Origin: a virus
Taxonomy: Duplodnaviria > Caudoviricetes
Virus record (IMG/VR): IMGVR_UViG_3300047508_000144
Location: 1,751-65,750 of that record
DNA: 64,000 bases
Reading direction: 5' to 3' (one strand)
Shown here: positions 1-64,000 of the stretch, one piece after another
How the letters are laid out: every line of letters starts with the position of its first letter
How positions within the stretch are numbered: the stretch's first letter is position 1
Position numbers and translations under genes: made by a program
The notes under the pieces: model-generated
Told to the model about the DNA's origin: nothing
The model's database searches: none
Seen by the model: the letters and a program-made list of their open reading frames with translations, nothing else

Positions 1-220
1 AACGAGATCGTGGTCACCACGTTCGCCGTGCGCCCAATGCTCGCATGCTGCGCGAGCATCCTTAAGAGCTTGTTCAGGGTCCATGTTCAGTTACTCCTGT
101 AGGTTGGACAGCCGGGTAACGGCACGATGGGACAATTCGCCTGCCCGTGTCCCCTGTCGTAGCTGATAGCCGCTAGCGCGAGGATCAGAACGGCAACAGC
201 AACGCTGATAATCGTCCTCA

Positions 221-1420
221 TCACTGTACCTCGATCCGTACTGTGCCAGCCCAATCCGGACACGGCGCATCAGTCGTGCACCCGATGATCAACGGGAACG
301 GCGTCTCGATCTCGGGCCATGGCGTGTACCCGTCAGTGAGAAGCAGCACCACCTCCGGCGAGTACTGCTCCGCGAACACCAACGGCTTGCGCATGTCGGT
401 GCCGCCGCCGCCCTTAGGATGCAGCACCACCTCCGCGCCGTCCTCGAAGACGTCGATGTTCTGCATGTCCTTGTCATCGGCCCACACCACGCGCACAGTC
501 ATCGGCTTGATGACGGTGACGATGTGGTTGACGGCGACCGCGACACGCTCGAACACTGACTTGGAGAACATCGAACCCGACGAGTCGGCAACGATGGTCA
601 TCTCATCCATGCCGTTGCTCTTATGCGATGGCAGGATTGCGTCGTGGTACCGGCGGTTACGCCGGGACCAGTTCTCGTCCTGGTTCACACAAGCTGTCAT
701 GTAGTCTATGAGAACCTGCTCCCATGGCACCGGGTCCTCGTAGGTCCCGGCGACGATCGCTTCAAGTTCGCCCGGCATGACGCCGTGCTGCTTGGCAATG
801 GCGGTTGCCCGCGCGATCACCTTGCTGATCGCGTGGTCGATCGCTGCAGCCTGCTCAGCTGTGGCAACAGGCACCGGACGCAGATCGCCGCCCAGACCGC
901 CTTGCTCAGGCGCAGGCTTTGTCCCCGGCTGGGGCTGAGGCTGTCCCTGTCCCTGACCTTGGCCCTGACCCGGAGGGCCCTTGCCTTTGCCTTTGCCTCC
1001 CTGCTGCTCCTTCTCTCGCAGCGCATAGATTTGCTCCGCGGTCATGCCGTCATACGTGGGGTCGATCAGTGCGTACTGCCAAATGCTGAAGCCCAGCTTC
1101 TTGAGCATGATGTTGATGGCGTAGTCGCACGCCTTGTTCCATCTGCCCGGATCACGGGAGCCACGGCGCAGCCCGTGCTTGAGCAGGATGTGCATCAGCT
1201 CGTGGATGATCACGAACTTGGCAGTCGGTACGTCCAGCCCTTCGATGAACTCCGGGTTGTACCCGATCACGACCATGTCGGTCCAAGCGGTGTCGCATGT
1301 TGGGTCTTCGACGAATCTGGTTTGCAGCAACGCTGACGCAAAGAACATCAGCGCCTTGACCTTGACGAGACCGGCACGTGCCGTCTCGAAAGTAGAAAGT
1401 TGTTTTTGATGTCGTGCCAT
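221..1420 (-). CDS. DUF2201-type metallopeptidase fused to vWA-like domain
   Basis: HELMH zincin motif followed by WNKACDYAIN; G/Q/P linker; C-terminal MIDAS-like DSSGS, GGGGTD and LTDG motifs. Confidence 0.88.
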   Translation of the reverse strand: MARHQKQLSTFETARAGLVKVKALMFFASALLQTRFVEDPTCDTAWTDMVVIGYNPEFIEGLDVPTAKFVIIHELMHILLKHGLRRGSRDPGRWNKACDYAINIMLKKLGFSIWQYALIDPTYDGMTAEQIYALREKEQQGGKGKGKGPPGQGQGQGQGQPQPQPGTKPAPEQGGLGGDLRPVPVATAEQAAAIDHAISKVIARATAIAKQHGVMPGELEAIVAGTYEDPVPWEQVLIDYMTACVNQDENWSRRNRRYHDAILPSHKSNGMDEMTIVADSSGSMFSKSVFERVAVAVNHIVTVIKPMTVRVVWADDKDMQNIDVFEDGAEVVLHPKGGGGTDMRKPLVFAEQYSPEVVLLLTDGYTPWPEIETPFPLIIGCTTDAPCPDWAGTVRIEVQ

Positions 1421-1437
1421 AAGTAAATCCTCCGTCT

Positions 1438-1458
1438 GGTGTTACACGATGTAACACC
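1438..1458. repeat. 21-bp palindrome copy 1 (GGTGTTACACGATGTAACACC)
   Basis: Read directly; abuts the stop of 1459..1728 and lies just upstream of the vWA gene RBS. Confidence 0.9.
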
Positions 1459-1728
1459 CTATGAGTGAGTGTATCCGTCCGTCTCAATGCCCAGCCACAT
1501 CCCGGCCCACGGCACCATGACGCAGTCATCGCCGAAGAACGGCTGCACCGTCTTGCGAAAGCGGCGCCACTGTAGTGATGGCACCTTGACGATCTCCAGC
1601 GTGCTCCACTCGCCGCAATGCGGACAGCGTACGCCACCGTGGCGCGTGGTGACCGTGATCCAGCCGGGGAAATCCCGCTGGAAGATACGAAACAAAGCTT
1701 CACGTTGTTTACGAGTTGTCTTAACCAT
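1459..1728 (-). CDS. Hypothetical phage protein with CxxC motif
   Basis: ORF with RBS (GAGGG), fits the tightly packed - strand operon. Confidence 0.65.
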   Translation of the reverse strand: MVKTTRKQREALFRIFQRDFPGWITVTTRHGGVRCPHCGEWSTLEIVKVPSLQWRRFRKTVQPFFGDDCVMVPWAGMWLGIETDGYTHS

Positions 1729-1730
1729 GG

Positions 1731-1952
1731 TCAGTCCCTCTGTTGTGTCAGTGCAAATTCAAGTGCGTAACCCCAGTACCGGGCATCGTTCTCTTGCCCG
1801 GTTACCTTGTTGATGCGAGGCAAGGCAGGCTCGACGATCTGCTCGACGACACGCTTGTTGAATTCGCCGGGCTTACACTTACTGTACAACTTAGTCGCGG
1901 CCTTCAACTCAGCAGCGGTGAACAGTTCGCCGATAGAGATTTGTTTAGTCAC
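1731..1952 (-). CDS. Hypothetical protein
   Basis: GGAGG RBS, GTG start overlapping the upstream stop. Confidence 0.6.
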   Translation of the reverse strand: MTKQISIGELFTAAELKAATKLYSKCKPGEFNKRVVEQIVEPALPRINKVTGQENDARYWGYALEFALTQQRD

Positions 1953-2152
1953 GGTCTACCCTCCAACATTTTTTTCAGTTCCGTCTTGATGTACTCAAGG
2001 TCCTCAACACGCAGCTCGCCGCGGACCTCTCGTTGGTCGATGGATCGTTGCAACAGCACGAACGTCGTTAGCTGGTGCGTACGCAGAATGATTTGCTGGT
2101 CGATCAGACGCTTTATCCGATCGACCTTGTGACGACGTACCCAGCCAATCAT
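1949..2152 (-). CDS. Hypothetical protein
   Basis: GAGGAG RBS; 4-nt start/stop overlaps with both neighbours. Confidence 0.55.
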   Translation of the reverse strand: MIGWVRRHKVDRIKRLIDQQIILRTHQLTTFVLLQRSIDQREVRGELRVEDLEYIKTELKKMLEGRP

Positions 2153-2310
2153 TCGTAATCCTCCTCATCCTCACCACGGCAGGCAGGGCAAGCCCAGGTC
2201 TCCAAGCCGCAGGTCGTCCAGCATTGCGTCAGCGTGCGATTGCGCTTGCCGCAACAATCGCACTCGCGTTCGTCGTCCGGACACATGAGCTTCCAATCAT
2301 CGTATGTCAT
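2149..2310 (-). CDS. Small Cys-rich (zinc-ribbon-like) protein, 53 aa, not in ORF track
   Basis: Own translation MTYDDWKLMCPDDERECDCCGK...WACPACRG; GAGGA RBS. Confidence 0.6.
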   Translation of the reverse strand: MTYDDWKLMCPDDERECDCCGKRNRTLTQCWTTCGLETWACPACRGEDEEDYE

Positions 2311-2313
2311 GTG

Positions 2314-2487
2314 TCATTCCTCCTCGACAGGTTCGTCGGTCCAGTAGTCCGAGTCCATGAAGATGTCGGGTCGGAAGCCTGCACGCTTGGCGTCCTCACA
2401 CTTGTCGCAGACGAACGTGCAGAAGATGCCGCGAGCATCTTTCAGCTCGCGACGCGGCTCACCTGAACCGCAGGGGCAAAGTCTCAT
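2314..2487 (-). CDS. Small Cys-rich protein, 57 aa, not in ORF track
   Basis: Own translation MRLCPCGSG...CTFVCDKC (SEC-C-like start); AGGAG RBS. Confidence 0.65.
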   Translation of the reverse strand: MRLCPCGSGEPRRELKDARGIFCTFVCDKCEDAKRAGFRPDIFMDSDYWTDEPVEEE

Positions 2488-2501
2488 GGTTAGTCTCCTG
2501 T

Positions 2502-3584
2502 TCAGTTAGAGGTGTAGACTTCGCGATACCGCTTCACGTAGTCCATGTACGCATCGGCATCGAACAACGTCGCATCGCGCGCCGTCGCCAGCTGCCACGC
2601 CATGACGACGAACTCCGCGGTGAAGCGCTTCAGGTAGGTGTGAAGCGCATCCACGTTGCCCGTTGTCATCTTCTCGGACACCATCATGGCCGTTGCGTAC
2701 TTGATCGAGAGTTCTTCGGGTACGGGATACGTATCCGGGTCCTTCTTGATCCTGTCGATGTTCGGCAGGCTCTGCCAGACATCGACGTAAGCCAGAAACT
2801 GCACCGCCGGCCCTTCGCCGATGGCGCCGATCATGGCAGCCTCCTTGATCACCGGGTCCAGCCGCTTGTCCTGCCACAGTTCGGCGGCGGAGAACCATGT
2901 GCGTGGCGTGGCCACGATGGCTTGCGTCTTCTTCGGATCGTAGGTGTTCACGAGATCGGCGCAGAAATTCCAGAACGCCATGAACACCGATGGCACGCCT
3001 TGGCTCTGCGCGTAGACGCAGAAGTCCTCCAGCATATTGATTGCTTCGAAGTGAAGCAGACGGTTGTTGAGGGGCATGGGTAGCTTCTTCGCCAATGCCT
3101 GATCGTCCAGAAGATTGCCAGCGAGCAGCATCCGGACGTTCGGCTTCAAGACATGCTCACCAACGCAACGATTCAACACGAGTTGCTGCATGACGGCGAA
3201 CACATCATTCTTGGCGTCGGGTGCTTCGTCGAAGAACACCACGATCAACTTGTCATCTGGAAAACTATCATTCCCGATGAACGGCATCGTGCCCGGCGGG
3301 TACCAGATCGCGGAGCCGGTCTTCTTGTCGGCCTGCGGGAAGCCGCGCAAGTCCACGCTGTCGTACTGAGACAGACGGATGTCGACCAAGAGTGTGCCCG
3401 TGTAGGGACAGTCCTTGCCCAGCAGCTCTTTCAGGGCTTTGGGGTTGTCAAGCTCGTCAACAGCCTGCTCGACGCCTTGGCTCTTACCGATACCAAACCG
3501 ACCTCTAATGATGATCGGCTTGTCGAGACGAACCACAACTTCTTTGACCGTGGTCTTGATCTGGGAAATAGAAAGCTTCTTCAT
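2502..3584 (-). CDS. MoxR-like AAA+ ATPase
   Basis: Walker A GRFGIGKS, DIRLSQ..DLRG motif, Walker B VVFFDE, AGN sensor, NRL, TPRTW. Confidence 0.9.
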   Translation of the reverse strand: MKKLSISQIKTTVKEVVVRLDKPIIIRGRFGIGKSQGVEQAVDELDNPKALKELLGKDCPYTGTLLVDIRLSQYDSVDLRGFPQADKKTGSAIWYPPGTMPFIGNDSFPDDKLIVVFFDEAPDAKNDVFAVMQQLVLNRCVGEHVLKPNVRMLLAGNLLDDQALAKKLPMPLNNRLLHFEAINMLEDFCVYAQSQGVPSVFMAFWNFCADLVNTYDPKKTQAIVATPRTWFSAAELWQDKRLDPVIKEAAMIGAIGEGPAVQFLAYVDVWQSLPNIDRIKKDPDTYPVPEELSIKYATAMMVSEKMTTGNVDALHTYLKRFTAEFVVMAWQLATARDATLFDADAYMDYVKRYREVYTSN

Positions 3585-3607
3585 GGTCAGTGTCCTTTTC
3601 AGTGAAT

Positions 3608-3628
3608 GGTGTTACATCATGTAACACC
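3608..3628. repeat. 21-bp palindrome copy 2 (GGTGTTACATCATGTAACACC, perfect 10-bp arms)
   Basis: Read directly; intergenic, upstream of the AAA ATPase. Confidence 0.92.
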
Positions 3629-3644
3629 TTGAGGTTGAGGGCGG

Positions 3645-3917
3645 TTACTTGGAACGGGTGATCTTAATAGTTACTGTCGCCAGCTTGTTGTCCGGCGCCC
3701 AGCCATCCGGCGGGTAGTCGCGTTCGTCGGCATACATGACGAGACCGCGCCGCACTTCATTCAGCGGGTCTCTACCTGTAGCCTCTGCGCAATGACACAG
3801 ATCGGCAATCAAGTCCGCGATGGCATCGCAATCGTCGGTGCCAGTATCGGAAATGAAAGTTTTGAGGGCATTGTGCGCCCATGCGGCGCGGTCTTCATTG
3901 GTTGCTGTCATTTGCAA
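3645..3917 (-). CDS. Hypothetical protein
   Basis: AAAGGAG RBS; DAIADLIADLCH helical motif. Confidence 0.6.
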   Translation of the reverse strand: MQMTATNEDRAAWAHNALKTFISDTGTDDCDAIADLIADLCHCAEATGRDPLNEVRRGLVMYADERDYPPDGWAPDNKLATVTIKITRSK

Positions 3918-4102
3918 GTTGCTCCTTTCAGTAAGTCACGTGCTAATTTGATTGGCCACGAAGTCTCGGGGCCAAGCTCTGCGTAGGTCTCCAGTGCACG
4001 CTGGATTACACGCACCTCGTCCACGGTCAGCCAGCCGAAGGCTTTGCGATAGCGAAGCTCGCTCGACCGTGCAATCTCTTCCTTAGTTATCCTCGTCGTC
4101 AT
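3908..4102 (-). CDS. Hypothetical protein
   Basis: AAGGAGTGACTGAAC-ATG leader. Confidence 0.6.
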   Translation of the reverse strand: MTTRITKEEIARSSELRYRKAFGWLTVDEVRVIQRALETYAELGPETSWPIKLARDLLKGATCK

Positions 4103-4179
4103 GTTCAGTCACTCCTTGTTGAGCTAGTATCAAAGCAAGGCCGCAAGGCCGCACGCCTTGCCAGCGTCCCGAGGACTGG

Positions 4180-4467
4180 TTAGTCCGTCCCTTGAAGAAA
4201 TCGGGTAACAGGCAAATTCCAACTCTTACCGAGAAACCTCGCCACCTCATCAGCAAGTGCACGTGTCTTGCAATCGGTGATGGCGTAGGCACAGCCGTCC
4301 GGCTCACGAGCATAGACCGTCCAGAATTCGGCGCGGTCGTCCGGCACAAGACCTTCCGTCTCGCCATCATGGTCGATACAACCGGTTACTTCCAGCGAGA
4401 CGAAGTGAGCGCGCTCCGCAGGTTCACGGTTGCCAGTGCAGCAATTAAAAAGAATATCGTTATTCAT
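4180..4467 (-). CDS. Hypothetical protein
   Basis: AAGGAGTGACTGAAC-ATG leader. Confidence 0.65.
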   Translation of the reverse strand: MNNDILFNCCTGNREPAERAHFVSLEVTGCIDHDGETEGLVPDDRAEFWTVYAREPDGCAYAITDCKTRALADEVARFLGKSWNLPVTRFLQGTD

Positions 4468-5164
4468 GTTCAGTCACTCCTTCTTCTAAGTTAAATGTCA
4501 GCCAAGGATGCTCCTCCTTGACGATCGTGTTGAACCCAACCGTAGCAATAGCCATGCGATGCTCTGTCGTCAGCGCAGCAAATGACACGTCGACAAAATC
4601 CCCGACCTTCAAGTCAGGGTGCTGACGCTTACGTGTATCGAGATTAGGCTGCATCTGCATCCACACCTTGCTCGCATCCACAAGCTCCTTGATGTGTTCG
4701 CGTTGATAAGGCAGCAGCGGCTGCGGGTAATGCCGTATGATCGGCGCGCCGACAGGTACAGCGTCGGGCCCGGCATACCAAGCAGTGACGTTGTGATTGC
4801 CCTCAGTAAACCGCACTGGGACCAACGGCGCGTTGTCCTCGCTCAGCTCAGGGGAGAGCGACACCGCGCGCTTGTGATCGAGATCGAGCAGCAATGTCTG
4901 CTGCCCCTTGTGATTGAGATGCGACTTGAAAACTGGCTTGGTCGAACCGGGGATGTACAGCTTCGGGCACTCGTCATCGTCGGTCGCGACGATCTGGATG
5001 TGAAGCTCTGAGTAAACCTTGCGGTTCTCGGGACGCCACGAATTGTAGCGCACGACGAACTCGCCGGTGTCGAACTGAATGAAGGCGTGGTACTTGTGCT
5101 CGATGTGGAATGCGCGCCAGCTATCCCACTCCATCTTGGAGTGGTCGAAAGGAGGAAGTTTCAT
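4460..5164 (-). CDS. Hypothetical protein, 234 aa
   Basis: Long ORF with AAGGA RBS, in operon orientation. Confidence 0.75.
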   Translation of the reverse strand: MKLPPFDHSKMEWDSWRAFHIEHKYHAFIQFDTGEFVVRYNSWRPENRKVYSELHIQIVATDDDECPKLYIPGSTKPVFKSHLNHKGQQTLLLDLDHKRAVSLSPELSEDNAPLVPVRFTEGNHNVTAWYAGPDAVPVGAPIIRHYPQPLLPYQREHIKELVDASKVWMQMQPNLDTRKRQHPDLKVGDFVDVSFAALTTEHRMAIATVGFNTIVKEEHPWLTFNLEEGVTEHE

Positions 5165-5358
5165 GATCAGTTTCCTTGTTCAGTAAATTTATGAGTGAGC
5201 CTTTTTTTCCCTCATGCTCAGGAGGTCAGGTTAGCCGTCAACCTGCGACCGTCTGGTGCTTTGGTGTCGCCAGAATCACATCGGTTTCCCGTACCACCGA
5301 TAAGCTTCCGTCGTGGTTGTCCGCTCTCAGTCACCACGACCGGCGTTGGGTGTCCGTC

Positions 5359-5715
5359 TTACGACGTTGCGGCCCAAGCTAAAACCTCACAATCCAGCGG
5401 CGTGCTGTCCCCGTCCTTCAGGGAGACCCAACCGTTCTCGATGCGGCTTACCTGCTCTTTGCGGAAGATCAGCGAGCAGGGATTCAGCCCGACGTGCTTG
5501 CGGGCATACTCAAGTGAGGAGAATTCGTTCGCTTCGGAAGTGGCCCCGCGGAACGTCTGTACGATGTACGTCTTGGGTTCATCATGCTTGTACACGAAAA
5601 CTCCATGCTCGTTCGGCACCATGTGTTTCTGGATGGCTCGATTGTGCTGAGGTGACCTGTAACCAAACTTTTTGGCAGCGGCCCAAACAATCGCGCGTCG
5701 TTCGTCTCTCGTCAT
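5359..5715 (-). CDS. Hypothetical protein (start taken at MTRDERR)
   Basis: AAAGGA RBS ahead of ATG 5715; first gene after the 5797-5825 promoter. Confidence 0.6.
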   Translation of the reverse strand: MTRDERRAIVWAAAKKFGYRSPQHNRAIQKHMVPNEHGVFVYKHDEPKTYIVQTFRGATSEANEFSSLEYARKHVGLNPCSLIFRKEQVSRIENGWVSLKDGDSTPLDCEVLAWAATS

Positions 5716-5740
5716 CGTGGTCGTCCTTTGTTCAGTAAAT

Positions 5741-5761
5741 GGTGTTACATCATGTAACACC
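5741..5761. repeat. 21-bp palindrome copy 3 (perfect)
   Basis: Read directly; in the 5' leader between promoter and first gene. Confidence 0.92.
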
Positions 5762-5796
5762 TCCGTCCGGTGGACAGCTGATCCACCGTAACAAGC

Positions 5797-5825
5797 ATTG
5801 TACCATAAAACATGAGCAATGTCAA
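5797..5825 (-). promoter_or_regulatory. Sigma70-type promoter TTGACA-N17-TACAAT with extended -10 TG
   Basis: Near-consensus hexamers with 17-bp spacing, intergenic, oriented toward the downstream operon. Confidence 0.85.
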
Positions 5826-5861
5826 TGGGTTACTGGGAGATTTATCCTGAAAATTCCAGCC

Positions 5862-6032
5862 TCAGATAAACTCTTTCTCCTGTGCCAATCGCTCTGGCAT
5901 GGTGAAGGTGCCGTCCTCGTTATCCTGCGTCACCGACTTGGGCACCCACGCTTTGCGCACGCCGTCGAACAACAGATACGCCTTCTCAGTTTCGTGCACT
6001 ATCTCTGCTGCGACCTCGATCAATCTGCTCAT
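5862..6032 (-). CDS. Small phage protein, 56 aa, not in ORF track
   Basis: Own translation MSRLIEVAAEIVHETEKAYLLFDGVRKAWVPKS...; AGGGGA RBS. Confidence 0.65.
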   Translation of the reverse strand: MSRLIEVAAEIVHETEKAYLLFDGVRKAWVPKSVTQDNEDGTFTMPERLAQEKEFI

Positions 6033-6551
6033 GACTTATCCCCTAGTTCTTTTGGCTGCGTTCTTTGCAAACCACGCCGCCACAGCGGCAGCCTTCGCGA
6101 GGTCCGCTTCATCCATGGGCGCAACGTACGCATCGAAGTTGCGCCAAGCCGTCGCTACTCTGTTCGCCTCCTCCTCGTCCACTCTGTCAGCGATGGCGTG
6201 CCACTTACGCCGCGCCTTGTCGCCGTCTGCCCGGCAGCGCGAGCAGTTGCCCCACGCGCAACAACCGATCATGACTTTGAAATTGCCGCGCATCACAGCA
6301 CTCCTACCATCACCAGCACGATGAACGTTATAGCCAGGACCAGCGTCACCACGACAGCCAGTTGCGCCCAGACCGATGGTTTGTTCATGGAGGGGTAGCT
6401 TCCTGCGTTGCGTACTCCTGAGCAAGTCTTTCCAGCAGGGCTCGCATGCGAGCCCGCATCGTTTCGCGTTCCGTTACCGGCGCCATGTTGTGCAACAGCT
6501 GAAAACGCAAGTTATGGATTTCAGCCATTGCTTCGTGCCATTCTTTGTCGG

Positions 6552-6761
6552 TCATTTGATTTCTCCCCGTACTAGATGATAGGACCGCACGTTGTCGATC
6601 GCGTTGGCCAAGTGGCGCAGACTGATGCTCACTTGCTCAGCGTGATAGTTGACCTCGTCGAGGAACTCACGAACGACTTGCGTCTTTTTAGTCTGCTTGT
6701 CCTTCTCCTTGAAATACTTCTTGAGCTGCTTCTTGGCTTTGAGCTTCTTGGTTTTCTTCAT
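6552..6761 (-). CDS. Basic hypothetical protein
   Basis: ATGA overlap with upstream gene; Lys-rich N-terminus. Confidence 0.55.
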   Translation of the reverse strand: MKKTKKLKAKKQLKKYFKEKDKQTKKTQVVREFLDEVNYHAEQVSISLRHLANAIDNVRSYHLVRGEIK

Positions 6762-6976
6762 GACTTCACCGCGCCCGCAAGCCCTGTCATCGGCTGCAGC
6801 TTGTTGATGAGCCGTTGCATGGCGCGCGCCTTCTTGTCGTGCTCCGCGCTGAGCTTTTTATTGAGCCGGGTCTCGTACCACTTGGCTTCGGACTCCTGAC
6901 GCTTGGCCGCGCGCTGCAGGGCCTCTACAATCAGGCTGATCTCGGCATTGGCGAAAACGTGCTGATGGAATTGCAT
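6758..6976 (-). CDS. Hypothetical helical protein (start MQFHQ)
   Basis: AAGGAG RBS, downstream of a putative promoter. Confidence 0.6.
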   Translation of the reverse strand: MQFHQHVFANAEISLIVEALQRAAKRQESEAKWYETRLNKKLSAEHDKKARAMQRLINKLQPMTGLAGAVKS

Positions 6977-6996
6977 GGGCTGTGTTCTCCTTGTGA

Positions 6997-7033
6997 GATT
7001 ATATCTGATCACATCTGATCATCAATTGTCAAG
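6997..7033 (-). promoter_or_regulatory. Putative promoter region (TTGACA / TTGATG ... TATAAT) containing a TGATCAGAT direct repeat
   Basis: TATAAT is 16 bp from TTGATG and 23 bp from TTGACA; at a divergence point. Confidence 0.5.
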
Positions 7034-7593
7034 GAAAAACTGAAATGAATTGGCGCGGGCAAAGAGAAATATATTGGGTGGTCGGAGTGACGGTCATCGC
7101 CATCGCACTGGTCCTCGTGCTGGCTTACGTGCTGGGATGAGTTTAGATCGGGATCAAAGAGTTTTCTTCATTGGCGTCGGCGTCATGCTGGGCTTCCTGT
7201 TTGGCCTTGCAGCGTGGGGCTACATCACCGGCCTTTGGGACGTGCTGGGTCCGTATCCTTGAGCCTGTTACGCAGCTTGTCCGCCTTCCTCGCTGCGTAC
7301 TCGACATGACCCAAGAGCCGGCGCAGCCGGGCGGCGAGGTATTCCAGCTCTTCCTGAATGCGCCCTGACTGGCGCAGGGCCTTGCGCGCACTACGCCGGG
7401 ACCGATCATGACGCCGCGGTTCGTTCACATCCCTTCTCCGGTGTGCACGGGATCATCGGCGAGCAAAGCCCGTGGACGAACCAGCACCGCCCGCAGAGCA
7501 GCGTACCGATCTTTTCATCAAAGAACGGCTGTGGATGCTCGCAGTCGTACGGACAGTGCGCGTGGCTGCAACCATGCAAGGCGTACCAATCCC

Positions 7594-7830
7594 TCACGCG
7601 GTCAGGTGCTTGATCGCCCACATCGTGGCTTCCTCGATCCGCGTTTGCGCGAGGCTGATCTCCCGGGATTTGCCAAGCTCGCCGACCAGCTTCCAGAACT
7701 CAAGCCCCTTGTCCTTGATCTCCCGCATCTGCTCCTTCTCGATCGGCGAAAGCACGCGGTACTCGTGCCGCATCACGTTGTTGACGACGCGCTCGTCCGA
7801 CGTCGAGTCCACTGTCTTGCGAGAAGTCAT
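7594..7830 (-). CDS. Acb2/Tad1-like anti-defence (cyclic-nucleotide sponge) protein, 78 aa
   Basis: YRVLSPIEKEQMREIKDKG resembles the Acb2 N-terminal YRDLSQEEIDMMNRVKELG; SREISLAQTRIEEATMW resembles the Acb2/Tad1 hairpin; GGAGAG RBS before ATG 7830. Confidence 0.7.
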   Translation of the reverse strand: MTSRKTVDSTSDERVVNNVMRHEYRVLSPIEKEQMREIKDKGLEFWKLVGELGKSREISLAQTRIEEATMWAIKHLTA

Positions 7831-8361
7831 GGTTACTCTCCGATCTAAGCTTGTATCGGGATAATGCTTGATGTGTTCGAGGGTACCGTGTGGCCAGCTC
7901 TCGTTACCCTTGAGCCCATCCCATCGTATGACGATGCAGGCGCCGCCGGGGTGCGGCGTGTGCATCACAGTACCGCGCCGCGCCGCCCAGTCGGTAGTCA
8001 CCTTCCGTCGTAATACACAATAGCCACGCAGTGCTTGCTGCGCCGCAGCAGCCGTCAGCCGCACGCGGTCGCCTCGCCTGAACCTGGTCAGGCACCGTGG
8101 CATCGACAGGAGCCCCGTGGGAGGTTTTCCGGGGCCGGAGGTTAACAGAGCCCGTCCATGCGTACAAACGCCATGGGCGGGCTCCGTACGCTCAGCACGC
8201 TACCGTACAGGTGCGGGTGGACAGTCCGGTGCCGGCACGATGGGGCAGTTCGGCTGGGACTGCCAGCGGCCCATGGAATAGCCAAGGGCCGCCAGCGCAA
8301 ACAGGAGCATGAGGACAGCAACGAAGACGACGATTGCTGCCCTGACCGCCACGGCTACCGC

Positions 8362-8673
8362 TTAGGGTCGCTTGGGCTGTGGGCCACTCTGGGCAGGAAC
8401 GAAGTACCACTGTATTTGGTCACCCTGCGCGGCGAGACCCCAGCCACCGGTCACCGGGGCGGGCTTGATGACGACGGCAAGGGCGGGCGGCGGCTGGTCC
8501 GGCGGCGGGTCGACCGGGATCGGTGGCGGGGTGTCCGGGATCACCGGGCCGCCGCCAACCGACAGTCCTGGGATGGAAGCGTAACCGATGAACACAGCCG
8601 GCACCGGCTTGTCGTCGGCACCTTTTCCTTTGGGCATCATCACGCCGTTGATAACGACAGGTACTGCGGCCAT
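8362..8673 (-). CDS. Proline-rich hypothetical protein
   Basis: AAAGGAG RBS, coherent codon usage. Confidence 0.7.
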   Translation of the reverse strand: MAAVPVVINGVMMPKGKGADDKPVPAVFIGYASIPGLSVGGGPVIPDTPPPIPVDPPPDQPPPALAVVIKPAPVTGGWGLAAQGDQIQWYFVPAQSGPQPKRP

Positions 8674-8710
8674 GCTCAGTCTCCTTTGTTGTCAGGGGGT
8701 TAGTTCACGA

Positions 8711-8731
8711 GGTGTTGCATCATGTAACACT
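8711..8731. repeat. 21-bp palindrome copy 4 (GGTGTTGCATCATGTAACACT)
   Basis: Read directly; overlaps the HAD gene stop codon. Confidence 0.85.
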
Positions 8732-9190
8732 TTCTTGAGTAGCGAGATCGTCCCTGATCTCTTCCTTGATGACCCTTCCTTGCTGGTTCCACGGCTTGAA
8801 CCTGAGCAGGGTCTCGGGATCGAGCTTCGACCAGTCGCCGTCGAAGCATATAGCACGATCGTCGATGGTCAGGAACGCGCTTGGTTTCTCGCTGGCAAAA
8901 GTGACGGCATCCAAGAGTGCCTCCGCGGCTTCCCGCGGGAGTTCGCTGCGGGCGTGGAACTGGAGCCACATCCGCATGGCGGTGAGCGCCTCCGGGTCCT
9001 TGGAACGCGACGAGTAGACCACGAGGGTGAAGAGCCTAGAGGCGCGGTGCAGCCACTCCAAGGCGCCCGGCACCGGCGGATCAGGGATGATCGCCGCGCC
9101 CTTCCAGCCGCTGGTGTAGGAGTGGACCACGCCGTCCCAGTCCACACAAAGGATAGGCTTGTTCGTTCGTTGTTGTGCTTCGAATGTCAT
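8720..9190 (-). CDS. HAD-superfamily hydrolase/phosphatase
   Basis: Motif I CVDWDGV, motif II YSSR, KP...IDDRA. Confidence 0.85.
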   Translation of the reverse strand: MTFEAQQRTNKPILCVDWDGVVHSYTSGWKGAAIIPDPPVPGALEWLHRASRLFTLVVYSSRSKDPEALTAMRMWLQFHARSELPREAAEALLDAVTFASEKPSAFLTIDDRAICFDGDWSKLDPETLLRFKPWNQQGRVIKEEIRDDLATQESVT

Positions 9191-9453
9191 GTTGCTCGGT
9201 CGGGTCTATCGGGCCGGAAGAACCACAGTGCGATCATGCTGAGAAAGACGTACATGGCGGCGCCTTGCAGCGCGCCGCGCCAGCCGCTGGTGAACCAGTA
9301 ATAGGCCACGCAGAACACGAAGCCAATAGCGCTCAGCACGTCGAGGCGCACGAGGTAGAGTTTTCCACGTTCCCAGACGATGACGTTGCTCCAGTCCTCG
9401 AAGCGATCCCAGCCGCGGAGGAACCATGCGGGGATCGGGATGCGTAGATTCAT
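9187..9453 (-). CDS. Small membrane protein (two hydrophobic segments)
   Basis: Two TM-like stretches; ATGA overlap with HAD gene. Confidence 0.55.
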   Translation of the reverse strand: MNLRIPIPAWFLRGWDRFEDWSNVIVWERGKLYLVRLDVLSAIGFVFCVAYYWFTSGWRGALQGAAMYVFLSMIALWFFRPDRPDRAT

Positions 9454-9461
9454 GGCAATAG

Positions 9462-9485
9462 AAAAGGCGGGCTTGCGCCCGCCTT
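9462..9485 (-). terminator. Intrinsic terminator after the PEP-CTERM-like gene
   Basis: AAGGCGGGC-GCAA-GCCCGCCTT followed by a T run on the - strand. Confidence 0.7.
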
Positions 9486-9497
9486 CCTCCTACGTGT

Positions 9498-10169
9498 TTA
9501 CGCTACGAAGCCGTGATCCTGACGACGACGGCGGTAGCGACCAAGGCCAAGCAGCATCATGCTGGCCGCGATCAGTCCCGGCAGCCCGGCGCCGACGATC
9601 GGTCCGGGCACCGCTGCCAGTGTCCCGACGTCGATGCGGTAATGCTCGAAGTCGGTGATGTTGCCGCCGATATCGAGCAGCCTGATGTTCTGGATCAGCT
9701 CACCGTTGACTGCGGAGAACGTGAACCCGGACTGCGCGTTCAAGTCGATCGCGCCAAGACTAAAGGTCTTGATCGGCTCGACGTTACCGAACTGATCGAC
9801 AGCCGTGACAAACGCTGTCACGTCGCCAGAGCCCTTCAAGCTGAACACGTCGGTCAGCGTGTATAGTTGGTTCGTTTCGTTGATGTTCTGGAACACGCTG
9901 AAACCAAGATTGGTAGTGTTCGCAATCTTGATGTCGTTGCCGTTCTGCGCACCGACGAAGTTCGGGTCCAACGACAGGTCGCGGAAGAACACGAACCCTG
10001 TGTGCTGGCCATTAAACGAACCGATGACGAGGTTCGGTGTCAATTGATTGAACACCACGTTGTCGCCGGTACCGCTTAGCTTGGTGTCGAGGATCACGTC
10101 GGCTTTAGTTGGTGCCGCGCTCGCGAGTGAGAGTGCGATGGCGGCTGTCATGAGAAGTAGTTTACTCAT
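9498..10169 (-). CDS. Secreted beta-rich protein with PEP-CTERM-like C-terminal sorting tail
   Basis: N-terminal signal peptide ending TKA-D; C-terminal AVPGPIVGAGLPGL + TM helix + RYRRRR basic cluster. Confidence 0.8.
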   Translation of the reverse strand: MSKLLLMTAAIALSLASAAPTKADVILDTKLSGTGDNVVFNQLTPNLVIGSFNGQHTGFVFFRDLSLDPNFVGAQNGNDIKIANTTNLGFSVFQNINETNQLYTLTDVFSLKGSGDVTAFVTAVDQFGNVEPIKTFSLGAIDLNAQSGFTFSAVNGELIQNIRLLDIGGNITDFEHYRIDVGTLAAVPGPIVGAGLPGLIAASMMLLGLGRYRRRRQDHGFVA

Positions 10170-10428
10170 CAAGTGTCTCCTCTAGAGGTGTTGAGGCTCA
10201 ACACCTCATGCGTACACACTTAGAGGTAGAGGTCTACTGCTAAGCGCGTCTGTCCAAAAAATAACTGTGGTGATCCGGCATCGACGGCGGCACGCGGTAC
10301 AGCGGCAGATCAATGTTGTCGTCTTGGCTCTCTTCATCTTCGTATTCATGCATCGGCTGCGGCTCGCACAGTTCGTCGCGCGGCCCGCGCGCGCCACAGC
10401 GTGCACATTCGTAGGTGGTGTGCATGGT

Positions 10429-11241
10429 TCATCCCTCAGTCCTGACATACTGTGCACTACACCAGCCGTAGATCGCAACAGCGGGCCCGGTGTCTTCGCC
10501 GACGCGGAAGCGCAGCCACTTGGTGGACCCGTTCATGGCTTCGGCAACTACAGTGAGCACGTCGCCGTTCTCGCACTCGCCAATGATCGGTGCAGATGAG
10601 GACGCGGTCGCACGAATGTTGAGCTTGTCACCACTGGCGACGCCGTGGACGGTGCCGCGGGTAGGTGGCTTAGGTGGATCAGGATTGTGGTCGCCACCCT
10701 CTCCCATGCATTGCTGTACGCAATCGATGTAGCTGCCCTTCTTCATGTTGTTGCCCGGGCAGGCGTGATCGGTGTTGGGGTCCTCGTAATGAAACTTGAG
10801 ACGCTCAGGGTCCCAGCCGAAGAACTCGCAGCATACAGCGCTCAGCTGGTGCCCCATCTCCTGCACCTTGGCGCCCATGCCTTCAGTTGCTGATTCAGTC
10901 TCGTAGTCGCCGACATGCTCGAAGCCCAGCATGCTGCCGTTCCAGCTTGGGCTGTGCACGCCCTTGATGTTGGGCGGCGTCATGCACCACCAGCTCTTGC
11001 CATCGATGAAGAAGTGCGGGCCGGCGCTCCAGCCCATGTCGTGCTCGTAGTAGTGCTGGAGGTTCTCCATGCGCTGCGCTGGAGGGACAGAGTGCCACCA
11101 TTGGTGCAACGTCGGAGACGCGGTGTTGTGCACCACGAAGTTGGATGGGCGCCAGCTTGAATAGTTCAGGCCGCGTATGTAGGCGGCGACCTCGTCGATG
11201 GTCTTAAACTCTAAAGCTGGCGCGTTTCCTTTCCAGGTCAT
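10429..11241 (-). CDS. N-acetylmuramoyl-L-alanine amidase (Amidase_2-like) with C-terminal SH3b domain
   Basis: VVHNT, PHFF, GVH, GFEHVG, FH...HACPG zinc-amidase motifs; LNIRATAS...GWCSAQYV SH3b motif. Confidence 0.85.
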   Translation of the reverse strand: MTWKGNAPALEFKTIDEVAAYIRGLNYSSWRPSNFVVHNTASPTLHQWWHSVPPAQRMENLQHYYEHDMGWSAGPHFFIDGKSWWCMTPPNIKGVHSPSWNGSMLGFEHVGDYETESATEGMGAKVQEMGHQLSAVCCEFFGWDPERLKFHYEDPNTDHACPGNNMKKGSYIDCVQQCMGEGGDHNPDPPKPPTRGTVHGVASGDKLNIRATASSSAPIIGECENGDVLTVVAEAMNGSTKWLRFRVGEDTGPAVAIYGWCSAQYVRTEG

Positions 11242-11506
11242 GGATCAGGTCCTCTCCTAGTGCAAACCGGTTACGGATGGCGAGCACGAGGTCGATGCCT
11301 TTGTTGGCCGCCATCCAGTCGGCGTGGATCACGATCTCGGCGAGAGCTTGTGCCAAGGTCTCATCGTCCAGCTTCTCCAACATGGAAAATCCGTTGCGGA
11401 GCGAAAGCGGGCTGGCCGGATTGTGGGGATGCATGAGGTTGGCAAGCCGTAGCTCCTCGAACGTCAGCGGCCCCGGTGGGACAATCGGCTTCGATGGTTG
11501 GGTCAC
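11204..11506 (-). CDS. Degenerate MazG-like helical protein
   Basis: LAQALAEIVIHADWMAANKGIDL..AIRNRF resembles the MazG C-terminal half (ELADV...GIDL..A...KF) but lacks the ExxE motif. Confidence 0.4.
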   Translation of the reverse strand: MTQPSKPIVPPGPLTFEELRLANLMHPHNPASPLSLRNGFSMLEKLDDETLAQALAEIVIHADWMAANKGIDLVLAIRNRFALGEDLIHDLERKRASFRV

Positions 11507-11730
11507 GTGCTTGTCTCCTTGGCGCGGCTTTCCAGTTCTGCGATGCGCAGCGCGATCGTGTCCATGGATATCCTAACATAGCCGGTGATCTTGCGTATAG
11601 CGTTAAGCTCCTGTTCGGCCTTGCCCATCGCTTCCTCACATCCGCGCTCGCGTGCTTTCAGCACGCGCTGCACTTCATTGAGTCCAACAAGTTCTTCTTT
11701 GGCGGCTTTGATCGGATCGAATGCGGTCAT
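11503..11730 (-). CDS. Coiled-coil hypothetical protein (start MTAFDP)
   Basis: Heptad-like pattern; GTGA overlap with next gene. Confidence 0.6.
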   Translation of the reverse strand: MTAFDPIKAAKEELVGLNEVQRVLKARERGCEEAMGKAEQELNAIRKITGYVRISMDTIALRIAELESRAKETST

Positions 11731-11746
11731 GCTGGTTTCTCTTTCA

Positions 11747-11767
11747 GGTGTTACATCATGTAACACT
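11747..11767. repeat. 21-bp palindrome copy 5 (GGTGTTACATCATGTAACACT)
   Basis: Read directly; 1 bp after the stop at 11769. Confidence 0.9.
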
Positions 11768-12332
11768 TTTAATCTGTGTGCGTGATTACCTCATTGATCA
11801 CCAGTGCGATCGTTCGCAGCTTGAGCATGATGTTGGTCTTGTAGGGTCCATCAGGGATCAACGCGCCGATAGCTTGAGCATAGACAGCTGCCGCTGCTTT
11901 AGCAGCCTCAATCCTTTGTTGCTGTTGTTCGGTTGGCGGGGTCACGTGGTGCATCGTGTTGCTCTGCTGCTTCTTCGATGGCTTTGAGCAACGCATCGTT
12001 CGGCGGTTGCCTGCCGTAATCGGTTTCGCGCCACCAGCGCTGCCTGAGCTTGAGCGGTAGCTTACTCCATTGCTCGGGCCGCGGCACTCGGAAGTGTCCA
12101 CGTTGTTCATTCATACGCTTGACCTCACGTAGAGCTTTAATGATCTCACTCATATCGGCTTCGGACAGGTGAAACCCCGGCGAGGCTTGTCCAAGCGCGT
12201 CGTGGGTTTCCAGTCGTTCAAGTAACGACATTCATCGCTCGTCTTCTTCATATCCAAGCAAGTGCCAGACGGTCAGGCCAAGCGTGGCTACGACGATGAC
12301 ACTTGCGATCAAGCCAATCCACCACACGATCG

Positions 12333-12551
12333 TCACTGGATTTGTTTGTTTTTGTCGAACAGTTCGTAGACGTCCTCCGCCAAGTCGACGTAACCCAGTT
12401 CCTCGCCTGCTTTGTCAGTGACGACGAGGTTCTCCACCTGATTAGTGGTAACCCAGCTCCCGGCCGGCAGTCGGTTTAGAATATCCACGAGCTTGGTGGT
12501 CTGGATCGCTTTGCGAACGTTGTTTCGTCCAAAGGGCCAGAGCATGATCAA
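12333..12551 (-). CDS. Hypothetical protein
   Basis: Overlaps the upstream stop; operon orientation. Confidence 0.55.
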   Translation of the reverse strand: MIMLWPFGRNNVRKAIQTTKLVDILNRLPAGSWVTTNQVENLVVTDKAGEELGYVDLAEDVYELFDKNKQIQ

Positions 12552-12787
12552 CCCGTGATGCGCTTGAGTTCATCTGTGAGCGCTTTGAAGCGTTGTTCCA
12601 TCTCAGCGACTGCCTTGCGGAAGTCTTGTTGAATTTGCTCCATGGTGTCGCCGCGCTCGCGGTACTTCTGTGGGGCGAAGCTTTCAACGTTTGGGCTTGG
12701 TGTTCTTGCAGGTGTGGGCAGTCCTTGTAATTCCTGCTCGACGTTGCTCAGAACTTTGCTCATTGGTGTTGTGTCGCGATCGGCCAT
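12548..12787 (-). CDS. Hypothetical protein
   Basis: AAAGGA RBS. Confidence 0.6.
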   Translation of the reverse strand: MADRDTTPMSKVLSNVEQELQGLPTPARTPSPNVESFAPQKYRERGDTMEQIQQDFRKAVAEMEQRFKALTDELKRITG

Positions 12788-13172
12788 GTGTCGGTTCCTT
12801 TGTTGCTGATTTAGCTGCGTTACTCCATGTCGCGTGTGTCGGGTCCCTTGCTGCCAATTGCTTGTTAAACATAATCTCGCCCTTTTGATACCAATTGGTG
12901 CGCAACCAGTCCTGAAGTGTTTTCATCAGCGCTACCACTTCTGGGGTGAGTTGGTCTCGCGTGAGAGGCTGTAAATCCTTCGCGAGCATCAGGCGTTTAT
13001 ACTTGTAATGAATTGGTGTGCGAGGCTGCCATGCCTGTGCTGCCCGGTGCAGCCGTGGAAGCTGGGAGCTGGCTGTCACGCAGTGGATAATTGCGTTGCG
13101 GAGGAGATCGTGCTCATCGGCGATCTCGCGGCAGACAACGTTGAAAAAATGGTCTAGGGGAATCTCAGCCAT
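12684..13172 (-). CDS. Hypothetical protein (start MAEIPL)
   Basis: GAGGGAG RBS before ATG 13172. Confidence 0.55.
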   Translation of the reverse strand: MAEIPLDHFFNVVCREIADEHDLLRNAIIHCVTASSQLPRLHRAAQAWQPRTPIHYKYKRLMLAKDLQPLTRDQLTPEVVALMKTLQDWLRTNWYQKGEIMFNKQLAARDPTHATWSNAAKSATKEPTHGRSRHNTNEQSSEQRRAGITRTAHTCKNTKPKR

Positions 13173-13455
13173 GGTCTGTGCTCCCTCTAAGGAACAGATT
13201 GTGGTCAGGCAAGCCACGAGATGACGCTCTCGTGGCTTGCCGCATTTTTATTATCAGGGGATAGGAGTAAGGTCAAACCAGCATGAGGGCGAGGGCTGGG
13301 CTCACGAGGGCCTCACCATGCCTGAAAACTGGGATGACGACGATCCGCTCAGGTTCTTTCGCGGATTGCGCAACGGGTGCTTGGTCTCGGTTCCAATGTG
13401 GTGCGCGATCATATACGCGATCTGCCGCTTCGGTTTGTTCCACTGGAGTTGATAC

Positions 13456-13671
13456 ATGGATCAGGATTACGCCGCGACCAACGCGGCGGAGCGCGCGGCG
13501 TTCGCCAATGGCCAGCAATCGAGGCAAGGCGAGGTCGATGCTTTACTCGCTGCGCTATGTACGGTGCGCGCGATCCTCAACAGCAACGACAGATACAAGG
13601 CGCGCAGTGCACGGCTCTACCTTCAGGAGGTGTTACATGATGTAACACCTTCTAATTGCGGTACGAGCTAA
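13456..13671 (+). CDS. Hypothetical protein
   Basis: GGAG RBS; follows a small + strand TM ORF. Confidence 0.5.
   Translation: MDQDYAATNAAERAAFANGQQSRQGEVDALLAALCTVRAILNSNDRYKARSARLYLQEVLHDVTPSNCGTS
13629..13649. repeat. 21-bp palindrome copy 6 (GGTGTTACATGATGTAACACC)
   Basis: Read directly; left flank of the putative origin. Confidence 0.92.
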
Positions 13672-13710
13672 GTCATTGATTGAGCGCATTGTTCCGTTGA
13701 TTGAAAAGTC

Positions 13711-14026
13711 TGTGCCGTGAAAAGTTTAATGATATCAACAGTTTGTGCCGTTGTGCCGTTGTGCCGTGCAAAACAGCACCCCCCCCTAATCTTGATTCTG
13801 CCACAATTACTCTACATCCTATATCTTATATTATATTTTATTTACACGTAGTTAAATACAGTACTTGGCAGGGCTCACGGCTCAACCCGTTTGGATACTC
13901 AAAAAAGGGGGGGGGCCTGTTTTGGAGGGGCACAGACGGCACAAAGGCACATGGTATTGAAATCATTGAACTTTTCACGGCACAAGGATTCCCAAACCAC
14001 GGCACATGGCGCCTTTCAACGGCACA
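13711..14026. other. Putative replication origin: long imperfect inverted repeat (13711-13787 / 13906-13984) with TGTGCC iterons around an AT-rich core
   Basis: Arms align as reverse complements; about 10 TGTGCC/GGCACA units; AT-rich centre in an otherwise GC-rich genome; non-coding. Confidence 0.7.
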
Positions 14027-14104
14027 AAAAGAGCGTACATGGTAGCGCGTTGTAAGCGTTAACGCTAAAATCAGCCATCTGTTAGCATATGCTAATGCGA
14101 GATA

Positions 14105-14125
14105 GGTGTTACATTATGTAACACC
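14105..14125. repeat. 21-bp palindrome copy 7 (GGTGTTACATTATGTAACACC; arms extend to 14102-14128)
   Basis: Read directly; right flank of the putative origin. Confidence 0.92.
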
Positions 14126-14242
14126 TATTGGTATGGTGTACTGTAAACTTCCTTGTATTTAGATACCGTCGTTTTGCGTCACGTGCTAGCGCATTGGATT
14201 AGGTGACGGCGCGCCGCTCGCCCCTTGGCATAGGCGAGACGC

Positions 14243-14306
14243 AAAAAACCCCGCGCGGCTTTCGCCGCGCGAGGCATAAAAAAACCCCGCGGCTTTCGCC
14301 GCGGGG
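14243..14306 (-). terminator. Tandem intrinsic terminators
   Basis: Two GC stems closed by GAAA loops (14278-14306, 14243-14274), each followed by T6-7 on the - strand. Confidence 0.88.
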
Positions 14307-14324
14307 CAGTAGGCTAGGCTAGGC

Positions 14325-14978
14325 TTAGCGCGGAGCGTTGGCCAGCCAATCGCGCCACTCGGAACCACGATCGCCGACAAGCTTCGCGGCATACTTTTTC
14401 TGGATTGCCTTCATCGACAGGACAAGGCGATTCAGCGCGTCGAAAGCGTCGACGTCGTCCGGAGGATTGATAATCTCATCGGCCTTGATCAAGCGCTGCT
14501 CGTGCGCTTCCTTCTCCGCCTTGACTTGCTCCGCCTTAACGGCAGTCTCCGCCTTGGCCTCTGTGATCCCGGCCATACGCTTTGCCCGGGAGACTAGGAC
14601 GCGCACTGCGGTCATAACCCGCTCTTGCTCCGCCGTACGGTTGTCGTCCGTGTTCTTGGCAGGGTTAAGCTGATTGTACTTTTTCAAGCCAATCACTCGC
14701 CTTGCCTCATCCCGGGCATAGCTAAGCTTCCGGACGAAATAGCCTTCCGTCAAAGCTTGGACCATGTCGCCGATAACCTTGTCGTTCGCCTTGAACGTGG
14801 TGAAGGCGACGGTCAAGGCGCCGTCCTGCCCTGCCATGGTCTGCCCATACTCAAAGGCAATGTCGATAGCTTGGGCTGGCGTCATGGCCGTTGAACCATT
14901 GGCCTTAGCCTTAGCCTTGCCATTGGCCTTGGACACAACGGGAGCAACGGGAGTCACGATCGATTGAACGTTAGTCAT
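14325..14978 (-). CDS. Monocistronic basic helical protein, 217 aa, function unknown
   Basis: Own promoter upstream, double terminator downstream; Ala/Lys-rich. Confidence 0.8.
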   Translation of the reverse strand: MTNVQSIVTPVAPVVSKANGKAKAKANGSTAMTPAQAIDIAFEYGQTMAGQDGALTVAFTTFKANDKVIGDMVQALTEGYFVRKLSYARDEARRVIGLKKYNQLNPAKNTDDNRTAEQERVMTAVRVLVSRAKRMAGITEAKAETAVKAEQVKAEKEAHEQRLIKADEIINPPDDVDAFDALNRLVLSMKAIQKKYAAKLVGDRGSEWRDWLANAPR

Positions 14979-15037
14979 GGTGTCAGTCACTTTCTGCCCT
15001 ATGGGGCGTTGCACTGGCATCCCGTGCCAGCAAACAA

Positions 15038-15067
15038 ACAATAGCACGGTACACAGCTTGATGTCAA
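15038..15067 (-). promoter_or_regulatory. Sigma70-type promoter TTGACA-N18-TATTGT with extended -10 TG
   Basis: Perfect -35 and TGnTATTGT upstream of 14978. Confidence 0.7.
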
Positions 15068-15073
15068 ATCAGA

Positions 15074-15094
15074 GGTATTACATGATGTAACACC
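15074..15094. repeat. 21-bp palindrome copy 8 (GGTATTACATGATGTAACACC)
   Basis: Read directly; 6 bp upstream of the -35 box. Confidence 0.88.
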
Positions 15095-15339
15095 TCATTC
15101 CACTCCCCCCTACCCTATGGAAGAATTCTTATCGGGCAGAGTAAGGGCACCAAGGGGATCGCTCGCAGGTGCCTGCGCACCCTTGCCCATCGCCCAGATA
15201 TTTTTCCTGAAAATCCCTCAAATCATCCTATACACCAGTACACAGCTTACACTGCAAGGCCAAATGGCGAAAAAAGATTTTTGTGCCTCGTAAGAGAAAA
15301 TTTTTCTAAATTCCCGACCCCCACTAAGATTTAACCAAG

Positions 15340-15368
15340 TTTACCACGCGCACCCTCCGTGCTATAAA
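15340..15368 (+). promoter_or_regulatory. Putative promoter of the virion arm, TTTACC-N17-TATAAA
   Basis: TGcTATAAA extended -10 ends 7 nt before the terS ATG; no SD sequence. Confidence 0.5.
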
Positions 15369-15375
15369 GCAACAC

Positions 15376-15831
15376 ATGAGCGCTAACCTCCCTGCTCAGT
15401 TCATGGACTTGACGGCTGATCCTGCCACGCTGGGTTGGCCGCCCTCTTTGCCGCTGGAACTCGCGCTCGCGCAGCAGCCGGTCAAGGACATTTGCCAGGC
15501 GTACGGCATCGACAAGTTCGAGTACGAGCGCCTGCGAGCTGATCCCGGCTTCCGCCGCGCGGTCGCCGAAGCGACCGAGACCCTCAAGGAAGACGGTGCG
15601 TCGTTCAAGCTCAAGGCGCGCGCCCAGTCGGAGGAGCTGCTCAAGACCTCCTGGGCTCTCATACACAAACCCCTGGATGAGGTCTCCGCGTCGGTGAAGG
15701 CTCAGCTCATCATGTTCACCGTTCGCTGCGCCGGCCTCGACGCCAGCGTCGAGCAGAAGGCCCGGGCCCAAGCCAATGCTTCCGCCGCAGCAGTTGCCGG
15801 GCTGACGATCAACCTGCACTTGGGTGATTAA
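15376..15831 (+). CDS. Putative terminase small subunit
   Basis: First gene of the virion arm; N-terminal HTH-like region; C-terminal LTINLHLG beta strand typical of terS. Confidence 0.65.
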   Translation: MSANLPAQFMDLTADPATLGWPPSLPLELALAQQPVKDICQAYGIDKFEYERLRADPGFRRAVAEATETLKEDGASFKLKARAQSEELLKTSWALIHKPLDEVSASVKAQLIMFTVRCAGLDASVEQKARAQANASAAAVAGLTINLHLGD

Positions 15832-15876
15832 ACACAAGCATGGTATACCCGACGTCTAGCAACGTCAGGTGATGCC

Positions 15877-16326
15877 ATGGGTGTGCTGGAAGAAGGCGTG
15901 AAGACTGCGGGCGGCGTGGTCGACGCGCTCCGCGCTAACCCGCTGGCGCTGGCCAACATCGTCCTCAACATCGCGTTTCTCATCTTCCTGTTCTATTACG
16001 TGTCGATCATCGCGACCCGCGCCGAGAAGACCGTGAAAGAACTGTTCACTGCGCAGGATAGTGTCTTCAAGCAGTGGGGCGTCATCGTCAAAGACCAGCA
16101 GAGCCTGACCGAAAAGGTTATGCATTGCATCCTGCCGGAGGATGCGATCAAACTCTTGCAGGCGCCGCCGCGGGTACAGCCCCAGAGCTGGCCACCGTTT
16201 TCAGTTCCGCGAATCACGCCACTACAGTTCTGGCCGCCAGTGCCTCCGGCTTTGCCGGACCTGAAGCCTGAAGCGAAGCCCGAAGAGCCAAAACCGCTGG
16301 AGCCGTCACAGCCGGAGGCCAAATGA
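15877..16326 (+). CDS. Single-pass membrane protein with Pro-rich tail (possible lysis accessory)
   Basis: Hydrophobic LALANIVLNIAFLIFLFYYVSII; paralogous to 18947..19171. Confidence 0.65.
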   Translation: MGVLEEGVKTAGGVVDALRANPLALANIVLNIAFLIFLFYYVSIIATRAEKTVKELFTAQDSVFKQWGVIVKDQQSLTEKVMHCILPEDAIKLLQAPPRVQPQSWPPFSVPRITPLQFWPPVPPALPDLKPEAKPEEPKPLEPSQPEAK

Positions 16327-16589
16327 CCGACACACCTGGCAATCGACAGGTATCCGCATCGGCCTCATCGTCGGCGAGCATCTCGACGTCCTCCCACCCC
16401 CAAGCTCGATCTGAAATGCGCACGGTCGGCGCGCCGGTCGAGTACAAGGTGGTCGACCATCCCTGGTCCCCCATGGAACCCGACAACACCGAGGCGACGC
16501 TGACCGAGATTGGTCTTGAGGGTTGGCGGTTGGTCACCGTCTATCCGGACCGGCAGCGTGAGAAGACCCGCTGGATTTTCTCAAGATGA
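16323..16589 (+). CDS. Small DUF4177-like protein
   Basis: EYKVV...L...[10 protein letters not shown] pattern; same domain repeated at the N-terminus of the next gene. Confidence 0.55.
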
Positions 16590-18319
16590 GTGACACGTCC
16601 GCACCCGACAAACCAACCCCGAAGAGCACACCGGTAACCTATCGGGTCATCGACCATCCGTGGTCTCCTAGCGAACCGACTGGTTCCGAAGAAGGTCTGA
16701 ACGTCGAGGGTCAGGAAGGATGGCAGCTGGTTGCTGTTTACCCAGACCCGCAGCGCGAGAAGACCCGTTGGATTTTCAGCGACGTCCCCACCGGCTCCGG
16801 CGGAGGAGGTGGCGGAGGAGGTATTCCCGAGGCTCCAGCCGATGGAGAGGTGTATGGACGAAAAGACGTTAGCTGGACCCCTATCACCTCAGGTGGCGGC
16901 ACCGCCGGCCCTCCCGGCCCAGCAGGCCCCGCCGGCCCTGCCGGCCCACCCGGAGTGGGTGGAGATAGTGGTCCCGTGGGGCCAGAAGGCCCCCAAGGTA
17001 GTCCAGGGCAAGATGGTCCTCCCGGCCCCGCGGGACCCGCAGGCCCTGCAGGAGAACCCGGGCCTGCCGGAACACCCGGTGTGCCCGGTGTACCTGGTGA
17101 AATGGGCCCGCCCGGCCCGGCCGGAGCGGATGGAACACCTGGCGGACCGCCCGGCCCCGCGGGAGCGGATGGCCCGCCCGGCCCGGCCGGACCCGCAGGC
17201 GCGGAGGGACCAGCAGGAGTGGCTGGTCCAGCAGGAGCGGCTGGCCCGGCAGGAGAAGCTGGCCCAGCAGGCCCCGCGGGAGCCGTTGGCCCCGCTGGCC
17301 CCGCTGGCCCACAGGGAGACGCTGGTCCCGCCGGAACAGTGGGCCCCGCGGGCCCCGCCGGTGATGTCGGCCCCGTTGGCCCCGCCGGTGATGTCGGCCC
17401 AGCAGGTCCAGCAGGTCCATCTGGACCACCTGGCCAAGATGGTGTCCCCGGAGCAGCTGGACCGGATGGTAGCCCTGGTCCAGCGGGCCCGGCGGGGTCC
17501 ATAGGACCCCAGGGCCCGGTAGGCGATCAAGGTCCTGCAGGCCCAGCAGGTTCGCAGGGCCCCACGGGCCCTGCGGGTCCGCAAGGACCGCAAGGCCCAC
17601 AAGGCATCGTGGGCGTGCCCGGACAGGCAGGCCCTGCCGGACCTGCCGGACCGGCAGGCCCAAGCGCAGTCAGCGCCAACGCTGGCAACCAAGCTGTTCT
17701 CGGGTCCGACAGTCTGATCTTCGTGCCGCATGACGCGGCCAAGTACGACGCTTCCAACCCGGTCGGCTACATCACCGCTGCCGCGGTGCCGGTCGGCTCC
17801 GGGTCTCTCCCTGCAATGGACGGCACCGCAGCCGCTGGAACCCAGTCTAGCTGGGCGCGCGGCGATCACGTTCATCCGACCGATACGAGCCGTGCACCGA
17901 TCAAGGGTGTCATCGACGCCAGCAATGCTGCCGCCGGCAACGTCGGCGAGCAGCTGTCGACCCAGATCACCACGGCGGTCAACCTGACGCTCAACACACC
18001 CGTCAACATCGGGCAGCTCGTGCTAACGCCCGGCGACTGGGTCGTGGGCGGCAACGTCAACTTCGTCTCGCCGGCTACGGCCGGAACGCGCTACGCTGTG
18101 GCGATCAGCAATACTTCGAACACCTTGCCGACGCCCGCACAACTCGCTGCGGGCACCGGCACGCTGTTCGATCAGTCGTTGACCTACGGCAAGGCGGCGC
18201 AGAACTTCAACACCAGCCTGTGCCGGTTCAATGTCTCTGTTAATACAACGGTGTACCTGGTAGCGCTCGGGCCGGCGACGACGGCGACCGGCTACATCTC
18301 AGCGCGAAGAGTACGATGA
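16586..18319 (+). CDS. Collagen-like fibre protein with foldon-like motif
   Basis: About 250 aa of G-X-Y repeats; [18 protein letters not shown]; [11 protein letters not shown] fibre motif; beta-rich C-terminal head. Confidence 0.88.
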
Positions 18320-18510
18320 CTTATGCGCCCATCATCTTCGAGCATCCGGACTACGGCACGCTGGTCGTGATCCAGATGGTCGACGACGAGAGCATGCTGA
18401 CAGATGATATCGAGCAGGCGACGTTCGTGCTGTGCCCGATGGTTAACGGCGGCATGCTGACCGCGTGCGCGTCGGAAGGTAAGCTTACGCGACTGAAGAG
18501 GCTGCACTGA
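18316..18510 (+). CDS. Hypothetical protein
   Basis: ATGA overlap with the fibre gene. Confidence 0.55.
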
Positions 18511-18686
18511 TGCCCAGCGAAAGCAAGAAACAACGTGGCGCTATGTTCGCCGCCAAAGCCGGAAAATCTACCTTGGGTATCCCGCCGAGTGTCGGTAAAG
18601 ACTTCATCGAGGCCGACAAGAAAAAGAGCAAAACTGATCTCGCCAAGCTTCCTTTGCGCAAAGGCGCACCTCCAGCGAAGAAGTAG
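18510..18686 (+). CDS. Small basic protein, 58 aa, not in ORF track
   Basis: Own translation [32 protein letters not shown]...; TGATG coupling. Confidence 0.65.
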
Positions 18687-18746
18687 GAACAAAGGCGGAA
18701 GCTGAACGAACAGGGAATCCAAAATACACTAAAGCAGGAGAACAAA

Positions 18747-18944
18747 ATGTCACCTAAGAATAACAAGGTCCCGACCGCGACAACTCCTGAAGACAACGGC
18801 TATTGCCCGCAAGGTGGCGAATACGATCCCTGCTATTCGGGCGATCTCAACGAGTTCGACAAGGAATTCGAGGAGCGTGATGCCCGCGTCGATGCTACAC
18901 GCTCCGAGTTCCACAAGACACCTGCGTCCAAGGGCATCGACTGA
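18747..18944 (+). CDS. Hypothetical protein
   Basis: AGGAG RBS. Confidence 0.6.
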   Translation: MSPKNNKVPTATTPEDNGYCPQGGEYDPCYSGDLNEFDKEFEERDARVDATRSEFHKTPASKGID

Positions 18945-18946
18945 TA

Positions 18947-19171
18947 ATGAACCCCGGCGTCACCGAGGAAGCTGGTGGCACGGCGCGCACGTTGATCCAG
19001 TCGCTTGCCTCGACACCGGTGATCCTGGCGTTGGTGGTGTTCAACCTGTTCTACATCGGCATGACGACCTACCTGCAGATCAAGCAGGGCGAGCGGTTCA
19101 CCGAGAACCAGGCGACGTGGGAGAAAATGACGGAGAGCGCGCTGGCGGCTTGCACCGAGAAGAAGCCATGA
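18947..19171 (+). CDS. Small membrane protein (holin-like candidate)
   Basis: One TM segment, charged C-terminus; paralog of 15877..16326. Confidence 0.6.
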   Translation: MNPGVTEEAGGTARTLIQSLASTPVILALVVFNLFYIGMTTYLQIKQGERFTENQATWEKMTESALAACTEKKP

Positions 19172-19172
19172 A

Positions 19173-19188
19173 GGTTTCACGTGAAACA
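19173..19188. promoter_or_regulatory. parS-like site GGTTTCACGTGAAACA
   Basis: 15/16 match to the bacterial parS consensus TGTTTCACGTGAAACA; fills the intergenic gap and overlaps the terL ATG. Confidence 0.7.
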
Positions 19189-20744
19189 TGCCAAGTATAA
19201 TCGACTATCGACCTGCCCCTACGGTGCGGGCGTTCATCAAAGACTATCGCTCTCAAGGGCTTTTTTACACGTGGATCGTGGGGCCTGTCGGCTCTGCCAA
19301 GACCACTGCGTTATTCTTCAAGCTGATCTACATGGCGATGAGGCAGCAGCCGTCCCCTGATGGGATCAGACGGACGAAGGCCGTCATCGTCCGTAACACG
19401 CTGCCGATGCTCAAGGACACCACGCTGGCCAGCTGGGAGTACTGGTTCAAGGACGGTGTCGCCGGCAGCTGGAGCGCCACCGACAAGATTTTTATCCTGA
19501 GGTATGGCGACGTCGAGTGCACCGTCCTCTTCCGTCCATTGGACACACCAGATGACGTGCGGCGCGTGCTCTCGCTCGAAATCAACTTCGCGATCATCGA
19601 CGAGTTCGTGGAAATCCCCAAGGCGATCGTCGATGCGCTGTCCGCGCGCCTAGGCAGATATCGCCAGCCGGACGGGACCCCCGTCACGATCTGGGGGATG
19701 TGGGGATCGTCCAACCCCGGTACGGAGGACGTCTGGTGGTACGATTATTTGCATGGTCCTGCTGTTCGCAGATACCGACGTCCGACTGGTGTTGCTGTTC
19801 CACAGCAGGTCCCGGATCAGATCGGTGCCGTGGCGATGTGGATCGGCGCCGCTCCCTCCCAGACGTCCATGGAACCAATTGCGTCCTACTACCACCAGCC
19901 CGGAGGGCTGTCGCCCGACGCCGAGAACCTGGAAAACCTCCCTGGTGGCAAACAGTACTACCTCGACGCGATCGCCGGTAAGAGCGAGGTCTGGGTCCGG
20001 CAGTTCGTCGACGCCGAGTGGGGCTTCTCGATCGCCGGCAAAGCGGTGGTTTCCGGCTTCCGCGCCGACTTGCACGTTGCCCTGCCTAACACCTTGCAGC
20101 CTAACCCTTATTTCCCATTGGTCGTTGGCCTCGACCCGGGGATCACCGGCTCGGCCATGATCGTCGGGCAGCAGGACTACGACGGTCGCGTCTACGTCTT
20201 CGCCGAACTGTGCCAGGAGGGCATGGGCGCGGAACGCCTCGTGCAGGAACGGCTGCAGCCGCTTCTCCGGAACCGGTTCCCGCAGGCCACACGCATCATC
20301 GTCGCGGCCGACCCGGCGGCATCATCTCGCACGCCGACCGATGAGCGCACGGTGGTGAAGATTTTTCGCCAGCACTACGACGTGGACGTGGAGACCAACA
20401 ACCGGCTGCCGTTGCGGCTGGATGCCATCGACCACTACACCAACACCCTCATCGAGGGGCGGCCGGCTCTCCAGATTGACCCCTCCTGTCAGATGCTGAT
20501 CCGCGCGCTCAAGGGCGGCTGGCGCTACTCCGCCGATCTCAAGCGCGAGACGCTCCGCGGCCACGAGCCCGAGAAGAACGCCTACTCTCATCCTGGGGAT
20601 GGATTTGGGTACATGTGCAGGTTCTTCTATCGTGACCGCCAGCGCGAGACACGTTATCGTCTACCCGTGGGCAGCCTCGCAGCTCGGCGCCAGGGCGCGC
20701 CATGGCTGCGCCAGCCGGATCGCAACAGCTATCATGTGAGATAG
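19188..20744 (+). CDS. terL: Terminase large subunit
   Basis: Walker A GPVGSAKT, VIVRNT, Walker B AIIDE, SSNP motif III, nuclease GLDPG...HPGDG. Confidence 0.93.
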   Translation: MPSIIDYRPAPTVRAFIKDYRSQGLFYTWIVGPVGSAKTTALFFKLIYMAMRQQPSPDGIRRTKAVIVRNTLPMLKDTTLASWEYWFKDGVAGSWSATDKIFILRYGDVECTVLFRPLDTPDDVRRVLSLEINFAIIDEFVEIPKAIVDALSARLGRYRQPDGTPVTIWGMWGSSNPGTEDVWWYDYLHGPAVRRYRRPTGVAVPQQVPDQIGAVAMWIGAAPSQTSMEPIASYYHQPGGLSPDAENLENLPGGKQYYLDAIAGKSEVWVRQFVDAEWGFSIAGKAVVSGFRADLHVALPNTLQPNPYFPLVVGLDPGITGSAMIVGQQDYDGRVYVFAELCQEGMGAERLVQERLQPLLRNRFPQATRIIVAADPAASSRTPTDERTVVKIFRQHYDVDVETNNRLPLRLDAIDHYTNTLIEGRPALQIDPSCQMLIRALKGGWRYSADLKRETLRGHEPEKNAYSHPGDGFGYMCRFFYRDRQRETRYRLPVGSLAARRQGAPWLRQPDRNSYHVR

Positions 20745-20745
20745 A

Positions 20746-23277
20746 ATGCCGATCGAGACTTCAGGGACGCCGCTGAATACGGCGAAGGCATATCCTGATC
20801 CGGCGCTCAAGCCGCCGGCTCTCGATATCCCTACGCCTACACCTACCAAGGAGGCGCCTGGTTCTGACTACACCGCTCCGATCAAGAAGATTTCCTCCGA
20901 GACGCTTCGCACGTTAGGTCAGCGCTTCAATCAGATATTCATGCAGTACATCAGTGATCGCCGCATCGTTGAGCTGCGGTGGCTTGCAAACCAAAGACAG
21001 TATCTCGGGCTGTACGATCCTGAAGTCGAGAAGGCTATGAGCCCTAATCGATCTAAGGCGTACCCCAAGATCACGCGAACAAAGTGCATTAGCGTGCTCG
21101 CGCGAATCATGAACCTGATGTTTCAGGGCAACGAGCGCAACTGGGAAATCCATGCTTCGCCGTGGCCGGACATCACCGTGAAAGAAGTTCGGGAGGCAAT
21201 CCAGCTGGCTCAAGAGAAGGATCAGATGGCGGGTGTACCCTCACCTGACCCGTCTGATTCGTTTGCCTTCAACGGCTATGTGATGACGGCGCTTGAGCGT
21301 TACGCTGATTTGCGCGCCGACAAATTAGGTACGCTGATTGACGACCAGCTTCAGGAGTTGGGCGGACATCAGGCGCTCGACTACGTTGCGCTTAATCGCG
21401 CAGTGATCCGCTCCGGTATAATGTACGGGCTTGGCGTCCTGCGCGGTCCGTTTGTGCGCAAGTCGGAGAGCGTGACGTGGAAGGTGATACAGCCTCCGGC
21501 AGGTATACCCACAGGGTTGTCCCCAGCGCAGCTTGGGGCGCCTGGTCCACCTAATCCGCCGGGATTACCCACAATGCGGGTGCCTGGCCAAGGGTTACCC
21601 ACATCGGGTGCGCAGCAAATGAACGGTGGTGTGCCGCCACAAATGAATGGTGCGCCACCTACACCGACGCCGATCGTCAAGCCGATCAAGCAAACAGTCT
21701 TCAAACCTTATTTCGAGTTTCTCCCGGTTTGGGATTTCTACCCTGATCTGAGCGCCAAGACGTTGACGGGCATGGACGGGTACTTCGTGCGCCTTGTCAT
21801 GAGCAAGACGCAGGTAAAAGAACTAAGTGGACGTCCTGATTTCTTTGCGAATGTCATCGACTCCTATCTCACGCGCTACCCCGTGGGGAATTATCGCGCG
21901 CAGCAGTTCGAGCAGGAGCTGCGGGCGATGGGTGTCAAGGTCAACGTCAACGAGATGAAAACGGAGACGATGAAGTATGAAGTCATAGTGTGGCATGGCT
22001 CAGTGGACGGCGCGCTGCTCCAGGAAGTCGGCGTCGAGGTTCCTGCAACCAAGCTCTCTGATTATATTGACGCGGAAATCTGGATGCTCGACGCCAACGT
22101 CATCGGCGCGCGGCTCAATCCCTGGGAAGAACTCGCCAAGGAGATGCCTTCGATACCGATACCGCGGATGATCCACACGTTCTTATTTGATGAGGACGAC
22201 ACCAGCCCAGTTGGTTTTGGTTTGCCGCAAGCGATACGCGACAGCCAGATGATGGTTGCCGCCGCGACACGCATGCTGCTCGATAACGCGAGCGTCGTGT
22301 GCGGCCCTAACCTGGAACTCAACACTGACTTGCTGCGTCTTGATCAGGACCTGTCTGCGATCGCTGCGTACAAGGTTTGGTATCGCGAAGGCTCCGGACC
22401 TGAAGCGCAGTGGCCGGCGGTGCGCAATATCCAGGTCGACGCCCACCTCGACAGTCTTCTGAAGATCGTGGAGCTTGGGTTGAAGTTTGCCGACAGCGAA
22501 ACCTTCGTCGGTCCGGCGACAGGCGGTGACACGGATAGGCAACCATCTGAGCCGCTACGTACCGCAGCGGGTGCCAGCATGCTCCGCGGCGAAGCGGCTC
22601 TACCTTTCAAAGATGTCATCCGGTCGTTCGATACTTTCACGCAAAGCGTCATCAACTCCATGGTGCTGTTCAACCGGGTATTTAATCCGGACCAGGCACC
22701 CGATGGCGACTACGACGTGGTCGCGCGCGGCGCGACCAGCCTCATGGCCAAGGAGCTTCGCGGCATGCAGGCTGATTCGTTGGTGCAGACGCTCAAGCCT
22801 GAACAGATGATTCACGTCGACGAGCGCAAGCTCACCGAGGCCCAGGTCAGGGCCAGGGACATGGACGACATCCTGGTGACCGAGGACGAAGCGAGCCGGC
22901 GCCAGCAGTCTCAGGCTCAGGCTCAGCAGGATCAGCAAGAGCAGCAGAAGAAGCTCCTGGAAGCCAACCTGCGCAAGATACTATCCGATGCATTCAAGAA
23001 CATCGCCCAAGGTCAAAAGAACACCGCCAATGCGGATGCGCAGCTGGTGGATACGGCGCTGGGCATTTTAGAGAAGGGTATGCAGGATGAGCTTGCAGGA
23101 ACCGCTGCCGCTGGAACCTCCCCCGCCCCAGCCCCCCAAGGCCCGCCAGCAGGAGGCGGACTTGCTGCGGCGCTTGCAACAGGCGCGCTCGGACCCGGTG
23201 CTGGCGGCGCTGCGCCAGCTCCTGTCGGTCCGCCTGAACCTATGCCAGAACCGCCTAGTCAAGGCATCCCTCAATGA
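20746..23277 (+). CDS. Portal protein
   Basis: Position after terL, size, YGLGVLRGP and WDFYPD motifs, helical C-terminus. Confidence 0.88.
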   Translation: MPIETSGTPLNTAKAYPDPALKPPALDIPTPTPTKEAPGSDYTAPIKKISSETLRTLGQRFNQIFMQYISDRRIVELRWLANQRQYLGLYDPEVEKAMSPNRSKAYPKITRTKCISVLARIMNLMFQGNERNWEIHASPWPDITVKEVREAIQLAQEKDQMAGVPSPDPSDSFAFNGYVMTALERYADLRADKLGTLIDDQLQELGGHQALDYVALNRAVIRSGIMYGLGVLRGPFVRKSESVTWKVIQPPAGIPTGLSPAQLGAPGPPNPPGLPTMRVPGQGLPTSGAQQMNGGVPPQMNGAPPTPTPIVKPIKQTVFKPYFEFLPVWDFYPDLSAKTLTGMDGYFVRLVMSKTQVKELSGRPDFFANVIDSYLTRYPVGNYRAQQFEQELRAMGVKVNVNEMKTETMKYEVIVWHGSVDGALLQEVGVEVPATKLSDYIDAEIWMLDANVIGARLNPWEELAKEMPSIPIPRMIHTFLFDEDDTSPVGFGLPQAIRDSQMMVAAATRMLLDNASVVCGPNLELNTDLLRLDQDLSAIAAYKVWYREGSGPEAQWPAVRNIQVDAHLDSLLKIVELGLKFADSETFVGPATGGDTDRQPSEPLRTAAGASMLRGEAALPFKDVIRSFDTFTQSVINSMVLFNRVFNPDQAPDGDYDVVARGATSLMAKELRGMQADSLVQTLKPEQMIHVDERKLTEAQVRARDMDDILVTEDEASRRQQSQAQAQQDQQEQQKKLLEANLRKILSDAFKNIAQGQKNTANADAQLVDTALGILEKGMQDELAGTAAAGTSPAPAPQGPPAGGGLAAALATGALGPGAGGAAPAPVGPPEPMPEPPSQGIPQ

Positions 23278-23359
23278 TGTAGCTTTATTGCAAGGTGAGG
23301 CACGTTTCATCGAGAAGCTGTTGTCTGATCTATCCGGTGAACGTACGACACCTGAGTAG
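23087..23359 (+). CDS. Small head-module protein overlapping the portal 3' end
   Basis: Amphipathic helical sequence with LQGEARFIEKLL; ends just before the scaffold RBS. Confidence 0.55.
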   Translation: MSLQEPLPLEPPPPQPPKARQQEADLLRRLQQARSDPVLAALRQLLSVRLNLCQNRLVKASLNDVALLQGEARFIEKLLSDLSGERTTPE

Positions 23360-23369
23360 GAGATGATCC

Positions 23370-24386
23370 ATGGCACGTGCTCCTCGTGCTGCCGCTACGG
23401 CGGCGCCTGTACCAGTTCCCGCACCTGCGGACGCAGCACCTGCGCCCGCACCTGCGCCAGCCCCTGCACCAGAGGCTCCGGTAGCGGCGTCTTCGGTACC
23501 TGCTGATTTATTCGATACAGCCTTCAGCGAAGCTATAGCTGCCGAGGTGGACGCAGGACCGACTGAGCCGGCTTCCGCTGCTGTTCCCAAGAAGCCGCCC
23601 GCGCCGGCTGAGCCGACGCCCGAGGCGGCATCAAAACCCGCCGAATCACCGGCGCCGGCTGCGGCTCAGCCGCCCGAGTCGCCGCCGGCAGAGCCGCCCG
23701 CGCCCGCGCCTGCGCCTACGCCGCAACCTCCGCCGCAGGCGGAGGCACAGCCGCAGCCTCCGCTCCAGCCGCAGCCACAGCCACAACCCCAGCAATATCA
23801 AGAACCGCCCCTTTTCAATGCTGAGGAAGTGACCCAGTTGCAGCAATTTTATACTGATTGGCCAGATGTTGCCCGGGCTACCGAGACGATGATCAAAGGC
23901 ATCATGACGCAAGCCACGCGGCGCATGTACGCGGACATGGCTGCGTCACTGGCGCCCTACCTGCAGACCGTCGACACCCTGGCGGACCGATCGCAGCTGT
24001 CTGAGCTGCAGGGGCAGGTACCCGACTATGAGACTGTCGTAAGTCAGCTGACTTCCTGGACGGCGAAACAACCTGCATATTTGCGCTCAGCTTATGAGCA
24101 TGTTATCAAATCAGGAACGGCGGCTGAGGTCGTCGACATGATCAACCGGTACAAGCAGGACATGCAGTCCACTACGCCAGCACATAGCGCAGTGCCGGGG
24201 ACTCAACCGGCGCCGGCTGCACCTGCCACTGCTGCTTCAGCTGCGCCGTCTCCGCCCGCACCTGTGAACCCTGCATTGGCTGCAGCCGCGGCGCGTCTCG
24301 CGCCGGTGAGCACCAAGCGGACCAACGTCGTCGCACCTCCAACTGACTTTGACAGTGCCTTCGCGGAGTTCGCTCGGGCGTCATAG
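23370..24386 (+). CDS. Putative capsid scaffolding protein
   Basis: Between portal and capsid; Pro/Ala-rich N-terminus, helical core, DFDSAFAEF C-terminus. Confidence 0.8.
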   Translation: MARAPRAAATAAPVPVPAPADAAPAPAPAPAPAPEAPVAASSVPADLFDTAFSEAIAAEVDAGPTEPASAAVPKKPPAPAEPTPEAASKPAESPAPAAAQPPESPPAEPPAPAPAPTPQPPPQAEAQPQPPLQPQPQPQPQQYQEPPLFNAEEVTQLQQFYTDWPDVARATETMIKGIMTQATRRMYADMAASLAPYLQTVDTLADRSQLSELQGQVPDYETVVSQLTSWTAKQPAYLRSAYEHVIKSGTAAEVVDMINRYKQDMQSTTPAHSAVPGTQPAPAAPATAASAAPSPPAPVNPALAAAAARLAPVSTKRTNVVAPPTDFDSAFAEFARAS

Positions 24387-24407
24387 CCTTAAGCCAGGAG
24401 TAGTTCC

Positions 24408-25475
24408 ATGCCTGCAGTTACAAGTTATGGCGATATCTCTCCTGCAGTAGCGGCCTATTCAGTCGTGCGGATGCTCAAGCGGGCGATGCCCTATCTGCAC
24501 ATTGAGAAGTTCGGCCAGACGTATCCCTTGCCGACCAATAGTACGCAGACCGCCAAATTCAGGCGCTACTTCCTGCAAGGCGCGACCGGCACGGCTGGTC
24601 CAAATGCCGGAGGTACCAACGGCGCCGGGCAACCGTTCTTCATCCCATTGGCGCTGACGCCCCTGGTTGAGGGCGTGACGCCCGCGGGCTCCATGCTGGC
24701 GAACCAGGATTACACGGTTCAATTATACCAATACGGCGATTACATCACGATTACTGACGTAATCGAAGACACCCACACCGATCCGGTGCTGCAGCAATCT
24801 ACTGACATACTTGGTGAACAGGCAGCGGTGACGGTGGAGACACTGCGGTTCAACGTACTCAAGGCGGGCACCAACGTCTGGTACCAGAACCTGGTTGCGG
24901 GGCGCGCGAACGTTGCCGGTGTCCTCAGTCTGACCGACCAGCGCCGGGTGTCGACCGGGCTTAACCGACAGAACGCCAAGAAGATTTCCCAGGTCGTGGC
25001 GTCCAACCCAGACTTCCAGACCAAGTCGGTGGAAGCTGCGTATTTCGGGCTCGTCCATCCTGATCTGGAGACCGACATTCGCAACATGACCGGCTTCATC
25101 CCGGTCGCCAGTTACGGACCGCACACCAGTCCGTTCGAGGGCGAGATCGGCTCGGTCGAGCAATGTCGCTACCTGTCTTCGACGGTGATCGCGCCATTCC
25201 CCAACGCGGGCGCTGCGACCAGCGGCGGGACGACCTACCGTTCGAGCAACGGCGTCAACTGGGATGTGTACCCTGTTCTGTACTTTGGCCGTGATGCCTT
25301 CGGTATGGTGCCGCTCAAGGGCAAGTCTTCGATGACGCCCATGGTGGTCAACCCCAAGCCGGCAGCGGGCGATCCGCTGGCGCAGCGCGGGACTGTTGGT
25401 TGGAAATTGTACCAAGGGACCGTGATCTTGCAGGATGCATTCATGGCCCGTCTGGAAGTCACCGCCACAGCGTAA
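24408..25475 (+). CDS. Major capsid protein (N4-gp56-like family)
   Basis: KFRRY, LVEGVTP, QYGDY..ITD, GEIGSVE, DPLAQRGTVGWK motifs. Confidence 0.93.
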   Translation: MPAVTSYGDISPAVAAYSVVRMLKRAMPYLHIEKFGQTYPLPTNSTQTAKFRRYFLQGATGTAGPNAGGTNGAGQPFFIPLALTPLVEGVTPAGSMLANQDYTVQLYQYGDYITITDVIEDTHTDPVLQQSTDILGEQAAVTVETLRFNVLKAGTNVWYQNLVAGRANVAGVLSLTDQRRVSTGLNRQNAKKISQVVASNPDFQTKSVEAAYFGLVHPDLETDIRNMTGFIPVASYGPHTSPFEGEIGSVEQCRYLSSTVIAPFPNAGAATSGGTTYRSSNGVNWDVYPVLYFGRDAFGMVPLKGKSSMTPMVVNPKPAAGDPLAQRGTVGWKLYQGTVILQDAFMARLEVTATA

Positions 25476-25517
25476 TTTTCCTGCTCTGCAGGAGATCGAG
25501 GTTAGAGGAGATTTCAG

Positions 25518-25991
25518 ATGGCTAAGTCTGATCCGCGCAGTGGCGAAACTCCGCAGAAGGTCGACCCTGCAACCCTGCCGTATGTGATTGCTCTTACACC
25601 TGAGCAGCACGAAGCTCGGCTTAGGCAAGCGGACGCACTAGCGGCGGCCAAGGACGCACCTCCTCGCCCGCAGATGGAGATGGGTGGCTCCGGGACTGCG
25701 AAGGCAAGCTTCAAGGACGCGGCTGATGGTGACGTCGCGATCACGTCAGCGGAGTGGTCTTCGACTGGCCCTGTAACGGTGGAGGCAGACAAAGACGACT
25801 CGACGAGTGCCAAGATAACCCCAACAGGGTTGGGGCCCGCGACCGTCACGGCGACCGTGCAAACTGCGAATGGTTCGGCGCAGGCATCTACTGATGTGAT
25901 GGTGATCGAAAAGATTGGCGCGCCGGTCGCAGGCACGATCGAGATTACGGTTCAGCCTCCGGCAGCGCCAGAAACTCCACCAGTGGCGTAG
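25518..25991 (+). CDS. Ig-like putative virion decoration protein
   Basis: Beta-rich EWSS...GPATVTAT pattern; follows the capsid gene. Confidence 0.55.
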   Translation: MAKSDPRSGETPQKVDPATLPYVIALTPEQHEARLRQADALAAAKDAPPRPQMEMGGSGTAKASFKDAADGDVAITSAEWSSTGPVTVEADKDDSTSAKITPTGLGPATVTATVQTANGSAQASTDVMVIEKIGAPVAGTIEITVQPPAAPETPPVA

Positions 25992-26022
25992 TTGAAACAT
26001 CGCGCGATCGTAGGAGTTCTCC

Positions 26023-26415
26023 ATGCCCACCCAGATCATTGATACCTCACTGCACCTTCCGGCTTTCCCGCCGGCTTACACCGGGCCGGGGAATCTGATC
26101 GGCAACCCTGTGCAGTCTGGCGACGACACATCTGGTGTCTTCGGTTACTTCACGAGCGCTGGCAACGCGGTGCAGATCAACTGCGGGTTCGCGCCGAATG
26201 AGGTTGAAGTCACCGATGTGACCGGCGTGTTGGTGTGGAAGTGGTCACGGGGCATGCCGGCGACTAACAGCGTCAAGACAGCGACCGGCGCTACGACGAT
26301 CGACACGACCAGCGGGATCACGGTCACCACCGACTTGGCCGGCAATGGTTACGTGACTCTATCAGCTGCGTTGGTCGGCACCGGCAAGGTGATCAACTAT
26401 CGCATTCAGGGCTGA
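26023..26415 (+). CDS. Putative virion structural protein
   Basis: AGGAG RBS, T/G-rich beta sequence, INCGFAP motif. Confidence 0.65.
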   Translation: MPTQIIDTSLHLPAFPPAYTGPGNLIGNPVQSGDDTSGVFGYFTSAGNAVQINCGFAPNEVEVTDVTGVLVWKWSRGMPATNSVKTATGATTIDTTSGITVTTDLAGNGYVTLSAALVGTGKVINYRIQG

Positions 26416-26435
26416 TTCGTGCGGAGGTCGAGAGC

Positions 26436-26873
26436 ATGGCGATTGCTGGCGCAACCGAGACCGCGATCCTTCAGCTGATCTACAACGCCATCGCATGGGC
26501 AAACTACGCAGATAATGCGGCGGCATCACCCCAGACCAACATCGCGATCGCGTTGCACACGGCTGACCCGGGCACGGGCGGTAATCAGGCGACCAGCGAG
26601 GTCGCCTATACAGGTTACTCGCGCGCGAGCGTGGCGCGCACGGTAGGCGGATGGACTGTGACGGGCGTTGGTCCCGCAAACTGTTCGCCTGTTTCCAACA
26701 TCACGTTCCCTGCTGGTTCGGGTGGCACGGGCGTTGTGACCAACTTTTCCACGGGTAAGACCGGCGGCGGAGCGGCCCCCATCCTTTGGTCGGGCACGGT
26801 TACACCGAACATCACCAGTGGGAGCGGAGTTACGCCGGTGTTGACCACGGCCACGACCATCACGTTGTCATGA
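26436..26873 (+). CDS. Fibre-associated structural protein (ALHTADP type)
   Basis: ALHTADPG..EVAYTGYSR..ITFP motifs; paralog of 40966..41400. Confidence 0.75.
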   Translation: MAIAGATETAILQLIYNAIAWANYADNAAASPQTNIAIALHTADPGTGGNQATSEVAYTGYSRASVARTVGGWTVTGVGPANCSPVSNITFPAGSGGTGVVTNFSTGKTGGGAAPILWSGTVTPNITSGSGVTPVLTTATTITLS

Positions 26874-26882
26874 ACCATTGTC

Positions 26883-27323
26883 ATGAACCATGCGGACGCT
26901 TTTCGTCGATGCCTAATTGATCTCGACGTTATCGGGATTTGCGATCTGTGGTTCCACGTTTGTCCGCATCTGCCTCAGCCGAAGAACAATGACGAAGCGC
27001 TAGCGACGATCCACTATGCGCGCACGCAGGCTGGGTCGATCCCCTTGAAGCTGCGTTGTTATTCGCATGCTTGGCTATGTGAGCGTGGGTTGCCGTCAGG
27101 TTTACCTGATCACTGGAAACCACGGGCAAGTCGTCTCTACCCGCATAAGGTCAAAGCTGTAGGCGTCTCCGTGATGGCGATGTCGGAGGCGAGCAAGCCA
27201 CGCGCACGTGCGATCGAGAAGGCGATGTCGAACGCAGTGCTTGAGTGCTACGCAGATGGCGTCACCGATGTCGATCGCATTCGGGATCGCATGAACGAGG
27301 CGCGACGTGACATTGAGCGATGA
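26883..27323 (+). CDS. Hypothetical protein
   Basis: Coupled ORF in the structural operon. Confidence 0.65.
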   Translation: MNHADAFRRCLIDLDVIGICDLWFHVCPHLPQPKNNDEALATIHYARTQAGSIPLKLRCYSHAWLCERGLPSGLPDHWKPRASRLYPHKVKAVGVSVMAMSEASKPRARAIEKAMSNAVLECYADGVTDVDRIRDRMNEARRDIER

Positions 27324-28927
27324 CCGATGTACGCGCCACGCAGGTCGGGGTTGAAGAGTGGGCGTCAGTAGTCCCACCACAGCTTCGAGCCACTCAGGTC
27401 AGCGTCGAAGAGTGGACTAGCGTCCAACCGGGCTGGCCCGGTGCAGCGGCTGGCGTCGGTACTGCTGCGGCGACTGGGACTGGGCTGCTACTACGCCAGG
27501 GTCAAGCAAATGGCGTCGGTGGTGCTGCGGCGACTGGAGCTGCGCTGCTAACAAGCCAGGGCCAGGCGGCCGGCGTCGGCGCTGCTTCTGCTGTAGGTCA
27601 GGCGCAAGGGGCGCCCCTGACACTAGCCACTGGCCGTGCTTCTGGTACAGGCGTCGCCTACGGTTCCAGCACCATCCTTGGCGGTAAGCCGAGGAAGATG
27701 AAGGGCCAGGCGAATGGCGTTGGTTCAGCACGAGCTTCATCTATCCGCGGGTCTGCGGGATTTGCCGCGGCGAGCGGAGATGGAAATGCTGAGGGTTCCG
27801 TCGCAGCCCCTACGGAGGCTGCTGGTGTGGCCTTCGGTACTGGTGAGGGCCACGCATCCGCGCCATCCATGTCCGGCGTGGGGGCATCCGCGATCGGCTT
27901 TGGCGACGCTATTGGCGTGTCCGCGTCCGGCGTGGCGGCGTCTGCGGCGGGGTTCGGCAGTGCGATTGCAGTGTCCGCGTCCGGCGTGGCGGCGTCCGCG
28001 GCGGGGTTCGGCAGCGCAGTTGCAGTGTCTGCGTCCGGCGTGGCTGGCGTTGCTGCCGGGTTCGGCAGTGCGGCTAGCGTATCTGCGGCTGGCGTGGCGG
28101 GCGTTGCTGCTGGATTTGGCAGCGCGGCTGGTGTGTCTGCGTCCAGCGTGGCGGGCGTCGCTGCTGGCTTCGGTAGTGCAGCTGGCGTGTCCGCGTCTGG
28201 CGTGGTGGCTATCTCTGCTGGCTTCGGTAGCGCCGCCGGGGTGTCCGCGTCTGGCGCGTCGGCCTTCGCTGCCGGGTCCGGCGGCGCGCATGGTGTCTCG
28301 GGCAACGCCACTGTTGCGATCGCCAGCGGCTACGGGAATGCATTTGCGGAGTATGCCTTCGAGGCAGAATCGACTGGCCGGGCAATCGGTTCTGGTGACG
28401 GCGTTGCGGCGATGCCCCAGGTCGGCGCGGGAGCGGCAGGCGGCGTCGGTAGCGCCCTTGGCAGCAGCTCGCCGATGTTTGCGGCGGTTGGGGCGGCCCA
28501 GGCAAGTGGTACTGCTGTCGGTGCAGCTTTTGGGGCGGTCACTGCCCGGGCGGGCGGGGATGGCGCGGCGGCAGCAGTCGGCGGGACGATTGTCCAGGCT
28601 GCAGGTCAGGCTGCGGGTGTTGGCGATTTGGTGGCCGGCGCTGGTTTTATCGGTCAGGCTTCCGCGACTTCTGATGCGGCTGCGATCAGCTCGACCATCG
28701 GGGTGCGGTTCTCGTTCGGGCAGGCTAACGGTACCGGGCTCGCATTCGGACATACAGAGCATAGCGAATTTGCGTACGGGTCAGCGGCCGGTGTCGGTGA
28801 TGCGTACGGCAGCTCTCCATACCCCAAGCAAATCCTGTCGTTGTACGGGCGCCGGAGCGGTATGGTGCTTCAGGGGAGTGGTTCATCGTCTGGTGGGGAT
28901 ACCAGGCGCCTGGTAAGGTCGGGGTGA
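27320..28927 (+). CDS. Gly/Ala/Ser-rich repeat fibre-like protein
   Basis: N-terminal TQVSVEE repeats; about eight 18-aa tandem repeats of SASGVAxxAAGFGSAxxV. Confidence 0.75.
   Translation: MTDVRATQVGVEEWASVVPPQLRATQVSVEEWTSVQPGWPGAAAGVGTAAATGTGLLLRQGQANGVGGAAATGAALLTSQGQAAGVGAASAVGQAQGAPLTLATGRASGTGVAYGSSTILGGKPRKMKGQANGVGSARASSIRGSAGFAAASGDGNAEGSVAAPTEAAGVAFGTGEGHASAPSMSGVGASAIGFGDAIGVSASGVAASAAGFGSAIAVSASGVAASAAGFGSAVAVSASGVAGVAAGFGSAASVSAAGVAGVAAGFGSAAGVSASSVAGVAAGFGSAAGVSASGVVAISAGFGSAAGVSASGASAFAAGSGGAHGVSGNATVAIASGYGNAFAEYAFEAESTGRAIGSGDGVAAMPQVGAGAAGGVGSALGSSSPMFAAVGAAQASGTAVGAAFGAVTARAGGDGAAAAVGGTIVQAAGQAAGVGDLVAGAGFIGQASATSDAAAISSTIGVRFSFGQANGTGLAFGHTEHSEFAYGSAAGVGDAYGSSPYPKQILSLYGRRSGMVLQGSGSSSGGDTRRLVRSG
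27870..28300 (+). repeat. 54-bp coding tandem repeat (about 8 units)
   Basis: Recurrent GTGTCCGCGTCCGGCGTGGC...GGGTTCGGCAG units. Confidence 0.8.
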
Positions 28928-28942
28928 ACAAGGATTAGACCG

Positions 28943-29212
28943 ATGAACAGCATACGCATCGAGCGGGCGCAGAACGGCTTCCTTGTCTGCATGGACGACC
29001 CGGCGATCGTCGCCAAGAACCAGAAATCCGATGGCCCGTATGTAGACCCGGAGCGGCAATTTGTTTTTGACGATGAGGCTGAGGTCATCGCGTTCATCAC
29101 TAAGAACCTCGACAAGATCATACCGGCCAAGAAGGACGATTTTGCCTCTAGTTTCGATGCGGCAGTCGAAGAGAGTGACGAAGAGGAAAAGGCAGAGGAG
29201 AGTAGGAAATGA
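28943..29212 (+). CDS. Hypothetical protein
   Basis: AAGGA RBS; IRIERAQNGF start. Confidence 0.7.
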   Translation: MNSIRIERAQNGFLVCMDDPAIVAKNQKSDGPYVDPERQFVFDDEAEVIAFITKNLDKIIPAKKDDFASSFDAAVEESDEEEKAEESRK

Positions 29213-29547
29213 GCACGGTGCTCCCTGAAGACGACGAGCCGATGCCGCGTAATGCGAGGTCTAAACTATCAGATGTGAGAACCGACGCGCCACCTCCGGT
29301 GAAGACTGCCGCACGAATCAAGATCGTTCTCGAAGAAGACAGTGCGATCCCGCCGACCGGGTTGTACATTTCGGCGAACGGTAAGCCGTACTTGCTGATG
29401 GCTGGTGTTGAGGCGGAGGTGCCGCCGGAGGTGATAAGCGTCTTGAACGACGCAGTGACCTCGGTGCCGGTCATTGATCCACAAACTCAGCGTGTGACGG
29501 GTTATCGTTCGCGGTTGAGGTTTGCCTACAGGCGTATTGATGGGTGA
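29209..29547 (+). CDS. Hypothetical virion-module protein
   Basis: ISANGKPYLL..GVEAEVPPEV..VL.DAV motif. Confidence 0.7.
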   Translation: MSTVLPEDDEPMPRNARSKLSDVRTDAPPPVKTAARIKIVLEEDSAIPPTGLYISANGKPYLLMAGVEAEVPPEVISVLNDAVTSVPVIDPQTQRVTGYRSRLRFAYRRIDG

Positions 29548-29550
29548 CCC

Positions 29551-30330
29551 ATGCGCACCGATGAGCTGTTGTCTGAACTGCGGCATCACATACTGAGAGA
29601 TGTATCGGACCAGGTTGCCGGTGCGAGTGACTATCTATGGTCTGACAATGGGCTGATCAGGTACATCAACGAAGGGCAGACCAGGTTTGCCCGGCAAACC
29701 AAGTGCCTACGTGATTCAGTGACGCCATCAATCTGTCGGTTCACGACAGTGGCTGATCAGGAATTCTATTCGCTCGATCCTCATATTGTCAGCGTAATAT
29801 CGGTGCGGATGACCGGCGATAAGGCCGACCTGGCTCGTGCCGGGCATGCCGATCTCGATACCTACCATCAGCCGAACACCTACTTTTTCGATCCAGGTCA
29901 GCTTTCAAGCATGTCGCCGGGCAAGCCAGTGGCGTGGACGACGGATGAAAGTGTGGTCCAGGAGACAGGTGGTTCTTATAGAGCGATCCAGCTGCGGCTT
30001 TACCCGATACCAACAGCGCCGTACTCGGGCATCATCGGCAACATGCGCGTTGCGCGCCTGCCACTTACTGAGTTGAGCATTAGTAAGCCAGATGGTGTTC
30101 CTGAAGTCCCGACAGAACATCACATGGATATCTTAAACTGGGCGGCGTATCTGGCGCTGCGCGGGGTCGACCTCGACGTTGCTGGTGGTGGTGCGTGGGA
30201 TCGCGCCAAGGAGTTTCGGGCTGCGTTCGATGACGCAGTCAAGGACATGCAGAGGGACGCACAGTCCAAGATGTTCCGCCCGTTGCAATGGGCTTTCGGC
30301 CGCAATGGGTTTAGCTACGAGAGGTACTGA
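29551..30330 (+). CDS. Putative head-tail adaptor protein
   Basis: LWSDNGLIRYINEG N-terminus; LRLYPIP; PEVP..HH..ILNWAAYLA. Confidence 0.75.
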   Translation: MRTDELLSELRHHILRDVSDQVAGASDYLWSDNGLIRYINEGQTRFARQTKCLRDSVTPSICRFTTVADQEFYSLDPHIVSVISVRMTGDKADLARAGHADLDTYHQPNTYFFDPGQLSSMSPGKPVAWTTDESVVQETGGSYRAIQLRLYPIPTAPYSGIIGNMRVARLPLTELSISKPDGVPEVPTEHHMDILNWAAYLALRGVDLDVAGGGAWDRAKEFRAAFDDAVKDMQRDAQSKMFRPLQWAFGRNGFSYERY

Positions 30331-30332
30331 TC

Positions 30333-31334
30333 ATGGCAGCGCTTCGACGCGGTATAGCGCATTACCAAGGTGGTACGGAGAATGCGACGACTTCAGATGC
30401 GACGGCAGCTCCACCTGCAACTACATCGCTACCGGTGACTTTTTCAACAGCGCCACCACCTGCACCAGCGCAAGGCACGCTTAGTAGGATCGGGAGCCTG
30501 TTCACCGGTAATTTTGGAGGGGTCGCGGCAGACCCGAACGCATCGCCGTTCATGTCGTGGCTTGCTGGAATAAACCAGACTGCGCAAACCGACACACGAG
30601 CACGAAATCTTGCTAGTGGGCCGTCTCTTGCTGAGAAAGCGTATACCGGTCTTTTTGGCAATCAAGCTACTGACTGGCCTGCGCTTCAGCAACGTGATGC
30701 TACGGCTAAAGTGCTAGGTGATCCGGTGGTGCAGCACACTCTTCGGACCAATCCTAGTATGTTGGCAAGAGCTGAACAGGACCCAGCTAAATTTGCGACA
30801 GTTGCTCAGCATCCAGATTTTCGTGCAGACATGGAGAAGGCGTTAGGAATTTCTAAGGCGGCAGCAGCAAATCCAAAGGCAACTCCGGACGAGATTAAGC
30901 CGACTGTAGATAAAGCGACTAACGCCAATGTTCACCCGGACGTAGCACATCAGGCTGTCGCGCCTCATAAATATACGAGAGAGGAGTTCATCAACACCTT
31001 CAGCAAGGTCCCGACAGAAACCTTCATGCAGTTATTTGGAAATCAACTTGCGCATGTTCGGACCCCGGAAGAGAAGGCAACGTCAATATTTTTTGACAAA
31101 ATGCATGAGACGTACGCTGAGGCTAACCAGAAGGTTAAGGATATGGCGGCGGCAGACGCAGCAGCAAAGGAAAAAGGCCAACCTGCGATACACGATAGGT
31201 ATGTGTTGTGGGGGAAGAATGCTTTCGATCAAGCAAAAGAAGAACGGGACAAAGCAATGAATGCCATTACGGAGGCGTTGAAGGCGAAAGCCGGAATATC
31301 CCAGAAAGGGTACTACATTCCAGGCCAACCATAG
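30333..31334 (+). CDS. Putative internal virion/ejection protein
   Basis: Ala-rich helical; immediately before the giant protein. Confidence 0.6.
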   Translation: MAALRRGIAHYQGGTENATTSDATAAPPATTSLPVTFSTAPPPAPAQGTLSRIGSLFTGNFGGVAADPNASPFMSWLAGINQTAQTDTRARNLASGPSLAEKAYTGLFGNQATDWPALQQRDATAKVLGDPVVQHTLRTNPSMLARAEQDPAKFATVAQHPDFRADMEKALGISKAAAANPKATPDEIKPTVDKATNANVHPDVAHQAVAPHKYTREEFINTFSKVPTETFMQLFGNQLAHVRTPEEKATSIFFDKMHETYAEANQKVKDMAAADAAAKEKGQPAIHDRYVLWGKNAFDQAKEERDKAMNAITEALKAKAGISQKGYYIPGQP

Positions 31335-31343
31335 GTAAGAACG

Positions 31344-34300
31344 ATGGCTGGGTGGTTTGACACTTATACTCCGCGGTTTGACAGTTACCTGCCGCCGTCT
31401 GAGCCAGGTACGTCGGTGTTGCCGACGCGAACGCTGCCGGCCGAGGTTCCTGCGACTGGCACCGGTGACTGGTTCACCTCCGGTATCATGTCTGGCTTTC
31501 ATGGAGCGCTCAAGGAAGGAGCACGCGCACTTCAAGCTGGGGCCCAGATGACGGGTGCGTCTGATGTGGCCAAATCTCTTGCTGAATTTGCTGAAGCGCG
31601 CCACCGTGATGAGCAGTCGTATGCGCGCCCGGATTTGGAAGCTAGTCCTTGGTCGCCCACCGGGATCGCCTACAACATTGCGCGCATGGTGCCGATGGGG
31701 GTCACGGCGCTTGGTGGAAGCGCGATTGGAGCAGCATTGGCTCCAGAGGCTGCAGTGGGGGCAGCTGGAGCAGGGGCCGCAGCTTTAGCTGCCAGAGCAG
31801 CACCTGCGGTGTTGCCTCGTCTGTTGGGCGCTTCAGCAGCGACATATCCGTTTGTGACTGGTGCAAACGTCGAGCGGGAGATCAGTGAAACTGGCGAGCT
31901 TAAGCATCCAGGTAGGGCTGCGTTGCTTGGAATACCGGAAGCAGCTTTGCAAGGAGTGTTGCCTGGGAAGTTGCCATCGTTCTTTAAGGAAGGGATTTTA
32001 TCAGGAGTTACGCATTCTGCAGCAGTGCAAGGCATTGCCGGTGGTGGAACTGAAGCACTGACCCAATTCATGGGTGATCCGAATCGTGGATTTGCGGATC
32101 GGGCAGGTGCTGTTGTGCACTCGGCTTTGAGCGGTGCGGCGCTTGGTGGAATCATTGGCGGTGCGTTTGGTGGTATGCGCGCGCTTACTGGAAAGCCAGC
32201 GGCACACGTAACTGATGAGGACCTAACTAAGAGTACTGATCAGGCGCTCATTCCTGAGGAGCGACGATTACCGGCACCGCGCACAGTGTCGACGCCATTG
32301 TCAGAGCGACCGGTACCAGGAGAGCCGGTTGCTGCGGGTCCGCCGCTGCAGGAGCTATCGCCGACAGAGTTGTGGCAACGATTTAACAAGGTGCAAGAGT
32401 CTATAAAGATCAATCCGCAAGATGTTGATGCGTTGGATGCTTCCCGGCTATTGGGGCAGGAGTTCACGCGGCGATCGGCGGAGATGGAGCCGGCACCTGC
32501 GATACCTGAACCGCCTAGGCAGATAGAATATCAGCCCGGTGTTGTCCCGCTCGAAATGCGAGGGCCGGTAAATGAGATACCGGCTGGTGAGATAGCTGGA
32601 CGTATAGATGTCCTGAAGCCGCCGCGGACACAGGCAGAAGCCGAAGAACTTCGGCAGCTTGTGCAGGAGCAACAGCGACGTGCGGCTGAAGAAGCTGAAG
32701 CAGCTGCTGCGGCAACAGAGGCGTTGGGACAGCAACCAAAACAGCTACCTCCGCCTTCGCCTAAATCGGGGTCGCCGCCAGGGATTATTAAAGAAGGCGC
32801 GCCGCTGCATGAGATGGGCGCCACTGATCTAATGGGTCGGCTTCACTATGTGCAACAGTGGCTAGCTACTAATCCGGAAGACCCCAGAGCGTTACGAGCT
32901 AATGAGTTGTTGGGGCAGGAATTCTCGCGGCGAATGGAAGAGACGGCGAAGGCCGAACCTGCTGCGGCAGCTGCAGCTGAGCCTGCGGCAGCTGAGCCTG
33001 CAGCAGCTGAGCCTGCGGCAGCTGCAGCAGCTGCGGCAGTTGAACCTACAGTAGCTGAGCCTGCAGCTCCTGCGGCACCTCCTCCTGTATTGGATTTTAC
33101 CAAGGGTGCGATCAAAGCAGGTAAAACATTGTACGACGCAGCAACGCCTGAAGCTAAGGCGACGATGCGTCAGCCGTTGATCGACGAGATTGTTAGGCGG
33201 GCAGGAGAGGGTAAAGACCCGACAAAGCTGCAGGCGAAATGGGCTGACAAACTTGATATCTGGGATGAGGTAGAGAAGGCAGCTTTAGAGCGGCCACCTG
33301 AAACGCCGCCCGGTGTAGCGCCAGAGGCTCCGGCTACACCAGTGACTGAACCCTTGGTTCCTCCAACATGGGAAACACCGGAGCGGGCAGCTCAACGAGA
33401 GCAACAGTCTGCCAGGGCTACGGAGGCTTTAGACAATTTAAGACAGACGCTGGACGAGACCAGGATTAAACCTCCACCACCCCCAGCTACTGCTGCTCCG
33501 ATCAGGAGCGCAGAAGATCGTGCAACTGCGCTTAACGGAATTGCAGCGCATATTGATGCGCTTCCTGATTCAGAGATCAAGACCAAGTCTGCTGCCGAAG
33601 CAGAGACTGTGATGCAGATGTTACCGCGCGTTGAGGCAAATCCCGGTTTGGCTTTGTCGCTTAATGTCCGGTTGACGCGGCTGCGTAACCAGGTCGAGGC
33701 GGCTGCGCAACGGCCTGCTGAGGCCGCGGCATCTCCGGACCTGGCACCATCGCCGCTCGCCGAGGCGAAGCCTGCAGCGGTTGGCGATCTCGACGACCTA
33801 GCGACGAAGGCACAAGGTACGTTGTCTGGTTTGCGCAAGTTGTTAGGCCCCCGTGCAGCTGAGGCGATTGATCAGCACGAACAATGGTTAGCGTCTGCCA
33901 AGAAAGCGATAAGCCCGGAAGAGCAGGCTGAGGTTTTGAAGGCGGACCCAGAGAAGGATATCGACGCAGACAATCTTGGAGGTTTGACGCAACTTAGCCC
34001 GAAGATGCGGAAGCAAGTTGGTGACTATCTAGCGACACAGCATGAGGCAGTGCGCCAGGCGCTCCAGGCTGAATCTGGATCACGCGCGCGAGTGATCGCC
34101 TCACGTGATGGTCTGCCGGTGACACAGCTCGATGCCGATGTGGCGGACCTGCACCAGCGCGGTGTCCCGCTTACGGATGTCGCTGATCATATTATTGAGC
34201 ACACTGCCGATCCGGAGCAGGCAGCGATCGTAGCGAAGCTCAGAGACTTTTTGCCGAAGGATGCGAAGACCGTTTTCCGGGATGGTGTTACCGACAAAGA

Positions 34301-37300
34301 AGGCGAGTACTTCACCAAGCAGAAGACTTCGGCGCTCTACAATGCGGCGGATGCTGCAACGACCGCCGTCCATGAGATGGCGCACGCAGTAATGCACCGG
34401 GCCTTGGAGGGCGACAGTGCTGCGGCAAAAGCCATGCGAGGCATCTATGATCAGCTCAAGGACAAGGGAGATCACGCCGGCATAACCGATGCGCATGAAA
34501 TGGTGTCGGAGGCAATGGCCAATCCGACTTACCGTAGTTTCCTGAAGTCCCAGATGGTGAAGGGCACCAGTCTCTGGGATCGAATGATTGATACGGTGCG
34601 AGGTTTCATCGGCCTGGACCCTAGGCTGTACAATGCTTTCGATCGCATCATGTCGCATGGCGACGACTTGATGAAGGAACAGAGGGCGTATCCGAATGAG
34701 TGGTTGGGACCTGACAGCTACGCCAGAGTGACGAATAATGCGAGCGGTACTGCGGCAGCTGCTGCTGATGCGGGTGATAGGTCGTTAAGCGAAAAGCTTT
34801 TCAACGGCTCACTCAATGTCAAGGAGTTCTTGCGTGACATTGCACTTGGTTGGAATCCTGGTCAGTGGCTCGCTAGAAACCCGGAGTACAATAAACTCTC
34901 GCCTAATATACAGGCGCATGTTGATACGCTGTCGATGGAGGACCCTCGAAAAAAGCAGATAGGACGAGCGGCCATAGTTGCCGATCGACAATCGAGGGCG
35001 CTTCCTGCGGAAGGGCAGGAAGCTTTGAAGCAGCTCATGGCGGCGTCGACCTCCTATGGGTTCCATCCAGATCAAGGGATTGCTCAGTACATCGACGACA
35101 TCAAAGACAACCCGACACGGGTGCGACAATTCCAGGCCGTCAAGGATTTGTGGAATGCGGCTGGTAACATCCCAGGTGTTCGAGAAGCGTACAACACGTG
35201 GCGCTCGACCATGTCGATGCTGGGACAGATGACCGCCGTGCATAATCTACAGGCATCAGAGCGCGCTGTTGGGTTGGCGACGGATGATGCGTTCAGGAAG
35301 TTCGACGGTCGTAGTGATCTGACCAACCAACCGAAAGAGGGCGAAAAATTCTGGCAGAAGGAATTGAACGACAGGATCGCAGCCAACAAGGAATTCAACA
35401 AACAACTGACTACTCAGAAGGCTGCGATAGATACACAGCTTTCTGAGATAGAGTTCAAAAAAGATTATCCGAAGGAGCTTGTACAGCAGCAAGCCAAGCT
35501 GGGGTCTCAGATCGAGACGCTTACTGAGGCGATTAAATTGGCGGAAGGCGAACAGAAGCGGATGCTCAAGGAGCCGTACTTCCACCTTGGGCGCAAGGGA
35601 GATTATTTTGCCACGGGCAAGCTGATTACGACGCCGGGCGTGGTTGACCCGGAAACCGGGAAGAGTAAGCCGGTAGTCGATCAAGCTGTGCTCGAAAAGT
35701 TCGCCGATCATTTGCAGAAGAACGGCATCAACGATGTGGCGATCATGCAGGGCAACCAGCATGGTACGTTCTACACGCGCGTGGAAACTCCTGCCCAGTT
35801 GGGTGCGCTACAAAAAGTGCTGGAGGCTGCACAGAGCGAAGGGTTGCTGTCAAAGACAGACCCGTTAAAAACCGGCAAGATATTCGACCCGCATGTTTTC
35901 AACAGAGTTGCCACACAAGCGACGCAAGATGTCATCGAGCGGCTGCGAGCAAACCGCCCGGTAGCTCCTGAGGGAACAGACCAGGCTGCATTGGATAAGG
36001 CACATTATGAGTCGATACAAGATTTGCAGCGTACGCTTTTGAGCATGACGCCCGAGACATCAATGAATCGGTTGATGGCGCATCGGCAGAATGTACAAGG
36101 CTTCAGCAAGGACATGCTGAAAAGTCAGGGATACGCGGCAGACGTTTCGGCGTTCAGTCTTGCTCGTCGGTCACTGTCGCATGAGGTCAGCGCAGCAGAA
36201 GCTGGCATGCTGAAAGATGTCGAGAAAGCCAACAGTACTGATGGTGTTCCTCTGAACACAAGGTTGGGTCTCGCGGATACGGTAGAGGAGTTGATGCGTG
36301 GGCAGCGGCTCAGGCAAACTTACGTACCCCCAGATTGGAAAAGTGGACTTCGTCAATTTACCAACTTCCTGCATATCGGGATGAGCCCGGCGTATGTTCC
36401 GATGCAGTTGAGCCAGCTGGCGATGACTGGCGCTCCGGAGCTTGCCAAGCTGCAGGGCTCCGGTCTTGCTGGTTACGGTCCAGCGTTTGCGGCAATGACG
36501 CGGGCAGTGGCGCCGACTATGAAGGCTCTTGCTGCAACAGTTCGAAGTCCGGATGGGCTGACGGCTGGGATCACACGCGAGGGTCTAGAAAAAAGTACGC
36601 TCACACCAGCGCAGATCGATACGATCATGGGGATGGAGCTGCGGGGGTCGTTGGGATCGTACACTGCGTCAGTAAGCGAGCATCCAGCATTGACCGGTAC
36701 GATGCTGAAAGCGGCAAACACGCTGGGCACGTATGCCGATCTTGCTCCTAGAGTGATCATGGGCCTTGCTGCCGATGAGCTTTACACGGCGAAAGGTCAC
36801 CCCACACTGTCGCGAGAACAATTCATCGACCGCGCGATTGGTGACAGCCAGGGTTATTACAGTGCGGCTCTTGGCGCACGGCAGATGGGTAGAGCCGGTT
36901 TCCTTGGTTCTTACACGCCGATGACCATGCAATTCCAGACGTGGAATATCAATCTGGCCAACAAGCTTTACCATGAGGTGTACGACGCATTCAAAGGCGA
37001 TCCGCAGACGCGGAAAGATGCTCTTACGTGGCTGGGTGGTCATGCGGCAGCAACGACAATGTTGGCTGGTACGTTGGGGCTGCCGGCAGTGTCGGTAATG
37101 GCTTCAGTCTACGACAAGTTCATGAACTCGGTTACGGGCCGCGATGATCACGACATAACGGCATCGTATCGTGGTTTCCTCGCAAACCTGTTCGGCAAGG
37201 ACATGGGTGAGATCATCGCTCGTGGGTTGCCGCGTGCAGCAGGGATGGACTTTGCGAACTGGGGTGAAGGAGAAATCATACCCGGTACGGCAAGTCTGAA

Positions 37301-37913
37301 AATCTTCACCGAGAAACGTAAGTGGGAAGATGTGGAGAAGGACTGGTTCAAGTCCATGGGCGGGCCAGCACTTGACCAAGGGTTTCAGCTGTTCAAAGCG
37401 GCAGGGGATATCATGAACGGCGATTTCCTCGAAGGCTTGGGCCGGATGGCGCCTGGACTGGTTAGCGGACCGATGAAAGCTTACAGGCTTGGTCGTGATG
37501 GATTTGTCGACAATCAAGGGCAGAAGCTGCCGATGAGTCCGAGTGCTCTCGACTACGCGCTGACCGCGATGGGTCTCAAGCCGCAGAAGCAGGCTGAGTA
37601 CCAGGAGGTGGCTCGGGAAGAATCTGGACTGCGCGCCATGCGCCAGGCGAGTTCGGCGAACATCAGCCAGCATCTAAGGCAGGCGGTGGCGCAAGGCGAC
37701 CAAGGGTCGTTCAACGAATGGATGGCTGAAGCGCAGCGGTGGCAGGTAGAGCATCCTGGCATGTTGCCGCCGCAGGCCAGCTTCATACGATCGCTTCAAT
37801 TGCACCAGCAGCATCTCGCGCAGGCGCGATCGACAGGTCTACCGATTGGGGTACAGCCGCGGGATATCGCTGGTCGCGGGATGCTTCAGTACGGCAACAT
37901 ACCGATACAGTGA
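31344..37913 (+). CDS. Giant internal virion/DNA-ejection protein, 2189 aa, with zincin-like motif
   Basis: Gly/Ala hydrophobic N-terminal segments; HEMAH...EMVSEAMANP; C-terminal Gly-rich helical region typical of podophage ejection proteins. Confidence 0.78.
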   Translation: MAGWFDTYTPRFDSYLPPSEPGTSVLPTRTLPAEVPATGTGDWFTSGIMSGFHGALKEGARALQAGAQMTGASDVAKSLAEFAEARHRDEQSYARPDLEASPWSPTGIAYNIARMVPMGVTALGGSAIGAALAPEAAVGAAGAGAAALAARAAPAVLPRLLGASAATYPFVTGANVEREISETGELKHPGRAALLGIPEAALQGVLPGKLPSFFKEGILSGVTHSAAVQGIAGGGTEALTQFMGDPNRGFADRAGAVVHSALSGAALGGIIGGAFGGMRALTGKPAAHVTDEDLTKSTDQALIPEERRLPAPRTVSTPLSERPVPGEPVAAGPPLQELSPTELWQRFNKVQESIKINPQDVDALDASRLLGQEFTRRSAEMEPAPAIPEPPRQIEYQPGVVPLEMRGPVNEIPAGEIAGRIDVLKPPRTQAEAEELRQLVQEQQRRAAEEAEAAAAATEALGQQPKQLPPPSPKSGSPPGIIKEGAPLHEMGATDLMGRLHYVQQWLATNPEDPRALRANELLGQEFSRRMEETAKAEPAAAAAAEPAAAEPAAAEPAAAAAAAAVEPTVAEPAAPAAPPPVLDFTKGAIKAGKTLYDAATPEAKATMRQPLIDEIVRRAGEGKDPTKLQAKWADKLDIWDEVEKAALERPPETPPGVAPEAPATPVTEPLVPPTWETPERAAQREQQSARATEALDNLRQTLDETRIKPPPPPATAAPIRSAEDRATALNGIAAHIDALPDSEIKTKSAAEAETVMQMLPRVEANPGLALSLNVRLTRLRNQVEAAAQRPAEAAASPDLAPSPLAEAKPAAVGDLDDLATKAQGTLSGLRKLLGPRAAEAIDQHEQWLASAKKAISPEEQAEVLKADPEKDIDADNLGGLTQLSPKMRKQVGDYLATQHEAVRQALQAESGSRARVIASRDGLPVTQLDADVADLHQRGVPLTDVADHIIEHTADPEQAAIVAKLRDFLPKDAKTVFRDGVTDKEGEYFTKQKTSALYNAADAATTAVHEMAHAVMHRALEGDSAAAKAMRGIYDQLKDKGDHAGITDAHEMVSEAMANPTYRSFLKSQMVKGTSLWDRMIDTVRGFIGLDPRLYNAFDRIMSHGDDLMKEQRAYPNEWLGPDSYARVTNNASGTAAAAADAGDRSLSEKLFNGSLNVKEFLRDIALGWNPGQWLARNPEYNKLSPNIQAHVDTLSMEDPRKKQIGRAAIVADRQSRALPAEGQEALKQLMAASTSYGFHPDQGIAQYIDDIKDNPTRVRQFQAVKDLWNAAGNIPGVREAYNTWRSTMSMLGQMTAVHNLQASERAVGLATDDAFRKFDGRSDLTNQPKEGEKFWQKELNDRIAANKEFNKQLTTQKAAIDTQLSEIEFKKDYPKELVQQQAKLGSQIETLTEAIKLAEGEQKRMLKEPYFHLGRKGDYFATGKLITTPGVVDPETGKSKPVVDQAVLEKFADHLQKNGINDVAIMQGNQHGTFYTRVETPAQLGALQKVLEAAQSEGLLSKTDPLKTGKIFDPHVFNRVATQATQDVIERLRANRPVAPEGTDQAALDKAHYESIQDLQRTLLSMTPETSMNRLMAHRQNVQGFSKDMLKSQGYAADVSAFSLARRSLSHEVSAAEAGMLKDVEKANSTDGVPLNTRLGLADTVEELMRGQRLRQTYVPPDWKSGLRQFTNFLHIGMSPAYVPMQLSQLAMTGAPELAKLQGSGLAGYGPAFAAMTRAVAPTMKALAATVRSPDGLTAGITREGLEKSTLTPAQIDTIMGMELRGSLGSYTASVSEHPALTGTMLKAANTLGTYADLAPRVIMGLAADELYTAKGHPTLSREQFIDRAIGDSQGYYSAALGARQMGRAGFLGSYTPMTMQFQTWNINLANKLYHEVYDAFKGDPQTRKDALTWLGGHAAATTMLAGTLGLPAVSVMASVYDKFMNSVTGRDDHDITASYRGFLANLFGKDMGEIIARGLPRAAGMDFANWGEGEIIPGTASLKIFTEKRKWEDVEKDWFKSMGGPALDQGFQLFKAAGDIMNGDFLEGLGRMAPGLVSGPMKAYRLGRDGFVDNQGQKLPMSPSALDYALTAMGLKPQKQAEYQEVAREESGLRAMRQASSANISQHLRQAVAQGDQGSFNEWMAEAQRWQVEHPGMLPPQASFIRSLQLHQQHLAQARSTGLPIGVQPRDIAGRGMLQYGNIPIQ

Positions 37914-39004
37914 TGGCACAACAACCCGGTGTTCCGCCCCCAGAAGTTGGCAAGGTCCTGAATAGTTGGACCGGGCTCAAGAATACGCTGCAGCCGGAAC
38001 GACTGGACCCTAAGGATTTGGTCCGGGCCAGGAACGTCGTCTTGGATGATACCGGGCAGCCATCCCGGCGGCGCGGCTATAAGTTGAAGCTTCGTGGCAA
38101 TGTGCACTCGTTGTTCACATCGTACCAGGGAGTTGTTCTTGGGGTGGTCGACAGCGAACTTAGCGTCATCAACCCGGATTACTCCCACCAGCCGCTGGTG
38201 TTCATCGGCACGGACCCGGCCGCCGGCATGCTGCCGCTGGCTTATGCCCAGGTGGGTGATCTGGTCTATTACGTGGGTGAGATCGACCGTGGCCTGGTGA
38301 GCCTCCCTGAGCGCAGCTGGGGCCCGTGGGGCGATCCGGATGACCTCTGGCTCTCTCCGGTGGTCAACCCGACAGAGACGCTGCCAGCGATCGCCGGGCG
38401 GCTGCTGAAGCAGCCACCGCACGCGACCTGCATCACCTATTACAATGGTAGGCTCTATCTTGGCCGAGGCCGTACGTTGTGGGTGACTGAGTTGTATCTC
38501 TACAACTACGTTGATGCGACATCCGGGTACAAGCTGTTCGAGGCCGATATCACCATGCTTGGGACGGTGACTGACGGCATCTACGTCGGGACAAAAGAAG
38601 GTCTTTGGTTCCTGACCGGGCCGACCTTTGCTGAGATGAAGCGTACACGGGCCATGGACTCAGGGGTGATCCCCGGCTCCATGGTGGACATCCCTAGTGA
38701 GCTTGCGAACCCGCCTCAAGTGCCGCTCATGGCAACGACACCGATCGAATCAGGGATCATGTTCATGACGACCACGGGTGTTTGCATCGGGATGGACGCT
38801 GGCAAGACGGCTAACATGACGGAGACTAAGTACATTTTCCCGAATTCGGTGGGTGCTGCAGCGCTGTTCCGCCGGCAGGATGGGGTGAACCAGTACATTG
38901 CTGCATTGCAGAACGGAGGTTCGCCGACGCAGAATGCGGCGATCGGTGACCACCTCGATGTCACGATCATCCGTGGTTCGGGGTTCCCGAACGGGAGACC
39001 ATAA
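37913..39004 (+). CDS. Putative tail nozzle/stabilisation protein (start MAQQPG)
   Basis: TGATG coupling; WTGL.N...ARNV.LD..G...RRRG N-terminus; propeller-like YNGRLY and DGIYVGT. Confidence 0.65.
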   Translation: MAQQPGVPPPEVGKVLNSWTGLKNTLQPERLDPKDLVRARNVVLDDTGQPSRRRGYKLKLRGNVHSLFTSYQGVVLGVVDSELSVINPDYSHQPLVFIGTDPAAGMLPLAYAQVGDLVYYVGEIDRGLVSLPERSWGPWGDPDDLWLSPVVNPTETLPAIAGRLLKQPPHATCITYYNGRLYLGRGRTLWVTELYLYNYVDATSGYKLFEADITMLGTVTDGIYVGTKEGLWFLTGPTFAEMKRTRAMDSGVIPGSMVDIPSELANPPQVPLMATTPIESGIMFMTTTGVCIGMDAGKTANMTETKYIFPNSVGAAALFRRQDGVNQYIAALQNGGSPTQNAAIGDHLDVTIIRGSGFPNGRP

Positions 39005-39007
39005 ACG

Positions 39008-40003
39008 ATGGACCGACCTACGATTGGCGATGGCGACTATGGCTCACTGGTGCGGCTCGTGCAGGAGTGCCTGTTGTGCGAGTTGGATGGCTCGTTCGGC
39101 CCCGAGACCGAGAAGGCTGTGAAGCGGTTCCAGGACAATCATAATTTAGACAATGATGGAATTGTCGGGCCGGCGACGTGGGCCAAGCTCACCGAGGTCT
39201 ACGATCTGGGGCCTTATCCGGCGCCGATGCTTCGGCCGTTGCCGCCCTCTGTGATCGACGAGATCGAGACGACTGCGGCCGAGAGCGACGTCGCTGACCT
39301 GATCTGGGGTGGCCCAGAACCGCGAGGGGAAGCCCCGCTGGGCTACATCAAGGGCATGGCGCTGGCCTACGCCACGTGTGTTCGCAAGTTCCAACAGGGC
39401 GACATGACGGCGCACGAGATAGCCAAGGCTGAGACTGGCGACAGCGAGCACGACGCGCTAGCGCTCTACCGCAGTCAGTTCCAGAAGATTGGCATGAGCA
39501 ACGGCGTCGCCGGTCGTGGGGTTCTGCGATCGGTGTTCGTGTTCTTGCTCGGGCTCGGGATGCAGGAAAGCTCAGGCCAGCACTGCTGTGGCCGCGACCA
39601 GAGCGCGGGCTCGTCGTCGCAGTCTAGCGACACCTGTGAGGCCGGGCTGTTCCAGACCAGCTGGAATTACCGTGTCTGCGCCACCGACGCCGAGACGCTG
39701 TTCGACGAGTACTGTCATGCGTTGGAGCGGTCTGAGTCACAGTGTCAGCTGGCGGCGTTCGAGGACGACGTGAGCTGCGACGAGGACGACTGGGACAACT
39801 ACGGCTCGGGTACGGGCGCGCAGTTCCAGGAGCTGACCAAGGTCTGCCCGGCCTTTGCAGTCGAGAGCGCGGCTGTCGGGATTCGTAATCTGAGGAAGCA
39901 CTGGGGGCCGATTGGGCGCATGGAGGTCCAGATCATGTACGAGGCCAAGGTGCTGTTCATGGAGATCGATGAGATTCTAGGTGCCGGCGAAGCTGTCGCC
40001 TAA
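39008..40003 (+). CDS. Peptidoglycan-binding protein/endolysin
   Basis: PG_binding_1 motif DGSFGPETEKAVKRFQ...DGIVGPATW; lysozyme-like QESS...AGLFQ. Confidence 0.8.
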   Translation: MDRPTIGDGDYGSLVRLVQECLLCELDGSFGPETEKAVKRFQDNHNLDNDGIVGPATWAKLTEVYDLGPYPAPMLRPLPPSVIDEIETTAAESDVADLIWGGPEPRGEAPLGYIKGMALAYATCVRKFQQGDMTAHEIAKAETGDSEHDALALYRSQFQKIGMSNGVAGRGVLRSVFVFLLGLGMQESSGQHCCGRDQSAGSSSQSSDTCEAGLFQTSWNYRVCATDAETLFDEYCHALERSESQCQLAAFEDDVSCDEDDWDNYGSGTGAQFQELTKVCPAFAVESAAVGIRNLRKHWGPIGRMEVQIMYEAKVLFMEIDEILGAGEAVA

Positions 40004-40377
40004 GCTACCAGGGAAATGCTAGGCGGAACTGGGAAGTTCACAAACTTGGAGGGGATGACGGTGATTTCGCCGATATTCTGGACGCTGACGGAGCCATCAG
40101 AAAGCATGGCCCGGACCTCGTACCGGTAAGTGGTTAGGGCCAACCCTGCCTGCTGGTCCGGGGTGATCTCGAACAGGTAGGTGCCCGCGGTGGGGGGTTG
40201 GAGGATCGCACCATCGGTTGGCGTTGTCAGGTCGAAGATCACCGAATTGCCCAGTGTGATGCGCAATTGTATGGTGGCTCCGGTGAGGTCTTCGATATTG
40301 CCGTTAGCGTCCCGGACGTAGCCGGAGATGACCCAGGTTTCGCCGATGTAGAAGGTACCGCTCTGCCACATGCTCAT
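40000..40377 (-). CDS. Solitary reverse-strand beta-sandwich protein (BppU N-terminal-like)
   Basis: G.T...DLTGATIQL...YRYEV...GEITV pattern; GAGG RBS; fills the gap exactly. Confidence 0.65.
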   Translation of the reverse strand: MSMWQSGTFYIGETWVISGYVRDANGNIEDLTGATIQLRITLGNSVIFDLTTPTDGAILQPPTAGTYLFEITPDQQAGLALTTYRYEVRAMLSDGSVSVQNIGEITVIPSKFVNFPVPPSISLVA

Positions 40378-40401
40378 GGTCTAACCTCAGGAGGGTTTCC
40401 G

Positions 40402-40953
40402 ATGTTGCCGATTCCTCGCGCACAGCCGCTGCTGGTTCCCGATCGGCGATTGCTGGTACCTGTCCGGCAAGTCATCGGCGGGCGCTTCCTTGGGAAAATC
40501 ATCCGGGACAAGCGGGTGATCGACGAGTTTGAGTGCAAGAACATCGTTGTCAACCAGGGACTTAACTACCTCCTGGGGGCTGCGCTTGGTTCTCAGTCGG
40601 TGGTGAACAACTGGTTCATCGGCCTGTTCTCCAATAATTACACCATTCTGGCGAGTGATACAGCGGCCACGATCGCGGCGAATTCCGGCGAGGTGACGCA
40701 GTACACCGCCGGGACCCGGCAATCCTGGCAGTCGGCGCCTCCGGCGAGCCAGTCAATTACCAACGCAACGAATCAGGCGTCGTTCACGTTCAACGCCACA
40801 CTGAACGTCTATGGTGCGTTCCTGATCTCGTCTTCGGCGATCAACGGCACCAGCGGCACACTGTTCTCTGGTGCACAGTTTGGCTCCCCCAAGTCGGTGG
40901 TCAGCTCGGACATCCTGCAACTGACGTACACCTTCACCGCGGCGTCTGCATAA
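40402..40953 (+). CDS. Putative tail structural protein (start MLPIPR)
   Basis: AGGAGG RBS; NIVVNQGLNY, YGAFL, GTLFS, LQLTY motifs. Confidence 0.75.
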   Translation: MLPIPRAQPLLVPDRRLLVPVRQVIGGRFLGKIIRDKRVIDEFECKNIVVNQGLNYLLGAALGSQSVVNNWFIGLFSNNYTILASDTAATIAANSGEVTQYTAGTRQSWQSAPPASQSITNATNQASFTFNATLNVYGAFLISSSAINGTSGTLFSGAQFGSPKSVVSSDILQLTYTFTAASA

Positions 40954-40965
40954 TAGGAGGCCACC

Positions 40966-41400
40966 ATGGCTGGCGGGAAAGGTTCGACGTTCGACAACGA
41001 TCTTCTCAAGCTGATCTTCAACGGCGTCGGGATCGCCGGTATCGCAGACAACGCGGGCTCGGCTCCGCTGACGAGCCTGTTTCTTTCGCTTCACACAGGT
41101 GATCCTAGTGCAGGTGGGGCCCAGACTACCAGCGAAGCGACTTATGGAAACTATACTCGAATGCCGGTGACACGTAACTTGTCGGGCTTCACGGTGTCGG
41201 GCAACGCAGTGACGTTGACGGCGGCGGTGATTTTCCCGACCGCGAGTAGCGGTAGCGAGAATGAGACTTTTGCTGCGGTTGGCACAAACGTAACTGGAAG
41301 CGGTAAGATTTTGTACCGCGGGCCGATCACACCAGCTCTCAACATAACGACCGGCATCGCGCCGCAACTCACAGCCGGGACGACCATCACGGAAAGCTGA
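40966..41400 (+). CDS. Fibre-associated structural protein (SLHTGDP type)
   Basis: AGGAGG RBS; paralog of 26436..26873. Confidence 0.75.
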   Translation: MAGGKGSTFDNDLLKLIFNGVGIAGIADNAGSAPLTSLFLSLHTGDPSAGGAQTTSEATYGNYTRMPVTRNLSGFTVSGNAVTLTAAVIFPTASSGSENETFAAVGTNVTGSGKILYRGPITPALNITTGIAPQLTAGTTITES

Positions 41401-41417
41401 CGTGGGAGGATTGTGCA

Positions 41418-42926
41418 GTGTTTGCCTTCGGCGACAGCTTCGATCTTTATACAGCACCAGCTGACTTGGTGGCTGGCTACTGGGATGTTGGCGGCTCACA
41501 AGGTAGTTTGAGTTTTCCGCCTGGTCGTTTCGCTGGTGGTCAAGGTCTCCAGGTCTTTCCCAATAATTCGATCAGCAAAGTGTCTGGGTCGAACGATGCT
41601 GTACATCATTTCGTGCTCGCTTTTCAGCAGACGGTTGCCTTATCTGGTACGACGTTAGGCTTTATAATCCAGTTAGCCGATGGCGCGACCAACCAGTGCT
41701 GCATCGTATTTCGTTCCGATGGAGCAATCCTGCTTACATCCGGGGCTTCGACTGGGACGATACTCGCTACGTATGCAGGCGCGATAACAGCTGTCGGCCA
41801 ATGGTTCGTGTTTGAGATTGAGGTTGTCATCAACAACACAACCGGTTCGGTCACGATCCGAAAGAACGGCAACACCGGTACGCCGGATTTCACAGCTACC
41901 AGTCTCAACACACGTAACAGCGCCAATAATTACGCGAACAAAATAACCATCGGTGCTGGCACGACTTCAGTTAGCAACCATTTGGCTGATGACTTCCTCT
42001 GGCGCAGTGACCCGTCTTCGGTGCCGTGGGTTGGCGACATTCGCTGTTATACGCGGATGCCGGTGAGTGACCAGAGCGTGCAATTTACCAAAGCAGGGGC
42101 ACCGTCACAAAGCATCAGTGGCACAATCGGGATATACAATGCTTGGGCGGCAAACGCTGCTCACTATTTTAGCTTTGTGCCAACTTACTCTGGTCAGATT
42201 GCTGGCGCGACTTGGAACACAGGTTCAGGATATAGCGGCACTGGTAACGTAAAATTCGCCATCTATGCTGACAATGGTGGCGTACCTGGAGCGTTGCTCG
42301 CAACGTCTTCCCAGATAACCAATCCAGCCGTTAATACCCAGGCAGTTACGTTCCCGTCGCCGGCAACTGTGGTCGCTGGACAAAAATATTGGTGGGGAGA
42401 GAACCAAGACTCTGCTTCTCTTAGCGCAGCTGTTCAGAATGTCTCAGGGAATGAAAGCATCCAAGTTAATAACACTACCTACGCGGGCTGGCCAGCATCG
42501 AATCCCAGCATGAGCGGCGCCACCTTCAACAATAACCAGCACGGTTTTGTGGTCAATTTTACATTTGTCCTCAATGCTAACTGTGTATCCGAAGCCCGAC
42601 AAGACGGTACCACCTCCTACGTTTTCGATAGTGTCGTCGGCGACAAAGACTTCTACGGTATCGCTGCTCGTAACTCTCCTGCGCCGCCTGCCACAGTAGT
42701 TGCTGTCACTACTCGTGGCTTCATGCAGCGCTCCGATGCTGGTTCGCGCGTAGCAGCGGTGCAAGTCAAGTCAGGCGGCACTACAGTGCAATCAACACCG
42801 ACTCAGCCAGCCAGCGGCAGCTTCTCATGGCTCTACCGTACTGATCTCACCAACCCGAACACGAGCGCAGCATGGGCACCTTCGGCGGTCGATGCCGTTC
42901 AGGTCGGGCCATGCATTGTAAGCTGA
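41418..42926 (+). CDS. Putative receptor-binding/lectin-like virion protein
   Basis: Beta-rich; WFVFEIEV, VKFAIYADNGGVPGALL and YWWG motifs; central part looks lower in GC. Confidence 0.65.
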   Translation: MFAFGDSFDLYTAPADLVAGYWDVGGSQGSLSFPPGRFAGGQGLQVFPNNSISKVSGSNDAVHHFVLAFQQTVALSGTTLGFIIQLADGATNQCCIVFRSDGAILLTSGASTGTILATYAGAITAVGQWFVFEIEVVINNTTGSVTIRKNGNTGTPDFTATSLNTRNSANNYANKITIGAGTTSVSNHLADDFLWRSDPSSVPWVGDIRCYTRMPVSDQSVQFTKAGAPSQSISGTIGIYNAWAANAAHYFSFVPTYSGQIAGATWNTGSGYSGTGNVKFAIYADNGGVPGALLATSSQITNPAVNTQAVTFPSPATVVAGQKYWWGENQDSASLSAAVQNVSGNESIQVNNTTYAGWPASNPSMSGATFNNNQHGFVVNFTFVLNANCVSEARQDGTTSYVFDSVVGDKDFYGIAARNSPAPPATVVAVTTRGFMQRSDAGSRVAAVQVKSGGTTVQSTPTQPASGSFSWLYRTDLTNPNTSAAWAPSAVDAVQVGPCIVS

Positions 42927-42930
42927 TACG

Positions 42931-44808
42931 ATGGCAACGAACGCGAATGTAACGCAGGTTAGCGTCGAGGAATTCGCGTCGATCGTTCCGCCTCAGCTCT
43001 GGCTCACCCAGACCGCGGTCGAAGAATGGGCGATGGTGGTGACCTTGCGGTCGGCCATCGCCCAGATGGACGGCCAGTCCGATATGGCGGCCTCTGGCAA
43101 CGTCTTCAGGACCATGAGCGCCGCCCAGATGGACGGCCAGGCGGATGTGCAAGCCGCTGGTGCCGCCCATGCCGTGGGCGCGGCCAGGATGGACGGCCAA
43201 GCCCAGATGCTGGGCGTCACCGTTGTTACGACCTCTGGTGCTGCCCAGATGGACGGCCAGGCGGATATGCAAGCCGCTGGCGCCGGTCTAGCCGTGGGCG
43301 AAGCCAGGATGGACGGCCTGGCTCAGGCGGAATTCAACAGTGTCGATTTGGTGAAGGGCGCGGCCCAGATGGATGGCCGTGGCTCAATGGTTGCGATCAG
43401 TGTCGAAGGTGCTGGTATCGCTGAGATGGACGGCGAAGCTTCGGTAGCTTTTACTTCGCCGCATTATTTCACGGCTAATCTGTTCAGCGGCATTGTCGGC
43501 GGACAATCTACGTCGGTTCGCATGACCTACAATGTCGTTATGCCGCAAGCTTTTGTTGGCGGCGCGATTATGAAACCAAAGGTTCGTTACCACCTAGCTC
43601 TTAGCAATGCGCTTAATTGGTCTAGCGACATCAGCTTTAAGATGAGGTTTGTAAAGGTAATGCGGGAGGTCGCTATCATGCTGACCCCCAGCGTGGCGCC
43701 TCATACCCAGTTCCACTACACCTTTACTTTCCCGATCGGCGTGCAACCGACGCTGACTTCGAAGTATCGTGTGGTTCGTAACCTGGCGCAGAATATAAAC
43801 GTAAGCCAGACTACGCTTCCAAAGTTCATCTGGGGCCGGGCGCTGACGGAGGCGCTCAAGGTTTCTGCTTCCTTAGATGCGCACGGGATGTACAAGGCAT
43901 CTTTGGCGCAGCTGCTCAAGCTTGGTGAACTCAAAGGTCTCAAGCTCCGTCATCCTGTCACCCTGAATCAGGAGATCGATCTATCCCATGTGCTGACTGG
44001 CGGGATCAGCCTTAAGCTGCTGCAGAAAATTCTGGCGACAGGCACGGCGTCGCCAGGGGTTGCTTATCATCTCGGGCTCACCAGTCGGGTACGTGTTGCT
44101 GATTTCATCGACAAGCTCTTCTTTGCAATACTGACACAGCTGTTCACTGCGCACGATGTTCCTACGCATGCGTTTACTGCGATCGGTTCTCTGGATCAGC
44201 TGCTCACCATTCACCCGACGTTCAATAACAAGCTGGTCTTGAAGCTCGTCGGAAACATCCAGGTGAGCCCCGAGCAGCTGATAAGCATGATCTATGCGGG
44301 CGACCCGCTCCTGGATGGGGTGCTCATTGACGCGCTCTACATCAGCCCTTCTGGAACGACGACAGCCTGGGCGGTGAACACCAGGACCGCGGCGGTCACT
44401 GAGTATCTCAACTATAATTTTAATTCGTTTGCGTTGTTGGGCGACCGGTATGTTGCAGCTGGCCCCGATGGGCTCTATGAGCTGGACGGTGACACCGACG
44501 ATGGCGCGCTGATCATTGCCGATCTGATGGGTGGGTACCTCCAACTCAACGAAAAGAAGCTGTTCGGCATCAAGGGTGCGTATGTCGCGATCCGTGGCGG
44601 CGGTCGGTTCTATCTTAAATTGGTCGCGGGTGACGGGCGCGAATACGTCTACGAACTTAGAGCCCAACCGAATCTGATGACAACGAAAGTCAAGGTGGGA
44701 AAAGGCATCAGCACGACTTACATGGCCTGGGAGCTTATCACCGAGGGCCAGGATTTCGACCTCGACTCGATCGAGTTCATCCCGATGACGAGAGGAAGGA
44801 GAGTGTGA
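42931..44808 (+). CDS. Tail/fibre protein with TQVSVEE N-terminus and AQMDG repeats
   Basis: About eight A(Q/R/E)MDG repeats; C-terminal WAVNT...YLNYNFNSF..GLYELDG domain. Confidence 0.7.
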   Translation: MATNANVTQVSVEEFASIVPPQLWLTQTAVEEWAMVVTLRSAIAQMDGQSDMAASGNVFRTMSAAQMDGQADVQAAGAAHAVGAARMDGQAQMLGVTVVTTSGAAQMDGQADMQAAGAGLAVGEARMDGLAQAEFNSVDLVKGAAQMDGRGSMVAISVEGAGIAEMDGEASVAFTSPHYFTANLFSGIVGGQSTSVRMTYNVVMPQAFVGGAIMKPKVRYHLALSNALNWSSDISFKMRFVKVMREVAIMLTPSVAPHTQFHYTFTFPIGVQPTLTSKYRVVRNLAQNINVSQTTLPKFIWGRALTEALKVSASLDAHGMYKASLAQLLKLGELKGLKLRHPVTLNQEIDLSHVLTGGISLKLLQKILATGTASPGVAYHLGLTSRVRVADFIDKLFFAILTQLFTAHDVPTHAFTAIGSLDQLLTIHPTFNNKLVLKLVGNIQVSPEQLISMIYAGDPLLDGVLIDALYISPSGTTTAWAVNTRTAAVTEYLNYNFNSFALLGDRYVAAGPDGLYELDGDTDDGALIIADLMGGYLQLNEKKLFGIKGAYVAIRGGGRFYLKLVAGDGREYVYELRAQPNLMTTKVKVGKGISTTYMAWELITEGQDFDLDSIEFIPMTRGRRV

Positions 44809-44809
44809 C

Positions 44810-44983
44810 ATGACAAAAGGTCTGTTGTTCTGGGTGATCTGGGTCATCTGTGTGCTGGTCTGGGCCGGTGTCAACTTCGGCGGCTTCGGCAACATGCGCC
44901 CCTATACCGGTGGCGGCGTGATCGAGTTCATCCTGTTCGGTTTGCTGGGTTGGCAGGTATTCGGTCCCGTCATCCGTGGGTGA
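44810..44983 (+). CDS. Small two-TM membrane protein, 57 aa (holin candidate), not in ORF track
   Basis: Own translation MTKGLLFWVIWVICVLVWAG...FILFGLLGWQVFGPVIRG; AGGAG RBS. Confidence 0.65.
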   Translation: MTKGLLFWVIWVICVLVWAGVNFGGFGNMRPYTGGGVIEFILFGLLGWQVFGPVIRG

Positions 44984-44986
44984 TCT

Positions 44987-45610
44987 GTGCCGGATGTTGA
45001 GCGACCGCCTGGATGGGTGCCGGTTGATCAGGGCGTCGGCCAGGTGCCGATGTCAATCACCACGAGTGTCGACGCTAGTAATGTGGCGTCGCCGCAGGAT
45101 GCCAATAAGCCGGCCACTGAAATAATCCGACAGAACCAACCGGTCATCAACAGGTTCGTTTCAATTCAGCGGCAACAGATCGAGATTGGAGGGCTCGATA
45201 TCCATAGCTCCATACTCCCCCTGAAAGACATGTCTGTTTACTACAGTTATGTGCAGGGGCGGGAGAAGATGCACTATCACATCGCTCCGCAAGTTGAAGC
45301 AGCGCCAGAGATACCGCAACCGGAAGCACTACCGGAAGAAGCACCGAAGCCACCAACACCGGAAGAGCCGCCAGAAGTATCGCGACCACCAGACCTAGAG
45401 GCGAGAGTGCCGACGCCGGAGGGATCGCCAGCGGAGCCGGAAGTGGAGCTACCGCCAGAAGAGAGGCCGCCGGAAGAGGAGAAGCCGCCAAAAGAAGAGG
45501 AGTTGCCAGAAGAGGAGAAGAAGGAAAAGAAGGAAGCGCCAGAGTTCCTGGAAATAGACATGCCGTGCTTCTTGCCGGTTGAGTTTGGTGATGGCGCTGG
45601 TGATCCGTAG
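44987..45610 (+). CDS. Hypothetical protein with Pro/Glu-rich C-terminal half
   Basis: ORF in operon orientation. Confidence 0.6.
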   Translation: MPDVERPPGWVPVDQGVGQVPMSITTSVDASNVASPQDANKPATEIIRQNQPVINRFVSIQRQQIEIGGLDIHSSILPLKDMSVYYSYVQGREKMHYHIAPQVEAAPEIPQPEALPEEAPKPPTPEEPPEVSRPPDLEARVPTPEGSPAEPEVELPPEERPPEEEKPPKEEELPEEEKKEKKEAPEFLEIDMPCFLPVEFGDGAGDP

Positions 45611-45624
45611 GGAGTGGCCTGATC

Positions 45625-45807
45625 ATGGCTTGTGCTAGCTGTAAGGAACGCGCTGAGTTGCTCATGAGGGCGCGCGAAGCTTATCAACGTGGCGACATAC
45701 CGGAAGCCCAGCGGCTTCTCAGGGAGATGTTTGGAACTGTAGTGAAGGACGTGGACAAGCACGTCTCGATGGTTATCCACGGTCTGCTGTCAAACAAACC
45801 GAAGTAA
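45625..45807 (+). CDS. Small protein with N-terminal CxxC
   Basis: GGGAG RBS; MACASCKER. Confidence 0.6.
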   Translation: MACASCKERAELLMRAREAYQRGDIPEAQRLLREMFGTVVKDVDKHVSMVIHGLLSNKPK

Positions 45808-45812
45808 CCGCC

Positions 45813-47330
45813 ATGAGTTATCTGACTACTCCAGACCTCCCAGAGTTCAGTAAGGCGGTCATCTCGTTCTGGTTCAAGGCACCGCAGGCGGCGCTAGATG
45901 CTGCGCAGGCGGAATCGGATCAGGACCTAGGAGACGCGGACCCGCCGCCACTTTGGGGACTTGTACCGCTTCTTGTTTTTGGGAAGGAGGGGACAGGCAA
46001 CAGCAAGGTCGAGTCGAGCAATTCAGCTGATCCGCACACGGAAGTCCATAGTTTACATTCATGCGCTACGGTCAACGCTACTCGTAGCGGCGGTTGGCCT
46101 ACAGTTTGCGTATCTTGGGAGAATGAATGCTCTGATAGCTCTTACGAAACCACCTGGAGCGACGTCACGGTTAGCTATTCGGCTACACCCGGTAAACCCA
46201 CAAACCCTTCGTTCATCGCAATAGACGGAGGTGGGCGTCTACGAATTAATTTCGAATCTACCAAGATGGGAGAGGTCTCGGGGTTCTGTGGTCTGACTAA
46301 GGGTTCGAGTGATCATACCACAGGTGGGCATTCTGATTTGTGTTGCCACTACCCAATCACGGGTGGATGCGGAGGTGGCAGCGAGTGTGTCACCGATCCG
46401 TTGCCCGGCACTTTCTGGGGCATGATGTTTTGGGTTTTTGGGCTGATAGGGCTGGTAATGCTTACAGCAGTTGCTGACCAATGCGAACTTGGCGGCGGCG
46501 GTGGCGGCGAATTTGTTGAAGGGAAGTCTGAGTACGGACCTGTTCCTGTCGATTTTGGCACAGGCGCACTCAACGTCAGTCTGCCCAAAGAACAAGGAGA
46601 CCAACCTTTAGCTGGTGATAAGTGGCATCATGTCTTGATTTCTGTCGACATGACTGAGGGGGCTGTAGCGTCTGGTGGTGGCGGCATCAGCGCATCGTGC
46701 ACCATGTATGTCGCCATAGACGATAAAAACTACAAGACAGGCAGCTACCCTCTTGAGGGCACCAACAAGGTCGTCCCCGGAGGTGCTGCAGCAGTTACTG
46801 GTATGCCTGGAGGGGAGAATTGTGGGCCGGGGAGCTACTCGCTCACCAGCATGTCTGTGCCTTCCGCCCCGGTAGGCATCCCGTCAGTAGAAAAATACGT
46901 CGATCGCATTCGCAAGGTTCAGATGGCCGAGTTGCTGTTCTTCACGGGTGTCACGCTCGACACCAGCGAAGAGCAGAACCGTCGTCATTTCATCAGCGGG
47001 CCGGACAAGAACGGATTCCAGCGTCCGACCAACACACCGATGCTCATTGTACCTATGCGTAAATTCGCCTTTGGTGATCCTGCGACCTGGGAACCTGGCG
47101 CTGACAACCCTGCCTGGGCCCCCCCGCTGTTCGACCCCAGCATCATGCCTACCGGGATGAAGGGACTGGGTACGGCCGACATCGACTTCACAAAATGCCA
47201 ATGGAACTGGCAGATGGGACTGAATCTGGGTACTCTTCGTGGCAAGGTTAACAGGACCGGGAAAATCAAGGCGTTGGTTCCTCCAATAGATGAACAGCCT
47301 AAGATACAGGCCAGTGGAGGCGGAGCTTAG
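45813..47330 (+). CDS. LamG/ConA-like protein with Cys-rich, TM-containing insertion
   Basis: ISFWFK and DKWHHVLISVD LamG-like motifs; internal hydrophobic FWGMMFWVFGLIGLVMLTAVA. Confidence 0.6.
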   Translation: MSYLTTPDLPEFSKAVISFWFKAPQAALDAAQAESDQDLGDADPPPLWGLVPLLVFGKEGTGNSKVESSNSADPHTEVHSLHSCATVNATRSGGWPTVCVSWENECSDSSYETTWSDVTVSYSATPGKPTNPSFIAIDGGGRLRINFESTKMGEVSGFCGLTKGSSDHTTGGHSDLCCHYPITGGCGGGSECVTDPLPGTFWGMMFWVFGLIGLVMLTAVADQCELGGGGGGEFVEGKSEYGPVPVDFGTGALNVSLPKEQGDQPLAGDKWHHVLISVDMTEGAVASGGGGISASCTMYVAIDDKNYKTGSYPLEGTNKVVPGGAAAVTGMPGGENCGPGSYSLTSMSVPSAPVGIPSVEKYVDRIRKVQMAELLFFTGVTLDTSEEQNRRHFISGPDKNGFQRPTNTPMLIVPMRKFAFGDPATWEPGADNPAWAPPLFDPSIMPTGMKGLGTADIDFTKCQWNWQMGLNLGTLRGKVNRTGKIKALVPPIDEQPKIQASGGGA

Positions 47331-47333
47331 ATC

Positions 47334-49550
47334 ATGCCGTACGTAGCACCGATCGTATGGGGCGACCCGTCGTACATGTTCCAGACGTCTGCGCAGCTGG
47401 TGAGCCTTGCCGAGGCGTACATCCAGTCACTTCAGGCGCAGGCTGGTCAGCTGGTGCCCCCCTCGATCAACGTGAACTTTCCGACCGTCACCACACCTCC
47501 GTTCCCCGGGCTCGCGGTTCCGCCCCCTCTGGTAGACGTGACCTGGACCGTTCCGAATCAGCCCCCGCCGTTCAACGGACAGGTGGACCTGTCCGGCATC
47601 ACCATCCCGCCATTCACGGGCCAAGCACCGACGCTCAGTTTCGGCGCCGCCCCCGTGCCGTTCGCGGGCACTGTGCCCGACGCGCCGACCACCAACCTGG
47701 ATTTCGTCTACCCAACCGTCTCGGTGGTGATGCCAACCCCGCCGGCATTGATGACGCTTGGCACGGTGAACTTCCCGAACATCGTGATACCACCTTTCGT
47801 CGCGGACGTGCCGAGGTTCACCGCTGCAGAACCAGGGCCGTTCAACTACATCCCGGTCGCGCCTTACACTTCGAAGCTTCTGGAGGACCTCGAAGAAGAC
47901 CTCGATCTGGCGATCACCGCCGGGGAGTACACACATCTCAACAAGCAGGCCCAGCAGGCGTTGTGGGACGCCGGCCGCGAGCGCGAGTACAAGCAGCAGG
48001 CCGCGGCGCTCTCCGAGCTGAACAGGATGGAAGTGCTGGGCTACGCTTTCCCGCCCGGCGCGTTCGTCGACGCCAGAATCAAAATACAGACTGAGACAAA
48101 TTATACGATCGCTGGCTTGTCCCGCGACATCATGACGAAGCAGGCCGAGCTGCAGCTCGCCAACATCGTCAAGGCGCGCGAGAACGCAACCACCCTGGAA
48201 GGCCAGCTGATCCAGTACGCCAACCAGAGCGCACAGCGTGCATTCGACGCTGCCAAGTACGCCACTGAAGCGGGGATCGCGCTCTACAATGCGAAGGTGC
48301 AGGCGTACACCGCCGCGCTGGAAGGGTACAAGACTCAAGCGCTGGTCTACGACACCCAGATCAAGGGGATCATGGCGCAGGTCCAGATCACCCAGGCGCA
48401 GATCGAATACGAGAAGACCAAGGCCGAGATCAACACTGCGCTGGTCAAGCAGTACGAGGTCGAGGTCCAGGCTCAGATGGCGGTCCTGCAGATTTACAAG
48501 ACGCAGGTGGAGATCATCCAGACCCAGGCGCAGGTCGAGAAGATCAAGGTCGAGATTTACGGCGAGGAGATCAAGGCGTTCGTCGGTCGGATCAACGCCT
48601 ATACGGCCGAGGTCGAAGGCTACAAGGCCGGCGTGGAAGCGCAGGCTACGATCGAGCAAGCATACAAGACATCAGTTGATGCGTACACCGCCGAGGTCAA
48701 CGCCGGTGTGGCGCAGATCAACGCCCGGGTCGCCGTATTCCATGGCCAGGTGGAAGCTTTCCAGGCTCAATTAGCCGGCTACGATTCTGCCATCAAGGGC
48801 ATGGTTGGTCAGGCTCAGGCTGCATCCGCGTTCAACACTTCCGAAGCGGAGGTGTTCAAGGCCCAGGTCGCGGCGATGCAGAGTTACAATGAGGTGCTGA
48901 CCAAGCAATGGGAAGCGATCCTAAGCGAGCAGGTGCAGATCACGCAGCTTGGAGTGTCTACTGCCAAGGCCAACGGCGATCTCTACATCGCAGCACGCGG
49001 GCTCTCACTCGATGCTTCCAAGGTGGGTGCGCAGGTTTGTGCGCAGCTTGGTGCTGCTGCACTCGGGGCGATCAGCTGGCACAACAGCTCGCAGTGGTCG
49101 TCGAACATGCAGACCAGCGATGGCAACAACATCAACACCAACACCGGCTACAATACCAACTTCAACACCAACACCGGCAACAGCCACACCACAAGCAGCA
49201 ACCAGAACTTCAACCAAAACGATAGCAACAGCAACAGCAACGTAAATAGCAACTCCAATTCCAACTCCAACAGCAACGTCAACTCGAACACGAACTCGAA
49301 CAGCAATGTGAATTCGAATTCGAACACCAACTCGAACTCCAACATCAACAGCAACACGAACTCGAACAGCAACATCAACTCGAACACGAACAGCAATTCG
49401 AACATTAACTCGAATACAAACGCGAACAGCAACGTCAACTCGAACACGAACTCGAACAGCAACGTCAACTCGAACTCGAACAGCAACGTGAACTCGAATA
49501 TCAATTCGACGTCCAACAATACCAACACCAACATGAACTCAAGCGTGTAG
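47334..49550 (+). CDS. Putative virion protein: Pro-rich N-terminus, long coiled coil, Asn/Ser-repeat tail
   Basis: Sequence composition; long A/Q/E/K/Y helical repeat region. Confidence 0.75.
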   Translation: MPYVAPIVWGDPSYMFQTSAQLVSLAEAYIQSLQAQAGQLVPPSINVNFPTVTTPPFPGLAVPPPLVDVTWTVPNQPPPFNGQVDLSGITIPPFTGQAPTLSFGAAPVPFAGTVPDAPTTNLDFVYPTVSVVMPTPPALMTLGTVNFPNIVIPPFVADVPRFTAAEPGPFNYIPVAPYTSKLLEDLEEDLDLAITAGEYTHLNKQAQQALWDAGREREYKQQAAALSELNRMEVLGYAFPPGAFVDARIKIQTETNYTIAGLSRDIMTKQAELQLANIVKARENATTLEGQLIQYANQSAQRAFDAAKYATEAGIALYNAKVQAYTAALEGYKTQALVYDTQIKGIMAQVQITQAQIEYEKTKAEINTALVKQYEVEVQAQMAVLQIYKTQVEIIQTQAQVEKIKVEIYGEEIKAFVGRINAYTAEVEGYKAGVEAQATIEQAYKTSVDAYTAEVNAGVAQINARVAVFHGQVEAFQAQLAGYDSAIKGMVGQAQAASAFNTSEAEVFKAQVAAMQSYNEVLTKQWEAILSEQVQITQLGVSTAKANGDLYIAARGLSLDASKVGAQVCAQLGAAALGAISWHNSSQWSSNMQTSDGNNINTNTGYNTNFNTNTGNSHTTSSNQNFNQNDSNSNSNVNSNSNSNSNSNVNSNTNSNSNVNSNSNTNSNSNINSNTNSNSNINSNTNSNSNINSNTNANSNVNSNTNSNSNVNSNSNSNVNSNINSTSNNTNTNMNSSV
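49110..49547 (+). repeat. Low-complexity coding repeat (NSN[TVIS])n
   Basis: AACTCGAAC/AACAGCAAC units with mixed synonymous codons. Confidence 0.9.
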
Positions 49551-49561
49551 GGACGACTGCC

Positions 49562-51934
49562 ATGCCCTATTACGATCCCAGTTTCGAAGCAAAGCTGAAT
49601 CGCAAGTACGACATCCTTGCCGAGGAAGCTGCGGCTAGAACCAAGTCAGCCAGTGCCGACTATATGCGAGCCGAGACTGACGCCAAGTCGTTGCCGCAGT
49701 ATCGGGCAGACTTGGGTTACCATGCTCGCGGGGCGGGCCAGCTTAATCTTGAGCAAGCGGCTACCCTGGCTGCGAAGCGGTACATGGACCCTGATTTGCT
49801 GGGCCAGTTGTTTGACTCTGGGCGGCTACCTGGCCTAGGCGGGGCCAATGCAGCAACACCCGGCACAGGAGCGCCCGGTGCAGGAGGACAGCCCGGTGGA
49901 GTGCCTTCAACAGCAGGGCCTCCGCCGATAGTATTTCAAACGATGCCGGGTTCAGCAGCAGCAGCACAACCAGTAGTATCTCCGACATCTACAGCAGCAT
50001 CTTCAACGGCTGCAGATACAGTCCAACCTGCGAGCGTTCTATCGCCAGAGTCGCTAGAGAACATGTCACCGGAAGAGTTGGCGACGTGGACGAAAACCGC
50101 AGCAACGCCGCAGGGAGTGCAAGGACCGACAGCACCAGCAGGAGCAGAAGCGCAGCGAAGATTAGCTGCAGCACAAGCTCGAATGCCGTCATTGGTAAGA
50201 CCGACTTCGGTTACTACAACCAAAGCACCGGCGACGACTCCGCTTTACAGCACTGGCTTCCGAAGAGGTATTCCCGACGTCAAGCCGCGTGGCTACGCGG
50301 AGGGAGATGCGGATGTTCTCCTGCGGCGCCCACTGTTTGGTGTTCCAGCCCCACGCGGTGGCGTAGGCGGCGCTGGCGCGCCCGGCAGTACGCTGCCCGG
50401 CGGCACGCTGCCACCTGGCGGGCCCGCGCCTATGCCCATGCCAGCGCCCATGCCCATGCCCGGGCCCGCGCCCGAGGGGCCCATGGCCGGGCCTCCGGCC
50501 GCGCTCGCTGGCCCCGGGGTTGGTACGCCCTGGAATCCAAATGCGGGGTACGGCATAGAAAATCTTGGTGGAATTGTTGATGCGACTCTCAGGATGGTCA
50601 ACCCGGAGAAGTTCAACGCGGCGCTTCAGACTTTTCGTCCTTCGGAGAACATCGAGGATCGCCGCTTCAATGATCCCACCCAAGGACCTCAAGGCGTCTT
50701 AGGCACAGCAGCCAATGTCGCTAGCGACATTGGCGGCCGAATTGCCAGCGGTGGCCAAGCGCTCGCCTCCGATATCTGGAAGGCGGTAGCTGGCGATCGC
50801 GCCGCTCCCGGCAGCTTGGCTGAACAGGCCGGCTACAACAGCCGCGACCTTCAAGGGGGGCAGCCCACCGCAGGCGGCATTGTAAGCCAGTTTATAAGCG
50901 GTCTGGGTAATCTGTTTGGCGGCGGCGCTACAGCAGCGCCCCTGACAGAATCGCCGGTGTTTAGTGGTGGCGGCGGCTCGCTCCCCGGCGGTGATGTCGG
51001 ATCAGAGGAGTACGGCTATCGAAAGGGCACCGCGAACGTCAAAGGCAAAAGCAAAGGCGACAAGGGTGGTGGCCCACCCAAAGGGCTTGAGGCGATACTG
51101 CCGCTCCTGGCTGCAATGCAGGGCGGCGGCGCCGGTGGACCGCCGGCAGGTCCGCCAGCAGGTCCGCGACCGGCTCCGGGGATGAAGAAAGGCTCTGCCG
51201 ACGTCAAGGGCACCAAGGGCGCCAAGGGTCTCAAGAAAGGCTCTGCCAACGTCAAGGGCAAAGGGAGCAAGGGAAGCAAGTCCGATGACCAGCCGCCTGA
51301 GGGGCTTGAGGCGATACTGCCAGCGCTCATGATGGCAGCGAAGGGTGGTGGTGCTGTCGGCCCGCAAGCGGGTCCGGGTCTCCCTCCGTCCATGGGACCG
51401 GGCGCCGCCGCGCCACCCGGCTTCGCATATGGTACGTCGAATGTGCGAGGATATGCGGCAGGCGGAATGGTACCTCCGATGCCTGACACTACGCCTAATA
51501 CAGGTCCTGGCTCTCTTCCATCTGCACCGGCAGTACCACTGCCTTATAGCCCGCAACAAGGTGCGGCTATGTCGAATGACGCGGGTGCTTCTCGAATCAT
51601 GCCCAGCAACCCGGCAGCAGCACAACCACTGGGGACATCACCCTACGATCAGCAACGTGCATCACCATCAGCATTCGCGACTCAGGAGCTTGCCAGGGGT
51701 ACACCCACCGTGCAGCCACATCCGAACTATCCGTTCGGCGCCGGCTATCTGTTCGGTGCGAACGAAGTACCGGGGCAGGGCACTGGGAAGACCGACACAG
51801 TACCGGCGATGCTGGCACCGCACGAGGCGGTGCTCAACAAGGCAGCTGCCGACATACTGGGGCGAGGTCTCATTGCGGCGCTGAATGCCCAAGGAGTGAA
51901 GCAGATGGGGATGGGCCGCGGCGCTACGTCTTAG
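49562..51934 (+). CDS. Disordered Gly/Pro/Ala-rich putative internal virion protein
   Basis: Repeated G-hydrophobic-x-x-G motifs; C-terminal PGQGTGKTDTVPAMLAPHEAVLN motif. Confidence 0.7.
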   Translation: MPYYDPSFEAKLNRKYDILAEEAAARTKSASADYMRAETDAKSLPQYRADLGYHARGAGQLNLEQAATLAAKRYMDPDLLGQLFDSGRLPGLGGANAATPGTGAPGAGGQPGGVPSTAGPPPIVFQTMPGSAAAAQPVVSPTSTAASSTAADTVQPASVLSPESLENMSPEELATWTKTAATPQGVQGPTAPAGAEAQRRLAAAQARMPSLVRPTSVTTTKAPATTPLYSTGFRRGIPDVKPRGYAEGDADVLLRRPLFGVPAPRGGVGGAGAPGSTLPGGTLPPGGPAPMPMPAPMPMPGPAPEGPMAGPPAALAGPGVGTPWNPNAGYGIENLGGIVDATLRMVNPEKFNAALQTFRPSENIEDRRFNDPTQGPQGVLGTAANVASDIGGRIASGGQALASDIWKAVAGDRAAPGSLAEQAGYNSRDLQGGQPTAGGIVSQFISGLGNLFGGGATAAPLTESPVFSGGGGSLPGGDVGSEEYGYRKGTANVKGKSKGDKGGGPPKGLEAILPLLAAMQGGGAGGPPAGPPAGPRPAPGMKKGSADVKGTKGAKGLKKGSANVKGKGSKGSKSDDQPPEGLEAILPALMMAAKGGGAVGPQAGPGLPPSMGPGAAAPPGFAYGTSNVRGYAAGGMVPPMPDTTPNTGPGSLPSAPAVPLPYSPQQGAAMSNDAGASRIMPSNPAAAQPLGTSPYDQQRASPSAFATQELARGTPTVQPHPNYPFGAGYLFGANEVPGQGTGKTDTVPAMLAPHEAVLNKAAADILGRGLIAALNAQGVKQMGMGRGATS

Positions 51935-54836
51935 GTTTGAACTCGACGATCCTCCTGGCGTCGTCAGGTCCAGGTACGTTTGGGACGGCGATCGGTGACG
52001 TCGTCTTTACCGGGATCACAAAGCAAGCGATTGGGTTGCTGAAATTTCGAGGCTCTGCGCGCATTCGCTTTTTGGTGGACGTGTGCGAGATGAGCCCGCT
52101 CGCCTTGAGGCGATTGAGTATGCCACTGTAATCGTGATGATGTTTGTTGCAGTATTCCCGGAATGGCCCGATGCGTACGTATACTTCTGTCTTGTTGATT
52201 TCGTACCGTGCCTTGATCTCAAAGTGAGGTGGCATGTACAGCACCTCAACTTCACCCCTGGAATTTCGATCAACGCGGCACATGCTCGGATTGATCTCCT
52301 CCAGGTACTCATTGAGGATGGCGTCTGGTGTTGTGTGTTCTCGTTCGAGTTTGGCCGCGGCGCGCATGGCCGGTATCTGCACGTTGATCAACCACTCTCT
52401 CATGACCTTGTAGTCGAAGCGCCAGTACCCCAGTTTGTTGCCCAGCTTGATCCCCAGTAGAGCGGTAGCTGCAGCAGCGGTCATGTAGCGTTCTTCCTGG
52501 CTGGCGTTGATGTCCCTTTCGAACTCCTCCAGGATTTCCAGGAACTTCTTGCCGATCGCTTCGGTGTGCGGCAAGCAACGACACAGGAAGTCTTCGCCGA
52601 TCCAGCCGTAATTCTGAACAAGCAATCTCTTGAATGCGTCGGCTTCAGCCTTGGTATGAATCGTGTTCTGATCCACCTTGATCTCGAACACGCGCATGAT
52701 GCCGGCCTGACCGCCGGAGCTGTCGTTGTTGACCATCTGCACCAGCGACTTGTTGCTGGTGCAGATAGTCAGGTTGGATTTGCGCCCGCCGCGAGGATGA
52801 CGAAAGCTGCGATCGGACCTCAGGCCCTTCCATGTCCCAGGCTGAGTCGCCGCAAGAGCGATCTCGTGCGCTGTCTCGGGATCGAACCTTGTGATCTCAT
52901 CGCACATAAAAGGTAGGTTACGATGCAGCATGCTGTATTCGAAACGCCCCTTGTCGGTGCCAGTCGAACGCAAACCGCTGATGGGGTAAAGCTCCGGATG
53001 TCCCCAGATGCTGGCAGCAGTATAGAGACCCGTGCTCTTTGACGCGCCAGTCTCTCCAAACAGACAAATCAGCATGCCGTATAAACCGGAGAACCTGAAG
53101 AACGGAGTCGCCAAGGATGCGCCAAGGGCAAACTGCTGGGCCATGTACGCTGGATGGTCGTAGAAACCCATGAGCGCAGTCTGCTGAGCCAACGTGCCCA
53201 TGCGGCCCATGCAATCGAGTTGTGTATTCTGTGTCATCACACAGGGAACAACCGAACCATCCGCGACTGAGATTTTCCGGCCGTACAGAATGAACCATTC
53301 CGGGGTTCCGAACTCTACCGGCTTCTCGATCTCGGTTGATTCCTGTTTGGGTACTTTCCACCCAAGCCAGTCAAACTGTTCAAGATCATCCACATGCCTT
53401 CGCAGTTCTTTGAGATACGCCGGCAGGAACGCCTGCATTGCCTTGAAGTGTTTCGGCGAGATGATGACGTCCTTGTTGCGAAGCGCCGCCCCAAGGCTTT
53501 GTATATTTAGATCGTCGTTCATGATCTCAACTATCCTCCAGCCATTGCGTGGAGACTTGACATACCAGCGCGAGAGGCAGCTCTCATTGGAGGTTGCGGT
53601 GACCCACTGTATGGGGAACATCGGGCAGTCACAAATCAGGCCCTTCTTTTTCTCCGTGATCCCGTAGGTCATGTCCAGTTTGTAGGGCGTCGGTGGGAGA
53701 CATGGTGGCGTTGGGTCCGCTCCATTCGTAGAGGCCATGAACGCAGGCCCAGGCGCGGGCTGGTGCGTTTGCTGGTAAACCAGGTTGGCAATCAGGAGCG
53801 GGTTCTTCGCCAAGTCTTTGTGCGGGCAGCGCGCGCAGATCGCGGGGTCGCCGCTGTTGTGGTCGATCTTCTCGCAGCCGGGCGGCGGCAGGACCCAGGC
53901 GTCCAGCTTGGCTTGAGTCTCCGCCTCAGTGTACTTGGGATAGCCGCTCGACCACTCGTGGGCCTTCTCCTCGCCGTCGTCGCAATGCTTGATGGTGCCG
54001 ATGCCGGCGTGCCACTGCGGCTCTGACACGTTTCCCTGGCTGTCCCGGAAGTTCCGCATGTGCTCGCAGACATCGGCGACCTCGTCGGCCGGCGGGCGGC
54101 GCCCATCCCAGGCAACGGAGAGCGTGTCAATCCCCTTTATATTACCCGATATGCAGCGAACCGCTTCAGTGCGGACGTAGTCGACGGTCAAAATGTTGAG
54201 CTGATCCAAGAACTTATTGGTAGAAAGCGACTCAAACAGGACCTCTACTTTGCGGGGATTGCTGGAGTCTTTGTAGTTAAACGTGCCGGGGACGCGCAGC
54301 ACGCTGCTCTGGTCCGTGGTGCGGGAGGGGTCGACATGCAGCTCGTGCTGCTGGGCCAGCCAGAAGAGTCTGGCAGCTGGTTCTTTCCAAGCCAGAGACT
54401 CGATCGGCGTGTCAATTATCCAGTAGACATGTATACCGTATCCTGAGTTTACGATGATCGGGGATGGCAGGCCGGTCTCGAACAGGAACTTCTCCAGCGC
54501 ATCGAAGATGTCCTGCACGGTGGCGTAGTGATCCTTTGGACCCCCGGTGTCGATGTCGAAGAAAAAGACGCAGGCTTCCTTCATGTTCGCGTGCGTCCGG
54601 AATGTCTGGAATTTCCCGGTGCTCGGATTCTCTTCGCGTATGACCTTCAGCGTATGCGCCGCAAAATATAAATCCTTCGATTGTTTCTTTGTCAGGACAT
54701 AAGCGATCACATCGTCGAGGGTGTCGCACCCTCGATGCGCCATGACCGTTTCGCCATCGGGCTTCACCCACGGGGTGGCAATGCAGTAGGGGCCGTGCTG
54801 CGGCCATACCATGCTCAGGAATTTGCGCGTGTTCAT
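51924..54836 (-). CDS. Primase-helicase (AEP-like primase + PriCT-like/Zn region + DUF927 helicase domain)
   Basis: FFDID and SGYGIHVYW AEP motifs, VLRVPGT, EWS..YPKY, C..CARCPH, Walker A GETGASKS, CDE. Confidence 0.88.
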   Translation of the reverse strand: MNTRKFLSMVWPQHGPYCIATPWVKPDGETVMAHRGCDTLDDVIAYVLTKKQSKDLYFAAHTLKVIREENPSTGKFQTFRTHANMKEACVFFFDIDTGGPKDHYATVQDIFDALEKFLFETGLPSPIIVNSGYGIHVYWIIDTPIESLAWKEPAARLFWLAQQHELHVDPSRTTDQSSVLRVPGTFNYKDSSNPRKVEVLFESLSTNKFLDQLNILTVDYVRTEAVRCISGNIKGIDTLSVAWDGRRPPADEVADVCEHMRNFRDSQGNVSEPQWHAGIGTIKHCDDGEEKAHEWSSGYPKYTEAETQAKLDAWVLPPPGCEKIDHNSGDPAICARCPHKDLAKNPLLIANLVYQQTHQPAPGPAFMASTNGADPTPPCLPPTPYKLDMTYGITEKKKGLICDCPMFPIQWVTATSNESCLSRWYVKSPRNGWRIVEIMNDDLNIQSLGAALRNKDVIISPKHFKAMQAFLPAYLKELRRHVDDLEQFDWLGWKVPKQESTEIEKPVEFGTPEWFILYGRKISVADGSVVPCVMTQNTQLDCMGRMGTLAQQTALMGFYDHPAYMAQQFALGASLATPFFRFSGLYGMLICLFGETGASKSTGLYTAASIWGHPELYPISGLRSTGTDKGRFEYSMLHRNLPFMCDEITRFDPETAHEIALAATQPGTWKGLRSDRSFRHPRGGRKSNLTICTSNKSLVQMVNNDSSGGQAGIMRVFEIKVDQNTIHTKAEADAFKRLLVQNYGWIGEDFLCRCLPHTEAIGKKFLEILEEFERDINASQEERYMTAAAATALLGIKLGNKLGYWRFDYKVMREWLINVQIPAMRAAAKLEREHTTPDAILNEYLEEINPSMCRVDRNSRGEVEVLYMPPHFEIKARYEINKTEVYVRIGPFREYCNKHHHDYSGILNRLKASGLISHTSTKKRMRAEPRNFSNPIACFVIPVKTTSPIAVPNVPGPDDARRIVEFKPKT

Positions 54837-55162
54837 GAGCCCTGCTCCTGCTCCTGCAACATCGCTTTGAAAAGAATAAGATATACGATGAGGTCGTCAC
54901 ACCGACCTTTGAGACTCTCCATACGCGAGCGGTTCTTACCGGCGTGGACATCGGCGCAGTACTGCGTGATGGCATCCCAGTGCTTGCCGGCGTAGACCGC
55001 CCAGATGATTTCCTTCGGCAGATTCAGGCGCGCGCCGTTGCGCTTGAAGTTCTCCAGGCGATCGTGGTCGCCAGCGTATTCCCCGCCCTTTTTCTTGCCA
55101 AGCTCGTTGATGGTCTCCCAGGTTTCAGCGACGATCTTGTCATAAGTGGTGTGGTCAATCAT
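54833..55162 (-). CDS. Nucleotide-modification-associated all-alpha protein (Nmad1/DUF1599-like)
   Basis: KKGGEYA..D.LENF ... KH.D ... DDLIVY pattern. Confidence 0.55.
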   Translation of the reverse strand: MIDHTTYDKIVAETWETINELGKKKGGEYAGDHDRLENFKRNGARLNLPKEIIWAVYAGKHWDAITQYCADVHAGKNRSRMESLKGRCDDLIVYLILFKAMLQEQEQGS

Positions 55163-55277
55163 GATGTCGGTACCCTTCGTTTTTCAGAGGGATAGAGGGT
55201 ACAACACCCCCCGCTCGTGGCTAGAGCGGAGGGTGTTGATAGTGTGAAAAACGCAGTGACTAAAGGCGAGCAGGAAC

Positions 55278-56396
55278 TCAGTCGTCGTCCCAATCCTTGA
55301 GGATGGTATCGAGGGGCGGCGATCCCGTGGTAGCGGGAGCAGAGGCAGGAGCCCGCTTTGCGACGGGCTCATCCTCATCGTCATCATCCAGTACCGCAGT
55401 CTTGCGCGCCGCGGCGGCAGCCGCAGCCGCTTCGGCCTTCTTCTGGGCCTTGCCCTTCCCGTTCGTAGGTGCAGCTGCAGCGGGAGCTGCTGCTGGTGCA
55501 GGCTTAGGCGCAGCAGCCTTCTTAGGAGCTGCAGGCGGCGCAATCTCCAACGGAGATTCGTCCTCGTCAGTCTCTTCCTCGTCCGCTTCGGTGATGCCCG
55601 GCGGACGTGTACCGGCGAAGCCGGTGAAGTCAGTCTTGAGCAGATCATCGAGACTGGGCGACTCGGCGATCTCCGCACACGTTGCCATCTCCTCCTCGCT
55701 CAGCCAGCGGCCGGGCGAGAACCACAGCTTCGGGTACGACTTGGTATTGTCAAACCTGATCTTGGTGGTCAGCGAGTAGGTAAACGGCACCTGCTTCGAC
55801 TTGAGGAAGTTGAGATAGTTCGTGAATGCGAACATCCCCTTGGCTTGTGCTTCCTTGTTGAGACCGTCGAAGTCACTGGTCTGTGGAATCTTGAGACGCA
55901 GCACCGGCGCCGCAGTGAGGTCGCGGCTCTTCGGCACGATTGCAAGGTTGCGGTGCACGGCGCACGCCGCAGCAGGCTTGCCCTGATCGGTCTGCCGCGA
56001 GCCCTTGATCGACTGCGGGCAGACGTTGCACTTCTCCGACTGCCGCTCGGACGAGTTCGGGCTCGACGTGACCCCGTCGTTCGACCAGCAGACCGGCGCG
56101 TTCTCCGCGTTCGGATCATAGGCGCGCCCGCCGTAGTACGCACGCCCACGGTTCTCGTTGTAGGCGATGATGATGGCATCGAAAGTCTGGATCAGTTCTT
56201 CTTCGCCATCTGCATTGGTGCGCATCAGCGGCTTCTTGCTGCCGTCGATGATCACCGTCCAGACCTTGCCGGGGAAGGTCAGAGCGTTGACCTGACTCCG
56301 GGTTACGATGTTGCTGGTCCCGGCCTCCTGCGCGGCCTTGACGTGTGCCGGCGTTTGGTTCGGGTCGAAGATTGCTAGCGGATTGTTGTTAGCCAT
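55278..56396 (-). CDS. Putative ssDNA-binding/annealing protein
   Basis: RAYY..YDP...PVCWSNDG, C..CP..IKGS, acidic tail ending DWDDD; replication context. Confidence 0.7.
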   Translation of the reverse strand: MANNNPLAIFDPNQTPAHVKAAQEAGTSNIVTRSQVNALTFPGKVWTVIIDGSKKPLMRTNADGEEELIQTFDAIIIAYNENRGRAYYGGRAYDPNAENAPVCWSNDGVTSSPNSSERQSEKCNVCPQSIKGSRQTDQGKPAAACAVHRNLAIVPKSRDLTAAPVLRLKIPQTSDFDGLNKEAQAKGMFAFTNYLNFLKSKQVPFTYSLTTKIRFDNTKSYPKLWFSPGRWLSEEEMATCAEIAESPSLDDLLKTDFTGFAGTRPPGITEADEEETDEDESPLEIAPPAAPKKAAAPKPAPAAAPAAAAPTNGKGKAQKKAEAAAAAAAARKTAVLDDDDEDEPVAKRAPASAPATTGSPPLDTILKDWDDD

Positions 56397-56463
56397 TTCA
56401 ATGTATCCTTAGTTTGCGTTCCAAGGTCAGTCGGGGTCCTGGGACGGAACACACCCAGGACCC

Positions 56464-56484
56464 GGTGTTACACCATGTAACACT
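56464..56484. repeat. 21-bp palindrome copy 9 (GGTGTTACACCATGTAACACT)
   Basis: Read directly; overlaps the stop at 56484, next to a GC hairpin at about 56432-56465. Confidence 0.88.
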
Positions 56485-56882
56485 TATTTGCGGAGAACTT
56501 TGGCGATGTACTCTTTCACCACGGTGATCCCGGGCGGGAGTTCGTCCTTGTTATCCTCCATGAATTGCGTGATGAAGGATTTCTTGACGCGACGTTCGAG
56601 CGCATCGAACGCCTCGTTCTCGGCGATCCAGGCATAGAACGCATTCCAGTCTTCGCAACTGGGTTTGACATCGAGAGAACGATATATCGTTCCGTGCTTT
56701 GTGCGCGCGCTCTCGATACCCAAGTCCCGCAGCGTCTCCAGGAAGAAGCCCTCAATAGTATCGATCTGATCCTTCAGCTTGAGGTCTTCGGCCTCCCACG
56801 CTTTCTTCAATTCGGACCGCTTATCCCTGATCTTGACATAGGTTGCAGCGGCCTTGTCGAGCTTCACCTCTTGCTCAGTCAT
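56484..56882 (-). CDS. Conserved phage replication-module protein (start MTEQEV)
   Basis: YVKIRD coiled coil, RTKHGT, DW..FY.WI, LERRV, LPPG motifs; AAAGGA RBS. Confidence 0.75.
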   Translation of the reverse strand: MTEQEVKLDKAAATYVKIRDKRSELKKAWEAEDLKLKDQIDTIEGFFLETLRDLGIESARTKHGTIYRSLDVKPSCEDWNAFYAWIAENEAFDALERRVKKSFITQFMEDNKDELPPGITVVKEYIAKVLRK

Positions 56883-56917
56883 CGGCTTTCCTTTCAGTAA
56901 GATTTTCAGTTGGTCAG

Positions 56918-58474
56918 TCATTGGATAACCCTCTCGTACAGTTTCAGTATACTCTCCTGGTTAAGTGCCCGGCCATCGAGCAAGTTGTAGATGTCCTGCT
57001 CGAATGGACAGGCGGCGATACGAACGATGGTCATCTTACGGGTCTGCCCCGTACGATTAAATCGTTCGATTACTTGCGCGTATTCGTCGTGCGAATAGAT
57101 CGGCGCATAGAAGATGGTCGTGTCGGCTTCTGTCAGATTGAGTCCATGAGCCATCACCTTGGGGTGGCATAGCAGCACGCGCGGGTCGGGCCCCGATTTG
57201 AAAGCACGAATGATCCGATTGCGTGCGCCGATGCTAACATCGCCGTTCATCACCGCAAGGCTAAAATGCTTCGCGAGTTCAGTCTCCAGTGCACGGGTGA
57301 TTCCCTTGAACGGAACGATCACAATCACCTTGGCCGAAGCCTCATTGATTGTATCGATCAATTCGTTGAGCCGGGCCGAGTGGTCAATGGTCTCGTACGT
57401 ATCATCCCCGTTCTTCACTGCCCCGCAGCAGATTTGCCGGAGCTTGATAAGCGCATCTGCGGCGTTGACCGCGGTGATCCTCGTGGTCTTGGCTTGCAGG
57501 ATCATGTAATCCCGCATGAGGTTGTATGCTTTCTCCTGCTCCGCCGTGAGCTTCGTGCGCCGGTTGGCAACAGTCAGCGGTGGCAGGCTGATGCAATCCT
57601 TCTTCTTGATGCGCCATGCCGGCTGCAGCGCATCGAACACGATCTGTTCGTGGCCGTTCACCGGGCGCCACTTGTACTGACCCACCTGCCGCATGGTCAT
57701 GCGCTGGAACGTGCCGAAGAACTTGGGCACTCGCGCCGGACAGACCAGCCGCGCGAGCGCCCATGCGTCCGTTGGTGCATTAGGACAAGGAGTACCGGTC
57801 AGCAGCCATACCCGCTTCTTGTTCTCGGTAGCCCACGCAAAATACTTGTACGAAATGTTGCGGCTGTTGCGAAAGAAGCTCGCCTCGTCGAGGATGATGA
57901 GGTCGATGTCTTTTCGTTTGCGTACCAGCTTGGCGATCTCCTGGTCTCTGATCATGTCATGGTTGGCAATGTAGAAGTCCACGTCCATGCCGAAAGCATT
58001 AAGCCGGTACTCACGATCGCCATGAGTGACCACGCTCGACCGATGCATCAAGACATCGAAGATGTCTTGCTGCCACACAGTCTCCAGAATGGACAGCGGT
58101 GAAAGGATAAGCGCTCTCCTTACTATGCCGACTGACATGAGATAGTCCGCGGCCCACAGCGCCGAGAAGCTCTTGCCGACTCCCATCTCCGAGAGATTGA
58201 GACACTTGAGATTACGGACGTGGAAGTCCGTCATCGGTCGCTGATGTACGAACGGCGTGTACTTGCCCGGCCAGTTGTACTGATACTCGACAGGAGACGG
58301 CACGTCCTTGAACCCAAGCTCATTGAGTTTAAGCGTGGTCTCCAACGTGTGCTTGATTTGAACGTTGCCTTCGGCAGCGTTGATCAGGCGACTCTGTCTG
58401 GGAAAAAATGTGAGCACACGCGACGGATCGCGTAGCTTGAGCACGACGCTCTTGGTTGGTTGGTGTATCAACAT
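56918..58474 (-). CDS. SNF2/DEAD-like helicase
   Basis: EMGVGKS, ILDEAS, LTGTP, HGLNLT, Q..ERFNRTGQ. Confidence 0.92.
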   Translation of the reverse strand: MLIHQPTKSVVLKLRDPSRVLTFFPRQSRLINAAEGNVQIKHTLETTLKLNELGFKDVPSPVEYQYNWPGKYTPFVHQRPMTDFHVRNLKCLNLSEMGVGKSFSALWAADYLMSVGIVRRALILSPLSILETVWQQDIFDVLMHRSSVVTHGDREYRLNAFGMDVDFYIANHDMIRDQEIAKLVRKRKDIDLIILDEASFFRNSRNISYKYFAWATENKKRVWLLTGTPCPNAPTDAWALARLVCPARVPKFFGTFQRMTMRQVGQYKWRPVNGHEQIVFDALQPAWRIKKKDCISLPPLTVANRRTKLTAEQEKAYNLMRDYMILQAKTTRITAVNAADALIKLRQICCGAVKNGDDTYETIDHSARLNELIDTINEASAKVIVIVPFKGITRALETELAKHFSLAVMNGDVSIGARNRIIRAFKSGPDPRVLLCHPKVMAHGLNLTEADTTIFYAPIYSHDEYAQVIERFNRTGQTRKMTIVRIAACPFEQDIYNLLDGRALNQESILKLYERVIQ

Positions 58475-58496
58475 GTTCAGTCACTCTCTACTTATA

Positions 58497-58525
58497 AGTG
58501 TATCATCTTATTAGGTATTTGTCAA
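58497..58525 (-). promoter_or_regulatory. Sigma70-type promoter TTGACA-N17-TACACT with extended -10 TG
   Basis: Consensus -35, 17-bp spacer, directly upstream of the helicase. Confidence 0.8.
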
Positions 58526-58882
58526 GTTTTGCTGCCACTTCATCAGCTGGTGATGATGACTAGGTTTTACGATCTCTAAATCAAACATGAGTGTGGTGCG
58601 TAATACCTCGACATTGGTTTCGTCCACCAAGAAAGCATAGTGCCCGGCGTCGTGAATCATTTTGAGAAACTCAAGTTGTAGCTGCGTTGGTACGTCGTCG
58701 TACTTGGTCTCGATTGCCATGAATAGCGCGGGCTTCTTCACGGCAAGGAAGTCACTCACACCGACCCGACCAAACATACCGGAATTCGGCATCCAGCATT
58801 TCCACCCGGTGTCCTTAAGAATTAGTTTAACTTGTTTCTTGACCCACCACTCACTCTGGTCAGCGGTCTTTGGTTTCCTCAT
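58511..58882 (-). CDS. VRR-NUC-like nuclease/resolvase (start MRKPK)
   Basis: E..VK, GVSDF, IETK, PTQLQ..FL motifs. Confidence 0.82.
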   Translation of the reverse strand: MRKPKTADQSEWWVKKQVKLILKDTGWKCWMPNSGMFGRVGVSDFLAVKKPALFMAIETKYDDVPTQLQLEFLKMIHDAGHYAFLVDETNVEVLRTTLMFDLEIVKPSHHHQLMKWQQNLTNT

Positions 58883-59553
58883 CGCTTCGGTCTCCAGTAC
58901 TTGCAGCCAATCACAGGACACCACCCGTTGCAGAGTCCGGATTGGCGCAGCTGCCAGGTGTCAGTTCTAAAAGCTTCACGGTACTGACGCAGATCGCCAG
59001 TGAGTTCGCCCCATAGCGCGGGCACCTGTTCGCGGCTCCACCGCTTGACGGACGTGGTGCGATCCTTGGTCCAGTAGAACATGACGTCGATCGTGTCGAA
59101 GTAACCGAACTCCTGGAATGCCCACAGTGCATAGATGACCAGCTGGTTGAACTTGTTGTATGGCTTGCCGGTCTTGTAGTCCACGATCCACCCGTGGCGC
59201 TCGCGTGCATCGATCTTCAGGTAGTCGATGATCATCCGGCACCACACGTTCTTGTCGCCCCATTCGCAAGTCTCCAGGTTCTTCGCCAGCGCCGCCTTGT
59301 GCTCGATGTACGCATTGCCGGATTGCGCAGCCAGGACCTGCATGAACGGTTCGTGAGTCGCTAAGTCAGGCGGCAGCTTCACACGCTTCGGTCTCTGCCT
59401 ATCGGCGAACGCCTCATGTACGTACTTGCCATACACCTGCTCCTTACTATCCTCCTCAGGTGGCAGGTCCTTGAGCACATAGCGATGGTGGTACTGCTCC
59501 GGGCAGTTCTTGAAAGTATCCAGCGCGCTTGGTGACCAAGGGAGTGGTTTCAT
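58879..59553 (-). CDS. PD-(D/E)XK (Cas4/RecB-like) exonuclease (start MKPLPW)
   Basis: WSPS.L..F..CP, G..VH, IIDY..VDYKTG, QL..YA, C-terminal C..WC....C. Confidence 0.88.
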   Translation of the reverse strand: MKPLPWSPSALDTFKNCPEQYHHRYVLKDLPPEEDSKEQVYGKYVHEAFADRQRPKRVKLPPDLATHEPFMQVLAAQSGNAYIEHKAALAKNLETCEWGDKNVWCRMIIDYLKIDARERHGWIVDYKTGKPYNKFNQLVIYALWAFQEFGYFDTIDVMFYWTKDRTTSVKRWSREQVPALWGELTGDLRQYREAFRTDTWQLRQSGLCNGWCPVIGCKYWRPKR

Positions 59554-60155
59554 GTGCGTAGTCCTGTTAAGTCGGATGGTTGCCGTCTGGTCTTGACTGG
59601 GCCGTTGTCGAACAAGGTGGTCTCCTTGCCCCAGCTGGTCCAACCCGGGCGAGTGTTGCGACTGAACAATTCGAGATAGGGTCCAGCATAAAGTCGTTCG
59701 ATATACTCGTAGGCAATCTCCGGCTTGCGAGAATGTTCGCGGCGCGGCGCAATGATCAACTCCGGGACATCATGAGCCAGCACTTTTGGTTTGCCGCGAA
59801 CCGCAAGCAGGCAACGCTCCGGGTTGGCACGAGTAGAGTACCCGTTGCCGATCGGGAAACGCTTGCCGTCCTTGGTGGTCTTGACATAGGTGAAGATGGT
59901 GCCCTTCTCGACGAAGCCCCAGCTGTCCAGCAGATCGGCGATGACGCGCGACGGCAGCCAGCGTGTGACCCACAGCAGCAACGCACAATCCCTAGCAGTG
60001 AAGGTATCCAGCGTCCTGCGTAGCGCATGCAGCTGTACGAGACTCAGCGTGTCGTAATGCGAGACCGCGCTGCGGCCGGTGCCCTTGGCCGAGAACGTTT
60101 TGAACGACCACGGCGGGTCCGCATAGATGACGCTGAAGCGGCCGAGTTCTCTCAT
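59550..60155 (-). CDS. MT-A70 family methyltransferase
   Basis: VIYADPPW, LLWVT, WGF, HSRKP, YLELFSR, GW..WG motifs. Confidence 0.92.
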   Translation of the reverse strand: MRELGRFSVIYADPPWSFKTFSAKGTGRSAVSHYDTLSLVQLHALRRTLDTFTARDCALLLWVTRWLPSRVIADLLDSWGFVEKGTIFTYVKTTKDGKRFPIGNGYSTRANPERCLLAVRGKPKVLAHDVPELIIAPRREHSRKPEIAYEYIERLYAGPYLELFSRNTRPGWTSWGKETTLFDNGPVKTRRQPSDLTGLRT

Positions 60156-60724
60156 GTGAGCTTGATCCCAAGTTTGCGGACGATCTGGTTGGCGCGGATT
60201 GCCTGGTTCTCGGCATCAGCAAGCGCAGTATGCAGCGTGCCCAGATACTGTCCCTCCTCAATGGTCAACATGCTGCGCAACGTGCGGAAGCAGCGATCAT
60301 GCCTAAAGCTCCAGGGCGTATCACGTGAAGCTATCTCGTACGCCTGTCTCAGGAGTACGTTGTCGAAGCCGGCGCCGTTGCCCCAGATACGCACGTTGGT
60401 GATCTGGAGACCTTGCACGATGATCTGGGGCAGTTCGTGAAGCCAGCCACTGAACCCGTCCAGCGCCACGAGCGTCGTGACCTTGGGCATGTGCCACCAC
60501 TCTCTACGTGCTTCGTCGCGCTCTCTGTCCATCCACCACATCAGGGTCTCGGCATCGACGCGCAGCCCGGTATTAGTCGGGGCGATCGCAACCTCGAACC
60601 GATCTGTGATGATCTTGTCTTGCTGTTCAGTGTAGGGATTGAACACACAAGCCCCGATCGAAATGATGGTGGAATAGGGAGAGGTCCCCCAGGTCTCCAG
60701 ATCAAGCATTACATGATGTAACAT
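60152..60724 (-). CDS. DEDDh 3'-5' exonuclease/exoribonuclease (start MLHHVM)
   Basis: MLDLET, WGNGAGFDN, RCFRT, HTALADA. Confidence 0.88.
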   Translation of the reverse strand: MLHHVMLDLETWGTSPYSTIISIGACVFNPYTEQQDKIITDRFEVAIAPTNTGLRVDAETLMWWMDRERDEARREWWHMPKVTTLVALDGFSGWLHELPQIIVQGLQITNVRIWGNGAGFDNVLLRQAYEIASRDTPWSFRHDRCFRTLRSMLTIEEGQYLGTLHTALADAENQAIRANQIVRKLGIKLT

Positions 60725-60725
60725 T
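60705..60725. repeat. Degenerate palindrome copy 10 (AGCATTACATGATGTAACATT)
   Basis: Core TTACATGATGTAA intact; overlaps the exonuclease start codon. Confidence 0.6.
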
Positions 60726-61019
60726 TTATTTTCCCTTGTTGATGCAATGAAGGTAGAAGCCAACGCGAACAGCCGTCGTCACGTCATAGATCAAGCGTTC
60801 GAGATTGTCCGGGTCCATGCCCTTTCTTCCCAGTATGATGCCAACTGCGGCAGTGACGACGCCAACAGTTTCGTTTCGCGAGTAGATAGCCCGATCAAGA
60901 AACTCCACCATCTTGGCGATGCGCGGATCGAGCCCCGTATCTCGTCCGTTAGCCTTACCTGTTTCCAGCATCTCTTTCAGGTAGTCGGGGTTAGGTAACG
61001 TGACCATCTTGCTGCTCAT
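60726..61019 (-). CDS. Hypothetical protein
   Basis: ORF in operon orientation. Confidence 0.6.
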   Translation of the reverse strand: MSSKMVTLPNPDYLKEMLETGKANGRDTGLDPRIAKMVEFLDRAIYSRNETVGVVTAAVGIILGRKGMDPDNLERLIYDVTTAVRVGFYLHCINKGK

Positions 61020-61536
61020 CTTTCTGGACGTATTGATAACCTAATTCCTTGAGCCTGGGCTTGTCGTACGGTTCGTCGAACACTCCGCCAGTCTCACCCC
61101 TAAGGGTTAACAAATTCTTGTCGCGATCGATCTTGATGATCTCGAACTTTCTTTTTGTTCGTGTGTTAACTAAGTAGCCAGTCATGGTGGTCACTCCATT
61201 TTGGTATGTCGCACTGGATATTAAGCTTTGCCAAAGCATCATCGGCCTTCTATGGCATTGTGTTTGTGTGCTCTTTATCCAGCTGTTTGTGGTTACACAA
61301 CAACCGAGGTTGCAAAGCTCCCGCATCAATGGACCAATAGCGCGCTTCTCATGAGTGCGAGCATTAGGATGTCGTGATCGACATAGGCGGACTATATCGT
61401 CAGTTATAAAATAGGGTTTACGCTTAGCTATAATCTTGCCGCACTCCAGCATGCATTGCCACCAATGAGCATTAGCCGCTTCTTGCGCTTGGTCCATACC
61501 TGCACGTTTGCCTCGTTCTCCACCGTCTTTACTCAT
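60991..61536 (-). CDS. Hypothetical protein, probably two in-frame modules (internal start at 61185)
   Basis: AGGAG RBS at 61536; internal GGAGTGACCACC-ATG. Confidence 0.6.
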   Translation of the reverse strand: MSKDGGERGKRAGMDQAQEAANAHWWQCMLECGKIIAKRKPYFITDDIVRLCRSRHPNARTHEKRAIGPLMRELCNLGCCVTTNSWIKSTQTQCHRRPMMLWQSLISSATYQNGVTTMTGYLVNTRTKRKFEIIKIDRDKNLLTLRGETGGVFDEPYDKPRLKELGYQYVQKDEQQDGHVT

Positions 61537-61560
61537 GATTGTTTGTCTCCTGTTTGTTAG

Positions 61561-63450
61561 TCACTTGAACTCGAACGGCTTCAGGTCGCCCCATGAAGGC
61601 CCCACCTTGACATCCCACGGAAGAGGGATCGGCGGCTTGAACCTCCACGTAGCTTCGTACGGAAGGTTATCCAGGATGTCCTTGATGTGGCGTGCAGCGT
61701 CCGGCACCTTCGGTGTCGGCACATAGAAGTACAATCCATCGTGCAGGTCCCACGCAAAGCGCGCGCCGATCCCGTTGACATATTCGCGCACACATCGCAG
61801 GGCGAGATACTTCTGCTCGGCGCCCGTGCCTTGCACAGGATAGTTGATAGCTGTGCCCTCCATCTGCCAACTCATGTTGCCGCCCCACTGACCGACAACG
61901 CGAACACGCCGTCCTGCAATAGTCTCCACGTACCCCTTGCTTTGTGCTGACTGGATTTGACGGGCCCAGTATCTCGGAACTTCCGTGTAAGTGTTCAGGT
62001 AAATTTTATGGATGCGCTGCGCCTCTTCGAGTGAGATCGAGATGCCGTGGTCAACCACAGCAACTTGATGAAGTTTTTTATATCCGACACGATACTGGCA
62101 CGACAGGTTCAGCACCTTGCCGCATTGGCGCAAGTGAGCTTCCCGTGAACCGGAATTTTTAGCGTTGGTCTTGATCTGATCATACGAATAATGCGAGTCA
62201 ATTCGCGAAGCCATGAAGGCATGTGGGTCCCGGCTCTGACCATAGACATCGGTTTGACATAGCGTGAGCATGGTCTTGTCCCCCGACACGATCGCCATCC
62301 AGCGATACTCCTGACCGGCGGCGTCGAACTCCATCAGCGTGAACCCTGGCGGTGGCACGATGATCCGGCGGAACAGCGGATCGCGTTTCATTTGATGCAA
62401 GGCGAAGCCTGTCTGCCGCTCGCCTTTGTTCTTGCCTTGCTTGGAAGAGAACGTCATGCGTCCGCTGTAGGTGCCGAACACCCGGGCCTGAGGATGCGCA
62501 CGTCGATCTCCGTTGTAGGCACAAGCCATGAGTGGCGCCACTGCGAACTTGGTATTGTTGTTTAGTGCCTCTCTGTACTCTTTGATCTCGCGTACACGCT
62601 TGTCGCGCAGCGCCAGCTTGTACAGTACCGCCTTGTCGGTCGAGCGCGCACCGGTGGCAGTGAAGTTGAACACAGGTAAATCCCACTGATCGTAGAGCAC
62701 GCTACCGAGTTGCTTCGGCGAGCGCACAATCTTCTCGGTAATGCCGTGAGGCGCCAAGCTGGCGAGCTTGGCGGCAGCCGTTCGCTTGAGGCACGCGGAA
62801 AGATTGCGGGCCTCGACTGTGTCCACGAGCATCCCCTCCAAGTTGGCACGAGCGATCATCTTGAACGACGCAGCCTCGATGATCGCCACGGTTTGTTGAG
62901 ACGGACTCAAGCTACCCCAGAATTTCTTGGCTAGCCGGAGAGTGAAGAAACAATCTTTAATATTGTACTCGTGTAATTTTTGAAGTTCGGCCGGATCGGT
63001 GCCGTGGTAGTCGACGTCGGCTTCGTAGCCAGCATGCTTCGGAAAGAAGATGGGCACAGCTGCCTTGAGGCTGTAACTCCGCCCTTGTTTGTGATCGTAC
63101 TCCGGCTCGATATCCAGATGACGCCACAGCAGCATCGCATCAAGAAAGCGAACCTGATCGAGGAGCTTATAGATCGTCGGTTTCCGCTCCGCGTATGCAT
63201 AGAGCCACGCTAGATCGAAGAGCACGTTCCACCCCACCAGGATGTGCCCGGTCTCGACGGCCCACGTCAGCATCTCGCGGATGTTTTCTATTCTCGGGTG
63301 GAGCTTGCCAGCATGCTGGGTCTCACCGTCCTGGCGCCACACCCAAGCGAGTGACGTGAGCCACGCCTTGCCTTGGCGAAGTCGCCAAGGCTGCAGCGCG
63401 TACTCCGGCAACTCGCCGCTCGTCTCGACGTCGAAAGCTGCGATCTTCAT
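61561..63450 (-). CDS. polA: DNA polymerase family A with 3'-5' exonuclease domain (start MKIAAF)
   Basis: Exo DVET, WNVLFD, YN.KD; SGRMT; motif A DAAGQEYR; motif B RQCGKVLNLSCQY; NYPVQGTG; motif C LHDG. Confidence 0.92.
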   Translation of the reverse strand: MKIAAFDVETSGELPEYALQPWRLRQGKAWLTSLAWVWRQDGETQHAGKLHPRIENIREMLTWAVETGHILVGWNVLFDLAWLYAYAERKPTIYKLLDQVRFLDAMLLWRHLDIEPEYDHKQGRSYSLKAAVPIFFPKHAGYEADVDYHGTDPAELQKLHEYNIKDCFFTLRLAKKFWGSLSPSQQTVAIIEAASFKMIARANLEGMLVDTVEARNLSACLKRTAAAKLASLAPHGITEKIVRSPKQLGSVLYDQWDLPVFNFTATGARSTDKAVLYKLALRDKRVREIKEYREALNNNTKFAVAPLMACAYNGDRRAHPQARVFGTYSGRMTFSSKQGKNKGERQTGFALHQMKRDPLFRRIIVPPPGFTLMEFDAAGQEYRWMAIVSGDKTMLTLCQTDVYGQSRDPHAFMASRIDSHYSYDQIKTNAKNSGSREAHLRQCGKVLNLSCQYRVGYKKLHQVAVVDHGISISLEEAQRIHKIYLNTYTEVPRYWARQIQSAQSKGYVETIAGRRVRVVGQWGGNMSWQMEGTAINYPVQGTGAEQKYLALRCVREYVNGIGARFAWDLHDGLYFYVPTPKVPDAARHIKDILDNLPYEATWRFKPPIPLPWDVKVGPSWGDLKPFEFK

Positions 63451-63455
63451 GTGAG

Positions 63456-64000
63456 TCACCCTAGAAAAGGAACGGACTTCTGGTCGATGCAATCACACTC
63501 TTGGTAGATCGCCTGCCGTATCTCAGACAACATCCTATCAACTGTTCGCCTTGGAAAATGTGCGGCCAGTTCACGCCACCTGCGATCACGCAGCATGTTG
63601 ATGATTGCAACCTTGGTAACGAACCCAGTCGGATCAGGTTTCTCCATAGTCATCTGCGAATAGACAATGAGCCATTGCCTGAATTCTTTGTAGCCGGTTT
63701 CGGCGAATGCTTGCTTGGCACGTTCACGATTGACAACAGGGATAGACCACGGCGTGATCTTGTCTGCCTTCCAGGTGTCATCGCGCGGTCGGAACGTAGT
63801 CTGGTCCAGTACCTTGTAGGTACGCCCATCAACCGTGACGGTGAAGTACTCGCTCCACTTCGACACGATCAGTTCAGTGGGCGTGCAGTGATTGGCGAAC
63901 GCGACCGTCGACTTCGTAGGATACACACAAATGGTGACCGAACTATCCTTGTGCCAAGTCACGATGGGGCGACCGTACAGCCGCAGAATAATATCTTCTG
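63456..64000 (-). CDS. Hypothetical protein, 5' end outside the window
   Basis: Frame stays open to the window edge (EDIILRLYGRPIVTWHK...). Confidence 0.65.
   Translation of the reverse strand, partial: EDIILRLYGRPIVTWHKDSSVTICVYPTKSTVAFANHCTPTELIVSKWSEYFTVTVDGRTYKVLDQTTFRPRDDTWKADKITPWSIPVVNRERAKQAFAETGYKEFRQWLIVYSQMTMEKPDPTGFVTKVAIINMLRDRRWRELAAHFPRRTVDRMLSEIRQAIYQECDCIDQKSVPFLG

Follow-up and report, generated by a model that had tools for sequence, protein, structure and literature searches.

The analysed DNA, a window of 64,000 nt, belongs to a phage with a leftward early/replication arm of ~29 kb and a virion arm. Copies of a 21-bp palindrome, GGTGTTACAnnnTGTAACACC, are confined in the window to the early arm. 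The copies, given without strand, and the early transcription features are listed below.

1438..1458, no strand: palindrome copy, 0 mismatches, between the stop of ORF 1459-1728 and the RBS of gene 221-1420
3608..3628, no strand: palindrome copy, 0 mismatches, upstream of the ATPase gene 2502-3584
5741..5761, no strand: palindrome copy, 0 mismatches, within the 5' leader; the internal promoter -10 is 35 nt upstream
5797..5825, minus strand: internal early promoter, TTGACA-17-TACAAT, read from the sequence
8711..8731, no strand: palindrome copy, 2 mismatches; on the minus strand its loop reads TGA and forms the stop of ORF 8720-9190
11747..11767, no strand: palindrome copy, 1 mismatch, abutting the stop of ORF 11769-12110
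13629..13649, no strand: palindrome copy, 0 mismatches, left flank of an iteron-rich inverted repeat
14105..14125, no strand: palindrome copy, 0 mismatches, right flank of the iteron region
14248..14307, minus strand: two tandem intrinsic terminators, closing a one-gene immediate-early unit
14325..14978, minus strand: immediate-early gene for a 217-aa all-helical protein that matches no known family
15038..15067, minus strand: leftward early promoter, TTGACA-18-TATTGT, read from the sequence and conserved in six genomes
15074..15094, no strand: palindrome copy, 1 core mismatch (in the GGTATTACA half), 6 nt upstream of the early-promoter -35
56464..56484, no strand: palindrome copy with 1 mismatch, flanked by ORF 56484-56921 and by the SSB-like gene 55278-56396
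60705..60725, no strand: decayed palindrome copy with 5 mismatches and 16.6 bits, where good sites occur in three relatives

The gene whose RBS lies beside the 1438 site codes for a DUF2201 metallopeptidase/VWA protein. The iteron-rich inverted repeat, a putative origin, contains TGTGCCGT copies at 13711-14027, and the bracketing of this putative origin by two palindromes, proposed in a first-pass annotation of this DNA, was found with the 13629 and 14105 copies. The latter has perfect 13-nt arms (14102-14128) and lies ~125 nt downstream of the tandem terminators. The two copies that had been placed beside sigma70 promoters are those at 15074 and 5741, both at TTGACA-type promoters; near the other seven of the nine window sites a recognisable promoter was absent.

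The number of copies claimed earlier, nine plus a degenerate one, was reproduced. Nine matches to GGTGTTACAnnnTGTAACACC were detected at ≤3 mismatches, with the starts listed above, and 100 dinucleotide shuffles gave a mean of 0.01 matches, none of them reaching nine. The variable central triplets had also been read correctly (CGA, TCA, TGA, TTA and CCA). The copy at 60705, AGCATTACATGATGTAACATT, has five mismatches yet a high PWM score. Judged by its position it is a decayed orthologue, since it occupies the place of good sites in relatives (G001:16890, G002:17557 and G004:33522). No further copies were found in the whole 65,750-bp record. In the PWM, determined from 61 sites of six genomes, positions 2-9 and 13-20 were conserved at 96-98%, and the TACA-to-TGTA spacing was 3 bp at all 61 phage sites. 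Scanning of both arms at ≥8 bits resulted in 10 sites for the early arm and none for the virion arm, with ~0.05 expected from shuffles. The density in the early arm was thus matched neither by the virion arm nor by the shuffled sequence, and the reported absence from the virion arm holds.

Similar arrays were detected in five related IMG/VR phages, which share 72-86% nucleotide identity with the window and have 8-12 palindrome copies each. The six genomes are 56-66 kb in length with a GC content of 56-60%. The palindromes were invariant between the relatives, with flanks diverged to the 72-86% identity, and 60 of the 61 sites were located in the early arm, the other arm having 40% of the non-coding bases. 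In all six genomes a site lies 1-12 nt from the -35 of the leftward early promoter, a second follows the -10 of the internal promoter by 35-45 nt, within its leader, and a third is found at the position of the 56464 copy. The placement at gene junctions noted for the window extends to the relatives: the first stop of the upstream ORF falls at -30 to +15 of the site start at 50 of the 60 early-arm sites, and a Shine-Dalgarno sequence with a start codon follows within 80 nt at 36 of the 60 (median 32.5 nt). One exact copy is translated within the DNA polymerase gene of the relative G002. The motif was also found in an unrelated phage lineage, with five copies in G315 and four in G317 at the head of its own early arm. 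No tblastx similarity between this lineage and the window family and no shared protein were detectable over 10.3 kb, and its terminase and portal belong to other PHROG families.

The palindrome was matched by a bacterial operator. A motif identical to the 19-bp core of the palindrome lies 1 nt before the ATG of a BlaI/MecI/CopY-family repressor gene in eight Acidobacteriaceae species. The reference genome scan covered 596 Gb with the pattern GTGTTACAnnnTGTAACAC, resulting in 104 stretches, which is about the chance expectation; the context was read at the 80 loci with flanks. In nine of them the motif was directly upstream of a BlaI-like ORF, and eight of the nine were Acidobacteriaceae. The eight genes belong to Pfam PF03965 (E 2e-26 to 4e-28) and are followed by a gene for a BlaR1-like M56 peptidase (PF05569). 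The host motif overlaps the promoter and the start of this blaI-blaR1 operon. In paralogous blaI-blaR1 operons the motif recurs with 1-2 mismatches, and six further near-matches abut paralogues. The identity between the phage and host motifs comprises 16 specified bases and the 3-bp spacing.

The host genomes (n = 5, 4.3-6.4 Mb) contain 1-3 sites each at ≤2 mismatches, compared with the 8-12 of the much smaller phages, and the host regulon known from these sites consists of the blaI-blaR1 pairs themselves. In the BlaR1-like protein of 770 aa, a penicillin-binding sensor domain was not recognised. The motif occurred at ≤1 mismatch in only 6 of 151 sampled Acidobacteriaceae genomes, where a reversed-pattern control gave 6 matches versus 7 real ones; the host evidence therefore rests on gene context and not on counts. 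A DNA search of window positions 1-20000 against 301 Acidobacteriaceae genomes gave weak matches, mostly in a collagen-like repeat region, and no spacer-like link. The GC content of the host loci was 58-63%, close to that of the phages, and the window was found in one sequencing run only, from a soil metagenome; none of the runs with the phage was an RNA run. From the operator match, the GC content and the habitat only, we infer an Acidobacteriaceae host.

A BlaI homologue was not detected in the six phage genomes, either by tblastn (E >1) or by hmmsearch of 7,007 six-frame ORFs (best E ~1). These searches, together with those of Pfam and PHROGs described below, agree with the earlier remark that the window contains no recognisable repressor. 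The accompanying idea of a dimeric protein that silences or roadblocks the early arm stands in part: the palindromic DNA symmetry fits it, and the likely reader, as suggested by the 19-bp identity, would be a BlaI-type repressor of the host.

With moderate confidence, we interpret the palindromes as operators of a host winged-helix repressor of the BlaI/MecI/CopY family that would silence the phage early arm; the binding, its repressive direction and the mode of relief are what we infer. The phage would have copied host BlaI-type operators into its early arm. Repressor dimers at the site beside the -35 of the leftward early promoter would occlude the promoter, and those at about nine gene-junction sites would roadblock host RNA polymerase along the ~29 kb, leaving the virion arm unblocked. 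Relief could come from cleavage of the repressor by the BlaR1-like M56 sensor protease on a host signal, or from titration of the repressor by replicating phage DNA. Several points count against the interpretation. The spacer has 3 bp, where characterised BlaI/MecI/CopY sites have 2 bp; repression at the seven sites without a recognisable promoter would depend on roadblocking, a mode of action not established in this repressor family; and the benefit of silencing is not obvious for a phage without lysogeny genes. More tentatively, the host BlaI-BlaR1 pathway may act as a dormancy/lysis switch, a possibility that we rate clearly below the operator assignment. The membrane sensor protease would cleave BlaI on an extracellular or envelope signal and so time the whole early arm, the weaker promoter site and the strong downstream sites would grade the response, and the arrangement would have arisen independently in at least two unrelated lineages of soil Acidobacteriaceae phages.

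It is rather unlikely, though a serious alternative, that the phage itself encodes the dimeric protein that binds the sites, with a fold that escapes recognition. Candidates would be the 217-aa protein or one of the other conserved early proteins, and the match to the host operator would then be due to mimicry, competition with the host repressor or chance. The repressors of the stoperator and P1 C1 networks are phage-encoded. The 217-aa gene forms a one-gene unit running from a strong promoter to two terminators and is present in all members of the phage family; all of its 80 homologues were in phage-like contigs, and several other conserved early proteins are without family assignment. However, no HTH, RHH or winged-helix domain was found by Pfam in sets of 18 and 40 ORFs, and no repressor was assigned by PHROGs among the 40 largest ORFs. 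The model of the 217-aa protein (pLDDT 81) gave no informative fold match by Foldseek (best E 0.32) or by VIA (best Z 6.1, to helical bundles). The agreement with the host operator in 16 bases and spacing, and the presence of the motif in a lineage that shares no detectable protein with the window family, also speak against a phage-encoded reader.

The array could instead be a sponge, by which the same host BlaI-family repressor is titrated off the host operon or buffered and phage transcription is not controlled; this we consider unlikely. The excess of high-scoring sites per phage over those per host genome is in its favour, and the number of sites would grow with replication. A sponge need not avoid the virion arm, yet all but one of the sites are in the early arm, and the positions by the early -35 and in the internal-promoter leader are kept in every genome. 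The gain from derepressing blaI-blaR1 pairs, the only known host regulon, is also unclear.

RNA hairpins with a 9-bp stem and a 3-nt loop, considered in the first-pass annotation for RNA processing and also conceivable for mRNA stabilisation or factor-dependent termination between cistrons, are improbable. Most sites do follow a stop codon and precede the next RBS, and the perfect stem would fold. However, the departures from pairing in the transcript sense were 30 mismatches versus 7 G-U (12 versus 5 in the core pairs), the sole double change was at the outermost pair, and the half-sites degenerate independently of each other. The loop triplets were orientation-neutral in the six genomes, with 12 TGA and 12 TCA, and 7 TCG and 7 CGA. 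The dyad extends to 23 bp, with T and A at 75% at positions 10 and 12 and symmetry also at -1/+1. Since the variants mostly break pairing and the loops are equal in both orientations, the symmetry argues for a double-stranded DNA site, as judged from these variants, and not for an RNA hairpin. In addition, no U-tract or T-run was found after the sites, the site upstream of the early promoter lies outside the early transcript, the G002 copy is translated, the host motif is a promoter-overlapping element, and Rfam gave 0 matches in the window.

The other earlier suggestion, of recombination linkers or cassette boundaries promoting gene shuffling in the early arm, is very improbable. BLAST alignment ends between relatives fell ≤30 bp from the site centre in 3-13% of cases versus 2-3% for random positions, but this enrichment is small and confounded by the intergenic location; several sites have fully syntenic contexts in all six genomes, and the identity with the host operator is left unexplained.

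Least credible of all is an N4-style system in which a virion RNA polymerase starts from DNA hairpin promoters. N4 early promoter hairpins have a 3-nt loop, as has the hairpin of the palindrome, the major capsid protein matches N4-type capsids and a 2,189-aa virion protein is present. However, PHROGs, Pfam and phmmer against the PDB did not relate this protein to RNA polymerases (its sole phage match being a Snf2/DarB-like protein), the loop bases are not strand-specific, the arm is driven by strong sigma70-type promoters, a palindromic promoter would fire in two directions, and the motif is present in host chromosomes too. For the 2,270-aa protein of StenR_269, a role as virion polymerase was put forward as a guess by the authors (PMC10747016).

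Provided that the host repressor binds the palindromes, the concept of virulent phages governed by their host, known for Spo0A and CtrA, would extend to the protease-coupled BlaI/BlaR1 family, a stoperator-like roadblock network would be run by a host protein, and a handle would be obtained on the signals to which the numerous BlaR1-like sensors of soil bacteria respond. Acidobacteria are a dominant phylum in soil and hardly anything is known of their phages; here an operator match predicts a host with no recourse to CRISPR or prophages. If the dormancy/lysis switch is real, operator arrays could predict hosts and reveal the role of orphan BlaR1-like sensors.

The stoperators of Cluster A mycobacteriophages (L5 gp71) are asymmetric, orientation-biased 13-mers found in both arms, are bound by the phage-encoded immunity repressor of a temperate phage, and are thought to block elongating polymerase. 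The window sites resemble them in being many, near-identical and placed at short intergenic junctions within transcription units, but are palindromic, orientation-free and restricted to one arm; unlike in stoperator phages, the scan of ORFs with PHROGs and Pfam gave neither a phage repressor nor an integrase family. The parS half-site, to which the palindrome had been compared, was not the best match: BlaI half-operators resemble GTGTTACAT, a ParB family was not found among the ORFs scanned with PHROGs and Pfam, and the arms and spacing differ from those of parS.

In PMC1935004 the operators of BlaI/MecI are described as dyads of 24-30 bp centred on TACAnnTGTA, their half-operator being AAAGTATTACAT; the CopY site is given as RNYKACANNTGTMRNY in PMC7253601. 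The phage dyad likewise has a TACA/TGTA core with conserved flanks, and its half-site GTGTTACAT resembles GTATTACAT of Bacillus licheniformis OP1 in the operators given there (PMC1935004). As in these systems, the motif of Acidobacteriaceae occupies an autoregulatory position, beside the promoter of the operon that encodes the repressor (nine of 80 exact-match loci abut a PF03965 gene, eight of the nine in this family). The spacer of 3 bp instead of 2 is a difference that the Acidobacteriaceae blaI operators share, and ~ten predicted sites are dispersed over a phage arm instead of one or two at a promoter.

Host-regulator sites in phages are of a known kind, and the new element here is probably the BlaI-type operator. 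At Spo0A boxes (phi29, Nf) and at the CtrA sites of Alphaproteobacteria phages ('lytic deferment'), the host state suppresses or times early transcription, according to passages of PMC2731898 and PMC9437464. As described there, these phages are also without lysogeny genes and their host-regulator sites are skewed in distribution. In the window phage, too, the sites match the operator of a putative host, whose regulator was not found in the phage, and the skew to the early arm (60 of 61) is kept in relatives and recurs in the G315/G317 lineage. In contrast to the Spo0A and CtrA arrays, the putative host phylum is Acidobacteriota and the present array is predicted from sequence, the putative regulator is of another family, a repressor that a membrane sensor protease would inactivate, and the sites, placed at gene junctions, are distributed over all of the early arm rather than being concentrated at promoters.

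The search with the 21-bp palindrome GGTGTTACAnnnTGTAACACC (9-bp arms, variable 3-bp centre) at ≤3 mismatches resulted in nine matches in the window, at 1438, 3608, 5741, 8711, 11747, 13629, 14105, 15074 and 56464. The dinucleotide shuffles of the window had a mean of 0.01 matches, and 0 of 100 shuffles reached nine. The copy at 60705 has 5 mismatches, yet it retains TTACA-N3-TGTAA and scored 16.6 bits with the matrix built from all sites. The matrix scan detected 10 sites, all of them in the early arm (virion arm, 0; about 0.05 per shuffled genome). Thus, the nine copies and the degenerate tenth described in the first-pass annotation, as well as their absence from the virion arm, were confirmed. 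The remaining 1,750 bases of the 65,750-bp record, complete by CheckV, contain no palindrome copy. The genes of the two arms are as follows:

Window 1-15047 and 51924-64000, minus strand: genes including family A DNA polymerase, SNF2 helicase, primase-helicase, exonucleases, MT-A70 methylase and an Acb2/Tad1-like protein
Window 15376-51934, plus strand: virion genes including large terminase, portal, N4-type major capsid protein, collagen-like fibre and a 2,189-aa protein

According to the synteny with relatives, the two minus-strand blocks form a single contiguous leftward arm, inside which the record is cut; the arm begins at the divergent region near 15.1 kb. No GenBank phage matched window 1-20000 by megablast, and the window had no match in Rfam or in the tRNA scan. 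Window 5100-15099 was contained in one DNA run, a soil metagenome, with no RNA run listed. The 2,189-aa protein (31344-37913) was without a sequence match in Pfam, PHROGs or the PDB. By tblastn, its residues 1559-2085 weakly matched a Snf2/DarB-like protein from Agrobacterium phage Atu_ph08 (24% identity, E 2e-6), and its counterpart in StenR_269 was guessed by the authors of that genome to be a virion RNA polymerase (PMC10747016).

The exact 21-mer was present in 36 stretches of IMG/VR. Five near-complete relatives, retrieved whole, were 72-86% identical to the window's genome across 32-57 kb. The motif is conserved in these relatives, which carry 8-12 copies each (12, 12, 8, 10 and 10), and three positions are occupied in 6/6 genomes. 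The early arm holds 60 of the 61 sites of the six genomes; the sole exception, at 33509 of the relative G002, lies where two tail genes meet. Of 31,732 non-coding bases, 12,709 belong to the other arm, as do 78 of the 240 gaps that measure 21 bp or more, therefore the bias is not explained by a lack of space. Since the six genomes are related, the 61 sites do not represent 61 independent events.

Along early transcription, the palindrome is usually preceded by a stop codon, which in many cases touches or overlaps it, and is followed by a leader of 10-45 nt with the stereotyped sequence yTTACTGAa...AAGGAG and then by ATG. The first stop of the upstream frame falls within -30 to +15 of the site start at 50 of 60 early-arm sites, and a Shine-Dalgarno sequence with a start codon follows within 80 nt at 36 of 60, which bears out the earlier placement of most copies at gene junctions. 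At site 8711 the loop TGA doubles as the stop codon. The invariant core of the palindrome is GTGTTACA-N3-TGTAACAC. Positions 10/12 are T/A in 75% of the sites and the base preceding the 21-mer is A in 73%, indicating a dyad of about 23 bp. A copy also precedes each of the genes 221-1420 and 2502-3584; the encoded DUF2201 metallopeptidase/VWA protein and MoxR-like ATPase (phrog_1297), respectively, are conserved in 6/6 genomes.

The promoter-associated features of the window are the following:

15067-15038, minus strand: early promoter TTGACA-18-TATTGT, driving one gene, that of a 217-aa protein
14325-14978, minus strand: first early gene, encoding the helical 217-aa protein with a lysine-rich N-terminus
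14307-14248, minus strand: two strong tandem intrinsic terminators, ending the 217-aa one-gene unit
5825-5797, minus strand: internal promoter, 35-45 nt upstream of a palindrome in 6/6 genomes

The palindrome is located 1-12 nt upstream of the -35 element of the early promoter in 6/6 genomes. Two copies had previously been noted next to sigma70-type promoters, and this arrangement is kept in all six genomes. Core deviations were found in 4 of 6 promoter-proximal copies compared with 10 of 55 other sites; the promoter-proximal copy of the window carries the GGTATTACA variant. A -35 element was sought upstream of the phage sites at the distance seen in the host, and no conserved flank position was found beyond -1/+1. 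A promoter inside the palindrome was rejected, as the flanks past -1/+1 are not conserved.

To find the motif in cellular genomes, the 19-bp core was scanned in one genome per species (185,579 species, 596 Gb). The scan resulted in 104 stretches, approximately the number predicted by chance for 596 Gb; 12 of the 80 loci shown belonged to Acidobacteriota. At eight Acidobacteriaceae loci among these 80, including Occallatibacter savannae AB23 and a Terracidiphilus MAG, the palindrome lies 1 nt upstream of the ATG of a small gene shared by all eight, a member of the penicillinase-repressor (BlaI/MecI/CopY) family (PF03965, E 2e-26 to 4e-28). It is followed by the gene of a BlaR1-type M56 peptidase, which in one genome has 770 aa and no recognised sensor domain. 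The repressor HMM matched the gene abutting the motif at 9 of the 80 exact-match loci shown, the ninth from a Planctomycetales MAG, and also beside six near matches in paralogous operons. Five host genomes (4.3-6.4 Mb) have just 1-3 sites each at ≤2 mismatches. At ≤1 mismatch, matches were found in 6 of the 151 genomes sampled from the family and the reversed-pattern control was equally frequent, so that the host evidence is the gene context and not the count. This evidence also suggests that the operator is characteristic of one subgroup within Acidobacteriaceae. The DNA search of 301 Acidobacteriaceae genomes gave no spacer-like link; the weak matches were mostly to the collagen-like repeat region, and the one from the unpublished genome G278 is not used for any conclusion.

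The BlaI/MecI operators described in PMC1935004 are 24-30-bp dyads around TACAnnTGTA, with the half-operator AAAGTATTACAT in B. licheniformis, and CopY is described as requiring RNYKACANNTGTMRNY (PMC7253601). The phage half-site GGTGTTACAT is of the same type. A 3-bp spacer is common to the phage sites and the Acidobacteriaceae operators, whereas these published BlaI/MecI dyads have the form TACAnnTGTA. Most probably, the palindromes serve as operators of a BlaI-family repressor from the host, the binding being inferred, like the direction of its effect and the mode of relief. Such a repressor would occlude the early promoter and, at the dispersed sites, act as a roadblock along the early arm; relief might occur by BlaR1-dependent cleavage or by titration during replication.

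The first rival is a reader encoded by the phage. No BlaI relative was detected in the six phage genomes by tblastn (E above 1) or among 7,007 six-frame ORFs (best E about 1); Pfam gave no DNA-binding domain in 58 ORFs and PHROGs no repressor among the 40 largest ORFs, in line with the earlier remark that the window has no recognisable repressor. The 217-aa one-gene unit looks like an immediate-early regulator or antiterminator. The AlphaFold2 model of its protein (pLDDT 81) gave a best E of 0.32 against the PDB in Foldseek and a best Z of 6.1, with generic helical bundles, in VIA-align wide. The protein atlas matched it to viral hypothetical clusters only, none of its 80 homologues has an assigned function, and the IMG/VR search returned only the window's own phage family. 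The motif is also present in an unrelated lineage: 5 copies were found in the IMG/VR fragment G315 and 4 in G317, grouped in about 1.5 kb where a leftward run of small genes starts, and G315 has one extra copy with a 4-nt spacer. G315 had no tblastx match to the window's phage family, and both its terminase and its portal were assigned to different PHROG families; the motif is therefore not tied to the proteins of one phage lineage, which favours a host reader. The motif was absent from Pseudomonas phage Rollin (OR577172.1), the nearest cultured capsid relative. At its divergent region (3-500), Rollin has a 25-bp palindrome of another sequence, AAAAGGTAGyAAsTTrCTACCTTTT, in four clustered copies.

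A pure repressor sponge would share the host reader, with the copies only binding up the repressor. A site is present in 6/6 genomes at the early promoter flank, in the internal-promoter leader and upstream of the SSB-like gene; the remaining site positions differ between the genomes.

An RNA-processing hairpin, proposed earlier as an alternative, or an N4-type hairpin promoter would require pairing within one strand. In the transcript sense, departures from pairing comprised 30 mismatches versus 7 G-U pairs (12 versus 5 in core pairs), and double changes were confined to the outermost pair. The loop triplets are orientation-symmetric (TGA 12/TCA 12; TCG 7/CGA 7), and no T-run was found after the sites. 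An exact palindrome lies in frame within the DNA polymerase gene of G002 (14927-14947), encoding GVTSCNT. These features do not fit selection for a hairpin, whether in RNA or on a single DNA strand; they fit independent half-sites on double-stranded DNA, presumably read by a symmetric dimer. GVTSCNT falls in a variable loop of the polymerase, where the window's enzyme differs in sequence; G311 carries the same copy. Recombination linkers, the other earlier alternative, were not upheld, as homology breakpoints were enriched near the sites only 1.5- to 5-fold and the enrichment is confounded by intergenic position.

Several other elements adjoin the sites. A covarying hairpin with the invariant loop GTTCC (56385-56463, minus strand) directly follows palindrome 56464, and an invariant GGAAC is found about 12-17 nt downstream in 6/6 genomes; together they make up a possible pseudoknot in the leader that precedes gene 55278-56396. 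The product of this gene has zinc-finger-like cysteines and an acidic SSB-like C-terminal tail, and the leader is reminiscent of that of T4 gene 32, which is autoregulatory. Between two palindrome copies, an iteron-rich inverted repeat (13711-14027) with 49-nt arms, 86% complementary, has at least eight copies of TGTGCCGT/ACGGCACA, and is a candidate replication origin or second operator system. A 14-bp palindrome, TTAGCATATGCTAA, adjoins site 14105. The ORF at 7594-8103 (minus strand) has an Acb2/Tad1 hairpin domain (PF24729, E 2.2e-15), and its product is probably an anti-CBASS/Thoeris nucleotide sponge.

In the literature searched, no description was found of BlaI-family sites in phage genomes, or of dispersed conserved inverted repeats like these in phage early regions. 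The L5 stoperators are the closest in layout. The closest known systems to a phage operator read by a host BlaI-family repressor are the Spo0A boxes, described as letting B. subtilis suppress phi29 (PMC2731898), and the CtrA sites described in phages of Alphaproteobacteria (PMC9437464). Compared with these, the regulator family, the junction-by-junction dispersed layout, the inferred Acidobacteria host and the convergence of two phage lineages are new here.
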